From contig NC_135808.1 in NCBI RefSeq assembly GCF_964213995.1, forward strand, positions 22,134,001 through 22,198,000: a stretch of 64,000 nucleotides of DNA, in the 5' to 3' direction. Below, piece after piece: positions 1 to 64,000 of the stretch. Under the pieces are notes generated by a model. The model was not told the DNA's origin. It did no database searches and worked only from the letters and a program-made list of their open reading frames with translations. The stretch comes from Mustelus asterias (taxonomy: Eukaryota). The position numbers and the translations under genes were made by a program. Positions within the stretch are counted from its first letter, which is position 1; each line of letters opens with the position of its first letter.

Positions 1-29
1 GGATATATATTGCTGTTGCTTTACGGATG

Positions 30-190
30 AACATCCTGAAACTCCATCCCTACCAGCACTGCAGGTGTACCTACACCTTAGGGACTGCAGTGATAAGAAG
101 GCAGCTCACTACCATTTTGTCAAGGGCAAGCATGAGTGGACAATAATTGGTGGTCTTGTCAATGATGCCCACATCCTGTAAATTATATAA
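30..190 (+). mobile_element. 3' end of an old LINE (tail shared with SacSINE1-like SINEs)
   Basis: ggactgcag...aagaaggcagctcac...aagggcaa...gatgcccacatcc. Related LINE 3'-end sequence occurs at about 38850-38960 and 41380-41490. Confidence 0.5.
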
Positions 191-484
191 ATGCCATCCA
201 TATTAAGTAGGTGTCTGCATTTAATTTTGTTCTGTATTCTCCAAACATTTTCATAAATAAAGTACATTTGGACCAAAAAACCCTAACTTGTCCAGCTACT
301 ATCAAGTTTCATTCACACATTTCCTATTGCTCTCCCCCGGGTCAATTACTTTACATCGAATCGTTTCCCTTTCAACAGCATTGCCCAGAGCATAATTTCT
401 AACTGCTGTTCTATTCTTTTCCCTTTTGTTCATCCTTGAAGAACTCTTTTTCTCTTTATTGTTTCCTGTATATTTCAAGATATA

Positions 485-835
485 TATTCGTTCACGGGAT
501 TTGGCAAGGCTGGCAAGACCGTTATTGCCCACCACCAGTTTTATCGAATTGTCATCGCTCTGGCCATTTCAGAGGACAGTGAAGGGTCAACGACATTGTT
601 GTGAATCTGGATTCATATCGAGGACGGCAGCTCTCCTTAGCTCAAATGACATTAGTGAACCTGATGGGTTTTTGTGACAACTCATGATAGTTCAGCAGCC
701 AGCATTACTTATACAAGCTTTGAATGCCAGATTTAGTAATTAATTGAGTTATATTTCTACCAGTTGCCGTGGTTGGACTTCAGTAGATATCACCACAGCA
801 TTAACCTAGGCCGGTGGATTCATAAGCCATTGGGT
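485..835 (-). mobile_element. SacSINE1/DeuSINE-like SINE
   Basis: Homologous by eye to 13350-13690, 59840-60170 and (reverse) 43010-43345: ggacattagtgaaccagatgggtttt, gagtcaaccacattgct. Confidence 0.55.
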
Positions 836-1351
836 CACCATCTCCTCTCATATTCTCTGTTCCACCTTTTTCGTCTGAACTATCTCTCTCTCACTTACTG
901 GTTCATTCTCCTTGTAGTCAACTTATTTATCGTTTCTGCGAGGACACCAATCCCACTTCCATTCAAGTGGAGACCCTTCAACGGTGCAGTCCGAGGCTTT
1001 ACAAATCTGAGTGCCTGTGCCCCATTAAATGAAATAATGCTTTCCTAAACCACTTCTTCAGTGACACTTTTGCCGGGATAACCTATTGATCATTCTGATA
1101 ACTATTATGTGACTCGATGAACAATCAAGATATAATAGCTCTTGAGCTCCTGTTTTGATTTCACTCCGAGCTTGTTGCAGTCTTCAAACAGCATCTTTCT
1201 CCTATACTTTACTTTTTTTCTTGGTGGCTCACAGTGATTGGATGTTCCTCCAGAAAATCCACTTTGTTCTCCAGCCATGATGGAACCTTCTGAGACCTGA
1301 CACCGGTTAGGAAATGCAAGCCTTCCTGCTCCCAATTACAGTTGCTGAAAT

Positions 1352-1750
1352 TGAATAGTTTTAGTGGCTCTATTAATGTGTTGGTTTGTGTTAGTTTGTG
1401 GGTTTATGTTCGTTTGAGAATCGGTATTAGTTTGAGCTCCGATATTAATTTGAGGGGCTGTATTAGTTTGTGGGAATGTTTTGGTTTCAGGATACTTATG
1501 CGTTTGATGTTCTTTATTAGCTTAAAGGACTTTAGTATCTGAGGGATTGTATTTCTTAGAGGGTCATTATTTTTTGAGGACCTTTATTCGTTTGTGGGAC
1601 TGTATCAGATTGAGGGTTTGTCTTTGTTTGAGGGGGTGCATCAGATTGAAGGTATGTCCCAGTTTGATGGACTGCATTAGTTGAAAGCTTGTCCTGATTT
1701 GATTGGCATGTCTAATTGTGGGGTGCTGTATAATTTGAGCTGCTGTATCA
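1352..1750. repeat. Degenerate 18-bp minisatellite, consensus about TGTATTAGTTTGAGGGGC, >20 units
   Basis: ggtattagtttgagctcc / gatattaatttgaggggc / tgtattagtttgtgggaa / tgtatcagattgagggtt / tgtctttgtttgaggggg and similar units in 18-nt register. Confidence 0.8.
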
Positions 1751-2176
1751 GTAAGTGCTGCTCAGTTAATTTGAAGAAATATTACGTGGAGTTGCTGCGT
1801 CAGTTTCAACTACGGCATTACTGAATCTCTGAAAACTGACGAGTAAAATGCACACTCGAAAGTTCGGAATTTATTGACTGAATGAGGACATCAGAACGGA
1901 GGAAATCACAGAAACAATACGTATTCTAGATATGGGACTGGTGGAGTTTGATCATATACAATTGATTCGAAATTGTAGTGTCCATTTACTTTCGCCAATT
2001 AATGTGATCAAAATTGTCTGGATTTTGGGAAATTCCAATGGAATCTCAGTAGTAAATACATATTGCCATAACAGGTGCGTGAATCAGCTATCCATTTTTT
2101 TTCTGCCACTTAAAAATAAATGAAAACAACTTGGAGAATTTGGTAACCTTAATCTCCCTGTGGAGATTTCATGAGG

Positions 2177-2182
2177 TATAAA
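2177..2182 (+). promoter_or_regulatory. Possible TATA box of GPCR gene 1
   Basis: TATAAA about 70 bp upstream of the ATG; positional argument only. Confidence 0.3.
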
Positions 2183-2247
2183 TGAAAGGCTCCGAGGATG
2201 TATCAATCAGAGTTTAATTCAAAGGATATATCACATCACAGTAAAGT

Positions 2248-2311
2248 ATGGAAACATTTGAGATGATCAGAAAAATATACTACATGCTTCTTGCTGTCAT
2301 CGGTGTCCCTG
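2248..2311 (+). CDS. GPR139-like GPCR gene 1, coding exon 1 (METFEMIRKIYYMLLAVIGVP + 1 nt)
   Basis: ATG at 2248, then 21 codons plus G, then the donor GTAAGT at 2312. The peptide is nearly identical to the exon at 21430..21493 (-). It splices in phase 1 onto the acceptor at 4933 to give ...GVP-V-NLL. Confidence 0.9.
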
Positions 2312-2559
2312 GTAAGTGAACATGACGTTTGAAATTGTCTTCATCGATGAGTATGAGCTCATCTCCGATTTTACGCTGATTTGGTGGTCACCATTATACA
2401 AACACAAAATCAATGATATTTTAAGTCGTGTCCTGAATTAAACTTATGGTTACATTATTTTACCTCAACTGAAAGTAAGACACCAAGTAATTGCTCATAG
2501 TGGAACGCTTTGTACAACACAATAGATTTTAGCATCGTGAACTTGCAAAGTGAAGCAAA

Positions 2560-3365
2560 TACTGGGAGTAACTGTCACTGCAGTATTGTACCGAGAGTGG
2601 ATGTTAACCGAAATGTACCACTTGACCCCCAATGGCCATGATTACTGGGTGTCTCTTTCACTGTAGAATTGCACAAAGTGTTGGTCATTAACTAGAGTGG
2701 AACACATGATCCCAGTGATTATGTATTACTGGGGGTGTCTGTCACTGAAGCATTGTACTGCGTATGGATCACTAACTAGACTGAATAGAATAGAATCCCT
2801 ACAGTGCAGAAGGAGGCCATTCGGCCTATCGAGTCTGCACCGACCACAATCCCACCCAGGCCCTACCCCCACATATTTTACCCGCTAATCCCTCTAACCT
2901 ACGCATCTCAGGACTCTCAGGGGCAATTTTTAACCTGGCCAATGAACCTAACCCGCACATCTTTGGACTGTGGGAGGAAACCGGAGCACCCGGAGGAAAC
3001 CCACGCAGACACGAGGAGAATGTGCAAACTCCACACAGACAGTGACCCGAACCGGGAATTGAACCCGGGACCCTGGAGCTGTGAAGCAGCAGTGCTAACC
3101 ACTGTGCTACCGTGCCGCCAGGTGTACTGCAACACCTGATCAGAACCACATATTACTGTAACTGTCTCACAGTGTGGGTCTTAACTGGAATGGAACTCCC
3201 GACCTCAGTGACCATATATTACAGGGAGCATCTTTCACTGTGGAATTGTACTGAGTGTGTGTCTCTAACTGGAATGGAATTCCTGATGCGAGTTACCACG
3301 CATTGCTGGGTATATTCATCATTGTGGAATTGTACTGAGAGGTTTACCTACCTGAGTGGAACCAA
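2560..3365. repeat. Degenerate 84-bp tandem repeat (about 6 units) in intron 1 of gene 1, interrupted by an HE1 SINE
   Basis: Units of the form tac/tgctggg...tcactgtggaattgtac...taactggaatggaa start at 2560, 2643, 2727, 3220 and 3304 (adjacent units 83-84 nt apart). Confidence 0.75.
2786..3119 (-). mobile_element. HE1 (V-SINE), young full-length copy
   Basis: tRNA-like head GGCGGCACGGTAGCACAGTGGTTAGCAC...GGTTCAATTCCC, V-domain GTGTGGAGTTTGCACATTCTCC...TTTCCTCCCACAGTCCAAAGA and a CR1-like tail ending GATTCTATTCTAT. Confidence 0.92.
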
Positions 3366-4807
3366 GTGGTTTCTCTCATGAAACTGCTGCTTTAGGTGAA
3401 TGATCTATCCAATCCATGGAGCCGTCACTGTGAATCACAGATGTTATCGATGGCAATGGAGGAAACCTTTGCTGTTGTGTGACATTTTCTATGACTTGCA
3501 TAAAATAGAATTTATTCGTGTTACTGAAAAAAGAGACATGTGGAGTGTTTTGTTTTGCACTCCTCAGGACACTTTGCATCAATATCTACCTCGGGACTAT
3601 GCCCTGATGTCAGCAAGACAAACAACTTTATCATCTCACTTTTTTTAGCAACACTTCCGTTCTGCACTATCAGATGACTATTTATATTCGTACTGCTCTG
3701 TTCCATTCTGAACTGCGTCAACAGAAACTCATGGTAATTGTTTTCTGAGAGGCACACCTTTAAGGGAGCACTGGCACTATCCCCTTTTCTGATGATTATT
3801 AATGAAAATTCTTTACCTTCTCGTTATCATGTTATCAAATATTTCCTCCCTTCCCAACATTTGATTATTATTAAGTTTTTCCTTCAATGTATTCACTACT
3901 GTTGAACATTGAATTGGAGAACTTCATCAATTTAAATTTTTCCTCCCTGTCATCTCTGACAACATGGGTTCACAACCTCCATTCAAAGGATTGTTATGAA
4001 CCCCTTCACCCTGCCCGCATACTGGGGCAAAAATTGTGTTTTCTGATCCAAGATCTGGCATACATTCCGACCTAGGCCGTCCAGTTACAACCATTTCCAC
4101 AAACCCGCGGGTCAGAACCAGGGGATGCAGCTGCAAATGACCTGTGAACGGGCTTCCCAAATGCACCACTAACCCAGGGATGTGGGATTATTCCAAGGGT
4201 GTTCCATTGCAATGCCTTGAAAAAATCAGGATACCCTCACAAACCTTGAAGTGGTATTAGACCTAACAATTTCACTCAAATCCCATTCCAACCCCAGACG
4301 ACATTCAGTCTTGGGACTCCGATTACCACATAATACTGCAATTCTCAGATCTCTGGTGATCCACTTATCCCCCCAACCCTCCCCCCGCCACCCTCCCCAC
4401 TCCCAGCCGTGCAGGGATCCACTCACAGTGGGGATCGGAATATCTGCCCAACTGCAGTGGAGGCAGGGGTGCCGATGGGGGGAGGGGGGGGGGCGGTGGG
4501 GGGTGATTCCAAAGGGTCTGAATGGTATCTAACCCAGTGTTGTAGGAGCTGTAGCCCAAGGGTACAGTGATTGCGAAAGCTGGGTGTATTTAAATGGAAT
4601 CAAATCAGGAAAAATACGTGCCTGGCCAGAGTAACATCTGTGAACCACATTCAATCAGAGACTTCTGTCATCGTTAAATAACTAAAATTCCAACTCGTTC
4701 ACTGGGAGTGGCTGCTGTTCTCTTCTCTCTCACCCAATCTCTTTCTATCTGGCAGTCAGCAGTTTGAAGATGGGATTGAGATACTTTAACTAATATCTCT
4801 CAGCACC

Positions 4808-4863
4808 ACACGCATACACACGTGCTCACACACACGCACACGCGTGCACACACATGCACTCAC
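4808..4863. repeat. (CA)n/(CACG)-type microsatellite
   Basis: acacgcatacacacgtgctcacacacacgcacacgcgtgcacacac, about 70 bp upstream of the exon 2 acceptor. Confidence 0.75.
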
Positions 4864-4933
4864 TGAATTAGGTCTCACACTAAGAATGTTTGGTTGATAA
4901 TTTCTAACCTATTACCCATTATCTCTTTTCCAG

Positions 4934-5895
4934 TCAATTTACTGACAACTATGGTCCTGTCCCGGGGAAGGTGTGGCCTCTCCACCTGCACCACTCATTA
5001 TTTGTTCGCCATGGCCTTGTCGGATCTAATATTCAATTTCATTGAGGTGGTACTGCATCGGATCAGTTCATGTTATTTCCCAGGATCTTTTCTGGACATC
5101 ACCCCTGTGTGTCGTGTTGTCATTATCCTGCTTTATGCAGCTGGAAACTGCTCGACCTGGTTTACTGTCATGTTCTCCTTTGATCGCTTTGTGGCCATTT
5201 GTTGTCAGAAACTGAAAATAAAATATTGCACTGAGAAAACTGCAACTGTGGTTCTATCAACAATCTGCATCCTGAACTGGTTAAAATGCATTCCCTATTA
5301 CTTTGCATATCAACCTGAAGTGATAATTAACAATACTCCCTGGTTCTGCATAACGAATCCAAGCTATTTTACTGACCCAGCTTGGGTGACATTTGACTGG
5401 CTTGGTAAGATTTCAACTCCATTTCTCCCATATATTTTAATTCTGTTGTTCAATGCTCTGACAGTCAGATACATTTTAGTGACCAATCGTGTCCGCAAAG
5501 GACTGATGGGTCAGAACAAGGGGGACAATCACATTGACCCAGCGATGGAGAGCAGAAGGAATTCCATGATTTTACTCTTCACCATATCTGGCAGCTTCAT
5601 ACTTCTGTGGCTTTTATATGTGATCAACTTCTTATATTATAGAATTACAGGAACTTTTCCCGTAGACTACAATGATTCTTCATATATTTTTAAGGAAGTC
5701 GGATATATGCTGGCTGAATTAAACTGCTGTACAAACACTTTTATTTATGGGGTAACTCAATCCAAGTTCAGGGAGCAGTTCAAGAGTTTAGTGAAATATC
5801 CGGTTACATTAATTATTCAATTTATGAAAAAAGAAAGCAAAAGAGGGAAGCTCCTCCATACTCGGTCAATTGAATCGTACGAAGAATCATTTTGA
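4934..5895 (+). CDS. GPR139-like class A (rhodopsin-type) GPCR gene 1, coding exon 2; intact, 341 aa in total
   Basis: Acceptor tctcttttccag|TC at 4933/4934, with an open frame to TGA at 5893-5895. Seven hydrophobic segments; motifs LFAMALSDL (TM2), FSFDRFVAIC (TM3, DRF), PFLPYILILLFN (TM5), LLFTISGSFILLW (TM6), LNCCTNTFIYG (TM7) and SKFREQF (helix 8). The motif pattern resembles GPR139/GPR142. 64+962 nt = 342 codons. Confidence 0.88.
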
Positions 5896-6004
5896 ATCAA
5901 GAAGTGCCCTCTAGTGGCAGTTGTTTCCATGGGAAACAGGAGCCTTAATTCATTTTGAAGCCAGATGGTGAAGTATTGAAGTAGGTGATGATCCTTCAAT
6001 CAAT

Positions 6005-6010
6005 AATAAA
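6005..6010 (+). terminator. Putative polyadenylation signal of GPCR gene 1
   Basis: AATAAA 110 bp after the stop codon, followed by a T-rich tract. Confidence 0.5.
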
Positions 6011-6264
6011 GTTTTTTCACAATGGAACATTGCATTTCTGCACGTCCTCTTTAACAAAAAAAAACAATGTCGAAAATATCTCTCTTTGCACACTTTAGAT
6101 TAACTAATTGACTCATAAACTACCCCTCAAAGAGGAAATGTTTCTGTAATTTTTTGAGTGGTGTGATTAAACAAGACAACTAATTGGCAAATTAATTAAT
6201 GACAGGAAATCGTGGTAATATGAAAAATTAAGGAAATGTAATAATTGAGAATATGTTCTGTCAC

Positions 6265-7445
6265 TGTACGACTTTTATTGTTTAGAAATGGAAACTATGC
6301 AGTTGCAGAGACAACTGTGTTTATGCAACCAGTGTTTTTGACATGTCAATAAGCCTTACAATGATGTATACACGTTTAGCAGAGAACTTGCTAACAATGC
6401 AAAGGTTTCACTAAACATGTCAGAAGATTGAAGAAGGGGATGAGGTTTGAACTTCCCAATTACATTCCAAATCGTGAACTCATGAGACGAAGTTAATTAG
6501 GAATGACTTCTGAGGAGGTTAGTTCTGAGAAAGGTTGATCAAAATGGGAAACAGTATATCGGGACTGATGCATTTTAGCTGTTGAGGGAGCTCAGTCTAC
6601 AGAAGGAAAAGCCATGTGAACTCCCATCAGACTCTGTAGGAAAGCCTGTTTGGCAAACCGTTCCTTCTGTCATACGTGAGAAGAAATCCCAAGAGTTTTA
6701 ACTGCCTGGTGTGGTAACCATGAATATATTTTGCCAACAGAATTGCTCTGAAGTTAGGGAAGATAGAGAGATTTGGAACTGGGTACTGGGTACCCCTAAA
6801 ATGCTGTGTGTGGCCATGAAGTTAGTTAAGTGTATTACGAGTTTCACTTTCGTGTGTGCTTTGTTATGAAATACACAGTCGTTTTATTTCATTTAAAATC
6901 ACTACAAAAACGTTTAGGACATACTTTTTTGATTTTTTTCCAGCCTTCCTCACATTATACCAAATAGCAATATACAGTTGAGAGCCGGATTCTCAACATT
7001 TTCAAACTTCCCGATTGGAACTTGGAATAACCGTAGTGTCCAACATTCTCTGTACCATTAAATATGAACCAATTAACAAATTAACTAAATAAACGAGCTG
7101 ACAGCCCTTTTTTGAAGGTGTACCACAACAAAATGACAGAGCTGTAAATAAAACTATCAAAAACCTACTCTGAATCTCCACGTGAAGCCTAAGTAAACAA
7201 AAATGCATTAACTCTGTTTCAACAAAACATTCCATCAGCGTAAATTTTATCATTATCCTATATTCTCAAAATTTGAGCTGCCAGTTCCCCAGACAAACTT
7301 GGACCATATAAAACAGAGTGTACTTTTAAACATACCACTTTCAAGAAACTTGATTAAACTACAATTCTTAAAGGTTCAGTGTCATCAAACATCCCCCCTT
7401 AAAAGTGAACCAACAAGATGTAAATATGGCTTCATCTTACAAAAC
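6265..7445. mobile_element. Probable decayed LTR-retrotransposon LTR sequence(s)
   Basis: Non-coding. The minus strand has a PPT-like AAGGGGGGA near 7392-7400 followed by TG...; the resemblance to Gypsy LTR ends is general only. Confidence 0.3.
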
Positions 7446-7894
7446 CTATAGTTTTTACACTAATTGCACCCTGTGGATGGAGAAAGAATGGCTACAGTGT
7501 TGTCAACAGCAATAATGGTATATATTGGCTTCAAGAACAATGGTGACTAAGAGTGAAGCATGCTCGGATTTTTTGTCAAGTTATAGTCAAACAGATGCAA
7601 GCTGTATCGTTGTTGTTGTGGTCTGGTCTGTCAGCGATAATCTGACACCTCCTGTGTTGACCAAATATTGTAGGATGTTTGGCTAAGGCTAGGCTCCGGT
7701 GTTAAGATTTCCTCTATACCCATATATGGATTAAGGCAATATGGCCGACATGATATTTGAACTGAGCATTATGGAGTCGATTGTGCATAACTCCATTGGC
7801 CAGGTCGAGCAATGTAATTGGTTTCTGGTTCCATCATTGGCTGAGTGCCACAGATCTTATTGGAAGGTTGGGGCAGTTTGAGGATGAAGGCCAA

Positions 7895-8606
7895 AAGAGA
7901 AAACACTGGAAAATCTCAGCAGGTCTGCCAACATCTGGAAGCAGAGAAAAGAGCTGACGTTTCGAGTCCAGATGACCCTTTGTCAAAGCTGAAAGACATA
8001 GAAAGTGGGAGATATTGATACTGTAGGGTGAGGGAATGAAAGTTGAGTCATGGCCACAGAAACCAGGGGAAATGAGTGCTCATAGCTGTCCACAGAGAGA
8101 ATACCGTGTGTGAATGGCCAAACGACTGGGAAGCTGTAATTTGTGACAGATGAAGATGTTGTGGAGGGATTTGGGGAGGAGGGTCGGGTCAGGGGGAGAT
8201 GGGACAGAGGTAGAATGTAGAAAAGGGGAAGCGGGGGGGGGGGGGGCGGGGAGAAAAGGGAAGACAATGTGGATAAAGAGGGGGGAAGAGTGGCGGGGGG
8301 GGGGAGAATAAAATGAAGAAAGACAATAAAGAAACAAAAGTTAGAGAACAGTAAAAAATTAAATAAAATAGAATGAAAACAAAGGGGGCCGAGGTGCGGT
8401 AGAGCAAATCATTTGAAGTTGTTGATTTCGATGTTGAGACTGGAAGGCTGTAAAGTGCCTAGCTGGAAGATGAGATGCTGTTCCTCCAGTTTGTGTTGAG
8501 CTTCACTGGAACAATGCAGCAAGCCAAAAACAGACATGTGTGCATGGGAGCAGGATCGTGTGTTAAAATGGCAAGCAACCGGAAGGTCAGGGTCCTGATA
8601 GCGCAC
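7895..8606 (-). mobile_element. Penelope-like element, 3' part (GIY-YIG endonuclease C-terminus plus 3' UTR)
   Basis: ORF 8409..8606 reads DLPVACHFN...HMSVFGLLHC...KLEEQHLIFQLGTLQPSSLNIE. It is followed by a pyrimidine-rich UTR and a terminal gggtcatctggactcgaaacgtc...gacctgctgagattttccag. Confidence 0.85.
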
Positions 8607-8949
8607 ATATTGAAGGTGCTACCCAAAGCCAAAATATTCAGCCCTTTGTCTCCAGCGATACCTGAGATCAACTGTGCCCTGAAGAACATCCTCAGAGAAG
8701 GACCAGGGGCAAATTGGACATAGGGAACGAACCTGGCAATTCTGTGCTAAACTGGGTTATATCTGGTTTCAGCAGAAAAATATGAATATTTGTTTTCAAT
8801 TAAAGAATGAATGTTCAATTAAGGGTCAACGTTCACTGAAAGAACTGAAATGTTGCAACTATTGTAAGTTTGAATTTGGTAGCTAAAGTGTTAAAGAAAT
8901 GGAAATTTGCTTCAGAGAATCCGAGTTGACACCGGTCCTTGGTTTGTCT

Positions 8950-9295
8950 CATTAACTTAAATATTTGGAAAGAGTTTACATTCATGGTCGAACAACAACT
9001 CGATAATAGATATATTATACATACATTTTATTACAACTAAGCAGAACAAAATAACAGTAGCATGGTCCAGCTCAGTTCTTGCTTTCCAATATTGAACATT
9101 CCTCCTTCTTTCATCAAAGTCATAAAACAAAGCATTGGCAACCATGCTCTCTCTTCCTGACACGTGTATAATTTTCAAATTAAGTGGCTTTAAAAAAAAC
9201 TCCATCGAACAGTTTTTCATTCTTGTCTTGAAATTTCTGCAGAAACTTCAACAGACTATGGTCAGGAGAAATATTTTTTTCTGATGAATTGCTAG
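8950..9295 (-). mobile_element. Gypsy (Gmr1-like) pol C-terminal RNase H remnant
   Basis: LKPLNLKIIHVSGRESMVANAL resembles the end of RNase H (...I.H..G..N..ADALSR), and non-coding sequence follows. Confidence 0.6.
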
Positions 9296-9301
9296 CAATA
9301 G

Positions 9302-9656
9302 GGGCGGCACGGTAGCACGGTAGTTAGCACTGCTGCTTCACAGCTCCAGGAACATGGGTTCGATTCCCGGCTTGGGTCACTGTCTGTGTGGAGTTTGCAC
9401 ATTCTCCTCGTGTCTGCGTGGGTTTCCTCCGGGTGCTCCGGTTTCCTCCTACAGTCCAAAGATGTGCGGGTTAGGTTGATTGGCCATGCTAAAAAAATTG
9501 CCCTTAGTGTCCTGAGATGCGTAGGTTAGAGGGATGAGTGTGTAAATCTGGAGGGATATGGGGGTAGGGCCTGGGTGGGATTGTGGTCGGTGCAGACCCG
9601 ATGCGCCGAATGGCCTCTTTCTGTACTGTAGGGTTTCTATGATTATTTCGATGATT
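9302..9656 (+). mobile_element. HE1 SINE
   Basis: Full head, V-domain and tail (tagggtttctatgatt). Confidence 0.92.
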
Positions 9657-9862
9657 ATAATATAAATGTTAAAATGTTGCAATTCCAACACCAAACTCAA
9701 TGGGTGGGATTTTTCTACTGCGCTCGCCCCAAAACTGGAATTCCACATACTGCCGCCTTTTCTGGCAACATTCCTTCCACCCTCCATATCTCCACTTTAA
9801 ACATTGACTTGCTCTCGTCGAAGTTAAGACCTTTACTTCTTTACCAACGCTCCTTGTACACG

Positions 9863-10202
9863 TGGGTGATATGGTGGCAGAATCGTTCGCACTGCTGCCT
9901 CTCAGCTCCATGGACCTCGTTCAATTCCTGGCTTGGGTCACTGTCGATGTGGAGATTGCACATTCTCCCCATGTCTGCATGGCTTTCCTCTGGGTGCTCC
10001 GGTTTCCTCCCACAGTCCAAAGACATGCAGGATCGGATGATTGGCCATGCTAAATTGCTCCTTGGTGTCACGGGGTGTGGAGGTGAGAGGCATTAGCGGG
10101 GTAAATGCGTGGGGTTGTGGGGATAGGGCCTCGGGTGTGATTGTTGTGAGTGCAGACTCAATGGACAGAATCGCCTCCTTCTGCAATGTAGAATTTCTAT
10201 GA
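9863..10202 (+). mobile_element. HE1 SINE (older)
   Basis: Diverged head, V-domain and ...tagaatttctatga tail. Confidence 0.88.
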
Positions 10203-10209
10203 AAACTTA

Positions 10210-10880
10210 ATGGCACAAGTAAATTATTTCAAGCAAACTGGCAGTTGCTTATGAACCAACCAACCCTTGAAAAGGCTGTACATTCTTTTGCACCTCTTTA
10301 GCTTCAATCATCGTTTCCTTTACCACTTCAACAATCCCCATTGGCTTGTTTAGTTTTATCACATCTGCGTTCACAATCCTTTTCCTCAGCCACCCACACT
10401 GTGACTTTGTGTCCAACATTATTACAATGAAAACACCTGAGGTTTTTATATTTCACTTCCACATTTGTGTTTCCTCTTTAACATGAGGCTAACTATCCTT
10501 GATATCTCAAAAACGATCCCCTTTGCCTTTACTACCTGAGCATTTCTCTTTCCGAGTTTTTGTCCCTCACAAAGAGAATTTGATGTCAAAACCAAAAATG
10601 ACTTATGAACGTATTCATGGTCATCTGTCATTTCATTGCCAATCTCACATTTATAAACCAAACAAGTTCTCAATGCTTGGGGAAGTGAATATTTAAATTA
10701 CCCTTAAGTAACTGTCCATGAGAGCATCGTACATCTATGCCACAATTTTACCGCATGTCTGCCCTGGAATTGAAAATTTCTTTTGCACTTTGGTGGGATC
10801 TTACAAACCTCGGGCCATTTTACTTGTTCAGCTAATTCCTCATTGGAAATGAGAAAAGGTTTCTAGGTCCTTTCCATCAA
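10210..10880 (-). mobile_element. Gypsy gag remnant
   Basis: The reverse strand at 10390-10440 reads RCFHCNNVGH.KSQC (CCHC zinc knuckle, with a frameshift). Confidence 0.5.
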
Positions 10881-10928
10881 GCACTAAAACATATTAAACT
10901 AGATCCCTACCAGGCCTTTGACTACGGT

Positions 10929-11009
10929 GGGCTGATTCTCCATCATCGTCCCCGCCACTATTCTCAGCATTTACCTTTGCATTTGCCAGATTAAGCTCGT
11001 GGGAGTGAG

Positions 11010-11040
<31 letters not shown>

Positions 11041-11830
11041 TGTAAGAGAGATATGAGAGAGAGATCGCCACCTGAACCGGTCTCCTCCACCCCTGCGCCC
11101 ACTGTTTCCATGGACATCGGATCCCTGTCCCTTACCAACAATCATCCTGTGCCAGTCTATCCCATCTCGCCGCCGATTGTTCCCATCTGCAGAGATCCCT
11201 TTTTCGACCAAATTTTCCCCATCTGCTGAGTTTCCTCCCTACCTGATTGCCACTCCTGCAGAGTTCCATCTTCCTCTGCCAAACGCCAGCCCTGCAGAGT
11301 TCACCTCTTACACCCCACCCCCGCAACTGATAGCCACCTCTGCAGAAACCACTGCTTCATTCTGCTCATCGCTACCCCTGCAGAGTTCCCTCCTTCCCAT
11401 CCCAATCATCACAGCTGCTGATTCCCCTCCTTCGCATCTCAAAAATCATCCCTGCAGAATTCTCTCCCTCCCACCTCTACAGAACTCCCCTTCCATTCCT
11501 CCATCAAAGATCCAAGCCCACTCTGGCTGCACCCCCATTCAGGCCCAGCCATATTGGCACTGCCCTTTGCACAGTTATGGTGCCCATTGGGCAATGTCAT
11601 GGTGCCTGGTGGACACTGTGAGTGCGCCCGCTGGGCACAACCAGGGAACGTGTCACGGTGCCAGCCGAGCAGTGCTAAGCTGGTACCGGCCATCCGTGGC
11701 TCTCAGCAGCTGGTGTTTCAATCGCCTCTCATCCCCCCAAGCAAGGCTATCATACCTCGTCTCCCGCCATCTGTGATCCTCGCCAGTGAGAATTTCGACC
11801 AACATGCAGGTAAGGTCAATTGAACTTTGA
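10929..11830. mobile_element. GC-rich non-autonomous DNA-transposon-like repeat with (GA)n and internal CCCTGCAGAGTTC repeats
   Basis: Starts gggctgattctcc. Contains (GA)n at 11013-11040, repeated ctgcaga(g/a)ttc units at 11185-11490, and tggcac/gtgcca-rich tracts like those at 25400-25560 and 44420-44600. Confidence 0.45.
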
Positions 11831-11903
11831 CGAAATCTCCTGTGTTTTTTCAGTCAGTGGAACAGCCACACTAACTTTATTTGGCAGGAATTTCTTGTAG
11901 AAA

Positions 11904-12023
11904 CCTGATGAAGCAGCACCGCTCCATGAGCTCATGATTCCAAGTAAACCTGTTGGACTTTAAACTGGTATTGTGAGACTTCTTACTATCCCCACCCTAG
12001 TCCAACGCTGGCATCTCCACATC
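11904..12023 (+). mobile_element. Short Penelope-type terminal repeat fragment
   Basis: cctgatgaagcagcaccgctcc...gattccaagtaaacctgttggacttt...ccaacgctggcatctccacatc; same family as 46070..46237. Confidence 0.65.
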
Positions 12024-12566
12024 ACAACTAAAACAGATTAAATTCTACAAATTGAATAATGATAAAAATGAAAGGAAACAGCTTATCTTACTAATGCCTT
12101 TGAATTCCAAACAAGAAACATCCCTTTTAGAGTCAAAAGCCACTTTACATATAGCGAGCAATCATAAAATTACTTGACATAATGAGTGTAGACAGTGTGG
12201 AAGTTTTGGACAGGGAGAAAATGTTTCAGCAGCTTGCAGAAAACCTCTGTCTTGAAGCAAATTCCAGCCAGAAATGGAAAGCTGCTTCTCTACTACAGAC
12301 TTAGCTCCTCCCATTAACTACAACATCACACGACCCTGAACGCCGAAAACCTCTTTGCATTCCTTTAATCAAAACCACAGGGAAAATCACCATCTGTCAA
12401 AAACATCCCATTAGCTTTCTCGTACATGTCCAAAATTATAAATTATCCTACTTTCCCAGCATCTGAGCTAAATGTTTTCCAGATACACTGACTGCCTTCA
12501 GAATAGAGCTGTCTCTGTAAATAGTTCCCTCAAACATTAAAAATAAAACAATCAATATTGGTGAAC

Positions 12567-12712
12567 GGAGTCAGGGCGAAAATAGCATTCGTCAGGTTAG
12601 GATAGGCTGGAGTCAGGGTGAAAATGAAAATATTCAGGTTAGGTCAGGCTGGAGGGTCAGGGTGGGAATGGGAATAGTCAGGTTAAGTGAGACAGGATTC
12701 AGGGTAATAACT
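12567..12712. repeat. About 42-bp tandem repeat, about 3.5 copies
   Basis: ggagtcagggtgaaaat...tcaggttaggtcaggct repeated. Confidence 0.75.
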
Positions 12713-13349
12713 CGAATTGATTGTTGCCTTCAATGTAACAACTTCTTTAAACTCAATTAACACAAGTTCGTTGAACTAACCGTGGTGGGGAGGGTGGTAA
12801 GGGTGGTTAGGGGAGAGGAGGGTTGCCTTCGATGGACCCGGGAATGGGAGTGGAAAAGGAGTTACCAAAACATTTCCCAAACCAGCTTGGGTATGTATAG
12901 CTGCTGAGTTCCCATATGGTGTTATCTTCTCCTCTTCCCACCGCAGGTAAAATACCGGTGAGGTAGATTGAGTTCCTTAAGTGATCATTAAGTAGTGACT
13001 TAAGGGACTGAACATCCCAAAAGAGGGCAGAATTCCTGGAAGTCTCACAAAACCCTTCCTCAAACAGGACCAGGATTGAAAAACAGACTCCATAGTGAAA
13101 CATTCGGTAGGTTTCGGACAGGTGATGGTTTAATGTAAGTGATTTTATTAAATTCAGGGGCATAGTCACAGCTCTAACATTTTTGCCTCAACTCCTAAAC
13201 CTTGATCTCCCCCACTCTCTCAGTGTTGCTGAACCACTGGAGTATTACCCTGATGGAGTTGATTGGTGCCCCTCTCATCAACCCCTGTGGCAATAGCAGC
13301 CTCTGCACGCATCGGGCCCCCACCCGCCTGAGTGATGATTTTGAAAATG

Positions 13350-13690
13350 TTTTCTTTAATTCATTCAGAGGACATGAGCTGTCCAGCAATTACTGTCCAT
13401 CCATGGTTGCCCTTGAGGACAGTTGAGGGTCAACCAAATCGCTGCGGGTCTGCAGTCTTATATAGGCCTGACCAGGTAAGGAAGACAGATTTCCTTCCCT
13501 GAATAGTATTCGTGAATCAGATGGTTTTTCTGACAATGGCCAATGGTTTCATAGTGGTCGGTAGAGTCTTAATTCCAGTTTTTTTTTATTGAATTAAAAT
13601 CACACCAGCCGCCGAACCTGGTTCCCCAGAACTTTAGCTGAGTTTCTGGATTAGTAGTCTCGCGATAATACCACTAGGCCATCCTCTCCC
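13350..13690 (-). mobile_element. SacSINE1/DeuSINE-like SINE
   Basis: tttaattcattca...caattactgtccatcc...ccaggtaaggaagacagatttccttccctgaa...gataataccactaggcca. Confidence 0.6.
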
Positions 13691-15375
13691 CGATAGGAAA
13701 TGCACGGGAAGAAGGGTGGGGATCCTCCAAAGAAAGGGGGAAGAGCAGGGGATGTGGCGGTGGAAATGGAGGAGCTGGAGGACAGAAAAAAGGGGAAAGG
13801 AGAAGGGGAAGATAGAATTGGGAAAGGAGAGAGTGCTCACTGTGGGGAAGGGAATGGGAAAACTGGTTGGGAATGGAGTAAGAGAAGTGGAATCAAATTT
13901 ATTCACAGACAGGTTTCACAATACTGACTGGGATTTATAATTGGGATGTGTGAGAGGTTGTAGCAATGCTGAAAGTTATTGTTCACTCCCAGTGTCATTA
14001 AAAAAGGTCACGGTGCGTGACCGAATTCCTAATATGAATGACACTGACAAAGGAGGCAATTATTGCCCATCTCTCATTTCCCCAGATCTGTTCCTGTTAA
14101 AAAATCTACTCAGTGAACACATATTGAAAACAAACTGCAAATGCACCCCTTTACAAACCGGTGACCTTTCTATTCTTTACACTGCTCCTGATCCCTGGAA
14201 GTTTGTGCGGCTGCACGCAACTCCAGATAAATGGAACCTCCTGCAGCTCCAAACCTCCTCCCCATCTCTGTGCACTCCTTCAGCTCCTCGATTCCTCTTC
14301 ATTTCCCAAGCTTCCTCCACGGTCTACTTCTTGCTATTTCTGTAGCCTCCTTCAGCACTACACATCCTTCCTATCCCTGTCAGCCCCTTTGGACCTGGCA
14401 CCCCGTCATATGCCTGTAACATCTTCCAGCCATGGTACGCTGCAGGTGGGTGACCGTTACTGCCACAAGTTTAGACAGTACAAGTCTCACAAAGCCATTG
14501 CCTCTGTATTAAAGATGTAACTTTATTTAAATCAGCGGCCACCAGGAGTTAATGAAAGTAGCTCTGACAAAGAGCATCAAAACCTCTCCACTGAATGCAA
14601 CACATAGCATCAAAAACAGATCAATTATAGTTTGTTCTTATCAATTATCTTATCAATTACTTTCAGTAACTTTAAAATAATCATCTTCAAGAAAGATAAA
14701 TCAACAATAAAGACTGACATATGATTTCGCAAATAGTGTTCCACTCCTTAGCATAAAGTTACTTTATTAGTCCATGAAATCCGGAAGCTAACTCCTCTTT
14801 TGGCTGACCGCACACCCTGGTTGCCTAGTAGCCTAATATGCTCAGTCCAAACCTCAAATACAAGTTCTCACGGGTTCGCTTAAAGGTCACTGTCGATCCA
14901 GACTAACTCATGACACCACGTCCAGGCACCAGTTCATCACGTTCAGACAGTGAATAAACCCTATTCATGAAACACGATCAAGTGTTCTGAACGTACTTTC
15001 CAACCGAAACTTCAACTGGTAAAACTTACATGTTTCCAAGGTCCAATTATTCCCTCCAAATATGGCTTCATACTAATATTTTTACTATGGTGCCGAGTAA
15101 AAAAAAGCTTTTGGCTAAAGCGAACAATATTCTTTAAAATCAATAATAATATATTGAAAATATCAGCATATGCATCTAACAATGAGAATCACTCGTTTGA
15201 ATCAACTACTGCATCTCATCATTGTAAATTGATTCTTGTTAGCTGATAAACTTATTTTAAAGTCATTTAACTGAATGCTCCGAGTTCTGTCAGTGACTTC
15301 ATGTCTACTGGTTTAAAAATCTTACCACCCCATGCAGAGTTCCACTTACATACTCCTCGCCATTTTTCAGTTTCA

Positions 15376-16246
15376 TTAATTAAGTAACTGAAGAATTGAT
15401 ATAACCATATTTGTGATCAAATTCTTGAACTGCTCCCTGAATTTTGACTGAGTCACCCATAAATGAAAGCATTTGTGCAACAGTTTAAACTCAGCAACAA
15501 AACTGCAACTTCTGAAAAGATATATAAAGAATCGTTGTAATATTCAGGACTAATTCCTGACAGGTTATAATATATGAAATCGATAACATACAAAAGCCAC
15601 AGAAAAATGAAACTTCCAGATATGGTGAAGAGTAAAACCATAGACTTCCTTCTGCTTTCCATCTCTGGGTCATTGTGATTTTCTCAATTGCTCTTATATC
15701 TCAGGTCCTTACGGACTCGACTGGTCACTAAAATGTATCTGACTGTCAGAGCATTGCAAAGCAGAATTAAAATATATGGTAGCAATGGTGTTAAAATCTT
15801 ATCAAACCAGTCAAATCCCACCCATGCAGGATCAGTATGATAGCTTGGTTTTGCAAGTATCTCTCCAGGTTCAGATGTAAAGTAGAAAGGGACGTCTTTT
15901 AAACAGAGAAGAATGCAAGTTGGTGCTCGGACGATGATCGCAGTCCTCTCAGTACAGTCTTTAGCTTTCAGCTTCTGGCAACATATGGCCACAAATAGTC
16001 GAAGGAGAAAGACGGTGAACCAGACGGAACATTCAGTTGCTGCATAAAACAGGACAATGGTAACACTACACACAGGCGTAATGCTCAGGAAAGACACTGG
16101 GAAATAATATGAACATATCCGCCACAGTATGACCCCAGTGATAATGACCAGTAGATCCGCCGTTGCCATGGACACCAGGTATCGAGTTGTACACGTGGAG
16201 AGGCCACACTTACCCCGGGACAGGATCACAATCACGATTAAATTAA
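15376..16246 (-). pseudogene. GPR139-like gene 2, exon 2 (disabled)
   Basis: Acceptor ttccctcattacag| at 16247, then VNLIVIVILSRGKCGLSTCTTRYL... Lesions: the DRF motif is scrambled by offsetting indels (about 15995-16012), the ECL2 segment with the PWFC cysteine is deleted, there is an in-frame TGA at 15684-15686 (KSN*ENHNDPEMESRRKS), and a 1-nt deletion at IYG (about 15456). The natural end is ...ISILQLLN* at 15376. Confidence 0.9.
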
Positions 16247-16331
16247 CTGTAATGAGGGAAAAAGAGACCAGGAATTACTGAATGAAGAATTTTCATGTCG
16301 GGACACAGGTTAAAACTATTTTTAAAAAATC

Positions 16332-16608
16332 ACCATGGTGGCACAGTGCCTCACAGCGCCAGAGACCGGGGTTCAATTACAGCTTCGGATCACTGACTGC
16401 ATGGAGGTTGCACTGCCCCCGTGTTTGTGTGAGTTTCCTCCGCGTCCTCTGGCTTCCTCTCACCGTCCAAACATGTGTGGGTTAGATTAGTGTCGGGGAT
16501 TAGCAGGGTAAATATGAGGGGTAACGGGAATAGGGCCTGGGTGGAATTGTGTTTGGCGCAGGCTCGATGGAACGAATGGCCTCCTTCTGCACTATAGGAA
16601 TTCTATGA
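16332..16608 (+). mobile_element. HE1 SINE (internally deleted) in the gene 2 intron
   Basis: Head, V-domain and tail ggcctccttctgcactataggaattctatga. Confidence 0.85.
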
Positions 16609-16859
16609 TCTCACTCCCACCAGCTACCAGCACTTTGTCTTTCAGTCAGTTTTGTCAGTAGGCAATCAGCCCATCGGCTTCAGTATTATAATGGATTTGC
16701 CAGCCCCTGGATTGTTCCGTTGCACAGTTTAGGTTTAGTGGTCACAGGGTTTGAGAGTGAGGAGAAACATGGGGAACAATACAAGCAGACATTTGGAGTT
16801 CAGCACCGATATCAGAAGGACGAATTTCATGCACATTATTTCTTTTTATATAGACGCAG

Positions 16860-18590
16860 GTTTAAGCCATTCACCCCATCGAGCCATTCAATACAATCAT
16901 GGCTCATTATCCTCTTCAATGCCTGGTTTCCACACTCTCTTCAAACTCCTTTTTGTCATTATCATTTACGAATCTTCCAATTTAATCCTCAAACACACTA
17001 TTTTAGCTCTGGGGTAGAAAATTGCCACAAAGAAAACCCAATCCTCTGCATCAGATGGTTTTTCATCATTTTGGTTCTAAAAGTCTCCCCCCGACCTCAT
17101 TTTAAAAAAAAATCATGTCCCCTGCTGCCAGACTCACCGACCAGGGGAACGATATCCACATCTCCCGTCTATCCCTTTCAGTGCTGTGCTCGTTTCAGTG
17201 AGTTCGCCACTCCTTCTTTGAAACTCGAGAACGCAAGTCCAGTTTCGCAAATCCTGCTTCATGAGACAACCCCACCATGCCTGGAAGCAAAACGGCCGAA
17301 CATTCATTGCCTCCCCGCCCTCCGCACCTCCCACCCCTCGGCAATAATATCCTTTGGATAATGGGAGCAAAACTCACAAAGGACTCCAATGTATGGCGAA
17401 TTCAAAGTTCTGGACTATCAACCCCAAGAATTCGCGACGTCTGTTTTCAAATATTCTTGCACGAACGGCCCACCCAACATACCATTTACCTTGCAAATCC
17501 TCTCTCTCTCGATGATCACCAAGGCATCCAATGTCCCCTTGACGACATTCTTCAATATTTGGGAATACAAAAATTCAGGCCCAGGGATCTTGTCAACATT
17601 CAGTCCCATTGATTTATTCAATAGATCCTTATTACTAACAATGGCTGCCTCTTCCATTCTTCTTCGTCGCTTGGATCTCCTATTCTGGGATATCGTGGGT
17701 ATGTTCCTCATTGAAGGCAGACACGAGGTAATCATTTATCTTCTCCGCCCTTTCTCTTTTCCCGACTATGAATTATCCTGACTCTGCCTTTAATGACCGA
17801 CATTTCTCGTACACAAACGTTTCCTTTCGATATACCGATCAGTAGAAGCTTTAACAGTCCACTTTGATACATTTTGTTAGTTCACATTCCTCTTCTATTC
17901 ACTTTTTACCAGTTCATTTGATCCCTTTTGCATATCCTCCAAATCCTCAGCTTCACCACCATTTCGGACAATTTTAAAGGCCTTCTGTTTTTAATCTTAT
18001 GAAATCTTTATCTCCCTATGTGAGCCATGGTTGACTAACTTTCCTGTGGCGGGGGGCGGGGGGCGGGGGGGGGGGGGGCGGCGGGGGGCGGTTGTGCTTT
18101 GAAGGAAGGCATGTTTGTTTTAAACAAGAGAATAAATCTTTAAAAACTATCCATTGCCTGCATATCATCATGCATTTAATATATTTTCCTGATCCATTCA
18201 GCCAATTTGTCTTTCATAGTCTCATGGTTTCATTTGTTCAGATTTAACACACTAGTTTCACATTACCCACTTTGAAACATAATGTAAAATTCTATATTAT
18301 GGGCACTAATCTCCAAAAGTTGTTTTACAACAGAGTAGTTGGAATTTTCTGACACAATATCTGAAATAACCCGTTCTCTGGTCTGTTCCTCAACACTGTA
18401 AGAAAACCACCCCGAAGACATTCCAGATTCTTGTCCTCCAGAGCAGTTGTGCTCAATATGTTTATTGAGTTTATGTACAGATTGAAGTCCCCCATGATGA
18501 CTGCATTTACCCCGGCCACATCCTTCTCCATTCTCTTGGTTAATACCATTCTGCACGCTCCCGCTAATGTTTAGAACTCTACAAACAACT
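16860..18590 (-). mobile_element. Old, fragmented CR1 LINE
   Basis: VIMGDFNL (APE; 18325..18549) and MGLNVDKIPGPEFLYSQILK (17418..17735), with CR1 3'-UTR-like sequence near 16860-17300. Confidence 0.7.
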
Positions 18591-18822
18591 CTATGAAAAT
18601 AGAGTTGACAGTCTATAAATTAACAAATTTTGCTTCTGCTTTGCGCCAGTAAGGGCAGGACGATGAAAAAGGATGAGAAAACACAGCCTGAAATATGGTG
18701 AGAGGAGGGGAGATCTGTGATGGGCGAAACTAAATTGGCAACTCATAGCTGAATATATTGAGCAAGCAATTTGATAATTTATATTTAATAATAGAAAGGG
18801 GGGATTCTTGAGAATCTAAGTT

Positions 18823-19120
18823 GCGGCACGGTGGTACAGTGATTCGCACTGCTGTCTGACAGCGTTAGGGACCTGCATTCAATTCCAGCTCCGGGTGCAG
18901 TTTGCATGTTCTCCCCATGTCTCTGTGGGTTTCCTCTGGGTGCTCCAGTTGAATCTCACAGTCCAAAGATGATTGGCAAAGCGCAATTATACCTTATTGT
19001 CAGAGAAAGGAGCAACGTAAATCCATGGGGTGAGAGGAATGGGCCTGGGTGGGATTGTTGTCGATGTGGACTCGATGGGCGAATGGCCTCTTTATGTATT
19101 GTGGGCATTCTATGATTCTA
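18823..19120 (+). mobile_element. HE1 SINE (older)
   Basis: gcggcacggtggtacagtg... through ...attctatgattcta. Confidence 0.85.
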
Positions 19121-19129
19121 AAGGTTTCC

Positions 19130-19760
19130 AAATGTAATGACTGACAAATTATTTAAATTCACCGCCACCTTTAACAAGGCCATAAAAATTCATACAAGGC
19201 ACTGAGGTTAATTTCTAAGGAAATAGAATTCAACAGCAGAGGTTGTATTAAAATTCTGGAGGGCAATTAATCGAGTGCCACAGTTTTGTTTCTCATATTG
19301 CAAAAATGATTTCTGGGAAGTAAAGAAGGTGCAAATTGTTACACGAAGATAATAGCAAAACTGAAAGAAATTATAACTCTCTTGAAAGGTGGATTTGAAA
19401 AATTAGGAATGCAGGATATAATATTACAAATGGGTTTAATCGGTTTGGCACGGAAAGGTATTTCCAGTCGGTGTGTTCTCGAAAATTCGACATAATCAAT
19501 CTAAGATCAGTATAAATCTAGGAAAACATGCAGGAGCAATGTCCTTAATGACAGAATGGTAGAATGTGGAACTCGCTGCAACTTGGAGAAGTTAAATTGA
19601 ATGAAGGATGCATTTAGTTAAGTGGTAAATCGATAAGGCCGTGAGGTTTAATGCATTACACGATTAGGATTGTATAAAGAGTGATGTGGATGACTCGTGG
19701 AGCATAAACAGTAACACAAACCATTTGAATCAAATTTTCTTTGCATGTGCTGTAAACTAA
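19130..19760 (+). mobile_element. Very old CR1 3' fragment
   Basis: Degenerate ggaatagaattcaa-agcagag and gaatggtagaatgtggaactc motifs of the CR1 ORF2 C-terminus. Confidence 0.5.
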
Positions 19761-20877
19761 ACGCAGTTCAAAATAACCTGCGTGTGAATTATTCACAGGC
19801 ACCAATACCCTAATAACGCTGCGGACATTGGAATATTATGTACATAAGATCTATAAAGCAGACGTCGGAGTCGGCGATTCGACCCCTCAAGCTTGCTCCA
19901 CCATTTAGTAACGTCATTGCTGATCTGATTGTTGAACTCAAATCTGCATCCCGCCTACCGCTGCCCCCTTCACCCTTCTCCTGGGTGATCTATCGCCCCC
20001 TTATAGTCACAGTTTAATCACATCAGTTTTTATTCCCACTGGACCGATCTCTGTTGTCTTGAAATCCTGTATCTGTGTTCTCTGTGCTCTCACTGGAAGG
20101 GACACGCCTTACAGAACTAAGGGCAGCGATAGACATCAACGTTCTAAATCAGAGATAATTACTGTTCCATCAGATATTCACCAATTACTGAAGTGAACAA
20201 TTCAATTGCCACAACACAACATCCAATATACTGCAATAGATGGATCATCCGTGCCCCACAAATTCTCAAGAGTATGGTGGCTGAAGGGGTTGAATCAGCA
20301 AAAAAAAACAAATAGATAAATAGATCCAGGGTAAGAATAATGCTTATCCAGAGGTTTTTACCGCAGCAACTATTCTGCACCGCCGTTTACCTATCAGTAA
20401 ATAGTTAACATCTGCCTCTGTTGGTGAAGGTCAGGTGGAGACCTAATAGGATTAACTGATTGCACTAATTCGCAAACATCAACCAGTGGCAAAATATTCT
20501 CCATTCAGGGAAAAAAACATCGCCCGTGGACATCAATTCCATTCTTAAATTCCATGGATTTCAGAGATTATTTGCATAATTATGTAACATAATTCATTAT
20601 GTAATGTATACACCAACATCATGCTGAGCAGAGCATAGAAAAACTGCATTCATTGTGGACCCAAATGTATGGATTTCATTTTTGATGAGACTTTGTAGAA
20701 ATTGAATTGTAACATAAGAAATTAACAAACAGTACCAACTTGTTCCAGCCCTGTTAGGAGCCACATATGTACAATTCCAGAGTGCCAAACACTCCCGATG
20801 TTATCGTCCCTCTCAAAGTTTCCTTCACTGATGTCTGGTTCAGTTCTGTACAACACTCCATTGAAGGGAATAGCTTG

Positions 20878-21232
20878 GGGTTGCATGGTTATACGATGGT
20901 TAGCACTGTTGCCTCACAGCGCCAGGGACCTGGGTTCGGTTCTGGCCTTGGGTGATTGTCTGTGTGGAGTTTGCACGTTCTCCCTGTGTCTGTGTGGGTT
21001 TCCACTGGAAGCTACGGTTTCCCCACACAGTCCAAAGATGTGCAGGTTAGGTGTATTGTGCAAGCTAGACTATCCCCCAGTGTCCAAAGATGTGAAGGTT
21101 AGGGGTGTTAGCAATCTAAACATGTGGGGTTGCGGGGATAGGGCCGAGGTAAGATGTTTTTCCACAGACTTGGTGCAGATTCGATGGGCCAAATGTCCTC
21201 ATTCTGCACTGTGGGAATAGGGATTTTATGAT
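20878..21232 (+). mobile_element. HE1 SINE
   Basis: Head, V-domain and tail. Confidence 0.88.
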
Positions 21233-21429
21233 AATTGAGGGGAGGCAGCGTGTGAAAGGAAGGTATAATTTCAGCCGGTCATTCAAGGCATTTGACTTAA
21301 ACTGATATCAGTGATCTGTGGGATGGTGACAAATAGATTAGTATGTAACACTGCCAATGGCTGAATTGAATCAGAAACCAGGGCACACACACACAGATTT
21401 ACACCAATTCAATGATTATTGTCACTTAC

Positions 21430-21493
21430 CAGGAACACCGATAACAGCAAGAATCATGTAGTATATTTTCCTGATGCTGTGAAATGTTTCCAT
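21430..21493 (-). pseudogene. GPR139-like gene 2, exon 1 (METFHSIRKIYYMILAVIGVP + G); the exon itself is intact
   Basis: On the reverse strand, ATG at 21493, a 64-nt exon and donor GTAAGT from 21429. Paralogous to 2248..2311. Confidence 0.88.
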
Positions 21494-22008
21494 GCTTTCA
21501 TGTCTGTAGTGATCTGCCCCTTCGTGTGACAGTAATTGCACTGTATATAACACTTGCGAACTGATGACACTTAAAGGACCTTTACTTTGTACCCAGTGGG
21601 ATAACATTGAGGTGGCAACAATGTTAAAGTAGATTGTTGAAAAACAAACAAGTGACAGGTCACGAAAGCCTGAGTTACATCCCTGTTCTCGCAGAACATC
21701 TTTACCATTGAGATTGCATTAGACAATTAAAACCAGTGATCAACTTCGCTCACATTAATTAAGGAAAAATGGAACCTGTATTCACGCAGATCAATGGGAC
21801 CCCATTGGTCCATCTCCAGCCTTCATTCTATTTCAATGGACAGTTCACATTGCCGTGCATATTTATTTTACAATTAAAAACCAAACTTGAACTATTCTCA
21901 TGATTTCTTTTCCACTGCGTTTGAGAATTTTAGATATTGTCTTTAACTGTGGCCATCTCATCAAATAATTCAAGTGAGCATTTTACATCAATGGATTCTC
22001 AATCTACG

Positions 22009-22392
22009 ATGGCACGGTGGCACAACGGTTACCACTCGTGCCTCAGAGCACTAGGACCTGGATTCAATTCCGGCCTTGGGTGACTGCTTATGGAAGTTAC
22101 AAATTCTGCCCATGTCTGCGTGGATTTCCTCCGAGCGCTGGGTTTCCTCCCACAGTCCAACACCGCTGTGCAGGTCAGGTGGAATGGGCATGTTAATTCG
22201 CCCCTTAGTGTCCTCAGATGTGTAGGTTAGGTGGCTTGGCGGGATAAATGCATGGGGTTACCGGCATGACGGGTAACGCGGGGGAGGCGGGGGGGAGGGG
22301 GTGGATTGACCTGGTGAGATGCTCTTTGTGCGAAGCCGTGCAGACTCATTGGGCCAAATGGCCTCCTGCTGCACTGTCGGGATTCTATGATT
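22009..22392 (+). mobile_element. HE1 SINE
   Basis: Head, V-domain and tail gggattctatgatt. Confidence 0.88.
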
Positions 22393-22546
22393 GAATACTG
22401 CCCTCAAACGAATTCGGACAGAGGGACTTTGAGTATTCATGGATTTCAGCGATACACAATGTTTAATTTGCGGGAACAATGCGGCCATTTAGTGATGACT
22501 CGGCCGAACCCGACATTATGCCGAGAAACTGCGACATCCTCCCGAA

Positions 22547-22916
22547 GTCACGGTACGGCACGGTAGCACAGAGGGCGGCACGGTAGCACAGTGGTTAGCA
22601 CTGCTGCTTCACAGCTCCAGGGACCTGGGTTCGATTCCCGGCTTGGGTCACTGTCTGTGGAGTTTGCACATTCTCCTCGTGTCTGCGTGGGTTTCCTCCG
22701 GGTGCTCCGGTTTCCTCCCACCGTCCAAAGATGTGCGGGTAGGTTGGTTGGCCATGCTAAAATTGCCCTTAGTGTCCTGGGGATGCGTAGATCAGAGGGA
22801 TTAGCGGGTAAAATATGTGGGGGTAGGGCCTGGGTGAGATTGTGGTCAGTGCAGACTCGATGGGCCGAATGGCCTCCTTCTGTATTGTAGGGTTTCTATG
22901 ATTCTTCTATGATGAT
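22547..22916 (+). mobile_element. HE1 SINE (young) with a duplicated 5' head
   Basis: cggcacggtagcacag occurs twice (from 22556 and 22576) before an otherwise canonical element. Confidence 0.9.
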
Positions 22917-22929
22917 TCACACAGCCCTG

Positions 22930-23488
22930 AAGCCAACGCTACCTCTAAATGTAAGGCAGGAAAGGCAGCTCATCAGTCCTGGTTTTGAGTTTGAGACGAG
23001 ATGGAAAGTGTGATTAGGAAGCATGGGGGTCGCAAAATGGATTGAAGAAACAATTGCATCAGTGAGGATGGGATGACATGCTAAAGGGGTCATCAATCCA
23101 AACCATGTCGGTTGAGGTGAGTAATGAAAAGGACGCCATTTCACTGTTAGGATTGCACATTAGACTCAGCAAACAGAGAGATAGAAGGGGAAATGCGAAG
23201 ACACATCTCCGGGAAGCACAACAACAAAAAACAGTTTGGCAGTAATAGTGGAAATATTATTTCAAGCGCCATAATAACAACACAATAAAATTAGTGTGAA
23301 AGGGAGAAATGGAGCCAAATTCTTAAAAGGCATTCAGGACAACATGCGCATATACGTGCAAACCCAGTACAAGATGTGGCAGTTATAGACTTTGCTTCAG
23401 GGCAAGTATCTAGTCTTGGGGATAGGCATGTCAGTTGCGGAGCTCATTCGTGAAAACAATCATAATGGAATTAGACTTAGATTATTCA
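22930..23488 (+). mobile_element. Old CR1 endonuclease-region fragment
   Basis: Degenerate APE sequence ending NHNGIRLRLF|M (compare SDHNSVSFRTVMEK in the CR1 ORF at 36595..36984). It resumes at 24809 after the younger insertion. Confidence 0.55.
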
Positions 23489-24801
23489 AGCAGACGCAGC
23501 ATGGATTCATGAAGGGAAAGTCGTGTTTGACGAATCTACTGGACTTTTATGAAGATGTCACCAGTGCGGTTGACAGAGGGGAACCGGTGGATGTGGTGTT
23601 TTTAGATTTCCAGAAGGCGTTCGATAAGGTGCCTCACAAAAGGTTGCTGCAGAAGATTGGGGTACACGGAGTTAGGGGTAAGGTGTTGGCGTGGATTGGG
23701 GATTGGCTATCTAACAGGAAGCAGAGAGTTGGGATAAATGGGTGTTTTTCTGGTTGGCAGTTGGTGACCAGTGGCGTGCCGCAGGGATCGGTGCTGGGGC
23801 CTCAATTGTTTACCATTTACATAGATGATCTGGAGGAGGGGACTGAATCTAGGGTATTCAAGTTTGCTGATGACACGAAGGTGAGTGGGAAAGCGAATTG
23901 CGTGGAGGACGTGGAAAGTCTGCAGAGAGATTTGGATAGGCTGAGTGAATGGGCGAGGATCTGGCAGATGGAATATAACGTTAGTAATTGTGAGGTTATC
24001 CACTATGGAAGAAATAATCGTAAATTGGAATATTATTTAAATGGAGAAAAATTACATCGTGCGACTGTGCAGAGGGACCTGGGGGTCCTTGTGCACGAAT
24101 CACAAAAACTCAGTCTGCAGGTGCAGCAGGTGATCAAGAAGGTAAATGGAATGTTGGCCTTTATCGCGAGGGGGATAGAATATAAAAGCAGGGAGGTCTT
24201 GCTGCAACTGTACAAGGCACTGGTGAGGCCGCAACTGGAGTACTGTGTGCAGTTTTGGTCCCCTTATTTGCGAAAGGATATATTGGCCTTGGAGGGAGTG
24301 CAGAGAAGGTTCACCAGGTTGATACCGGAGATGAGGGGTGTAGCTTATGAGGAGAGATTAAACAGATTGGGTCTGTACTCGTTGGAGTTTAGAAGGATGA
24401 GGGGTGATCTTATAGAGACATATAAGATAATGAAGGGGCTGGATAGGGTCGAGGTGGAGAGATTCTTTGCACTTAGAAGGGAAACCAGAACTAGAGGGCA
24501 GAGCCTCAAAATAAGGGGGGGGGGGCGGTTCAGAACAGAGTTGAGGGGGAACTTCTTCGCTCAGAGGGTAGTGAATCTCTGGAATTCTCTGCCCATTGAA
24601 GTGGTGGAGGCTTCCTCGTTGAATATGTTTAAATCACGGGTAGATAGTTTTCTGATCGATAAGGGAATTAGGGGATATGGGGAGCAGGCGGGTAAGTGGA
24701 ACTGATTCGCTTCAGATCAGCCATATTCTTGTTGAATGGCGGGGCGGGCTCGAAGGGCCAGATGGCCTACTCCTGCTCCTATTTCTTATGTTCTTATGTT
24801 C
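23489..24801 (+). mobile_element. Young 5'-truncated CR1 (HER1-type) LINE; RT C-terminal frame still open
   Basis: QHGFMKGKSCLTNL, LDFQKAFDKVPH, GVPQGSVLGP and KFADDTK, open to the stop at 24705. Tail (TTCTTATG)n; TSD TTATTCA at 23482-23488 and 24802-24808. Confidence 0.95.
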
Positions 24802-24821
24802 TTATTCATGGCATAGGGCCA

Positions 24822-26002
24822 GGGCTGAAATTCTCCCCCAAAAATTCTAAGTGTCAAATTCACGTGAAAGAAATGAAGTAATTCATGCCGTTTTTTTCAG
24901 TGGGAGTTCAGAGAAGAACCTCCCACACTCTGCGCAGTGCAGAGGCCACGAGCGGGAGTATCATTAAATTTCAGGCTGGGGCTGATTCCTGCTGGAGAGG
25001 CTGAAAGCAGCACGCTGAGCGGGTCTCTGCGCATGCGCCGAGCTGTCGGTGCCGCGATCGGCGCATGCGCAGTGGCTGCACATTGACGGCCCCCCGATTG
25101 CTGGCTGCCTCGAACGCTGGCCCCCCAACCATTCCCGCGGACAGCCCCAACCGCCCACTCTGAGCTCAGCACTATCTCCAGTCTCCCCCACCACGTGACT
25201 GTGAACCCCTGCAGTCCTGACCGCCCCCGCCCCCCTGCCCCAGCAGTCCCACCGCGCCCCCAGCTGAATCTCCCTTCTCCCAGCCCGCCCCGATCGCTTC
25301 TTCCCCCACCGATCCACATGCAACGTGGCAGCGGGCCCGCCATCCCCAAAGATCGCTCCTCGGTCCCGGCCCCCATAACACCCATCCGCCTATGTCCCGC
25401 CCCCGTATACTCCGCCCACTTGGCACTGCCCCATTCCCAATGGTCAGTGCCAAGGCGCCAGCTGGCCTTTGGCACCTTGCTTCTTGGGCAGTGCCGGGGC
25501 CCTTCCTGGCACTACCAGGGTGCCAATGCACAGCGGGCATTTCCCGCCCGCCAAACGAACCCTGGGGGCCCATTGTCCCCCAATTATTCCAGCGGAGTTG
25601 GGCCGCTAGCTCCCCGAAATTAAGGAGCTACTCTATACCTTGCGGGAGTGAAATACCCTGACCGTGGTGGGGGGTGCGGCGGGGGCGGGGGGGGGGGGGG
25701 CGGGAGTGGGGGCGGGTGGCGAGGGGTGGGAAGTTGATAATGGACACAGAGGCCTCAGTGCAGGGCCCGCTAATCACATTGAAATTACATTAATCCCCAC
25801 CACCGCACCCTCCCAACAAAACCCCATGCTGTTGCAGCTCCACGCCTATTTCCGGCGCAGAGCTGACCGCACCAGTAATCTGTCGCTGGGGGAGACGCTC
25901 TGGGCCGGCCGCCCAGCACGCATCGCACTAATCCAGCCTTGCTGGAATCTCCTGGCCTGATACGCTAATTTATTAGCGCAGTTGGATCGAAGTTTCGCCC
26001 CC
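24822..26002. mobile_element. GC/CpG-rich non-autonomous DNA transposon(s), Harbinger-MITE-like
   Basis: Starts gggctgaaatt and ends aagtttcgcccc (imperfect inverted ends). Internal palindromic motif tgcgcatgcgcc...ggcgcatgcgca at 25028-25071. May be two elements. Confidence 0.5.
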
Positions 26003-26554
26003 CAAATGATTCCAACCTCTCAAGTGGGAAAGCTAATTCGACTACGCTTCAGATAACGTGGATGGAAAGTAGGCACATGGAAGTCAATCCACGACGAAAT
26101 AGTTTTCGTCAAAGTATGTTGGCCTGAAGAAATGGTATGGGCCAAAAAAATCAAACCCCCTTGACAGCAAGGGGTTAAAAGCAAGGAGAAAGATGTCAAA
26201 CGGAAGCTTCTGATTCGAAAAGATTCGAAAATAAGATGACCAAACGTTCCGAATTCTAAAACCTCGCTCTGTGTCCAACGGCTAATCAGAATTAGTGCAG
26301 AATATCACTCTCGCCTTGATGAGCCCTGTGTTACGCAACAGTTGGTTCATTTTATTCTCGTCTTATTCTGCCATCTCCATCTGAATACAACAGTTTGGAT
26401 CCGGGCCTCCGGGCCCCGGTCGAACTCCGAACCAGGAACCATGCCCCAAAGGGACAGCAAATCTTTGGGACATGTCAGTGAGTTGCCCAGACTTATGTGT
26501 CACTACAATTGGAACACAAGTTGTCCAAGACTTCTTCATAAAAAATGCCAACAA

Positions 26555-26838
26555 GGCTGGCACCGTGGTTATCGCGGGTGTCTCAAAGCGCCAGGGACCG
26601 GGGTTCAATTCTGACCTCAGGATACTGAAGGTGTGCAGTTTGCCCTTTCTTCTGCGTTTGTTTCCTCAGGGGTCTCCGTTCTCCTCTGACAGTCCAAAGA
26701 TGTGCAGGTTAGGTGGATCAGCCATGCTAAATTACCCTTTAGTGTCAGGTGGTTTATAGGTATAGGGCCTGGGCGGGATTGTGGTCGGTTCGGACTTGAT
26801 GGGCTGAAAGGCCTCCTTCTGTACAGTCGGGATTCAAC
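26555..26838 (+). mobile_element. HE1 SINE whose tail is split by the hAT insertion (tail resumes at 31932-31949)
   Basis: ...ggcctccttctgtacagtcggGATTCAAC [hAT] GATTCAACgattctatga. Confidence 0.88.
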
Positions 26839-27601
26839 CAGGGGCGTCGCCAGGTTCTAAAGTTAGGGGGACCGAGCACATAAAAAAGGCGGCACGACGC
26901 ATACCAAATAATTTTAAATTCATTATACATTTTTATTTTGAATTTAAAATCAAAACATAATAAAAACGCATCTGTTATTTAATTATTTTACATTTTAAAC
27001 GTAAAATGAAAACAAAACGAAGCAATATGAAAAAGGTATGAAGCAACTACAACAGACTCTTTCGTCCAAGCTTCATTCCAGCAAAGTTATCTATTACTTT
27101 ATGAAAATCTACCACAGTAGCCAACTGTCTTTCAATGGAGACCAAAGCCAACCCAGACAATCTGTCCTCGCCCATTGTAGAACGAGGGTAGGACTTTATG
27201 TGTTGGAGCCGGCTAAAGGATCATTCCGCAACTGTGCTAGTTATTGGTAAGATCAGAAAAATGTGGTACAATGTGGACAGGTTAGGATAAATGGAACACA
27301 TGTCATTGGAGATCATGAATTTTAGTACATTGTTGATGGTCAGTTTCTTGACACTTGAATTTGCCTTACTGCTAGTGCTCATTATCTCTTTGTACAGGTC
27401 ATTGAATGAAATAAACTCTTGTACGATTTCAGTTTGACTGTCGATGACGCCTGAGTACGTATTTGCTAAAAATTCTAATTTTTTCACATTATCTGCATGT
27501 TCAAAATGCTTTGGATCGAAACCACTAAATTTAGAAGCCACATTTTTAAAATGGCCAAATCTTTTACTTGTGCTATTTAAAACAGAATCTAAGGACACTA
27601 A

Positions 27602-29329
27602 GGGCCCGATTTTACCAAACCGGGCGCGAAGTCGCGGTAAGGTCGGGCGTCGGGCCTTCAACGCGATCTGCACCCGAATCAGAGCAGATCGCGGCTTTAC
27701 TGACACCCGATTCGGGCGCGGATCCGGCCCATGCCCGAATCGGGTGGCCCGACGATTTAAATGCATTTGCATGCATTTAAATCGACTTAATGAACTGCGA
27801 GCCCAACTCTACCACCAAATCCCACTTGACCACCGCGCGGCCCAATCCGGATCCGCGCTTTTAGCGACCTGCAGAATAAAGGTCCGAAGTGGATTTCTAT
27901 TCCCCAGGGGAATCTCCAAAGCCCATCCTCCCCGACCATCCTTCGCAGACACCCATCCCCCCTCCCCCGGCCCCCCAGCTAACCACCCCGGCAGACCCCG
28001 CCCCCCCCCCTCCCCGGGATCAGACACTCCTGGGAGGCAGGACCCCCGGAAGACCTCCTCCTGGGATCGGACCCCCCTGGGAGGGAGGCCCCCCCCCCCC
28101 CCCCCCGGGATCAGACCCCCCTGGGAGGCAGACCCCTCTCGGCAGAGCACACCACAACCTACCTCGATAACTGGCCTCCCTCCACCATCCTTCCGACCTC
28201 CAGTCCTTTGAGAGCCTGCAGCACCTTCCTGGCCTTCCATTGGTGTCCGACAGAGGGCGCGGGGGGGGGGGGGGATGGGCTCAGATGGATCTCTGGTTGG
28301 TCGGGCAGGTGGGTGGGGCGGGGGGAGAATGGACTTGGGTGAATCTTGCAAACTGAAAATAATGTAGCATCGTCTTTGTGCTGCCTAATTATCTATGGGA
28401 AAGGTAATTAAACTACAGTATCCTTGTGAGCAATTAGTGACCTAAATAATACATTTGTGATATGGAACTGGATTGTTGATGCTCAAATGTTCAGAGTCCT
28501 GTGGTGAACTTGGAAGATTTATCCCCGTGGTGGAACTTGTTTGGAAATAAGATTCAAGGAGATTACTACATCTTGTTTTCATCTGAACATTGCACACAAT
28601 TAGTCGAATTCCCTTTGGAAGACAATGTCAAAATTGTAATCGCAGGAACTAAAAACCTGACAGTCAAAGAATTGGGAAAATATTTCAAAATATATATCCC
28701 CCATCCATATTTTGAAATATTTTCCCAAATTTGTGACTGTCAGGTTTTTAGTTCCTGCAATGATAATTTTGACATTATCATCCAAAGCGAATTCCTCTAA
28801 TTCTGTGCAATGTTCAGATGAAAACAAGATTTAGTAATCTCCTTGAATCTTATTTCCAACCAAGTTTCACCACGGGGACAATTCTTCCAAGTTCATCACA
28901 GGACCCTGAACATTTCAGCATGAACAATCCAGTTACAGATCACAAATGTATTATACAGGTCACTAATTGCTCACTAGGACACTGTAGTTACTTACCTTTC
29001 CCATAGATAATTAGGCAGCACAAGGACGATGCTACATTATTTGCAGTTTGCAAGATTCTCCCAAGTCCATCCTCCCCCCCCCCCCCCCCACTCTGCTCTC
29101 TCAGCTGTTTTTTCTTTCGCGCCAAAGCACGCTGCTTCAGATTTTTTATCGAACTGCTCATGCGAAGTTCAGAGCTCCGAACGGTCCAGCAGCGCTATGC
29201 CCCGCCCACAGTGTGGATCGGACTGGAGCCGGCAAAACACGTATGGGCGTGCTGGAAAGAGGATTCTCGGCTCGGATCTATTTGACGCTCAGATTCGGCA
29301 CTTAGACTCAAAATGGTAAAATCAGGTCC
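27602..29329. mobile_element. Non-autonomous PIF/Harbinger-type element nested in the hAT transposase
   Basis: TAA TSD (27599-27601 and 29330-29332). 16-bp TIRs GGGCCCGATTTTACCA and GGACCTGATTTTACCA (14/16). Removing it plus one TAA restores the frame FIVESYLVSLDSVLN. Confidence 0.92.
28310..29090. repeat. Long inverted repeat/hairpin: about 365-bp AT-rich arms with G/C clamps and a 13-nt loop
   Basis: 28329..28693 is the reverse complement of 28707..29070, with about 31 substitutions and 1 indel (about 91%, manual alignment). Loop ATATCCCCCATCC. Confidence 0.97.
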
Positions 29330-32300
29330 TAAGTAGGATTCAACAATGAAGTTTCTTTAGAGTCAGTGTGAAAGATTTGATATAATTGCGTTGTTCTTCT
29401 TTTAGTACTGAAAGACGAGGTAAACTGCCAGAAAAAAAAATGTATAGGCACTTTGTAGAGTTCCAAAAAACAACTTGGTTTGAATATTGGAGCTTACTGC
29501 ATCAATTAGAACCAAATTTAAATTATGTGCAGAGCAGTGCATAAAGAGTGCATTTGGAGCAACTTCCCTAATCTTTGTTTGGAGACCAGATATTTCACCT
29601 GACATAGTGCTTGCTCCATCGTAAGACTGACCGTAACACATAGTTATTGACAGCCCTAAGTTTTCGATTGCTGGAAGAAGAATGTTGAAAAAATCTTCAG
29701 CCCTTGCTCCAGGTAATTCGCTGAATTGTATAAATCGTTCCACTGCATCACCGTTTACTGTTACATATCGCAAGGATAAAGAAAATTGATCAGTTCTGCC
29801 GATATCAATAGTAGAGTCAACAATTATTGCAAAGTACTTAACCACCTTGATTTCAGCTATTATCTTTGATAGAACCTGGGCTGATAAGGACTGTATCAGA
29901 TCATTTTGTATGTCAGGGCTGAGATATGTTGCATTTCCATCACTCAGTGATAAATGATGCTCCAGTAATGTATCACTTTTGGCAAACACATTAATAAGTT
30001 CCAAAACATTGCCTTCATTCGTACTTGGGGAACCTAAACCTTGATACTCGCGATGACCACGGAAGGCCAATCCCTGTTTTCCCAAATAGAGAACTGCATC
30101 TATAATATGGGTTAGAATCATCCTATTTTTCTCTATCTCTTTCCTTTCCGCCGTTACAAGGCCAACCAGGACAGCTCTGTCGTTGAACAAACGAAAAGTG
30201 GTAAGGAAAAGATTTTTCTCCGCTTTTTTGTGACTTTCACTTTTTTCATGTTTTATTATTTTGTGCGTACCTTTAACAAAAATCTTGCAACCAGTTTTTG
30301 GATCACTCCAACCATCCGACCGATTTGCAAAAAGCCAACAAGCAAACCAAAGCACAGTGTTTGCTCTTCGTGAGTAAACCAGCTAGTGCCTATCCATTTC
30401 ACAACCAATTTTAACTTGTTTCTTGTACCAAGTTGCACTGAAATGACGTCCAGCTTCATCTTTTGGAAAACTGTCAAAATTATCTTTAAGTACTGGCTGA
30501 CAAGGGCCAAACTCCAGAAGAGCAAGTACTAGATCAGGTGTTACAGGTGTTTCACAAAACAGGTGTGGATCTGTTGGATATTCCGTATGTGTGTCAATGA
30601 TTGCACATAGTCTTACTGTTTCATCTTCGTCCTCTGGGCGATAGTCTGCTGAAGTGGTCACAGCTCCACTTCCACCACCTGTGCAGCCGCAGCAGCCAGG
30701 GTGCAGTCAAAAGCCCCTAGGATGAAAGTCGGTAACAGCAAGTCTTTAGAGGGTTCCACCTCAGATGCAACCACAACGGCCTGTGCACCGTCTCCATCTC
30801 CTGGGCTGAAGGTAGGTAGCAAGTCTTCAGAGGATTCCATCTCTGGCGCAGCGAACGTCGTGTGCTTGCCGAATGAAAAGTAGGCGTCCAATCTCTGACA
30901 TTTTGACGAATCTTTTTCTCGATTTGCAACTTCTTTCATCTTCTTTCTGTCCCACCCAGATAGTTTATTCTTCTTAGTGTTTTTCTCCATGGCATTCCAT
31001 ATCAGAAAAAAATCTATGATAGTTTTTCAAGGCAATCTTAACAATAGACATATAACACCGTCATAATAAAACGAAAAAGCAACTTAAACTTGCCTTTGGA
31101 ATATTTATGCCGTATATTAATTTGAACAACCCCGTAATCCATATCGCCGTTCTCACTTTGCTCCCGCTGAGCATGCGTGGCAGGGCGTGTGCACTTGTAC
31201 CCTCCAGAAGCTGGCAATCATGGCAATAATGACAATCATGTCGCTTCCCTAAACTCATTAATTCATTGGCTATGCTCAAGACACAGCTAGCTCAAAATAA
31301 CCAGTGCTTAAAATGGACAAAGCAATCAAATGTTCATGCAAGCGGAGAGATACAAGGTGTCAGATTCTTGTTCAGCTTTGGAGTAGTTAATTCTAATGAT
31401 ACACAGTCTTGAATGAATGGTGACTAAAACTATAAATTACGCGCCGAATATTTTCACTAAACTATTCCTGCGATGTCATATTTTGTTCTTCATCTTTGCT
31501 ATGTATTTAAATGAGCTGGTTTATTTAAATTAAAGCTGCCAATGTTGGACTCTGTAGTGGTTTAAATTCTTCAAGTGATAATCACCAAATCTATTTAATC
31601 ACCCAATCTCGGCTGGTGATGTCCGTCGGCGAGGGATGCTTGGTCTCGACTTCCCGTTCGTCGCCGTGGCTGCATATTTATGTCCTTCGTGGCCTCTGCA
31701 ATTATCCTCGTGATTGCATGCTCTCTCGGGCGATTGCATGCCTTCCTCGCTGCCTGAAGTCCCCGCATCCGTATCGCATCCTGGGATTGCAGTACACGGA
31801 TCGAGGACTTCAGATCTCGGGAAGAGATCTGAGGGGCCGTGAGGAACACCCCGTTGAAAAGGCGCCACTTTTGAAGAATGTGCTCAGGGGCAGCGGTCGT
31901 TCCCCCTGCTCCCTCTCTAGCTTCGCCACTGGATTCAACGATTCTATGAAATGCCACATGCTTCTTCCCCAGTGGAGTCAGATCACATTCCCGTGATTCT
32001 TTTTAAACCCCGAGGACTGCCTGTTTCTGCAGCCACCTTAACACGACATTAAAAAAAATATTTCCTCTAATGCAAGTACCCAGAGTGGCTCACTTCTGCG
32101 TGGAAGAGTTGGAAAAGTGTCACCCGCACGGATCTATGGTGGGTTATCACTCCACTATTTGGAGAGGTGGAGCTGGGTCCAGAAAGGTGCATGTTCAGAG
32201 TTTGCTGCATTCCGGATCGTAATCGCCAATGAGAGACTCGCACAGTACCAACACACTGCAGTCACGCTGAAATGGATTTGTCTGAAGGTAAATGTACAGC

Positions 32301-32860
32301 ATTCATCGAACGCTCAGTAATGACCTGCTCCGTGGCAACTTTGCAAAGAATTTCCAAAAGCCCATATTAACTATATGCACCGCATTTCCACGTCACCTTG
32401 TCTTTTACCTCCATAGAACATGCTACGAGCTTTGACAGGCACAATCTTCTCTCACCTTTCGAAATAAGTGTTTCCTATCGATTTATTGCTCTTATTTCTT
32501 GTTAACATGGATTGCGGGTAATTTCATTCAGATAAGCATCCACATTTTCGGCACTATAAGTGGATTTGTTTTGAAATCAGGACTGTATTGCTGGAGGTAG
32601 GAAGTGGGAAAAGTCATTCCATTTAGTGTCGAAATTGCAGGGGAGAGAGTATTGCAGTAACAAATCATAACGCCCAAACCAGCCCCAATTTTCTACTGAC
32701 CTAATCTTCTCATCTTTTTCGTTTTTCTCATAACTGGCTTAATCTCAATTACGTTTTTCTTTCATTTTTCTGTTCTATTTTTCTCCTTCTTCAATCTGTT
32801 CACTGCGATTTTTCTTTCCCCCTTTCCCCATGTTGTTACTCAGCCTTTATTCTCCAGTTG

Positions 32861-35800
32861 ATCTGGTTCACGTCGGCGCCAACAACGCAGAGACGAAACG
32901 AGGAAAGAGTTTCTGCACATTCAGTATGATGAGCGAGGGAACTCAATTACGAAGGTGAATCTTAATGCTTGTAATCACAGAGGCACTTGCAATTTGGCAT
33001 GGGGCAGATGACGTTAGGGGGAGGAATAGGGAGAGGTAGAAGATTCTGACAAGGCAAGAAGACTGGATGTGGAGATGTTTTTGTCTCTGGCTGGGTGGTC
33101 TGAAACAAAGGGTTACAGTCTCAGAAACGGAGTCGGCCATTTAGGACTGAGATTATCAGAACCCTCTTCACCCAGAGAGTGGTGAACCGGTGCATTTCCC
33201 TGCTAAAGAAATACATGGAGGCCACTCCTGAATGAATTTAAGGAGATAGATAGAATTTTAGGTTCTAAGGGCGTATAAAATGTAGGGGGAGCGGGTGCGA
33301 GGGTATGGCGCTGAGCTAAAGGATCAACCAGTAATATACCAAGAATCCCGATACCGACCCCTGGGGATCACATTGAAAACATTCCTCCAGTTCGAAAATG
33401 TGCATTTACAATTACTCACTCTTCCTCCAATTCAGCCAATGTTTTTTTATCCGTGTCCCTTTTGTTCCATGGCCTATATTTTTCGCATAAATCTATTGTG
33501 TGGCACTGCATTTAATGCCTTTTGAAAGTCCCACGTAGTATACCACATTTGAATGAAATAACTAGCATTACTCTCATCCACCCTTTCTGTTTACTCCTTA
33601 AAAAACTCTAGAAAGTTATTTAAACACAATTTCCACATGAGAAATCAATGCTGGCTCTTTCGGACCAACACACTGATTCCAATGTGACTACTAATTTTAT
33701 CCTGAGTGTGTGAACTTTGACAGTTCATCCCGCTGATCGATCTCTCGCCTCCCGTGAAACTACCAGCAGTACGAAGCCGCTCCCGGGAAGGAGGAGTCTG
33801 ATTATAATTTTAAATACTCAATTTCATCCCGGGCTCACTTGCCTCAACGGCCTCGCCGATTAAGGTGTTCATAAGTGAGGATCACGGATGCTCCCCCACC
33901 TATGAGGACCAGATGTGATGGCTAGCTGGAAGGACTGGAAGCCATTGAGTCCATCCAGGTGCTCGCGGGCAGGGGACATTGCTCGGTGGGCAGTTCCAGC
34001 CTAGGACCTTGTCACTGCCTGACTGGCATCCTGGCCTGCGCATCCGGTCCCTACTACTGGTGTTAAACTGACTGTTATGTACTTGTTTGGCTTATCCTTT
34101 CAATCTATTTTGAACAATGGCATCATGTTTACAATATTCCAGGATTTGGGCACTTTCTCCGAATCAAGGGAAGACTGAATGATTATGACCAGTAACCTTA
34201 CAATTTCTGCTTTGACTTCCTTAAATGTCCTTGGATACATTTCATCCAGTCCGTTGCCTTGTCAATTTTAAGTCCCAACGGTCTATATGCAAATCCGCTT
34301 ATAATATTTGAAGATTGTGAAACATAAACAAAGTTTGCTCTCTCAGGTATATATAAAAACTCCCGTGTCCTGTCACAAAGAGTTCTCCCTGGTGACCTGG
34401 TCAGACAAGGAGCAACACACATGACTGGCATGTTTGAAAGCAAACTCAGAATGCTATGAGATGACCTCCAGAATATTCACTCCCTGCTTCCAGTCTAAAA
34501 ACAAAGAACAAAGAACAATACAGCACAGGAACAGGCCCTTCGGCCCTCCAAGCCCGCGCCGCTCCCTGGTCCAAACTAGACCATTCTTTGGTATCCCTCC
34601 ATTCCCACTCCGTTCATGTGGCTATCTAGATAAGTGTTAAACGTCCCCAGTGTGTCAGCCTCCACCACCTTGCCCGGCAGCGCATTCCAGGCCCCCACCA
34701 CCCTCTGGGTAAAATACGTCTTTCTGATATCCGTGTTAAACCTCCCCCCCTCACCTTGAACCTATGACCCCTCGTGAACGTCACCACCGACCTGGGAAAA
34801 AGCTTCCCACCGTTCACCCTATCTATGCCTTTCATAATTTTATACACCTCTATTAGGTCACTCCTCATCCTCCGTCTTTCTAGTGATAACAACCCCAGGT
34901 TACCCAATCTCTCCTCATAACGAAGCTCCTCCATTCCAGGCAACATCCTGGTTAACCTCCTCTGCACTCTCTTTGAAGCCTCCACGTCCTTCTGGTAGTG
35001 TGGCGACCAGAACTGGACGCAGTATTCCAAATGCGGCCGAACCAACGTTCTATACAACTGCAACATCACACCCCAACGTTTATACTCCATGCCCCGTCTT
35101 CTCAATGCAAGCATGCCATATGCCTTATTCACTACCTTCTCCACCTGTGACGGCACCTTCAAGGATCTGTGGAGTTGCACACCCAGTTCCCTCTGCGTAA
35201 CTACACCCTTTATGGTTCTGCCATTTAACGTATAGCTCCCCCCTACGTTAGTTCTACCAAAATGCATCACTTCGCATTTACCTGGATTGAACTCCATCTG
35301 CCATTTCTTTGCCCAAATTTCCTATCTATATCCTTCTGTAGCCTCTGACAATGTTCCTCACTTTCTGCAAGTTCAGCCATTTTCGTGTCGTCCGCAAACT
35401 TACTGGTCACCCCAGTTACACCTTCTTCCAGATCGTTTATATAAATCACAAACAGCTGAGTTCCCAATACAGAGCCCTGCGGAACACCACTCGTCACAGG
35501 CATCCAGCTGGAAAAAGACCCTTCCACTACCACCCTCTGTTTTCTGTGACCAAGCCAGTTCTCCACCCATCTAGCCACCTCCCCCTTTATCCCATGAGAT
35601 CCAACCTTTTGCACCAACCTACCATGAGGGACTTTGTCAAACGCTTTACTAAAGTCCATATAGACGACATCCACGGCCCTTCCCTCGTCAACCATTCTAG
35701 TCACTTCTTCAAAAAACTCCACCAGGTGAGTGAGGTATGCCCTCTCTCTCACAAAACCATGCTGACTCTCGTGAATGAGTTTATTCTTTTCTAAATGCAC

Positions 35801-38800
35801 ATACATCCTATCTCTAAGAATCCTCTCCAACAACTTCCCTACCACGGACGTCAAGCTCACCGGCCTATAATTTCCCGGGTTATCCTTCCAACCCTTCTTA
35901 AATTACGGGACCACATTAGCTATCCTCCAATCCTCTGGGAACTCACCTGCGTCCAGTGACGAGACAAAGATTTGCGTCAGAGGCCCAGCGATTTCATCTC
36001 TCGTCTCCCTGAGCAGCCTTGGATAGATTCCATCAGGCCCTGGGGATTTGTCAGTCTTTATATTCCCTAAAAAAACTAACACTTCCTCCCTTGTAATGGA
36101 GATTTTCTCGAACGGGTCAACATTCCCCTCCGAGACATTCCCAGTCAACACATCCCGGTCCTTTGTGAATACGGACGCAAAGTATTCAGTTAGGATCTCC
36201 CCTACTTCTTTGGGCTCTCAGCATAATTCCCCACTTTTGTCCCTGAGAGGTCCGATTTTTTCCCTGACAACCCTTTTGTTCCTAACGTATGAATAAAATG
36301 CCATGGGATTCTCCTTAATCCTGTCTGCCAAGGACATTTCGTGACCCTTTTTGCCCTTCTAGTTCCTCGTTTGAGTTCTTTCCTACTTTCTTTGTATTCC
36401 TCCAGAGCTCCCTCCGTTTTTAGCTGCCTGGACCTAATGTACGCCTCTCTTTTCTTTTGGACCAATCCCTCAATTTCCCTGGTTATCCACGGTTCTCCAA
36501 TCCTACCCTTCCTATCCATCTTGTTTACATGCACATGCCTATCCTCCAGCCCTAACAACCGTTCCTTAAAAGACTCCCACATGCCAGATGTGGATTAACC
36601 CTCAAACAGCCTCTCCCAATCAACAGCTGCCAATTTCTGCCTAATCCCACTAAGGTTAGCCTTCCCCCATTCCAACACTTTACCCTTGGGACACCACTCA
36701 TCCTTTTCCATCACTGTCCTAAAGCTAACAGAATTGTGGTCACTATTTGCCACATGTTCCCCTACCGAAACTTTGAAGACCTGACCGGGCTCATTCTCTG
36801 GTACTAGGGCCAGTATAACCCCCTCTCTCGTCGGGCTATCTACATAGTGTTCCAAAGAACCTTCCTGTACGCATTTTGCAAATTCCTCCCCATTCAGGCT
36901 CCCAGCCCGACGCGATTTCCAGTCAATACCAGGGAAATTGAAGTCTCCCACCACAACAACCCTATTTTTCCTGCACCTATCCATTATCTCATGACATATC
37001 CGTTATTCCACCTTCCTTGGGCTGTTGGGGGGCCTGTCGTATACCCCAAACATAGTGACTGCGCCCTTCCTGTTTCTGAGATCCACCTACAGTGACTCGT
37101 TACACGACCCCACTGAATTGTCCTCCCCCAGCACCGCTGTAATATGCTCTCCAACTAATACTGCTACTCCCCTACCTCTTTTGGCCCCTCCTCTGTCTCG
37201 CCTAAAACACTTGTAGCCTGGAATATTCAGCTGCCAGTCCTGTCCCTCCTTGAACCAAGTCTCTGTCACCGCAACCACATCCAAATTCCTCGTAAGCATT
37301 AAGGCCTTAAGTTCATCTGTCTTACCTGCTACGCTCCTTGCATTGAAGTAGATGGACTCCAGACCTCCAGGCGCAGTGAAGTCATCCTCCCCCAGAGTGC
37401 TCTTCTTCTTTGCCAGCCTTGTCCTGGCCCCCAAGCTCGTCCCCAGCCTCTACACTTGTAGACATAATTTTTTGGTCCCCACCCCTCTGCCATATTAGTT
37501 TAAACCCACACGAACTGCACTCGCAAAACTCCCAGCCAGGATATTCGTGCACTTCCAATTTAGTTGTGACCGGTCCTTCTTGTACAGGTGCCCTCCTCTC
37601 TTGAAAACTTCCCAATGATCCGAATATGAAGCCTTCCCTCCTGGACCAGTCCTTTAGCCAAGCGTTCAATTGCACTATCTACCTATTCCTAGCCTCACTG
37701 GCCCTCGGCATTGGGAGCAGCCCAGAGATTGCCACCCTGGAGGCCCTACCTTTTAGCCTATTTCCCAACTCCCTGAATTGCTCTCGTAGGATCCCCCTGC
37801 TCTTCCTATCTACGTCATTTGCACCAATGTGTACAATGACATTCGTTTTTTTATCCTCCCCTTTTAATATGCCTCCTATCCGCTCGGAGACGTCCAGTAC
37901 CCCAGCACCAGGTAGGCAGACTACCATCCTGGAGTCCTGTTCGTACCCACAGAACCACCTGTCCGTGCCTCCAACCGACGCGTCCCCCACCACTATTGCT
38001 CTCCTAATCCCTCTCTTTCCTTTCTGGGCCACAGAGCCTGACTGTGTGCCAGTGACCTGGTCACTGTGGCTTACCCCTGGAGAGTCATCCTCCTCCACAC
38101 TATCCAAAACAATCTACTTGTTTTGGAAGGGGACAACCACAGGTGACCCCTCCACTAATTGCTCACTCCCCTCCCCTCTCACAGTTGTCGCCGAGCCCTT
38201 CCTATTATGAGAGACAGCCACTGGAATACTCTCTGGTACGTTAGCCTTATGACCTTTACTCCTCCTAACTGTGACACACATGTCTTCTCCCTGAGGCCCC
38301 GGTGTAACTACTTGCTTATAACTCATGCCTATTTGTCTCTCATTCTCCCTGACTCAACGAAGGTCATCAAGCCGCTGCCCCAGTTCCCTGACGCGGTCCC
38401 TCAGGAGCTGTAGATCCACGCACCTGGCGCAAATGTGAACTTCCGGGCGACTACGTGTTTCCAGGAAGTCCCACATCCCACACCGAAAGCAACGAACTGT
38501 CGAGAAAGACAACAAGTTATTCATGGCGATTGGCGCTCATCTCTCCGTGACCAGTCACCTGATGATCAGGTGTAATGCTGTGTGAATTTCTTATGAATAA
38601 CGTACCTCTGTTGACATGATAGCTTTCTCATCAGCAGCATCATCTCACAAAGCGCTCAGTCAGACTTCTTTAACAGCAGATCCCAGACCCACGACATCCA
38701 GCAAACATAAGGATAGGGGGAGCAGATGCATGTGAGCAGCACCAGTTCCAAGTTCAGGTCACCACATCCCCCATCCCCCACCCCGCAACACACGAGTTGC

Positions 38801-39189
38801 ACAAGCTCCTGCTCGGAAAAATATATATTGCTTCAACTTACTGGATCACACTCCTGGAACTCATGCCTTAACAGTGCTGTGGGTGAATCGACAGCGCACA
38901 GACTGTGGCGGTTGAAGGAGAAGGCATGGGGACATCTCAGAGTAACGAGGCTTGGGAATAAATGAATGAAATAAAAAACAGTTTGCAGCCATTTCGTCCA
39001 GCTGCCAATTTCAGCGTTCCATTCTGACAATCCAAAGCTGGACATTGTGGACACAATGCAGTTTGCCGAAGTATTCCTAAGCCGAGTCTGTCAATTTCAT
39101 TCTGATCAAGAGAAACGGAGATTATTGTATGAGTGTGCCTTGATGAGTTGCATTTAGAAATACATTTAGTAAAATTGAGATTGAGATTA
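32861..39189 (+). repeat. Tandem segmental duplication, copy 1 (interrupted by a 4-kb CR1)
   Basis: 32861..34500 plus 38503..39189 are collinear with 39190..41718. Confidence 0.9.
34501..38502 (-). mobile_element. Near-full-length CR1 LINE (ORF1 zinc finger/leucine zipper plus SGNH esterase; ORF2 APE plus RT), frameshifted
   Basis: CFRCGMW...ICARCVDLQLL (38400-38500); IVVGDAS...CLPGA...VIVHIGAND (37679..38107); YFNARS...VAVTETW (37087..37434); VVGDFNFP; MDFSKAFDKVPH, GVPQGSVLG, KFADDTK; tail (TTCTTTG)n at 34501-34518. Confidence 0.95.
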
Positions 39190-41718
39190 ATTTGGTTCAC
39201 GTCGGAGCCAAGACTGCAGAGGAAACTCGGAAAGAGTTTCTGCATAGTCAGTATGATGATCTGGTGCACTCTATTAAGAAGGTGAATCTTAATGCTTCTA
39301 ATCTCAGAGCCACGTGCAATATGGCATGGGATAGATGAAATTAGGGAGAGGAACGCATGGCTCAAAGATTGAAGTGGGAGAAGTGGGGTCCAGTTTGTGT
39401 AGACCTGGCTCCAGTACTGGGGAAATTGGGGGCTCCACATTTGGGACGGTCAGCACCTGAGTACTGTTGGGATCTGTGTTCACATGAACCGCATACATAT
39501 GGATTTGCAAAGGATTTAAAACGAAATAGCGAGACGAGAGGTCAAATGTGGAAAGATGTGTATCTATAGCTTAAGATACGGAGAGATACAAAATTTTGAC
39601 AATGCGAGAAGACTGGTTGTAGGGATGTTTATGCCTCTGGCTGGGAGGTCTAGAACAAAGGGTGACAGTCACAGGAACGGTGTAGGCCACTTAGAACTGA
39701 GATTATCGGAACCATCTTCACTCAGAGAGTTGTGAACCGGTGCATTTCCCTGCCACAGAAAGATGTGGAAGCCACTGCTGAATGAATTTAAGGAGATGGA
39801 TGGAATGTTAGATTCTAAGGGCGTGTAAATTTTATGGGGGGTTGGGGGGGGGGAGGGTGCGGAGTGCGAGAGTCTGGCGCTGAGATAAAGGATCAACCAG
39901 TAATATACCAAGAATCCCAATACCGACCCCTGGGGAACACCACTAAAAACATTCCTCCAGCCCAAAAATGTGCATTGACTACTATTCTCCCCTTCCTCCG
40001 AGTCAGGCAATTTTATATCCATGTTACACCTGTCCCTTTTGTTCCATGACCTATATTTTTCCGCATAAATCCATTGTGTGGCACTGCATTTAATGCCTTT
40101 TGAAAGTCGCACATAGGATAACACATACGAATGAAATGCCTCGCATTACCCTCATCCACCGATTCTGCTTGCTTCTTACGAAACTCCAGAAAGTTAGTGA
40201 AACACGATTTCTGCATGAGAAATCAATGCTGGTTCTTTCCGACCAACGCACATATTTCCATGTGACAACTAATTATATCCTGGGGGGCGGGGTGGGGGGG
40301 GGGCGAGCTTTTCCGGCTCACCCCACTGATCGATCTCTCGCCTCTCGTGATACTATCAGCAGTGCGAAGCCGCGCCCGGGAAGGAGGGAGGCTGAATATG
40401 ATTTTTCAAAGTCAATTTCATCCCGTGCTCACTTTCCTTAACAGCCCCGTCGATGGAGGTCCTCACAAGTGAGGATCACGTGTGTATCCCATGCCGATGG
40501 GAACCAGGTGTTATGACCAAGCTGGTGGGACTGGAGGCCATCGAGGCCATCCAGGTGGTGCCGATCCAGTACATATTCCTGATGTTAAACTGACTTTTAT
40601 GTAATTTTTTGGCTTATCCTTGCAATCTATTTTGGACAGTGGCATAAGTTTTACAATTTTTAACAACCTTTGGGCACTTCCCCCGAGTCAAGAGAAGACT
40701 GAACGATTATGACCAGTACCTTCCAATTTCTGCTTTCTCTTCCTTAAATGTCCTTGGATACATCTCATCCAGTTCGTTGTCTTGTCAATTTTAAATACCG
40801 ACAGCTGATATGCAATTCCTCCTCATTATATTTGAAGATTGTGAAACATAAACCAAGCCCGCTCTCTCAGGTCTATATAAAACATTCCAGTATCGTGTTT
40901 CAAAGAGTTCTCCCTGGTGACCTGGTCAGACAAAGAGCAACACACATGATTGGTATGCTTAAAAGCAAACTCTGAATGCTGTGAGATAACCTCGAGAATA
41001 TTCATTCCCTGCTTCGAGTCTAGAAAGACCACAAGTTATTCATGGCGATTGGCGCTCATCTCTCCACCAACAGTCGGCTGATTTTCAAGTGTAATGCTGT
41101 GCGGAGTGCTTCTGAATAATATACATGTGTTGGAATGAGAGCTTTCTAATCAGCAGCATTACGTCAAAAAACGTCCAGGCAGGCTTCTATAACAGCAGAT
41201 CCCAGACCTGCCACCTCCACCAAACATAAAGATAGGGGGAGCAGGTTCATGAGAGCAACACCACTTCCAAGTTCATTTCAGGACATTCCCCAGCCCCCAC
41301 CCCTCAACACCACGAGTCGCACAAGCTCCTGCTCGGAAATATATACTGCTTCAACTGTTACTGGGGTCATACTCCTGGAACTCATTCCCTAACAGTGCTG
41401 TGAGTGGATCGATAGCGCACAGACTGCGGCGGTTGAAGGTGAAGGAATGGGGAAATCTTCTCAGGGTAACTGGGCCTGGGAATAAATGAATGAAATAAAA
41501 ACCTGTTTGCAGACATTTCATCCAGCTGTCACTTTCAGGGTACATTCAGCGTTCCATTCTGACAATCCAAAATTGGTCACTGTGGACACAATGCAGTTTG
41601 TCGAAGTATTACGAAGCCTAGCTTCTCAAATTCATTCTGATGAAGAGAAACAGAGATTATTATATGCCTTGATGAGTTGCATTTGGATATACATTTCGTT
41701 AAATTGAGATTGAGATTA
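39190..41718 (+). repeat. Tandem segmental duplication, copy 2 (about 2.5 kb; mosaic of old CR1, MITE and LINE debris)
   Basis: Both copies start at(c/t)tggttcacgtcgg and end aaattgagattgagatta. Confidence 0.9.
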
Positions 41719-42117
41719 GGTTTGCTTGCTGCTGTGTTTGAGGTGACAAAAATATCATAGCTTTAATGAAAAAAAAAGGCCCGGGACGCTTCACAAAAAC
41801 AAACGCAAATTTCAACACCAAGCCCGTTGGAGAGATTTGAAGACAGGTGGCCAGACGCTTGTTCAAAACCTTTGAAGAAAACGATAAAGGAGAACGGAAA
41901 TGTCGAGATTTCGAGAGGTTTAGGATGGGAATCTCTAAGCCGAGGGCTCAGGCAGCTGAAGGTGCAACCACCAATGGAGTGGTTCAGAATCTGGGATGTG
42001 CAATGGAACAGGGTCTAGAGAAATACATAGACCTTAGAGGAGTGTATGTTTGCATGAATTATGGAAGGAGGGAGGGGCGAGAGTATATGTAGGGAAAGTG
42101 GAGAAGGTGAGCGCGAT

Positions 42118-42620
42118 ATGATTTGATTTATTACTTTCGCATGCATTGGGATAGAATGGAGAATATTGTTTCCTGCGTGCTATACAGACAAAACACACTG
42201 TTGACAGAATACGTAGAGGATGTAAGACGCATCTTGATGAGTACATATGGGGAGTGAATCGAGGAATACGGACCGAGTAAGGGCAAAATGTTTTTTCTCA
42301 GTTTAGTTCGGGCATCATGATTGGCACAGGCTTGGAGTGTTGAAGGGCCTGTTCCTGTGCCATAGTTTTCTTTATTCTTTGTTCTTTGTACATATGGCAG
42401 AAGGAAATGAGTGGGTGCAGAATATAAAGTTACAGTCGCACCTAGCGTGTAGAGAAACACCAAAGTAATATAAGGTAGGTCCATTCATAAGCCTCATGGT
42501 AGCAGTCGGTTGGTGTGTGATCTCAGACAATTGTATCTTTTTATTCCGAAGGAAGTAAGTGGAAGAGAGTTTGTCAGGAGTGCGTGTGGTCTGTGATAAT
42601 GCTGGTGGGGTTGAGGTGGA
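42118..42620 (-). mobile_element. Rex1/Babar-type LINE 3' end with a (+) CR1 3' end nested at about 42200-42390
   Basis: The reverse complement matches the 3' UTR at 61460-61666 (aaacaatac...aataaatcaaat). The nested piece ends gaagggcctgttcctgtgc...ttctttgttcttt. Confidence 0.65.
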
Positions 42621-43009
42621 GCCCGGCATCATCAGCATACCTGTGAAACCGAATGCTGTGCCTTCAGATGATGTCTCCAGGTGGCATGATGGAGATGAGA
42701 AATGGGAGGGACCAATGATGAACCTTGAGTGGGCATGAGGGTTACGGGGCTGGGGGTGGGGGAACAGGCACCCACAAGGTAAGGATGCAGAATTAGGAAG
42801 TGAAAACTGTGCTGCTGATTCTCTGGCTAGAATTAGACAAAAACGCAATGAAATTGGTGAAATCCCACCCTGCCAGGTGGCAATGGGAGGGATATTTGAG
42901 GGGAGTTGTCATCCTTGGATTGGACTCTCAGCCACCAGGAGTGGGCCCTCTGTGTCCATAGGAGCACCCGGGGGAGGTTCTATTGTCATGGTACTTTCAC
43001 GAGACTACT

Positions 43010-43345
43010 AACCTGAGACGCATGTTAATCTTCTAACAATCCGGCGTTTGAATTCAACAATGGCAGATGGTGAAATTTGAATTCCACAAAAACTCTGGAG
43101 TAAAAAGTCTAATGATGACCGAAATATCATTGCCGATTGTTGTAAATGGCATCTGGTTGAGTAATTCCCCTTTCGGGAAGGAAAACTGCCACTATCACCC
43201 AGTTTCGCCTACATTTGACTCCGGGCCACAGCAATGCGGTTGGCTCTGAAATGCTCGTCTGAAATGGCCGAGCAAGAAGCTCAGTTCAATGTTAATCACG
43301 GGTGCATGAGAAAGATTGGCCTAGCCAGCGACATCTCATGAATGT
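43010..43345 (+). mobile_element. SacSINE1/DeuSINE-like SINE
   Basis: atggcagatggtgaaatttgaattc...gattgttgtaaa...gggaaggaaaactgcc...ggcctagccagcgac...catgaatg. Confidence 0.6.
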
Positions 43346-43954
43346 CTTCTTCAAAACGCGCAGGAGGCAGCACCCCCATCCCACGATCAGACACTCTCAG
43401 GGGATTGGGCCAACTGCACCCTGGGATCAGACAATATTTTTATTCAACTCACCACGTACCAGGAACAAATACTCTGCCCAGAATTGGACACCTGGATTGC
43501 CCAGATCCAGAGCTGCTCAGATGGAGAATATGAGATACCTACTTTGGACATGCTCTCGCGTCCTCCCCATCTGTGTGGAAGCCAAACCTGTTCATCAGCA
43601 TGACTGTAGGTTTGAAAAAGTGCCAATGAAAAGTGACAAATGCTGTGGAATTCAGCCCCCATCGTGCCCCCTACCTCTGCAACATATACCCACACCTCCC
43701 TTAGTCCCCTATTACATTGAGACAGCCTGGCGGTAAAGCACAACCCTCAAACTGCTGTAAGTATCATTTCTCGTAAAAACAGGGTTATGTAATCCGCCAT
43801 GTCAGAAGTCACAGATAGGTGAAGGAAAATGTGAGGAAAAGTTTACCTTTGTCACAGTCACACATAATGTCATTCGTGACTTTGGTGTGCCGGGGTTGGA
43901 AACCACATTTGGAAGGATTGAGACATTTTCACCCCAAAATTGTAAGTGACCAAT

Positions 43955-44890
43955 GGGCGGGAAAATGGGAGGTTATCACGTTTGATTTTTGGCGAGATTG
44001 GTTAAATGAATTGACGGAACTCTGTGCAGCACAGAGGCCATCAGGCGATTCACACCAGTTGGAGGGAAGGAGCGGGGGGGGGGGGGGGGGGGCGTTGGGT
44101 GGTTGTTGTGGTGGGGGGGAGGGGGCGGGGGGTGCTGCGGGGCGGAGCCTAGTCCCACTCGAGAGTCCGGAATCAGTCTGCTTCGTGGGCGATTGCGCAA
44201 GCAATTGGGAGATCGGTTGACATGCAATCCCCCAATCTGACGCTTCCCAATCGCGTGCTCCAAAACCCCCAGATATCATCAGCCCGACTCCCTTCACCAC
44301 ATCAGCCCCCACCTCCAAATTCCGAACCCCTCTTTCGTTCCCACCTACTTCCGCCCCCAGCCTGCTCTGAGCCCTGGGGTCCCCAGCCCCGAGGTCCCCA
44401 GCCCCGAGGGTTCTCCGCTTGACACTGCCCAGCGCATGGTTGGCACTGCCAGTGTGCCAGCCTGGACGTGCCAGGCTGCCCCTTGGGCAGTGCCAGTTTG
44501 CCAGGCTGGCACTGTCTTGTTTCCAGGCTGGCAGTGCCAGACTACCCTTGGGCACTCCCAGTTTCTCAGACTGGCACCGCCAGGGTCGCCGGCTGGCTGT
44601 GCCCAAGGTCCACTGACCCCCATTCCTTACCTCTCGGGGGGCCTCAATGGCCTGCGGTCCCACGAATGAGGCCATCACGCCAGGTCCAGATTGCTGGGGA
44701 CAATCTGTGATCCCCGATCGTGTGGACCTCCACGGGCGTGGTCGGAATCATAAGTGAGCCTCGTCAATATCGTCCCGGGCTTGCTAAATAGTTTAAATTA
44801 GGATATAAATATTTAAATCAGCCTCCTGCTGTGCCCCTTTGCGCAGGAAGATCAGGACCAGCGTGCAGTTGTTGGCCTGTTTTTGGCCTC
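43955..44890. mobile_element. GC-rich non-autonomous DNA-transposon-like repeat
   Basis: Same tggcac/gtgccag-rich interior, poly-G tracts and atttaaat motif as the other GC-rich MITE-like elements; termini not resolved. Confidence 0.45.
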
Positions 44891-45429
44891 CTGCTTAAAT
44901 GTCAGGCCCTTGGAGTTGCAGATTCGATGGGGATGAACTTGGTGGTTGCAATGCACTCAAGTACGTCGTGGAGTAAAGGGAGGGAGATGGAACGGTAATT
45001 TACAAAGGCGGTGGGTTTAGGGCCAGATTTAAAGATGGGGGAGTGGTTAGAGCAGAGTCCAATGAGTGAGGGAGGGAGCCGTCGGAGAGAGAACAATGAA
45101 CTATTTCAGCCACCAAGGCAAACCAAGAAGGAAGCTGCCGCTGTTTACCTGAGCAGCCACCCATGTGCGAAGCTATCGAATTCTGTCCTAGTTCGGATCC
45201 CTCACCCTGGTTGCGAGCCACCCACCAGAGCACCTGGGCTGGACACGTCCAGACACATGCAATCCCCACCAATGGTGGAGGGAGAGAGAGAGAAACAGCA
45301 GTGAAAAATACACGGGAAATATAAGACTCAATAAAATGTATCAAGCCAAAAAAATCAATTCACGGAAATAAACATTTGCAACCACTTGAAAATTTATGAT
45401 TAGTTTTATCAAATTGTGCTTGTGTTTCT

Positions 45430-46065
45430 GAGACCGTGTCAATGTTTGCCCGTTGTCCCGATAGGGGGCGATCTGAATCCACCCTTGAACATCCCACCGC
45501 CATAATGGGAATTTTCAGGACCCAGTGATGCCTGGTTTAATTTTGTTGATAGAAATCTTGGGATAAATGTTACATTCGGGGACAGGAAGCAGCATATTTG
45601 AACATTTCGCTATTTTAAATACAGCTGTCAGGTTATCGTTCAGCCTTTTATCAAGAGAAAAGAGACCCAATTTGTCAAACAATTTCCTGATATCCACACA
45701 CGGATTTCAGCGATAATCTCTGGAAATTTTCTCTGCACACTCTCCATGGCCTCGGCATCCTCTTTGTAACATGACACCCAGAGTGGCACACAGTAGTCTG
45801 TCACTTTGTACCGCTACTCTGAACACTTTAAACGTGGTCTAAACAAGTTTTGATACTGGCTGAGAATAACTTCCCTACATTTCAGTTCTCTCCCTCGACA
45901 AACAAAGCCACGTGCTTGTTTTGCTTGTTTTATCGCCGTGCTACACAATGCTGCAACCTTTATTGATTGAGGTACTAGTTCTCCAAAATTCACTTGTGTA
46001 TCGAAACTGCAGAAACTTGCAGCGTCCAAATAATAAGTTTGCTCCGTATTCTTCCTGTCAAACTG
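45430..46065 (-). mobile_element. Old CR1 3' fragment
   Basis: GRELKCREVILSQYQNLFRPRL and LFDKLGLFSLDKRLNDNL resemble the CR1 ORF2 C-terminus. Confidence 0.65.
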
Positions 46066-46069
46066 TTCC

Positions 46070-46237
46070 ACGATGTGGAGATACCGGCGTTGGACTGGGG
46101 TTATATCACAGTAAGAATTCTCACATCACTAGGTCAAAGTGCAACTGGTTTATTTGGAATCACGAGCTTTCGCAGCGCTGCTCCTTCATCAGGTGTGTGA
46201 TGAAGGAACAGTGCTCCGAAACTCGTGATTCCAAATA
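46070..46237 (-). mobile_element. Penelope-type terminal repeat with an inverted partial copy (hammerhead-like motif)
   Basis: 46151..46191 and 46198..46237 are inverted copies. The minus strand reads cac-CTGATGA-a-ggagc-agc-gctgc-GAAA-gc-TC-gtg. Confidence 0.7.
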
Positions 46238-46582
46238 TTCCACCGCACATTTATTTGTGTCAGGCTTCAACTTACTATTGTTTCCCATTCTTCAATTTAA
46301 ACGAATGCCCTCCTTTGAGTTGTTGCAGTCTTCCTCAGTATTGACGATGTCCTCACACTCTCACCCATCCCCATTTCGAAGCCCACCCCATCCATGTGGG
46401 AGAGTTGGTTGAACAGAAACGGAAAATCTTCAGTTATCCTCATCATGTTAGGAATTCAACAATTTGTGTGAAGCGATAAGTGACCATTAACTTAGTCAGC
46501 TGGAAACAAAATAAAAGGCTGATCTTGACTGCAGTGGCAATATTGATGGGAAGAGTCCTGATTTTAACCTGAGAACGAGTTA

Positions 46583-46914
46583 CATAAAATCCCTACAATG
46601 CAGAAGGAAACCATTCGGCCCATCGAGTCTGCACCGACAATTCCACTAGGCCCTCTCCCCGTAACCGCACATATGTACCCCGTTAAGCCCTGTAACTGAC
46701 GCATCCTGGGACACGATGGGGCAATTTAGCATGACCGATGTACGTAATCCACACATCTTTGGACTGTGGAAGGAAACTGGAGCATCCAGAGAAAACCCAC
46801 GCAGACACGGGGAGAATGTGCAAACTCCACACAGACAGTGACGCAAGCCGGGAATCGAACCCAGGTCCCTGGAGCTGTGAGGCAGCAGTGCTGATCACTG
46901 TGCCACAGTGTCAC
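46583..46914 (-). mobile_element. HE1 SINE
   Basis: Head, V-domain and tail on the reverse strand. Confidence 0.9.
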
Positions 46915-47448
46915 CTTACAGTGCTGTAAGCCCTCCCTAATTTTGAGGAAAGAGACACAGAGATATTTTCAATTTCTTTTAGTAGGATGGGTGTTAGCAG
47001 GTGGGTTCGTAGAAAGCAAACTGCACATTCTTCATCCAAAGCGGATTGACGGCAGTTCTCCATTTAAGTCTTGTTTTCTGAATCTACGGATTGTGTGATG
47101 GCGGAAAAGGCATTTTGTGATAACCACTGCTAATTTGCAAACTCCCCAAATAGCCGGGGCTGAACTTAAATCGAACTTGAGAGGGGAGAGCAAAGTAAGT
47201 TTGATTGTTGGTACGGGCACTGAGACCTTTTGGCAGAAATTGATCCAGTTCTACTCTCGATATGGATTACCCATCGATGTCCACTCGGATCAATGTTCGA
47301 ACTTCATGTCTGACATTTTCCAGGGAGTTAATAGTTTTGGTTTAAAGCCGTTCAAGTCCTCAGCATATCGCCCACATGCTCAGGGAGCTTTGGTAGGATA
47401 CCGCCAGGCTCGAAAATCTATGAGTAGGGCATACTTTCAAGGCAGGAC

Positions 47449-47746
47449 TAGAGAGTCCCTACAGTGCAGAGCGAGGCTATTTAGCCCATTGAGTCTGCAC
47501 CGACTCACCTAAAGCGCACCATGCACTGCCCACTCTACCCATCTCCTCAAACCCGTGCATTTCCCAAGGCTAATCGACATAACCTGCACATTTGTAGAAT
47601 GTGGGAGGAAACGGGAGCACCCAACGTAATCCCAGGCAGTCACAGGGGAATTTGCAAACTCCACACAGTCACCCAGGACTCGAATTTAACCCGGGTCGCT
47701 GGCGTTGTGAGGCAGCAGTGCTAAAGACTGTGCCACCGTGTCGCCA
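47449..47746 (-). mobile_element. HE1-related SINE nested in the Gypsy integrase
   Basis: ccctacagtgcaga...gtgggaggaaac...caaactccacacag...ctgtgccaccgtgtcgcc. Confidence 0.85.
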
Positions 47747-49149
47747 TGATTTAATTTGTTTGCCACGCAGGATGCATCTGCACCTGGGGTGTAAGTCCAT
47801 TTTTGCTCTTCAATGCACATGAGACGAATCTATTCAAGGCGTTTAGGTCCTAGGAATAAATATTGCATTGTAGAATTTTAATCGAAATTGAGGGAGGGGC
47901 TCACATATGCCTGCATTGTCCCGCAGCAATGCCATAAAGCTTCCAAATCGACCATGAAGAAATGGTCAGACAAACAAGCCAAGATTCAAACCTTTCAGAT
48001 CGGGAGTTATGTGATAATATGACTCCCTATGCAGTACGAAATGCTTCGAGCTCGGTTCAGTGGTCCATATAAAGTCGTCAAATTAATTTAAAAATATATT
48101 CTTGGGATGCGGGGCTCGCTGGCTAGGCCAGCATATATTGCCCATCCCTACTTGCCCTTGAGGAAACAGTGGTGTGCTGCCTTTCTGAACTCCTGCACTT
48201 CATGTTGTGCATTTCCCTTCGCAGAGGAATCAATAACCAGGGGGCATAACTGTATGGTGAGGGACGGGAGATTTGGAGGGGATTTGTGGACTTTTTGTTT
48301 ACTCTGATGGCGGTGGGACATTGGGAGTCACAGCCTATCCGTGTGGTAGAGGATAGAACCCTCACAGCATTGAAGAAACATTTGGATGAGTACTTAAAAA
48401 TCCACAGTATATATGGCCAAGAACCAAGTGCTGGAAAATTGGATGGCCGCTTGATGGACAGCACAGACATGATGGGCCGATAGACCTCCTTCTGTGCTGT
48501 AAAACACTGTGACAAGACGGTGTACGTGCATCCACAGTGACAGGGCTGAGCTTGGTAGATAATTATTTGATTATCTACCAAGCTTATTTTGAACACCCCA
48601 GATTGCAGGGAAAAAAATCGGCAATGCCACAGCAAACTGTTGATGCAATATCAGCGCGTGGGAGGGGGATAAGCAAATAATGGTATGTCAGGCCATCAGG
48701 ACAGTGGAAGACGAAGGAGATAGTGAGGATGAGACAGAAATCCGGTTAGCTAACACTGAACTATTAGAGGGATTGGATCATGCTTTCACATTGAAATGCA
48801 GAAAACAAGAAGATCTAACACGGTTTCTCAGAGAATTGCAATGAGTCTATAGCGATATTTCTGGGACCTTCGTCATGCATGATGTGGATATAGCAAAATT
48901 CTCTCCTATAAAGCAGTATCTTTACCGTTTGAATCCAGAGAAACCGGCTGAGGTGAAAGGAGAGCTCCAGTGCATGCTGGAAAATCACCTCATTGAATCC
49001 AGCCAAACAGTTGGAGTTCCTCAGTCGTGTTAATGCTTAAACCAGATGGTTCGGCCAGATTCTGGATCCGCTACCGACGAGTCAGTGCGGTGACAAAGGC
49101 AGATGCCTTGTTCCTCGCTTGGAAGAATGCATTGGCAAAGATGGCAGCT

Positions 49150-49232
49150 CCGACGAAGGGCCATCCAGACTCGAAGCGTTGGCTCTGTTCTCTCTCCATA
49201 AATGCTCTGAGATTTTCCAGAATTTTCTGTTG
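49150..49232 (+). mobile_element. Penelope 3' terminal fragment nested in the Gypsy RT
   Basis: ccgacgaagggccatccagactcgaagcgttggctc...ctgagattttccag; same family as 7895-7990 (-). Confidence 0.65.
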
Positions 49233-51329
49233 TTGTGGAAGTGCATATGTGTCTTACTAAAATAAAGGTGCTGAAAGAATATTGACATATTCCTTTTAGA
49301 CCCAGATATCAAAAATAATTCAGCCTTTGTCACTCCAGGCGGTCTTTTCCAATGCCCAATTACACCATTCACGCTAAAGTAAATAAACACCCCAACAACT
49401 TTTCACGTTGTAATGAACCATGTGGCAGCCAGTGTGTCCTAACTGTGTGACTTTCTCTGATGATATATCAATATACAGTGACACTTTGAAAGATCACTTG
49501 CAGCAGCTAGAAGCCCTGTTTCCAAAACTACGGCCAGCTGAAATGGAAATGAACACTTACCAAATGCGATTTTTTAGCAGGGCAGATAACGTGCCTAAGG
49601 GATATATAATCCCGACAAATGAATGAAGAGGTCGGCCATTCGGTCCATCAAGTCCGCACTGACTCTCGAGACAGCATCGAACCCCGGTTCCTCGCACTGT
49701 GAGGCAGTAGTAACCACCAAGGTGCCACTGCGCTCCCACCAATGGGAAACAACTTGGACTCGTTCGGGGTTTGAACACACGCCTCTTGCACATTCGCTCA
49801 TTGTGACACCCAAAGCGTGAATCACGCCCCCGGACCAACCAATCTTCCTTGATAGTGGCGTTAGGACAAGTTCTGCCAATAACAACAAGATTACTGGCAG
49901 TTGTGGCGGTCCATAACGCTCAGAAAGGGAGCGTGAGGATTCTATAGATTAGTGGAGATTTGTACCGAATTCCAGCACAACAGCCACTCAGTTCAAGGCC
50001 TTGCTACAAAAGAAATGCAAAGCATCGTGGACCTGATAGTTGTCAGTATCTTCTGAAAGGACACAAGCGCAGTGAACCAGTGTTCAAATTTCACCAAACC
50101 CTTCAAATTAACAACTGCTGTTGGTAACCAGGGAGTAGATGCATTCCTGTTGCAAAAAGATAGGTGCAGAATGGCCAGGGGGGACACTTTTCCAAAAAGC
50201 TAAATCAACACCAAGACAGATACTAAGTCAGAGAGAAGGAAGCCGTTGGTATGCTATTCGCTCTTGAACATGTTGAAGTGTATGTTTGCATGGATGCAGG
50301 GGGGCACTGGTATATACTGATCCCAACCCAGGGGTGTTTGTAGAAAAATAGAAACCAGAATGTCGGACTATTTTGATGGAGCTTATTACAGTCTTATCAC
50401 TTTAAAGAGTGTCTCCATTGCCGAAAGATTAACATAATTGATGATGCTGTAATTTAACTTTGCTTCGTATTGTCTAAAAGGCAAACTGATACAAAGAATG
50501 ACTATTAGTTTTGCATTAAAAATGAATGAATGAATGTGCTTTAGTGTTTTTCTCAGTGTACTCTGTGACGAAACACAAAAAGATAGTGTATCATTTCTCC
50601 AGGAAAGTTAGCGTCAAGAATGCATGCATCACATAAAATAGATAATCTTCAAAGTCTAAGAGCATTTTGGAAGCAGTTGTGTTTTCAAAAATCTTAAACA
50701 GATAACAGAAGGACTTCGGTTACTGAAGTTCGTGGAAAGTCAGCATTTACAAGGAAAGATAATTGAGCAGTTTTAAATAAGCCGGAAACGTCTCGGCTGT
50801 GGAAAACGCTTTACAAAAGTGACGGTTACGATTTTGAAAACGATAAAGAAATGCACAGAAAGCTGCTTCTTTTTCCTGAAGCTGGGACGCTGATTTTGCT
50901 CCATCGAGAAAGTGAGACTCAGATGTCTGAGTAAAGAATTAAAGAGCCCCTTAGTCTCCAGACACAGTCGAAAACAAACATCGAATGCCAATTGTTCCGC
51001 AGTTGCTTAATATTCTGAAAACCACTGATGCAAGTTTTCGACAGAGTTCATCCTGAAAAGCAATCATCGATTGTTTCCCTGACCAGCTCTGGAAGATCAG
51101 CCATATAATCTGGACACCATTCCAGGGACTCCACGTTCATCCTTGTCTGTCAAACCATTGACTTTTAGCATTTTGAAGAATGCCTCTTCATTTCAGTATT
51201 TATTCCCTGTTAGTATTCCCATGAGTTAGTATTTAGAGGGACTAATTATTACTCATTTCACGGTCCAAATTGTACATTTCTATGCTTTACGTTTCAGTCG
51301 TAACAACATCCCCTTCACAGCACAGATCC

Positions 51330-51810
51330 TACCTCGTTTTGCAGCAACATTAAATTTGGAAATAAGACATTTGCAACCTTCTTCTTGATATGTAGATTGT
51401 GAACGGATGTGGCCCAGCACTGGCCCTTGTGTTCTGCCATCCTGTCATCCTGGGAATGACCCATTTATTCCTAATCTTTGTTTCCTCTCTCAGTCCGTAC
51501 CAGTCACTGCAATGACTTTATAAACACTATCCCCATAAACCATTACCTTTTTCTTAGTCAGATATTCATCAATCTCTGTTTTAAACATGCACAGTTACTG
51601 ACCTCCAATAGCCCAAAGAATGTCATCCCTCAGTGTCAAGAAGTTGATCGATATCTCCGTTCTAAGTTGCATCTGCCTTATTTTTAAATTATGCCCCCTG
51701 GTTTAAGTCTGCCCAATCCAAGCGAAAAATACTCTCTGCATCAAACCTGTCAATTAATTTAAGTGTTTGGACATTTTAATGAGATCACATCTCAGTGTTC
51801 TCGTTCTCAG
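51330..51810 (-). mobile_element. Very old CR1 3' fragment
   Basis: Degenerate ttaaattatgccccctggtt and ttttaatgagatcacatctcag motifs. Confidence 0.45.
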
Positions 51811-52224
51811 CGAGAGAACAAGAGCGAGAAAGGGAGAGATAGAGAGATGGGTGGATGGAGTGAGAACCTGCAAATGGAACGACAAAGACGAGTTTTGGAG
51901 TGAAGCAGAGGGATTCCTTTCCCGGTGACCCGGCCAGTAATTCACCCCAATTAACATCACCTCAAACAAATTCTCAGCTGATCTGGTTGTTCCCCCTTTG
52001 TTGTTTTTGGTAACTTCATGGCAACGTTTAAATGTTCAATCTAACTGAGAAATGTCCGTGGAGGCCTTGGGTTCGGACTTCTGAATGATCTCGCAGTAGA
52101 ACCTCTGGGGCACGTCTCTCTTCTGACCATCTGGGCTGAATGGAGCCTCAGTTTCCCTTTTCACTCAGGCTGCAACAGAATCATTACAAGCTTTGAAACC
52201 ACAGATTCAGCTAAATATTTTCTC

Positions 52225-53420
52225 TTGTTGGAGATGGACACTGCTGGGCAGTTGTGTACTAAGAATATCACTTGCCAATTTTCAGATCAATGCTGCATAT
52301 TGTCCGTGTCTTGCTGCAGGTGGACGCGGACCTGTTCATTTCATGAGGTGTTGCAAACGGTGCTGAACATTGTGCAGTTATCAAAGAGCATTCCCACTTC
52401 TTTTGCAAATTCGTTGGAGATGGTTGGTCCTTGGACACTGTTCAGATTAACAACAGGAGCGGTGTTGTGGGTCTGAGATGATTGGCCTCCAAGGACCACA
52501 ACCATCTTCAATTGTGCCAGGTCTGAGTCCAACAAACGGATGATTTATTTTCCCCTGATTCCGATTATTCCAGTTCTGCTGGTGCTCCTTGATATCTTAC
52601 TCAGTCTAATGCTGCCTTGACGTCAAGAGCAGTTACTCTCACCTCACCAATTAATGTGGATCTTGTCTCTGTTTGCATGAGGTCAGTAATGAGGTCAGGA
52701 CCTGAATGGTCCTGGCAGCACCCAAGTGAGCATTATTGAGCAGGTTGTTCATCTGTAAGTGCTGCGTGATAAGACTGTTTCTGACACCTTCTACCACACT
52801 TCTGATGATGGAGAACATGCCAAGGAGTTCATTATATTCAACCTGTCCTGCTTTCCATGGACCGGGCACACCTAGCCAATTTCCCACCTGGTCTGCTGTT
52901 TGCCAGCATTTAATTGCAGTGTATCAGGTTGGCTTGGACAAGCATTTCGTTCTGGAGCAGCATCCTTCATTCTACTGCTGAGATGTAGCAGGGCCCAAAG
53001 GCTTTGTATCATCCAGTACCCTCAGCATCTTTGCTGACATTCTTTCTGTGAATTGAATTGGCTAAAGATTCACAGGTGCAACGCTGAGGTTTCGTAGGTG
53101 ATGAATTGTCTATAAGGCCGATCTGGGTGAAGATGGTTGCAAATGCTTCATCATTATCGTTTGTGCTGATATATTGTGCTCGCCCCGTCATGAGGAACAG
53201 GATGGCCCCGCACATGTTCGATGGTCGGACCCTTGCAATCCCCCAAAACATGTGCTGCGGGATCGAAATGTCTCCTCCCCCCTCCAAATTCTGCAATGTT
53301 GGAATGTAATCGGTGATAACGTTGCATCTGTTGTAATGTGACCCATGATAACAAGCTGTAAGGGTCAGCGGACCCAATAAACCATGTAACCAAGTACAGA
53401 AGGATGTGATGGTCAGCTGA
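52225..53420 (-). mobile_element. Old non-LTR retrotransposon (CR1-group) RT fragment
   Basis: LAQLKMVVVLGGQSS...SVQGPTI...EVGMLFDNCTMFS (degenerate QGSVLGP and FADD) and SIIRSVVEGV...HLQMNNLLNNAH. Confidence 0.65.
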
Positions 53421-54519
53421 CCAGCTGACTCAATATAAATAAGAATCTGTTGGGAATTGTCAGATTGCTTGGAATGGCCCAGGTTGAGGCCTTAAGTATT
53501 GTTACATTTTTATTGTCTACACTGGAAGAGTTCCTTCTGGATCAACAAAAAAGAGCTGCACAGGAAATGCCCAGTACTTTAAACTCCCATTCGACAATTA
53601 GCCAACACCTGGAATCATCCCAGTCTCCATTTTGAATCGGAGTCTGCATATGGTTCAGATTTAGTCAGCCAGGAAATGTTAGAAGAATCACTACCACTTC
53701 CAATTCTTCATAGCAATGGTGATCCGATTACCCCACCTCCCAACCCTGTGACAATCCGACTCGTATTCCCACTGACAATCCCACCTCTCCTCGTCTGCAT
53801 GACAACCTGACCATCTGATTTCCACGATATCCCACCTCCATGCACCCTCTGACTACTCATGCCCCTGAGCACACAACCTCCTAAGCTGCAAGACTAGCCT
53901 CCAATAACCCCATTCCTGATGTCCCCCTAATCAACGGACTCATTCCACTTACTTACCTTACATACTTAAATTCTTACCTGTCAAAGAGGGTGGAAGTTAC
54001 AGATTTTCAGCAGATGATGCCATAAAAACGGAATATGGATTGGTTGAGGATACAGGCGAAATCAATTATCTCCAAAAACCTAATACGCAGGATAATATGT
54101 ATAATAAAATGGTTGGCATTCGCAGCATTCAGTCTTTTAAACAAATATTGTTTCTATCTGAGCAGGTATGAGTTGTTGAGTGGAGGTGGAGAAAAGCATG
54201 TTCTGGCGCTTCCTTTAACTGCCCATTTACATTGCCGGGACTGGAAGATCTCACCAGCGTCAAGGGCTCGAACATCGAGCCCTGTGGCTTCTCTTCCCCA
54301 TCACGTCCTGTAGGGAAACTTGTAATGATGTTCCTCCCCCATCCGTGTCCAAACACCGAGCTCTTCCTCTCCACCATCACCACGACCGCAGGTATTTTTA
54401 TATCCTCAGTGATTCCTGATATCATTCAGTTGATTGAAAACTCGGGGTAAATGTTCCAATCACGAAGTGTAAGTTCTAGGACTTACCTCTGTCCTGCTCT
54501 GAATTGTTGTGATAATTAA

Positions 54520-55368
54520 GTCATTGAATAATGGATGTAAATGGCTATTTCAGTGCACTCTTGAACTGCTCCCTCAACTTGAGATGAGTTAACCCAGAAG
54601 TAAATCCAACAATATAACTTCAGAAGTATAACACGAACATCTGCAAGGAAGATTACTGGAACACACATGGTGAACTCCTCTGATAATATAATCTAAGAAA
54701 TGTATAACATACAATCACCACGAAGTGTAAAGCTGCCAGATATGCTGAAGAGTAATATCATAGACTTCCTCCGACTCTCCATCTCTGGGTCACTGCCATT
54801 CTCTCCATTGTTCTGACCTCTCAGTCCCCTGCAGGCTCGACGGGTGACCAGAATGTACCTGACTGTCAGAGCGTTGAGCAACAGAACTGAAATATATGGG
54901 GTCAATGGTTTTAAGATTTTATCAAACAAGCATAAGCCACCCATCCAGGATCAGTACAATAACTTGGCTTTTCAATGCAGAACCAGGGAACATTTCAATT
55001 ATCTCTCCAGGTTCAAATCTAAAGTACATGGGAATATCTTTTAAACAAAGCAGAATGCAAGTTGTTGATAGAACCACGGCTGCAGTTTTCTCAGTACAAT
55101 AATTTCTAACAGCAAGTGACCATACAAATCGATCAAATGAGAACATGACAGTGAATTTAATCAGAACATCCTGCAGCCGCATGAACACACACGGGGGTGA
55201 TTTCTCGGAAAGATGCTGCAAAATGATAAAAAAAAACAATGCGACACGGTATGACTGCAGTGATAATGACCAGTAGACGCACTGTTGCCATAATGGCCAA
55301 GTAACCAGTGGTGCAGGTGGAGAAGCCACATTTTCCCCGGGACAGGACCGAAATCGCCATTACATTAA
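54520..55368 (-). pseudogene. GPR139-like gene 3, exon 2 (heavily decayed; exon 1 not found in this window)
   Basis: Acceptor tttctcttccag| at 55369. VNVMAISVLSRGKCGFSTCTT, FTVMFSFDRFV, YCTEKTAAVVLSTTCILLCLKDIP, LLLNALTVRYILVT, DPEMESRRKSMILLFSISGSF and KLREQFKS are spread over several frames, with stops. Confidence 0.88.
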
Positions 55369-55579
55369 CTGGAAGAGAAAGAAGAAACTATATTGATCAG
55401 TCTCCATGCCCGATGGTTGAAGTCGAATCTGGTATTAAGGTGTTAATAATTACCTTACGTATCTGTCTCCGTCCACTTTTGGTTACGTGGGTGATGGGGA
55501 AGGGTGAAGCAGCCCAAACTGTTCAACATTTTAATTAGGTTGGCAGGCAGTAATATAATCTATCCCACAGATATAGACA

Positions 55580-58500
55580 CAGAGAAACATAGGAGATAGG
55601 AGCAGGAGGAGGCCATTTGACCCTTTGAGCCTGCTCCGCCATTCATTAAGATCATGGCTGAATAATGGATGTAAATGGATATTTCAGTGCACTCTTGAAC
55701 TGCTCCCTAAACTTGAGATGAGTTAACCCATAAGTAAATCCAACAATATAACTTCAGAAGCATAACACGAACATCTGCAAGGCAGATTACTGGAACACAC
55801 ATGGTGAACTCCTCTGATAATATAATCTAAGAAATGTATAACATACAATCACCACAAAGTGTAAAGCTGCCAGATATGCTCAATAGCCTAATCCTGCTTT
55901 TTCCCCATAAACTTTGATCCCATTTACCCCAAGTGCTATATCCAGCCGCCTCTTGGATGCATTCAATGTTTTGGCATCAACAGCTTCCTGCGCTAATGAA
56001 TTCCATGGGCTCATCATTCTTTGGGTGAAGAAATGTCTCCTCACCTCCTTCCTAATTCGTCTACACTGAATCCTCAGACTGTGACCCCTGGTTCTGGATT
56101 CCCCCACCGTCGGGAATATCCTCCCTGCATCTATCATGTCTTGTCCTGTTAGAATTTTCTAAGTCTCTATGAGATCCCCTCTCATTCGTCTCAACACCAG
56201 CGAAAATACTCCTAACCTAATCAATCTCTCCTCATATATCAGTCCCGCCATCCCCAGAATCAGCCTGGTAAACCTTCGCTGCACTCCCTCGAGAGCAAGA
56301 ACATCCTTCCTCTGAAAAGGAGACCAAAACTGCACACAGTCCTCTACGTACGGCCTCACCAAGGTCCTGTATAGTTCCAAAAACACATCCCTGCTTTTGT
56401 ACTCGAAACCTCTCGCAATGAAGGTCAACATACTATTGGCGTCTTTACTGCCAGCTGCACCTGCATGCCTACCTTCAGTGACTGGTGCACAAAGACACCC
56501 AGGTCCTGCTGCATACTCCCGTCTCCTAATTTACAGCCATTTAGCCAGTAATCTGCCTTCTTGTTTTTGCTTCCAAAGTGAATAACCTCACGTGTATCCA
56601 AATTATACTGTTTCTGCCATTTATTATCCCACTCACCCAACCTGTCCAGATCATTCTGAAGTATCTGTGCATCCTCGTCACAGTTCACCCTCCCACCCAA
56701 CTTGGTATCATCTGCAAATTTTGAGATGTTACATTTTGTTTCCTTTTCCAATTCATTAATATATATTGTGAATATCTGGGGTCCCAGCATCGACCCCTGT
56801 GACACCCCAATTGTTACTGCCTGCCAATTTGAAAAACACGCATTAATTCCTACTCCTTGTTTACTCTCTGCCAACCAGTTTTCTTTCCATCTCAATACAC
56901 TTCGTCCAAAGCCATACACTTTAATTTTGCATGATAATCTCTTGGGCAAGACTTCGTCAAACGCTTTCTGAAAGTCCAAATATACCAAATCTACTGGTTC
57001 TCCCTTGTCAACTCTACTCGTTACATCTTCAAAAGATTCCAACATATTTGTCAAGTATGATTTCTCCTTCATAAATCCGTGCAGACTCTGTCTGATCCTG
57101 CCACTGCTTTCGAATGCTCTGCTATAAAATCCTTGAGAATGAAATCGAGAAGTTTCCCCACCAACGATGTTAAGCTTACTGGTCTATAATTCCCTGCTTT
57201 CTCTCTACCTCCCTTTTGGAATATTGGAGTGACATTCGCTACCCTTCAACCTGCAGGGACTGTTCCAGAGTCTAATGAATCTTGGAAGATGACCACACAT
57301 GCATCCACCATTTCTAGAGCCGCTTCCTTAAGTACTCTGGGGTGTAGATTATCAGGCCCTGGGGATTTGTCCGCCTTCAATCCCATCAACTTTCCCAGTA
57401 CCATTTCTCTACTAATATTGATCACCCTCAGTTCTTCCCTCTCATTAAATCTTGCATTCTCCAACATTTCTGGCATCTGATTTGTGTCCTCTTTTGTGAA
57501 GACAGAACCAAAGAATGTATTCAGTTGCTCGGCCATTTCTTTGTTCCCTATTATACATTCCCCTCTTTCTGTCTGTAGGGGACCTAGATTTGTCTTCACC
57601 AACCTCTTTCTCTTCACATACCTATAAAAACTCTTAGTGTCAGTCTTTATGTTCCCTGCAAGCTTACTTTCGTACTGTATTTTCCCCTTCTTAATCAATC
57701 TCTTGGTCCGACTTTGCTAAATTCTAAACTGCTCCCAATCCTCAGACCTATTGTTTTTCTTGGCCAATCTGTATGCTTCTTCCTTAGATGGGATACTCTC
57801 TCTAATTCCCTTGGTAAGCCATGGATTGACCCTCTTACGCATTTTGCTTTTGTGCCAGACAGGAATAAGCAGTTGCTGCAGTTCCTTGAATGTTTGCCAT
57901 TGCCTATCCACTGTCATCCCTTTAAGTAACTCTCCCCAATCTGTCAAGGCCAACTCATGCCTCGTATCCTCATAGTTTCGTTTCGAAAGATTCAGCACCC
58001 TATTCTCCAAATCAACTCCTTCACTCTCCATCTTGATAAAAAATTTCATCATGTTATAATCGCTCATCTCAAAGGGGTCTTGTGCAGCTCGGTTGGCAAT
58101 GAGTCCCTTCTCATTACACAGCTCCCAGTCTACGATGGCCTGCTCTCTAGTTGGTTCCTCCACATATTGGCCAAGAAAACTATCCCGTACATACTCCAAT
58201 AATTCCGCCTCTACGGCACTGTGGCTAACTTGATTTGCCCAATCTTTGTGCAGATTAATATCAGCCATGATCACCGATATTCCCTTATCACATGCATCAC
58301 TAATTTCATGTTTAATGCCATTCTCAACATCACCACTGCAGTTTGGGGGTCTATACATGACACCCACTAATGTTTTTTGCCTCTTGGTATTTCTCAACTC
58401 TACCCATACAGACATTGTCAGAGCCAATATCCTTACTCACTATTTTGTTAATTTCCTCTTTCACCAGCAGTGCCACTCCACCACCTTTTCCTTTATGCCT

Positions 58501-59750
58501 GTCCTTCCTAAATGCTGAATATTCCAGGACATTCAGTTGCCATCTCTGGTCACCTTGCAGCCATGGTTCCGTAACCCTAATGATATTGTACCTGTTTACA
58601 TCTAGCTGGGCGATTGTGCATCCACTTTATTGTAAATGCTCCACGCACGAAGGCACAGCGCCTCTACGCTTGTCTTCTTAACATTGCTTGTGTTAGTTTT
58701 GATCCCAGTATTTTTCTCTATAGCCCTGTTCGAACTTTTTCCTTGGTTTCTCTGCCTATCACTTTTCTCATTCCCTTTTCTACCTTTCGTTTTTGCCCTT
58801 GCTCCCTCCTTCTCTGATTCCTTACATAGTTTCCCATCCCCCTGGCTATTAGATTAAACCCACCCCAACCGCTCTCGCAAACACTCCCCCTTGGACATCA
58901 GTCTCAGTGCTGCCGAGAAGTAACCCGTCCAATTTGTACAGGCCCCCCAGAACTGTTCCCAGTGCCCCTGGAATCTGAAATCCTCCCACTGACACGATCT
59001 CTTAAGCCACGAGTTTATCAGAAATACCCTGTCATTTCTGCTCTGACTAGCACGTGACACCGGTACTTATGCTGAGGTCACTACCTTTGAGGTCCGATTT
59101 CTTAACTTTTTACCGAGCTCCCTGCATTCTGCTTTTAGGACCTCATCCTTTTACTTTAACCTATGTCGTTTGGACCAACGTGTACTACGACCACTGGCTG
59201 CTTGCCCTCCCCCTTCAGAATGCGCTGTAGCCGCTCCAAGACATCCTTGACGCTAGTACGAGGGAGGCAACATACCATCGTGGAGCCTCGCATGCGGCCA
59301 CAGAAACGCCTGTCTATCTCCCTTACAATTGAATCCCCTATAAATATTGCACTGGCACACTTTTTACCCCTCTCCTTTGTAGCAGAAGCAACCATGGTGC
59401 AACGAGTTTAGCTGCTGCTGATTTACCTAGAGAGGTCATTCCCCTCAACAGTATCCAAAGCGATATATCTGTTTTACAGAGGAATGGCCACAGGAGATTC
59501 CTGCACTTCCTGCCTATCTCTCTTGCTGTGTGTGGTGGTCATCCATTTCTCCCCTGCCGATGGAGTCTGAGCCTGCGGTGTGCCAACCTCTCTATACGTG
59601 CTATCCACGATACGTTCTGACTCGTAGATGCTCTATATATTGTCTCCAGCCACTGCTCCAGCTCTGAAACTTGAGCTTACAAGAACTGTAGCTGGAGACA
59701 CTTCCTGCACACATGCTGAAGCAGGGGACAGGAACTGTCCCCAATATAAG
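55580..59750 (-). mobile_element. Near-full-length CR1 LINE in the gene 3 intron
   Basis: HVCRKCLQLQ zinc finger (about 59660-59715); IFIGDSIVR...CLPR...VVVHVGPND esterase (59156..59395); APE VGVMYRPPN and SDYNM; RT LDFQKAFD, QGSMLGP and KFADDTK; 3' UTR and tail at about 55580-55660. Confidence 0.93.
55659..55880 (-). repeat. 222-bp direct copy of the gene 3 TM6-to-helix-8 segment (source 54525..54746), embedded in a CR1 3' UTR
   Basis: tgaataatggatgtaaatgg...gtaaagctgccagatatgct matches 54525..54746 with only a few substitutions. Confidence 0.93.
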
Positions 59751-59839
59751 TCATCATGGTCCCCAGGCCTCATACAATGAAACAGCCCTCACCCTCAATG
59801 GTGCATCCCAGAACATTAATGCTCAAGTCTATCTATTTG

Positions 59840-60175
59840 TTATTCATTCATGGGATGTGAGCTTTGTTTGCTGGGTCAGCATTTATTGCCCATCACTAAT
59901 TGCCCTTCGGCTCGGTGCCTTGAGACGCCACATCAGAGAGCATTTTAAGAGTCAACATCATTGCTGCGATGCTGGAGTTATATGGAGGGCCAACCAATAA
60001 AGACAGCTGATTTCTTCTGATAAAGATCATTAGTGAACCAGATGTATTTCTAACCACAATCTTTTCATGGTTATCATTGCACTTTTAATTGCAGATGTTC
60101 CTTGAATTCAAATTTGATCATCTGCGATGGCAGAATTTAAACTCAGGTCCCCTTTGTCGCTGGTCCAGTGACATC
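59840..60175 (-). mobile_element. SacSINE1/DeuSINE-like SINE
   Basis: tattcattcatgggatgtg...cagcatttattgcccatc...cattagtgaaccagatg...gaattcaaattt. Confidence 0.6.
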
Positions 60176-60407
60176 ACAACTTCATAACGTCATCACTAAA
60201 GTAAAATAAAGTTACTGAGTAAATATATAAATGAAAGTGAAATATTAAAATTACTCCTTGGACCAAGCAGCATGTGTGGATATAAAAATGGAGTTAACAT
60301 TTCAGATCGAATATCTTTCATCAGTAATTAGAAATTGCAGGGCTTTGAAGCAATGAACTAGCCAGATAAATATGAAGTATGGGGAGCATAGAACAAAGGG
60401 GAAGAAG

Positions 60408-60725
60408 GGTGACACGGTGGCACAGTGGTCAGCACTGCTGCTGCACAGCACCAGGGACTGGGGTTCAATTCCGATCTCACATGACTTTGTGGTGGTTTCA
60501 CATTCTCCCCCTGTTTGCGTGTGTTGCCTCTGGGTGCTCCAGTTTCCTCACACACGCCAATGAGGTGTGGATGAGTTTGATAGGCCGTGGTAAAATGACC
60601 CTTAGTGTCAGGAGGATTGACAGGGTAAATACATGGGATTACGGATATCGGTCCTCGGTTGAATTGTTGCCGGTGCAGGCTTGATGGGACGAATGGCCTC
60701 CTTCCGCACTGTAGAGATTTTATGA
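60408..60725 (+). mobile_element. HE1 SINE (older)
   Basis: Head, V-domain and tail. Confidence 0.85.
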
Positions 60726-61189
60726 TACCAATGATTGCATGATCTTTGATGGACTGGAGGCCAGCAGTGATTGAATGACAAAGGAATAATAGTGTAATGT
60801 GAATGGTCCAATGAAAATAACTGAAGATGTTTGGAAAGAAGGTCTAAACGCTTCTGAAGGAACATCAGAGGGTGGTGAAGACGTCTCTAATAGGCAGGGA
60901 ACGTGATGGAGAAAGTTATGGATTTTTTTTTCAGCCTGCAGTCCATGTGCAGTGAGTGACTCCCCATCTTGAGCATCAATCCAGCCCTCCTCCACTATTT
61001 TGGGCGTTTTTCTCCGATCAGTAAATAAATCTCAGTAATAGATGTGGAAAACGAATAGAGTTTCATAGGGTCTCAGTGATGGTGACCAAGAAACTACAAC
61101 CGATCATTGCAGAGGCATATCTGCTTCATTAATATACTTTAGGGTAGGAATACTGCCATCCTTACTTGGTCTGGTCCTGATGTTCTTCA

Positions 61190-61896
61190 TTTGCGGAGCA
61201 ACACAGAAGTATCCTTTCCGGATGTCACAGTTTGGTATGGCTCCTTCTCTGATCAAGACCGCAAGGAACTCCAAAATGTTGTGAATATAGCCGAATACAT
61301 CATGCAATCCAGCCTCCAATTCATTGACTGCGTCTACACTTCCCGCTGCCTCGGCAAAGCAGCCAGCAGAATTAAGGACGCCCATGCTCCCCCGACATTC
61401 TCTCTTCCACCTTCTTCCGTCGGGAAAAAGACAAATAAAGTCTCAGTCACATAAGTACAGCTTCTTCCCTGCTGCTGTCAAAGTTTTGAATGGACTTAGC
61501 TTGCATTAAGTTGATTTTCCTCTACATTCTAACTCTGACTGTAAAAATTCATTCTGAACTCTCTTGTTTACTTCTCTATGAGCAGTATGTTTTGTCTGTA
61601 TAGCGCGCAAGAAACAATACTTTTCACTGTATTTTAATACATGTGACAATAATAAATCAAATCAAAAGGACAGCTTTTCCCTGATGCCATCACACTTTTG
61701 AATGGACCGATCACATATTTAGTTGATCGTTCTCAACACCCTCGGTATGACTGTAGCGTAATATTCTGCACCAAGTCGTTTCCTGCTCCCCTACGTACTC
61801 TATGAACGGTATGCTTTGGATGTATCGTGCGTAAGAAACAATACTTTCCACTGAATACTAATACATGTGACCATAATCAGATGAAATCAAATCAAA
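61190..61896 (+). mobile_element. Rex1/Babar LINE 3' end followed by a second 3' UTR copy
   Basis: TVWYGS...DRKELQNVV...YTSRCLGKAA and SLFHLLPSGKR (DUF1891-type C-terminus). (ATCAA)n tails end at about 61666 and 61896. Confidence 0.8.
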
Positions 61897-62066
61897 CACT
61901 GGAAAATAATTAGTCGCCGAATTCAAATAGCAACCTGTCCAGATAATAAGAATTGCACTTTCGGACTGGATGGGAATGTCCATCAAACCGATCACGCAAA
62001 CTGCGTTTGCTGTTTCCCACGGAAAAGGGAACACATCATGAGCAGGGAATACAGCTTTTAGAGTGA

Positions 62067-62588
62067 AAGAACATAAGAACATAAGAAATAGGAGCAGGAG
62101 TAGGCCCTCTAGCCCCTCGAGCCTGCCCCGCCATTCAATAAGATCATGGCTGATCTGACAGTGGTTTAGTTCCACTTACCCGCCCATTCCCCAGAACCCT
62201 TAATTCCCTTATTGATCAGAAATCTATCTACCTGTGACTTGAACATATTTAACGAGGTAGCCTCCACTGCTGCAATGGGCAGAGAATTCCAGAGGTTCTC
62301 TACCCTCTGAGAGAAGAAGTTCCTCCTCAACTCTGTCCTAAACTGACTCCCCCTTATTTTGAGGCTGTGTCCTCTAGTTCTTGTTTCCTTTCTAAGTGGA
62401 AAGAATCTCTCTGCCTCTACCCTGTCTAGCCCCTTCATTATCTTATATGTCTCTGCAAGATCTCCCCTCAACCTTCTGAACTCCAACGGGTACAGGCCCA
62501 ATCTACTCAATCTCTCCTCATAAGCGAACCCCCTCATCTCCGGTATCAACCTGGTGAACCTTCTCTGTACTCCCTCCAAGGCCAATAC
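62067..62588 (-). mobile_element. Young 5'-truncated CR1, same subfamily as 23489..24801
   Basis: LALEGVQRRFTRLIPEMRG...GKWN* is nearly identical to the end of ORF 23392..24705, with the same (TTCTTATG)n tail. Confidence 0.93.
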
Positions 62589-62634
62589 AAAGGAATACAA
62601 ATAAATTGTTTTCTTCATGTTTATGCATTTTACG

Positions 62635-63005
62635 AAGTAAGAAGGTGAAAGGTTAGGCGATGCACCCCGTGAGGTGTTTTCGGAAGGAGAGTTGTTAGAG
62701 GGTGTGATGGAAGAGCGGACCAGTGTATTGTCAGCGGCGAAGGTGGGAGAGGACAGGAAGATGAGTTTGGTGGTGGAATTGCGCTGGAGCTGGTGGAAAA
62801 GCAAAGGGAGGTCAATTAAATGTTCAAGGTGAGGAATGTGAATCCGAGACTGAGAAACAGGGAAAAAGGGAATGGCGCAATCCAATAAGTAGGGTGGGAG
62901 AAAACCTAATCAAGAGAGCTGGGAGAGTCAGTGCAGAGTAAAGACTGGTGAACAGCCATTCCCCTGAAATGGGGATAGACAGGTCGGGAAGCAAATCAAA
63001 TGAAT
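62635..63005 (-). mobile_element. Penelope-like element internal fragment
   Basis: FHQLQRNSTTKLIFLS...TLVRSSITP resembles the RT-to-GIY-YIG linker of vertebrate Penelope elements. Confidence 0.55.
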
Positions 63006-63604
63006 CATGTCAATCTGTGCAGAGTGACTTCCTCTGCATTGAAGATATTCCATAAAATACTAATCAGGTTAGTTTAAGAGGAATGAGGAGCCATTCGGCC
63101 CATCTTGTGGGGCAAAAATATTGACAGAAACCAATTGGACGGACAGTTTCAGTACTGTAAATGTAATGTTGTTCTATGTTGCTGGATTTTTATTGAAGAA
63201 TTCAACAGTTCTTTCATAATTTTGCAGATATTGAAATGCCTTACTTATGAAGAAATGCACGACTATGCATCTAATTATTAACAATGTAACATTGTTAATG
63301 TTTACTGTCCTCAGGCTGACATCTGTGTTCTGAATGTCTATATCTATGCTCGTCTTGAGAGAAAACGCCTCATTGAGTTAAGGGTGGAGATTGGTGTTGG
63401 TTGCATGTGTTAAATAGATAATTACTGTCTGTCAAATTAATCCATTATAGGAATGGATACCCACTGCCAGATTCAATATACAGAAAATAAAATACAATAC
63501 TCCTAACCACAGAACATTGTTGGAAAATATAATCAGCACTACAATGTTTAGCACACAATGTTTGCCGCAACCATACTTATGAGAACCACAGAATCTCTCC
63601 TGTG

Positions 63605-63930
63605 CAGAAGAAGTGAATGCAAGCAGGCTTTTTCCGCTGAGGCTCGGGGAGAAAAAAACCAGAGGGCATGGGTTAAGAGTGAAAGGAGAAAAGTTTAAAG
63701 GGAATATTAGGGGGGGCTTCTTCAAGCAGAGAGTGGTGGGAGTGTGGAATGAGCTGCTGGATAAAGTGGTAATTTAAGAAAAACTTGGACGGGTTCATGG
63801 ATGAGAGAGGTGTGGAGGGATATGGTCCAAGTGCAGGTCAGTGGGACCAGGCAAAAAATGGTTCGGCACAGACAAGAAGGGCCAAAAGGCCTGTTTCTGA
63901 GCTGTAATTTTCTATGGTTTTATGGTTCTA
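63605..63930 (+). mobile_element. CR1 3' end
   Basis: accagagggcatgggttaagagtgaaagg...gtggtgggagtgtggaatg...; tail ttctatggttttatggttcta. Confidence 0.85.
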
Positions 63931-64000
63931 AGTCAATGAGACCCATCGGGTCTGTACAGACTCTCTGATGGAATATCTTACACCCCCCCCCCCCAATCCT

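Follow-up and report, generated by a model that had tools for sequence, protein, structure and literature searches.

Nematode srw genes are a chemoreceptor expansion out of the FMRFamide/MIP receptor group. The Mas-related (MRGPR) and formyl-peptide receptors are class A families that expanded in gene clusters and serve in sensory neurons and immune cells. Rinne et al. (2019, PMC6504862) reported orphan 'GPR210'-type paralogues of GPR139 and GPR142, in three subtypes, from bony vertebrates. According to published work, cartilaginous fishes possess few GPCRs, and their olfactory repertoires are very small although the olfactory organs are large (10.1101/685743, 10.1101/2022.11.27.518102, PMC11979771); in the catshark, 8 OR/OR-like and 32-34 V2R genes have been counted.

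We analyzed a 64,000-nucleotide stretch of Mustelus asterias DNA (the window), which is one section of a tandem array of two-exon class A GPCR genes of cartilaginous fishes. Like the OR, TAAR, V1R/ORA, V2R/OlfC and T2R families, this family evolves by birth and death in clusters, includes many pseudogenes, is encoded almost in a single exon and has a variable pocket. However, its ancestry is unrelated to theirs, as judged from gene 1 matching Pfam 7tm_1 alone, and it is one to two orders larger than the catshark OR/V2R sets. The MRGPR and formyl-peptide receptors are presumably also of other ancestry and have far fewer copies. The nematode srw and FMRFamide/MIP-receptor-derived expansions belong to the same deep receptor group (PMC8514136, PMC12208981), but the family, unlike srw, is an independent vertebrate expansion. 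Features of the wider GPR139/142/GPR210 group that it holds are a phase-1 intron one codon before the TM1 Asn (as in GPR139; the exon start matches GPR142), a TM7 motif without P7.50, and N5.58. GPR139/142 have only about 28-32% identity to the family, are single-copy in the assembly, where the family numbers thousands, and lack the C3.25-ECL2 cysteine pair; the family has this pair and lacks P6.50. The GPR210-type orphans probably include its nearest relatives, but these are apparently low-copy and their pockets are conserved (0.75x).

Gene 1 (+ strand) is intact. Its coding exon 1 (2248..2311; 64 nt, i.e., 21 codons plus 1 nt) ends inside TM1 at a GTAAGT donor, and after the phase-1 intron, exon 2 (4934..5895) encodes the remainder of a 341-aa class A GPCR with DRF, W6.48 without P6.50, NTFIY, C3.25 and the ECL2 Cys. 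The AlphaFold model (pLDDT 91.5) had seven helices, an ECL2 hairpin and helix 8. The family as a whole carries the class A marks: seven TM helices, N1.50, D2.50, R3.50, W6.48, Y7.53 and helix 8. In the Pfam profile search, 7tm_1 (PF00001; E 3e-19) was the sole match of gene 1 at E<=0.01; neither PF10324 nor any OR, TAAR, V1R, V2R or T2R family profile was matched at this threshold. Protein-language-model neighbours include FMRFamide-receptor/Srw-type clusters (Atlas neighbours with PF10324).

The two other paralogues, both on the - strand, are pseudogenes with different lesions, as originally predicted. Gene 2 has a 64-nt coding exon 1 (21493-21430); in the region comprising this exon and the upstream promoter (21430..21633), the TATA box is altered to TACAAAG. 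Relative to a 97%-identical intact paralogue (G000:C8:22,318,758), its exon 2 (15375..16246) has four deletions and a premature stop: deletions of 2 nt and 1 nt near 16011/15998, a 24-nt deletion near 15857 that removes the ECL2 Cys, a 1-nt deletion near 15456, and the stop near 15686. Gene 3 is an older pseudogene, with 11 indels plus stops in exon 2 (54520..55368) relative to its nearest intact paralogue; no exon 1 was found in 25 kb upstream. A 240-bp partial duplicate of gene 3, extending from TM6 to the C-terminus (55645..55886, - strand; 95% identical to 54515-54752) and flanked by CR1 LINE fragments, had been overlooked.

The original prediction listed several motifs as common to the three genes. 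NALTVRYILVT was present in 3/3; the remaining motifs were found only in some, LSRGKCGLSTCTT and NAFIY in gene 2 only, NTFIY in gene 1 only, DPEMESRRKSM in genes 2 and 3, and DRF in genes 1 and 3 (frameshifted in gene 2). The phase-1 intron in TM1 was confirmed, at the same position as in GPR139. The 64-nt first exon holds for the coding part in genes 1 and 2 of this subfamily, but its length varies elsewhere (21-27 residues encoded across 31 loci tested). A minimal N-terminus, the DRF and NxxxY motifs and the missing TM6 proline might be taken as marks of a sensory family. Single-copy relatives have them too: the T1 relatives have ERF, T at 6.50, NMYLY and an N-terminal segment of 23-24 residues, and the TM7 motif of GPR139/142 is NFFLY. 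These features are therefore no evidence for a sensory role.

A putative core promoter of gene 1 (2156..2182, + strand) consists of a CCC-n-RTGGAGAT element (2156-2167) and a TATA box (2177-2182) that stands 71 nt ahead of the ATG. A TATA box was found in 16/18 representative promoters (about 2 in shuffles), and the CCC-n-RTGGAGAT element, a motif derived from those same sequences, in 9/18. The conserved TATA element presumably acts as a promoter. Such promoters resemble a subset of OR promoters, and O/E and homeodomain sites are reported to characterize OR gene promoters (PMC3247239). An EBF-like (O/E) site with one mismatch was present in 7/18 promoters (shuffled 0.3) and the exact palindrome in 1/18; homeodomain sites were not enriched (4/18; shuffled 6.0).

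Motif searches of the assembly revealed 2,645 exact matches for the TM3 motif and 1,428 matches for the ICL3 motif (control 0 in both cases). There were 5,972 first-look candidates; of those scored, 125/125 had at least 58% identity. Among 58 TM3-covering loci in 1.464 Mb from 8 regions, 31 were intact and 27 broken, and 42 of 59 motif-sampled loci were intact. Sampling suggests a total of ~3,000-6,000 loci, with the main exon intact in more than half. About 60% of motif matches are on small scaffolds, some of them 99-100% identical to large-scaffold copies; when every small scaffold is left out, ~700 intact loci remain, and clusters occur on >15 large scaffolds. The motif counts, the clusters and the breakage of about half of the loci bear out the idea of a large clustered birth-and-death family, with copies genome-wide in the thousands rather than few. 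Irrespective of function, intact class A genes on the order of 1,000 contradict the statement that cartilaginous fishes have few GPCRs. Summed contig depth at TM3 was ~2,000-2,500x that of the single-copy GPR139 exon in contigs that behaved as DNA, an order-of-magnitude hint that overlapping short contigs inflate and that played no part in the copy count.

The family grew by segmental duplication with introns retained. Near-identical copies (99.6-99.95%) lie ~420 kb apart on C8, and the duplication units contain whole head-to-head gene pairs plus repeats. Retroposition or transposon carriage was rejected, there being no intron-less copy in the window or the loci examined. For two intact exon-2 frames on C8, exon 1 was not found.

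At the positions that we take to form the pocket, used in both the entropy and omega comparisons, entropy was 1.70x that of other TM sites in 83 assembly genes and 2.44x in 82 public proteins (p about 2e-6). The ratio was reversed in single-copy orthologue sets (T1, 0.75x; GPR142, 0.57x); because this contrast is one of paralogues with orthologues, it shows ligand divergence, not ligand origin. Comparison of M8 with M8a gave p=0.001 for 22 close paralogues and p=4e-8 for 30 broader paralogues, and sites 3.29, ECL2 residue 162 and 7.35 were flagged in both sets. Recombination gave no signal in the 30-paralogue set and a weak one in the close set (p=0.012). With separate trees for each half, the selection signal held only N-terminally (C-terminal half, p=0.41 and 0.07). 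Pocket-side variability was thus supported by the entropy contrast and by positive selection at some sites; in the proposed site-wise test, some sites had omega >1, but pooled pocket omega did not exceed 1 (1.18, p=0.2; and 0.58). Overall omega was 0.63 in the close set, which is the window's subfamily; in the broader set, the intracellular loops and the parts of the helices outside the pocket had values of 0.24-0.35. At the codon level, selection is thus purifying in the helices and intracellular loops, and the predicted pocket and ECL2 have diversified, with some positive selection.

The best reading, to which we assign a probability of roughly 55%, is that the family is a chemosensory repertoire. 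Its members would detect external chemicals at a sensory or barrier epithelium, be it that of the nose, taste buds, gill, skin or gut; every paralogue would have its own predicted pocket tuning, and the intracellular output would be common to all. Because the pocket has varying D/E/R/K/Y, the external ligands may be short peptides or small molecules of polar or aromatic character. All members probably signal through the same G protein; either Gq or Go acting with PLC would suit the microvillous Go/TRPC2 neurons of the shark olfactory organ. Few members are likely to be expressed per cell. No GPCR is among the top 50 entries that PMC11979771 lists for catshark 'brain & olfactory epithelium'; low per-gene expression would account for this. 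We advance only tentatively the stronger proposal that the family is an unrecognized main chemoreceptor class, with 1,500-3,000 working genes of orphan FMRFamide/GPR139-related origin expressed sparsely in microvillous olfactory neurons. If true, the repertoire would equal in size the biggest mammalian OR repertoires, and it would overturn the notion that shark olfaction relies on about 50 receptors. Existing catshark and skate RNA data could directly test the 'small olfactory repertoire' statement via this family.

It is possible, but unlikely, that these are innate-immune or barrier surveillance receptors of granulocytes, mast-like cells or epithelia for microbial or parasite peptides, like mammalian formyl-peptide and Mas-related receptors. 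MAS1-related receptors are reported to be missing from sharks (10.1101/685743). Such a family would have an equal genomic signature (clusters, turnover, pocket selection), the pocket is polar and charged, and the most similar folds are found in peptide receptors (galanin, neurotensin). The EBF-like element of 7/18 promoters is also compatible with B-lineage cells. However, known immune GPCR families have tens of members, not thousands, and no result here indicates a leukocyte link.

Mostly neutral amplification, in which a few functional receptors were copied passively in segmental duplications and most intact frames are merely undecayed, is less probable again. Omega of 0.24-0.35 outside the pocket, site-wise omega >1, promoters conserved between subfamilies, members that are still intact at 32-48% identity to each other, and subfamilies common to several shark genera all argue against it, although the 27/58 broken loci, the omega of 0.63, the near-identical C8 copies, the duplicated gene pairs with repeats and the two exon-2 frames lacking a detected exon 1 would fit. 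That sexual selection or genetic conflict amplified a germline or reproductive family (testis/sperm receptors, or recognition of gametes or mates) is very improbable: there is no direct sign of it and deep stable subfamilies across species suit it less, despite very recent large amplifications with near-identical copies on small scaffolds and reported testis enrichment of several catshark OR and V2R genes (PMC11979771).

Members were found in shark, ray and chimaera records, consistent with the predicted chondrichthyan-wide presence. Placement within the GPR139/142 group was rejected (AU p=0.0002): the family formed a separate clade (100/100), and GPR139 and GPR142 are each present once in the assembly, at separate loci (L052, L053), which excludes the family as GPR139 duplicates. 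A salamander orphan with a DPEM..RR.S loop (P0240, P0269, P0272; support 100/99) is the sister of the family, and the next branch (P0231, P0287; 99/99) holds an orphan that occurs once per species in coelacanth, fishes, amphibians, reptiles and sharks. The groupings in this tree, whose other taxa are only amphioxus relatives and one long-branch outgroup, indicate that the family arose from an orphan lineage that is paralogous to GPR139/142 and stands next to them. An aromatic-amino-acid sensor like GPR139/142 had also been proposed. GPR139 binds Trp/Phe through F3.33, H5.43, W6.48 and N7.38 (PMC5430874); these residues are mostly absent from the family (3.33, Y39/R13/F7%; 5.43, D47/H24/E11%; 6.48, W96%; 7.38, Y27/F27/I13%), and gene 1 has Y, G, W and Y. 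That the family consists of GPR139-type sensors, expanded to detect Trp/Phe or endogenous neuropeptides in the brain or gut, is scarcely credible, for although GPR139 is the best PDB sequence match (E 2.6e-11) and has the identical intron position, the AU test and the single true GPR139 and GPR142 oppose it, and of F3.33, H5.43, W6.48 and N7.38/39 only W6.48 is conserved family-wide.

Databases automatically label family members as 'probable GPR139', which hides the expansion. It was not described in the literature searched (subscription journals mostly outside coverage), and the string GPR139 was not found in supplements of PMC10115646 (all but 1 file), PMC8455134 (12/24 files) or PMC5278576 (7/10 files). 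The low-copy salamander sister gene is a convenient starting point for studying what the family did ancestrally.

A six-frame scan and alignment bore out the original prediction of three paralogous receptor genes at the stated positions of the window; several of the motifs that it had quoted as common to all three are present in only one or two of them. Gene 1 (plus strand) has a 64-nt coding exon 1 (2248-2311), a 2.6-kb phase-1 intron (between 2311 and 4934) and an exon 2 (4934-5895) that completes a 341-aa product. In a profile search, 7tm_1 was its sole Pfam match, and its best solved-structure relative by sequence was GPR139 (E 2.6e-11). The predicted structure of exon 2 has seven helices, an ECL2 hairpin and helix 8 (pLDDT 91.5), with peptide receptors and GPR139 as nearest folds. 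Judged by sequence, gene 2 (minus strand; 97% identical to an intact paralogue, with four deletions, one stop and a changed TATA box) is a recent pseudogene and gene 3 (minus strand; 86%, 11 indels) an older one. Their lesions differ, in agreement with independent pseudogenisation as claimed. A 240-bp duplicate of the 3′ part of gene 3 lies at 55645-55886. For two intact exon-2 frames on the scaffold of the window, at C8:22,262,742 and 22,306,225, an exon 1 could not be recognised within 20-25 kb; the sub-lineage of gene 3 may have lost exon 1 or may use a divergent one.

Among 18 representatives, 16 have a TATA box 71-98 nt 5′ of the start codon (~2 in shuffles), usually preceded by a CCC-n-RTGGAGAT element. 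In 7 of the 18 promoters this element looked like an EBF/O-E site, one mismatch being allowed, and in 1 it was the exact palindrome; homeodomain sites were not enriched in the same 18. EBF/O-E and homeodomain sites were scanned with consensus motifs. Olfactory receptor (OR) promoter features for comparison came from the available text of PMC3247239. Promoter conservation supports working, tissue-specific genes, without naming the tissue.

Family genes are present in databases under the automatic label "probable GPR139". Our literature search found no paper describing the expansion, and supplementary files outside its reach may matter; a 2025 GPR139 review (PMC12208981) does not mention it in its accessible part, and genome papers (10.1101/685743; PMC11979771), as far as their text was available, report few GPCRs in cartilaginous fishes. 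A protein search of the 3.68-Gb assembly, in which the window spans C8:22,134,001-22,198,000, gave 5,972 candidates, and all 125 in the scored subset had ≥58% identity. All 120 homologues among the matches listed were elasmobranch records (119 from sharks), and the assembly is accordingly taken to be that of a shark. Related clusters in public databases number 1,530 at 90% identity, with skates, stingray and Callorhinchus included. Exact degenerate patterns for ICL3, TM3 and TM7 had 1,428, 2,645 and 700 matches in the assembly, and the reversed control patterns had 0 each. The TM3 pattern missed all three window genes, so its 2,645 matches are a lower bound on the number in the assembly. In a contiguous sample (1.464 Mb, eight regions picked for containing hits), 58 loci covered TM3, of which this pattern recovered 23 (per region, from 0 of 12 up to all). 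Exon 2 was intact in 31; exon 1 of these was clear in 22, a weaker candidate in 6 and not found in 3. Two sub-patterns, each contributing its first 30 matches by contig order, led to 59 further sampled loci, and 42 of these were intact. Large scaffolds carried only ~40% of sub-pattern matches (42/110 and 61/144, unlisted matches being counted as small-scaffold), and one small scaffold was 98-99.8% identical to a large one across ~75 kb; some copies may therefore represent the alternative haplotype. For one variant, present on >20 scaffolds, haplotype duplication cannot be the whole explanation. We estimate ~700 intact genes with all small scaffolds dropped and missed subfamilies ignored; 1,500-3,000 among 3,000-6,000 loci is more likely.

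The proposed membership in the GPR139/142 group was not supported: forced grouping of the family with GPR139/142 was rejected (AU p=0.0002; 27 rows with chimaera members added, quick tree, long outgroup branch). The genome has one copy each of GPR139 (locus L052) and GPR142 (locus L053), and the GPR139 intron has the same codon and phase as that of the family. In a 63-row tree, including 24 representatives of 110 distinct genes of this genome and 16 public members, the family clade (support 87/93) was sister to a salamander orphan (100/99), and the two together to a one-per-species jawed-vertebrate orphan, sharks included (99/99); GPR139 and GPR142 were separate (100/100). The salamander protein carries the DPEM..RR.S loop and scored 142-169 bits against family members; no single gene closer to it was found in the genome. 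Both orphans probably correspond to subtypes that Rinne et al. (PMC6504862) call GPR210. With them the lineage, though not the expansion, extends beyond sharks, rays and chimaeras. GPR139/142 have been placed with MIP/FMRFamide receptors (PMC8514136, in the part accessible). The one-per-species orphan of the tree (public records P0231, P0287 and relatives) is conserved in species ranging from sharks to reptiles and carries the label "probable GPR139", yet is distinct from GPR139; no birds or mammals were among its named rows. Its pocket is invariant (E2.61, R3.28, D3.29, Q5.42, R6.51, D7.36), and two of its records are merged with TMEM183A, which suggests linkage to that gene.

Pocket-side variability was supported. 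For two family sets, entropy at 35 positions that we take to form the pocket, numbered from motif anchors, was 1.70x and 2.44x the value elsewhere in the helices (p about 2e-6), versus 0.75x in the single-copy orphan set and 0.57x in the GPR142 set. W6.48 alone is retained in the family among the four GPR139 binding residues described in the available text of PMC5430874. Codon models were purpose-written, and their M0 likelihood agreed with IQ-TREE. Overall omega was 0.63 in 22 close paralogues (pocket 1.18, other helix 0.50, intracellular 0.46, extracellular 0.87) and 0.34 in 30 broader ones (0.58, 0.24, 0.35 and 0.50, respectively). Site-wise analysis favoured a class with omega >1 in both sets (M8 vs M8a, p=0.001 close, 4e-8 broad), with 3.29, ECL2 residue 162 and 7.35 flagged in both; flagged helix sites were significantly pocket-enriched only in the broad set (5/35 vs 5/154, p=0.02; close set, p=0.09). 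With the halves analysed apart, the positive-selection signal stayed in the N-terminal half only. Recombination was weakly indicated in the close set and not in the broad set.

No intron-less family copies were seen in the window or among the loci retrieved. Gene 3 is paired head to head with the first plus-strand gene outside the window; the spacer of this pair is ~80% identical to that between gene 1 and its upstream neighbour. Near-identical copies repeat ~420 kb apart on C8. These findings indicate tandem segmental duplication. At C8:22.28-23.61 Mb, genes recur every 410-450 kb with identity up to 99.9% over 3.9 kb, reflecting either large tandem duplications of very recent date or duplication in the assembly. 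A divergent subfamily forms its own cluster on another scaffold (C15:80.4-84.4 Mb), with about one gene per 35-40 kb, nearly all stop-free among the hits listed; its turnover appears much lower than on C8.

The family would combine many tuned pockets with a single conserved intracellular face, and birth and death would have been ongoing since before the chimaera/elasmobranch split. Because established chemoreceptor families have the same pattern of tuned pockets, conserved intracellular face and constant birth and death, we favour, by analogy and with a probability of about 0.55, a receptor repertoire for external chemicals. Immune surveillance is a possible but rather unlikely role, and largely neutral amplification is improbable. 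A germline role seems very unlikely, and endogenous sensing of the GPR139 kind even less likely. For the putative external-chemical repertoire, shark olfactory neurons, all microvillous and Go- and TRPC2-positive according to the accessible text of 10.1101/2022.11.27.518102, would be suitable cells.

The window also contains a broken hAT-type DNA transposon (26840-31250, minus strand; DUF4371 at 29405-30382, weak hAT dimerisation match at 27224-27808), whose right-hand end was not found. It is split at ~27600-29330 by an inserted sequence, which has short inverted termini and contains a 779-bp near-perfect palindrome (28311-29088, 90%). Decayed CR1-type LINE copies with RVT_1 and endonuclease matches lie at 23389-24803, 34600-38100, 55900-58450 and 62070-62900. 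Two related repeat copies of 1.6-2.6 kb (32858-34560 and 38499-42386; 80-85% identical) have a CR1 element between them. A SINE-like repeat of ~330 bp occurs in at least 12 copies, one of them in the gene 1 intron (2790-3119).

Follow-up and report, generated by a model that had tools for sequence, protein, structure and literature searches.

How does a non-autonomous DNA transposon come to carry a long hairpin in its interior, and do the mismatches between the two arms of that hairpin record ordinary decay or a feature maintained by the element family? The question is posed by a locus in a 64,000-nt stretch of Mustelus asterias DNA (contig NC_135808.1, positions 22,134,001 to 22,198,000; hereafter the window, whose own numbering is used throughout). 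A preliminary description had portrayed the hairpin as cargo carried by a Harbinger-type MITE with 16-bp terminal inverted repeats (TIRs), and had suggested that its transversion-rich mismatches may be built in rather than acquired by decay.

The window contains tRNA-type SINEs, CR1-like reverse transcriptase remnants, and single-exon seven-transmembrane receptor genes. The latter are rhodopsin-family genes and pseudogenes (4867-5895, 15687-16274, 54523-55378, and 55645-55886) that are 70-74% alike, and their cluster includes a 95% local duplicate of about 240 bp. Three GC-rich elements with G-run/C-run interiors (11400-11800, 24817-25900, and 43950-44900) resemble non-autonomous DNA transposons and share just low-complexity runs with the element at 27602-29329 that bears the hairpin. 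Between one of them and a SINE lies a CpG-rich, partly open stretch (25900-26550) with no Pfam match in six frames, which we take to be somewhat like the start of a retroelement gag. The hairpin-bearing element itself occupies the following setting.

26556..26830, plus strand: SINE with a hAT element in its tail, which resumes at 31940
26831-26838 and 31932-31939: 8-bp target-site duplication of the hAT, identical copies
26839..31931, minus strand: host hAT, decayed, with a ZMYM1-like transposase; TIRs matching at 11/16
27599..27601: left target-site duplication TAA, a Leu codon on the minus strand; the hAT match resumes at residue 804 of the turtle protein P0010
27602..29329: non-autonomous PIF/Harbinger-type element, 1,728 bp, with TAA on both sides and TIRs matching at 14/16
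27602..27617, plus strand: left TIR
27618..27901: left subterminal region, CpG-rich (o/e 1.38), with repeated CCGAATC/CGGATC-type words
27704-27746 and 27753-27784: two short palindromes in the left subterminal region
27910..27933, minus strand: backbone copy of the outer 24-nt motif of the hairpin arms, 21/24 identical to 29054-29077
27998..28136, plus strand: three C-rich tandem units of 44-47 nt, with 2, 2, and 4 differences between their 25-position cores
28251..28281, plus strand: second unit of a G-run plus ATGGGCT, inverted relative to 29064-29095 and 84% identical over 32 aligned columns
29314..29329, minus strand: right TIR
29330..29332: right target-site duplication TAA, the same Leu codon, closing the IVESYL stretch that matches P0010

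The order of insertion can be read from the host transposase, a remnant that has two stops, changes frame twice, and has lost about 165 codons, and that is 81% identical to P0010 over its central part. It is interrupted by the element at a duplicated Leu codon: the stretch that P0010 reads as IVESYLVSLDSV is split in the window into IVESYL on one flank of the element and LVSLDSV on the opposite flank. The duplicated codon, compared with P0010, thus establishes that the TAA duplication is real. The 165-codon deletion lies at about 29350, some 20 nt from the Harbinger insertion. The remnant is 81-82% identical to turtle ZMYM1-like proteins that have an extra domain, PF01352, presumably KRAB; such identity across distant vertebrates suggests horizontal transfer of the hAT, with domestication in turtles.

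TWA target sites and TIRs that start with G are typical of PIF/Harbinger elements, and the element has both a 3-bp TWA duplication and short TIRs starting with G. Of three candidates in the window that are flanked by TWA it scores best, with 2 mismatches in 14 where the others have 4 each, and it occurs there as a single copy. Its TIRs, said earlier to be 16 bp long, do span 16 positions but match at only 14, and both differences are transitions, one of them at a CpG. With regard to the extended palindromic target preference of PIF/Harbinger elements, the 6 nt on either side of the TAA pair form an inverted match at only 2 of 6 positions, a figure from a single site. PIF/Harbinger elements generate 3-bp duplications and their MITEs measure 100-500 bp, according to excerpts of one source (PMC2836001); at 1,728 bp the present element is longer than a strict MITE, and we therefore call it a non-autonomous element of PIF/Harbinger type, retaining the first half of the earlier label and discarding the second.

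The repeated words of the left subterminal region could be binding sites for mobilizing proteins. On the minus strand at 28162-28250, an exon-like stretch of about 84 nt starts after a C-run and ends at a donor-like site (7/9), beyond which come G-rich repeats; it could be left over from the gene structure of the parent element. An autonomous partner would be expected to encode a transposase and a Myb-like protein; scanned against Pfam, four flank frames and 12 arm frames of the element gave no relevant match. To look for further copies, four right-end frames were combined into one mixed profile. With simulated copies diverged by as much as 15%, it retrieved 160 of 160; of 125 real candidates it scored none, a weak test in that it needs called open reading frames of 37-179 aa and so depends on chance gene calls. 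Elsewhere in the window, a broken reading at 32050-32350 has no Pfam match and presumably resembles the Harbinger Myb/SANT-like protein.

Within this element, the nearly 800-nt hairpin is real, and it consists of the following parts.

28311..28328, plus strand: left side of the clamp, an interrupted G-run
28329..28693, plus strand: left arm, 365 nt, 36% GC, CpG o/e 0.35
28694..28706: loop, 13 nt, closed by a self-complementary ATAT
28707..29070, minus strand: right arm, 364 nt, 36% GC, CpG o/e 0.26
29071..29089, plus strand: right side of the clamp, a C-run that includes 16 pure C

The arms and loop lie exactly where the preliminary description had placed them, and the hairpin is, as it held, separate from the TIRs; the poly-G/poly-C clamp that it reported is a pure run on the right side and an interrupted one on the left. 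Recounting likewise returned its figures unchanged. The arms differ by 31 substitutions and 1 indel (at 28410). Transitions account for 11 of the substitutions and transversions for 20, and of the transversions 12 are same-base oppositions (T:T 4, C:C 4, A:A 3, G:G 1). The transitions divide evenly by strand, with five G:U-compatible pairs on the plus strand and six on the minus strand, and the mismatches are scattered along the whole stem (14 and 17 in its outer and inner halves) with no clustering relative to 20,000 random placements. Perfect helices of 32, 28, 27, 25, and 22 bp result, and the innermost 22 pairs, beside the loop, are perfect.

The predicted RNA folds of the hairpin reach -567 kcal/mol on the plus strand and -588 kcal/mol on the minus strand (z -55 and -65), a stability matched by none of 20 shuffles per strand. 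Only one other close-spaced inverted repeat of at least 40 nt occurs in the 64 kb, an 88-nt repeat at 46151-46237 (84%) that is unrelated to the hairpin. A scan of the window against Rfam gave no match at the gathering threshold; the 15 matches below it are weak and mostly to miRNA hairpin models, the best at 94.7 versus 211 bits.

The element outside the arms is 65% GC on the left flank and 55% on the right, compared with 36% in the arms. No local shuffle out of 500 reached the 21/24 match between the outer-arm motif and its backbone copy, and a motif of a G-run plus ATGGRCT, to which the clamp belongs, occurs four times in the element. Because the outer 24 nt of the arms recur in the backbone, the clamp is part of the Harbinger-type element. 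The hairpin is flanked by no target-site duplication longer than 2 nt at its ends. The right arm lies, on the minus strand, between direct repeats of GGATGG, which are only six bases long and sit in G-rich surroundings.

Inside these outer 24 nt or so, the arm looks like captured host-type DNA. By dinucleotide distance it is closest to three host stretches (0.06-0.10), followed by the coding regions of the hAT and CR1 (0.12-0.13), and farthest from the element's own ends (0.23-0.31); this host-like composition supports the probable capture that had been proposed. The likeliest source is non-coding animal DNA, and viral DNA may be another. In the window, BLASTN and TBLASTN returned chance matches only (best outside the hairpin, E 0.23 and 0.36); Pfam (12 frames) and the PDB sequences returned none, and the Atlas no usable match. 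Phages gave one chance 29-nt match, plasmids none, and prokaryotic genomes no exact 26-mer. Deep protein searches covered two of the six arm frames, the other four being compared with Pfam and the window. In the second most open frame, none of 94 candidates scored. Neither the library of representative proteins nor the 90% protein set yielded a source.

Other leads on the origin of the arm were set aside. A phmmer search with a 71-codon open stretch against 1.84 billion representatives produced nine matches, all artefacts assembled from summed 2-9-bit pieces in repeat proteins (eight of the nine CARDB). The arm is not the missing 165 codons of the hAT (best match E 2.4). The frame starting at 28411 on the plus strand has conservative changes (p 0.03, the best of six frames) and 81 codons free of a shared stop (p about 0.03), a weak hint of coding that was not accepted, as just 4 of 23 changed codons are synonymous and five involve stops.

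Whether the mismatches could have arisen by decay depends on what decay looks like in this DNA. The claim that they are built in had rested on the premise that decay should be rich in transitions, and two controls drawn from the window bear on it. Among ten repeat pairs of at least 79% identity, largely non-redundant and selected from 72 listed, non-CpG transitions number 209 of 411, compared with 10 of 28 in the hairpin (Fisher p 0.17); a four-class test of the spectrum gives p 0.40. Compared with all sites of the ten pairs, the arms give p 0.06, which leans against an ordinary spectrum. Twelve SINE copies, each compared with the column majority, show 23 transitions, 20 A<>T changes, and 20 other transversions at non-CpG A/T sites; at G/C sites, unlike A/T sites, the same classes stand at 44:12:15, a clear transition bias. 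Matched for composition, the SINEs predict 47% transitions for the arm, or 41% from singletons, and the observed 10 of 28 departs from neither (p 0.15 and 0.35). Nor do the same-base oppositions stand out: the class gives p 0.15 or 0.25 against the SINE expectation, and the excess of 12/20 over a control fraction of 0.48 is not significant. The single indel per 31 substitutions is within control rates (p 0.09-0.39), and the scarcity of synonymous changes, 4 among 23 altered codons in the most open frame, likewise fits neutral decay.

The five pairs above 85% identity give a different answer, with 90 transitions of 141 changes and a hairpin that is transition-poor by comparison (p 0.005, or 0.04 without CpG transitions). 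Of these five youngest pairs, three were formed from just three CpG-rich SINE copies and another is coding sequence, and we weigh this control less for that reason; the arms may still have a mild transition deficit. In a shark pedigree study, all four validated de novo mutations were transitions (PMC10587355), which likewise counts against an ordinary spectrum. In this window, A/T-rich, CpG-poor DNA decays with no strong transition bias, and the premise of transition-rich decay therefore fails. The mismatch spectrum is ordinary for decay in the window, and the argument that the mismatches are built in is left unsupported.

The age of the arms leaves little slack. Of 129 columns that are invariant in ten relatives, the hAT copy departs at 15, while intact relatives, each left out in turn, show 2-11 differences in 131-140 columns. 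By simulated conversion this corresponds to about 3.4% nucleotide decay (1.3-6.4% at the median background; points of 1.6-4.4% over the background range), and the two stops in the hAT fit 2-4%. Divergence between the arms is 8.5% (5.9-11.9%), or about 4.5% per arm after correction, so the hAT's point age of 3.4% falls short of what each arm needs, which counts against decay in place. The ranges do overlap, on condition that the element with its hairpin followed the hAT closely in time. Divergence elsewhere within the element supports such an age (TIRs at 2/16, tandem cores at 2-4/25); the two short backbone palindromes (14 and 14 pairs) and the target-site duplications (3/3 and 8/8) are unchanged, which again counts against decay in place. 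The CpG-rich Harbinger ends do not date the element, since the ends of the decayed hAT are CpG-rich as well (o/e 0.98 and 1.75). Decay is thus sufficient for the mismatches, and some of them could have been inherited.

Survival poses a related difficulty. In yeast, Alu repeats spaced by 12 bp rearrange 15-fold less at 94% identity and 58-fold less at 86% than at 100%, according to excerpts of one study (PMC10164571). Given this fragility of perfect repeats, the long survival of a perfect hairpin is strained, and surviving hairpins would be biased toward diverged arms. No central deletion is evident in the present hairpin, though a perfect close-spaced repeat should be fragile.

On balance, we consider it slightly better than an even bet that the hairpin is a passenger produced by one fold-back duplication of captured filler and then left to neutral decay. 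Next to its right end, a non-autonomous PIF/Harbinger-type element would have held some 345 bp of filler, AT-rich and host-like. A single replication or gap-repair accident would then have duplicated this filler in inverted orientation: the new strand, folded back and primed at the ATAT beside the 13-nt loop, would have copied the filler backward until it met the G-run, and returned to the element by way of the G/C-run motif already repeated in the backbone, both putative microhomologies. The arms would have been identical or nearly so at the start, around the time that this copy entered the hAT, and the 31 mismatches would be neutral substitutions accumulated since. The hairpin would be passive and probably lack a function, mobility resting on the TIRs and subterminal regions; if transcribed, it would behave as inverted-repeat double-stranded RNA and not as a dedicated small-RNA gene. 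Comparable junctions are described in excerpted sources: human inverted duplications have a single-copy spacer of at least 766 bp and 2-8 bp of inverted microhomology (PMC3907307), and single-copy Pack-TIRs stem mostly from gap filling, with microhomology in 67.6% of cases (PMC8277862).

Other histories would relieve some of these strains. The hairpin may have arisen and gathered most of its mismatches in a master element, to be carried since as a tolerated passenger in many copies, as in Tol2. We regard this as unlikely, though it deserves to be taken seriously: the tight timing, the intact short palindromes and target-site duplications, and the CpG-rich ends all favor it, as do the 302/303-bp internal inverted repeats of Tol2, whose copies are highly homogeneous in the available part of a preprint (bioRxiv 10.64898/2026.01.12.699174). 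Its support from CpG retention is offset by the hAT ends described above, which make that retention no clock, and translated right-end copies numbered 0 of 125 candidates, in the weak test noted earlier. An origin from two templates, in which already diverged single-arm copies or paralogous host loci were joined head to head by one repair event, would turn the 8.5% into divergence between copies, and both the timing strain and the problem of a surviving perfect palindrome would vanish. Where the arms differ in their outer 24 nt, at two sites, it is moreover the right arm that agrees with the backbone motif, and this arm holds the better splice donor and an open frame; in another frame, however, stops fall in the right arm while the left arm is open. 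The shared end base of the two arms, the 13-nt loop next to it, and the 22 innermost pairs without a mismatch are most simply explained by self-priming, and we find the two-template origin improbable.

Insertion of an independent, Angel-like palindromic MITE into the G/C-rich interior is a route with a precedent, since such elements are typically palindromes of this size from end to end and the Tol2 repeats arose in this way in the excerpted accounts. Here the hairpin ends show no TTAA, TA, TWA, or 8-bp duplication, and a scan of boundaries at least 9/12 complementary gave only six two-base matches (CA, GC, TG, AT). The arm ends are also built from a motif of the host backbone, and no free copy exists in the 64 kb, which together make this route quite doubtful. 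Fold-back chimeric reads give near-zero-spacer inverted repeats, and the geometry of the hairpin would suit such an assembly artefact; 31 substitutions and one indel are unlike read error, however, and the window contains no N, so that this explanation is scarcely credible. The fold-back duplication with subsequent decay leaves the question of whether its product could nonetheless be expressed, for which the right end of the element provides candidate signals.

28991..29161, minus strand: ATG frame of 57 codons that leads from the right end across the G-run and into the right arm
29115..29126, plus strand: putative E2F site, an exact match to the double E2F site of the DHFR promoter and the only copy in the window
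29202-29207: GC box in the CpG-rich right end

The same E2F motif is present in an E2F1 probe from the DHFR promoter, as given in excerpts of PMC3205837. The 57-codon frame ends just past a 9/9 splice-donor match at 28995, of which the window has five over its two strands together; its peptide has no homolog among the proteins searched and no Pfam match, and the frame may be a chance product. With these motifs, noticed post hoc, a minus-strand transcript starting in the right end is plausible. Changes biased toward G:U pairing on the transcribed strand are a feature of hairpin-RNA loci, and the stem shows no such bias, at 5 versus 6; the other expected feature, a long duplex-forming fold-back, is present in the predicted fold.

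A selected hairpin-RNA module would combine these elements into a right-end-driven minus-strand transcript whose 365-bp duplex yields siRNAs against the source locus of the arm. The very stable predicted fold with its five perfect helices of 22-32 bp would suit such a module, as would the exact E2F site, the GC box, and the ATG frame ending at a consensus donor; long inverted repeats are known to yield siRNAs in mouse oocytes and Drosophila, in excerpts of PMC8728187. Yet neither strand shows a G:U bias or any other sign of selection on pairing, the window and protein searches found no target, promoter motifs found post hoc are expected in transposon ends, and splicing at the donor would delete most of the stem. 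We consider the module very improbable. Equally speculative, and offered with very little confidence, is a family-wide Harbinger module in which the end with the E2F site drives fold-back RNA of captured host sequence and so spreads siRNA precursors through the genome of a cartilaginous fish, with a cargo that perhaps varies by subfamily within one and the same slot.

A long inverted repeat within a vertebrate DNA transposon is already known, and by analogy the nearest precedent is the internal inverted repeats of Tol2, a medaka hAT. These 302/303-bp repeats lie within about 0.7 kb and derive from an Angel MITE with a TTAA duplication, as stated in the available portion of a preprint (bioRxiv 10.64898/2026.01.12.699174), with which a figure legend in PMC8151067 agrees. 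Tol2 resembles the present element, as far as these sources describe it, in being a vertebrate DNA transposon with internal inverted repeats of about 300 bp apart from its short, imperfect TIRs. It differs in being an autonomous hAT with TTAA around the repeat block, whereas here a non-autonomous Harbinger-type element holds arms with a 13-nt spacer and no target-site duplication. What is new relative to Tol2 is the host superfamily, the near-zero spacer, and the absent target-site duplication.

Other systems share individual features, again as excerpted. Pack-TIRs (PMC8277862), mostly single-copy and made by gap filling, are likewise TIR elements with host-like filler and low-complexity microhomology at the joins. 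They are defined by a parental locus, which the window, protein, phage, plasmid, and prokaryotic searches did not reveal here, and the filler in the present case is doubled into a palindrome; the main text of PMC8277862 mentions neither Harbinger nor shark. Non-autonomous PIF/Harbinger elements and Tourist-like MITEs, such as mPing and Harbinger3N_DR (PMC2836001), have the 3-bp duplication, short TIRs, and non-coding character in common with this element, and lack its large internal fold-back; its 1,728 bp also exceed the 100-500 bp of MITEs. Hairpin-RNA loci in LIRBase (PMC8728187) also form a long imperfect duplex, which would be a substrate for dsRNA enzymes if transcribed, but the arms here are below that resource's 400-nt cut-off; it counts 4,590,178 long inverted repeats in 208 vertebrate genomes, mostly with long spacers and with no requirement for transcription. 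No report of such a hairpin in a shark Harbinger element was found in the literature searched, partly as excerpts and with subscription journals and repeat catalogues mostly outside the search.

The locus is a clean example of four nested events, namely, a SINE, a hAT, a Harbinger derivative, and a fold-back. Its transversion-rich spectrum is no sign of design here, the transition bias at A/T sites being nearly absent from the repeats of the window. If the whole family carried the hairpin and it were expressed, it would provide a vertebrate case of a long hairpin RNA borne by a transposon, and one could test directly whether the capture of host DNA can let an element create trans-acting silencers. 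Should it be family-wide but silent, it would form a second case like the internal repeats of Tol2, and the lifetime of a near-palindrome would become measurable in a slow-mutating germ line.
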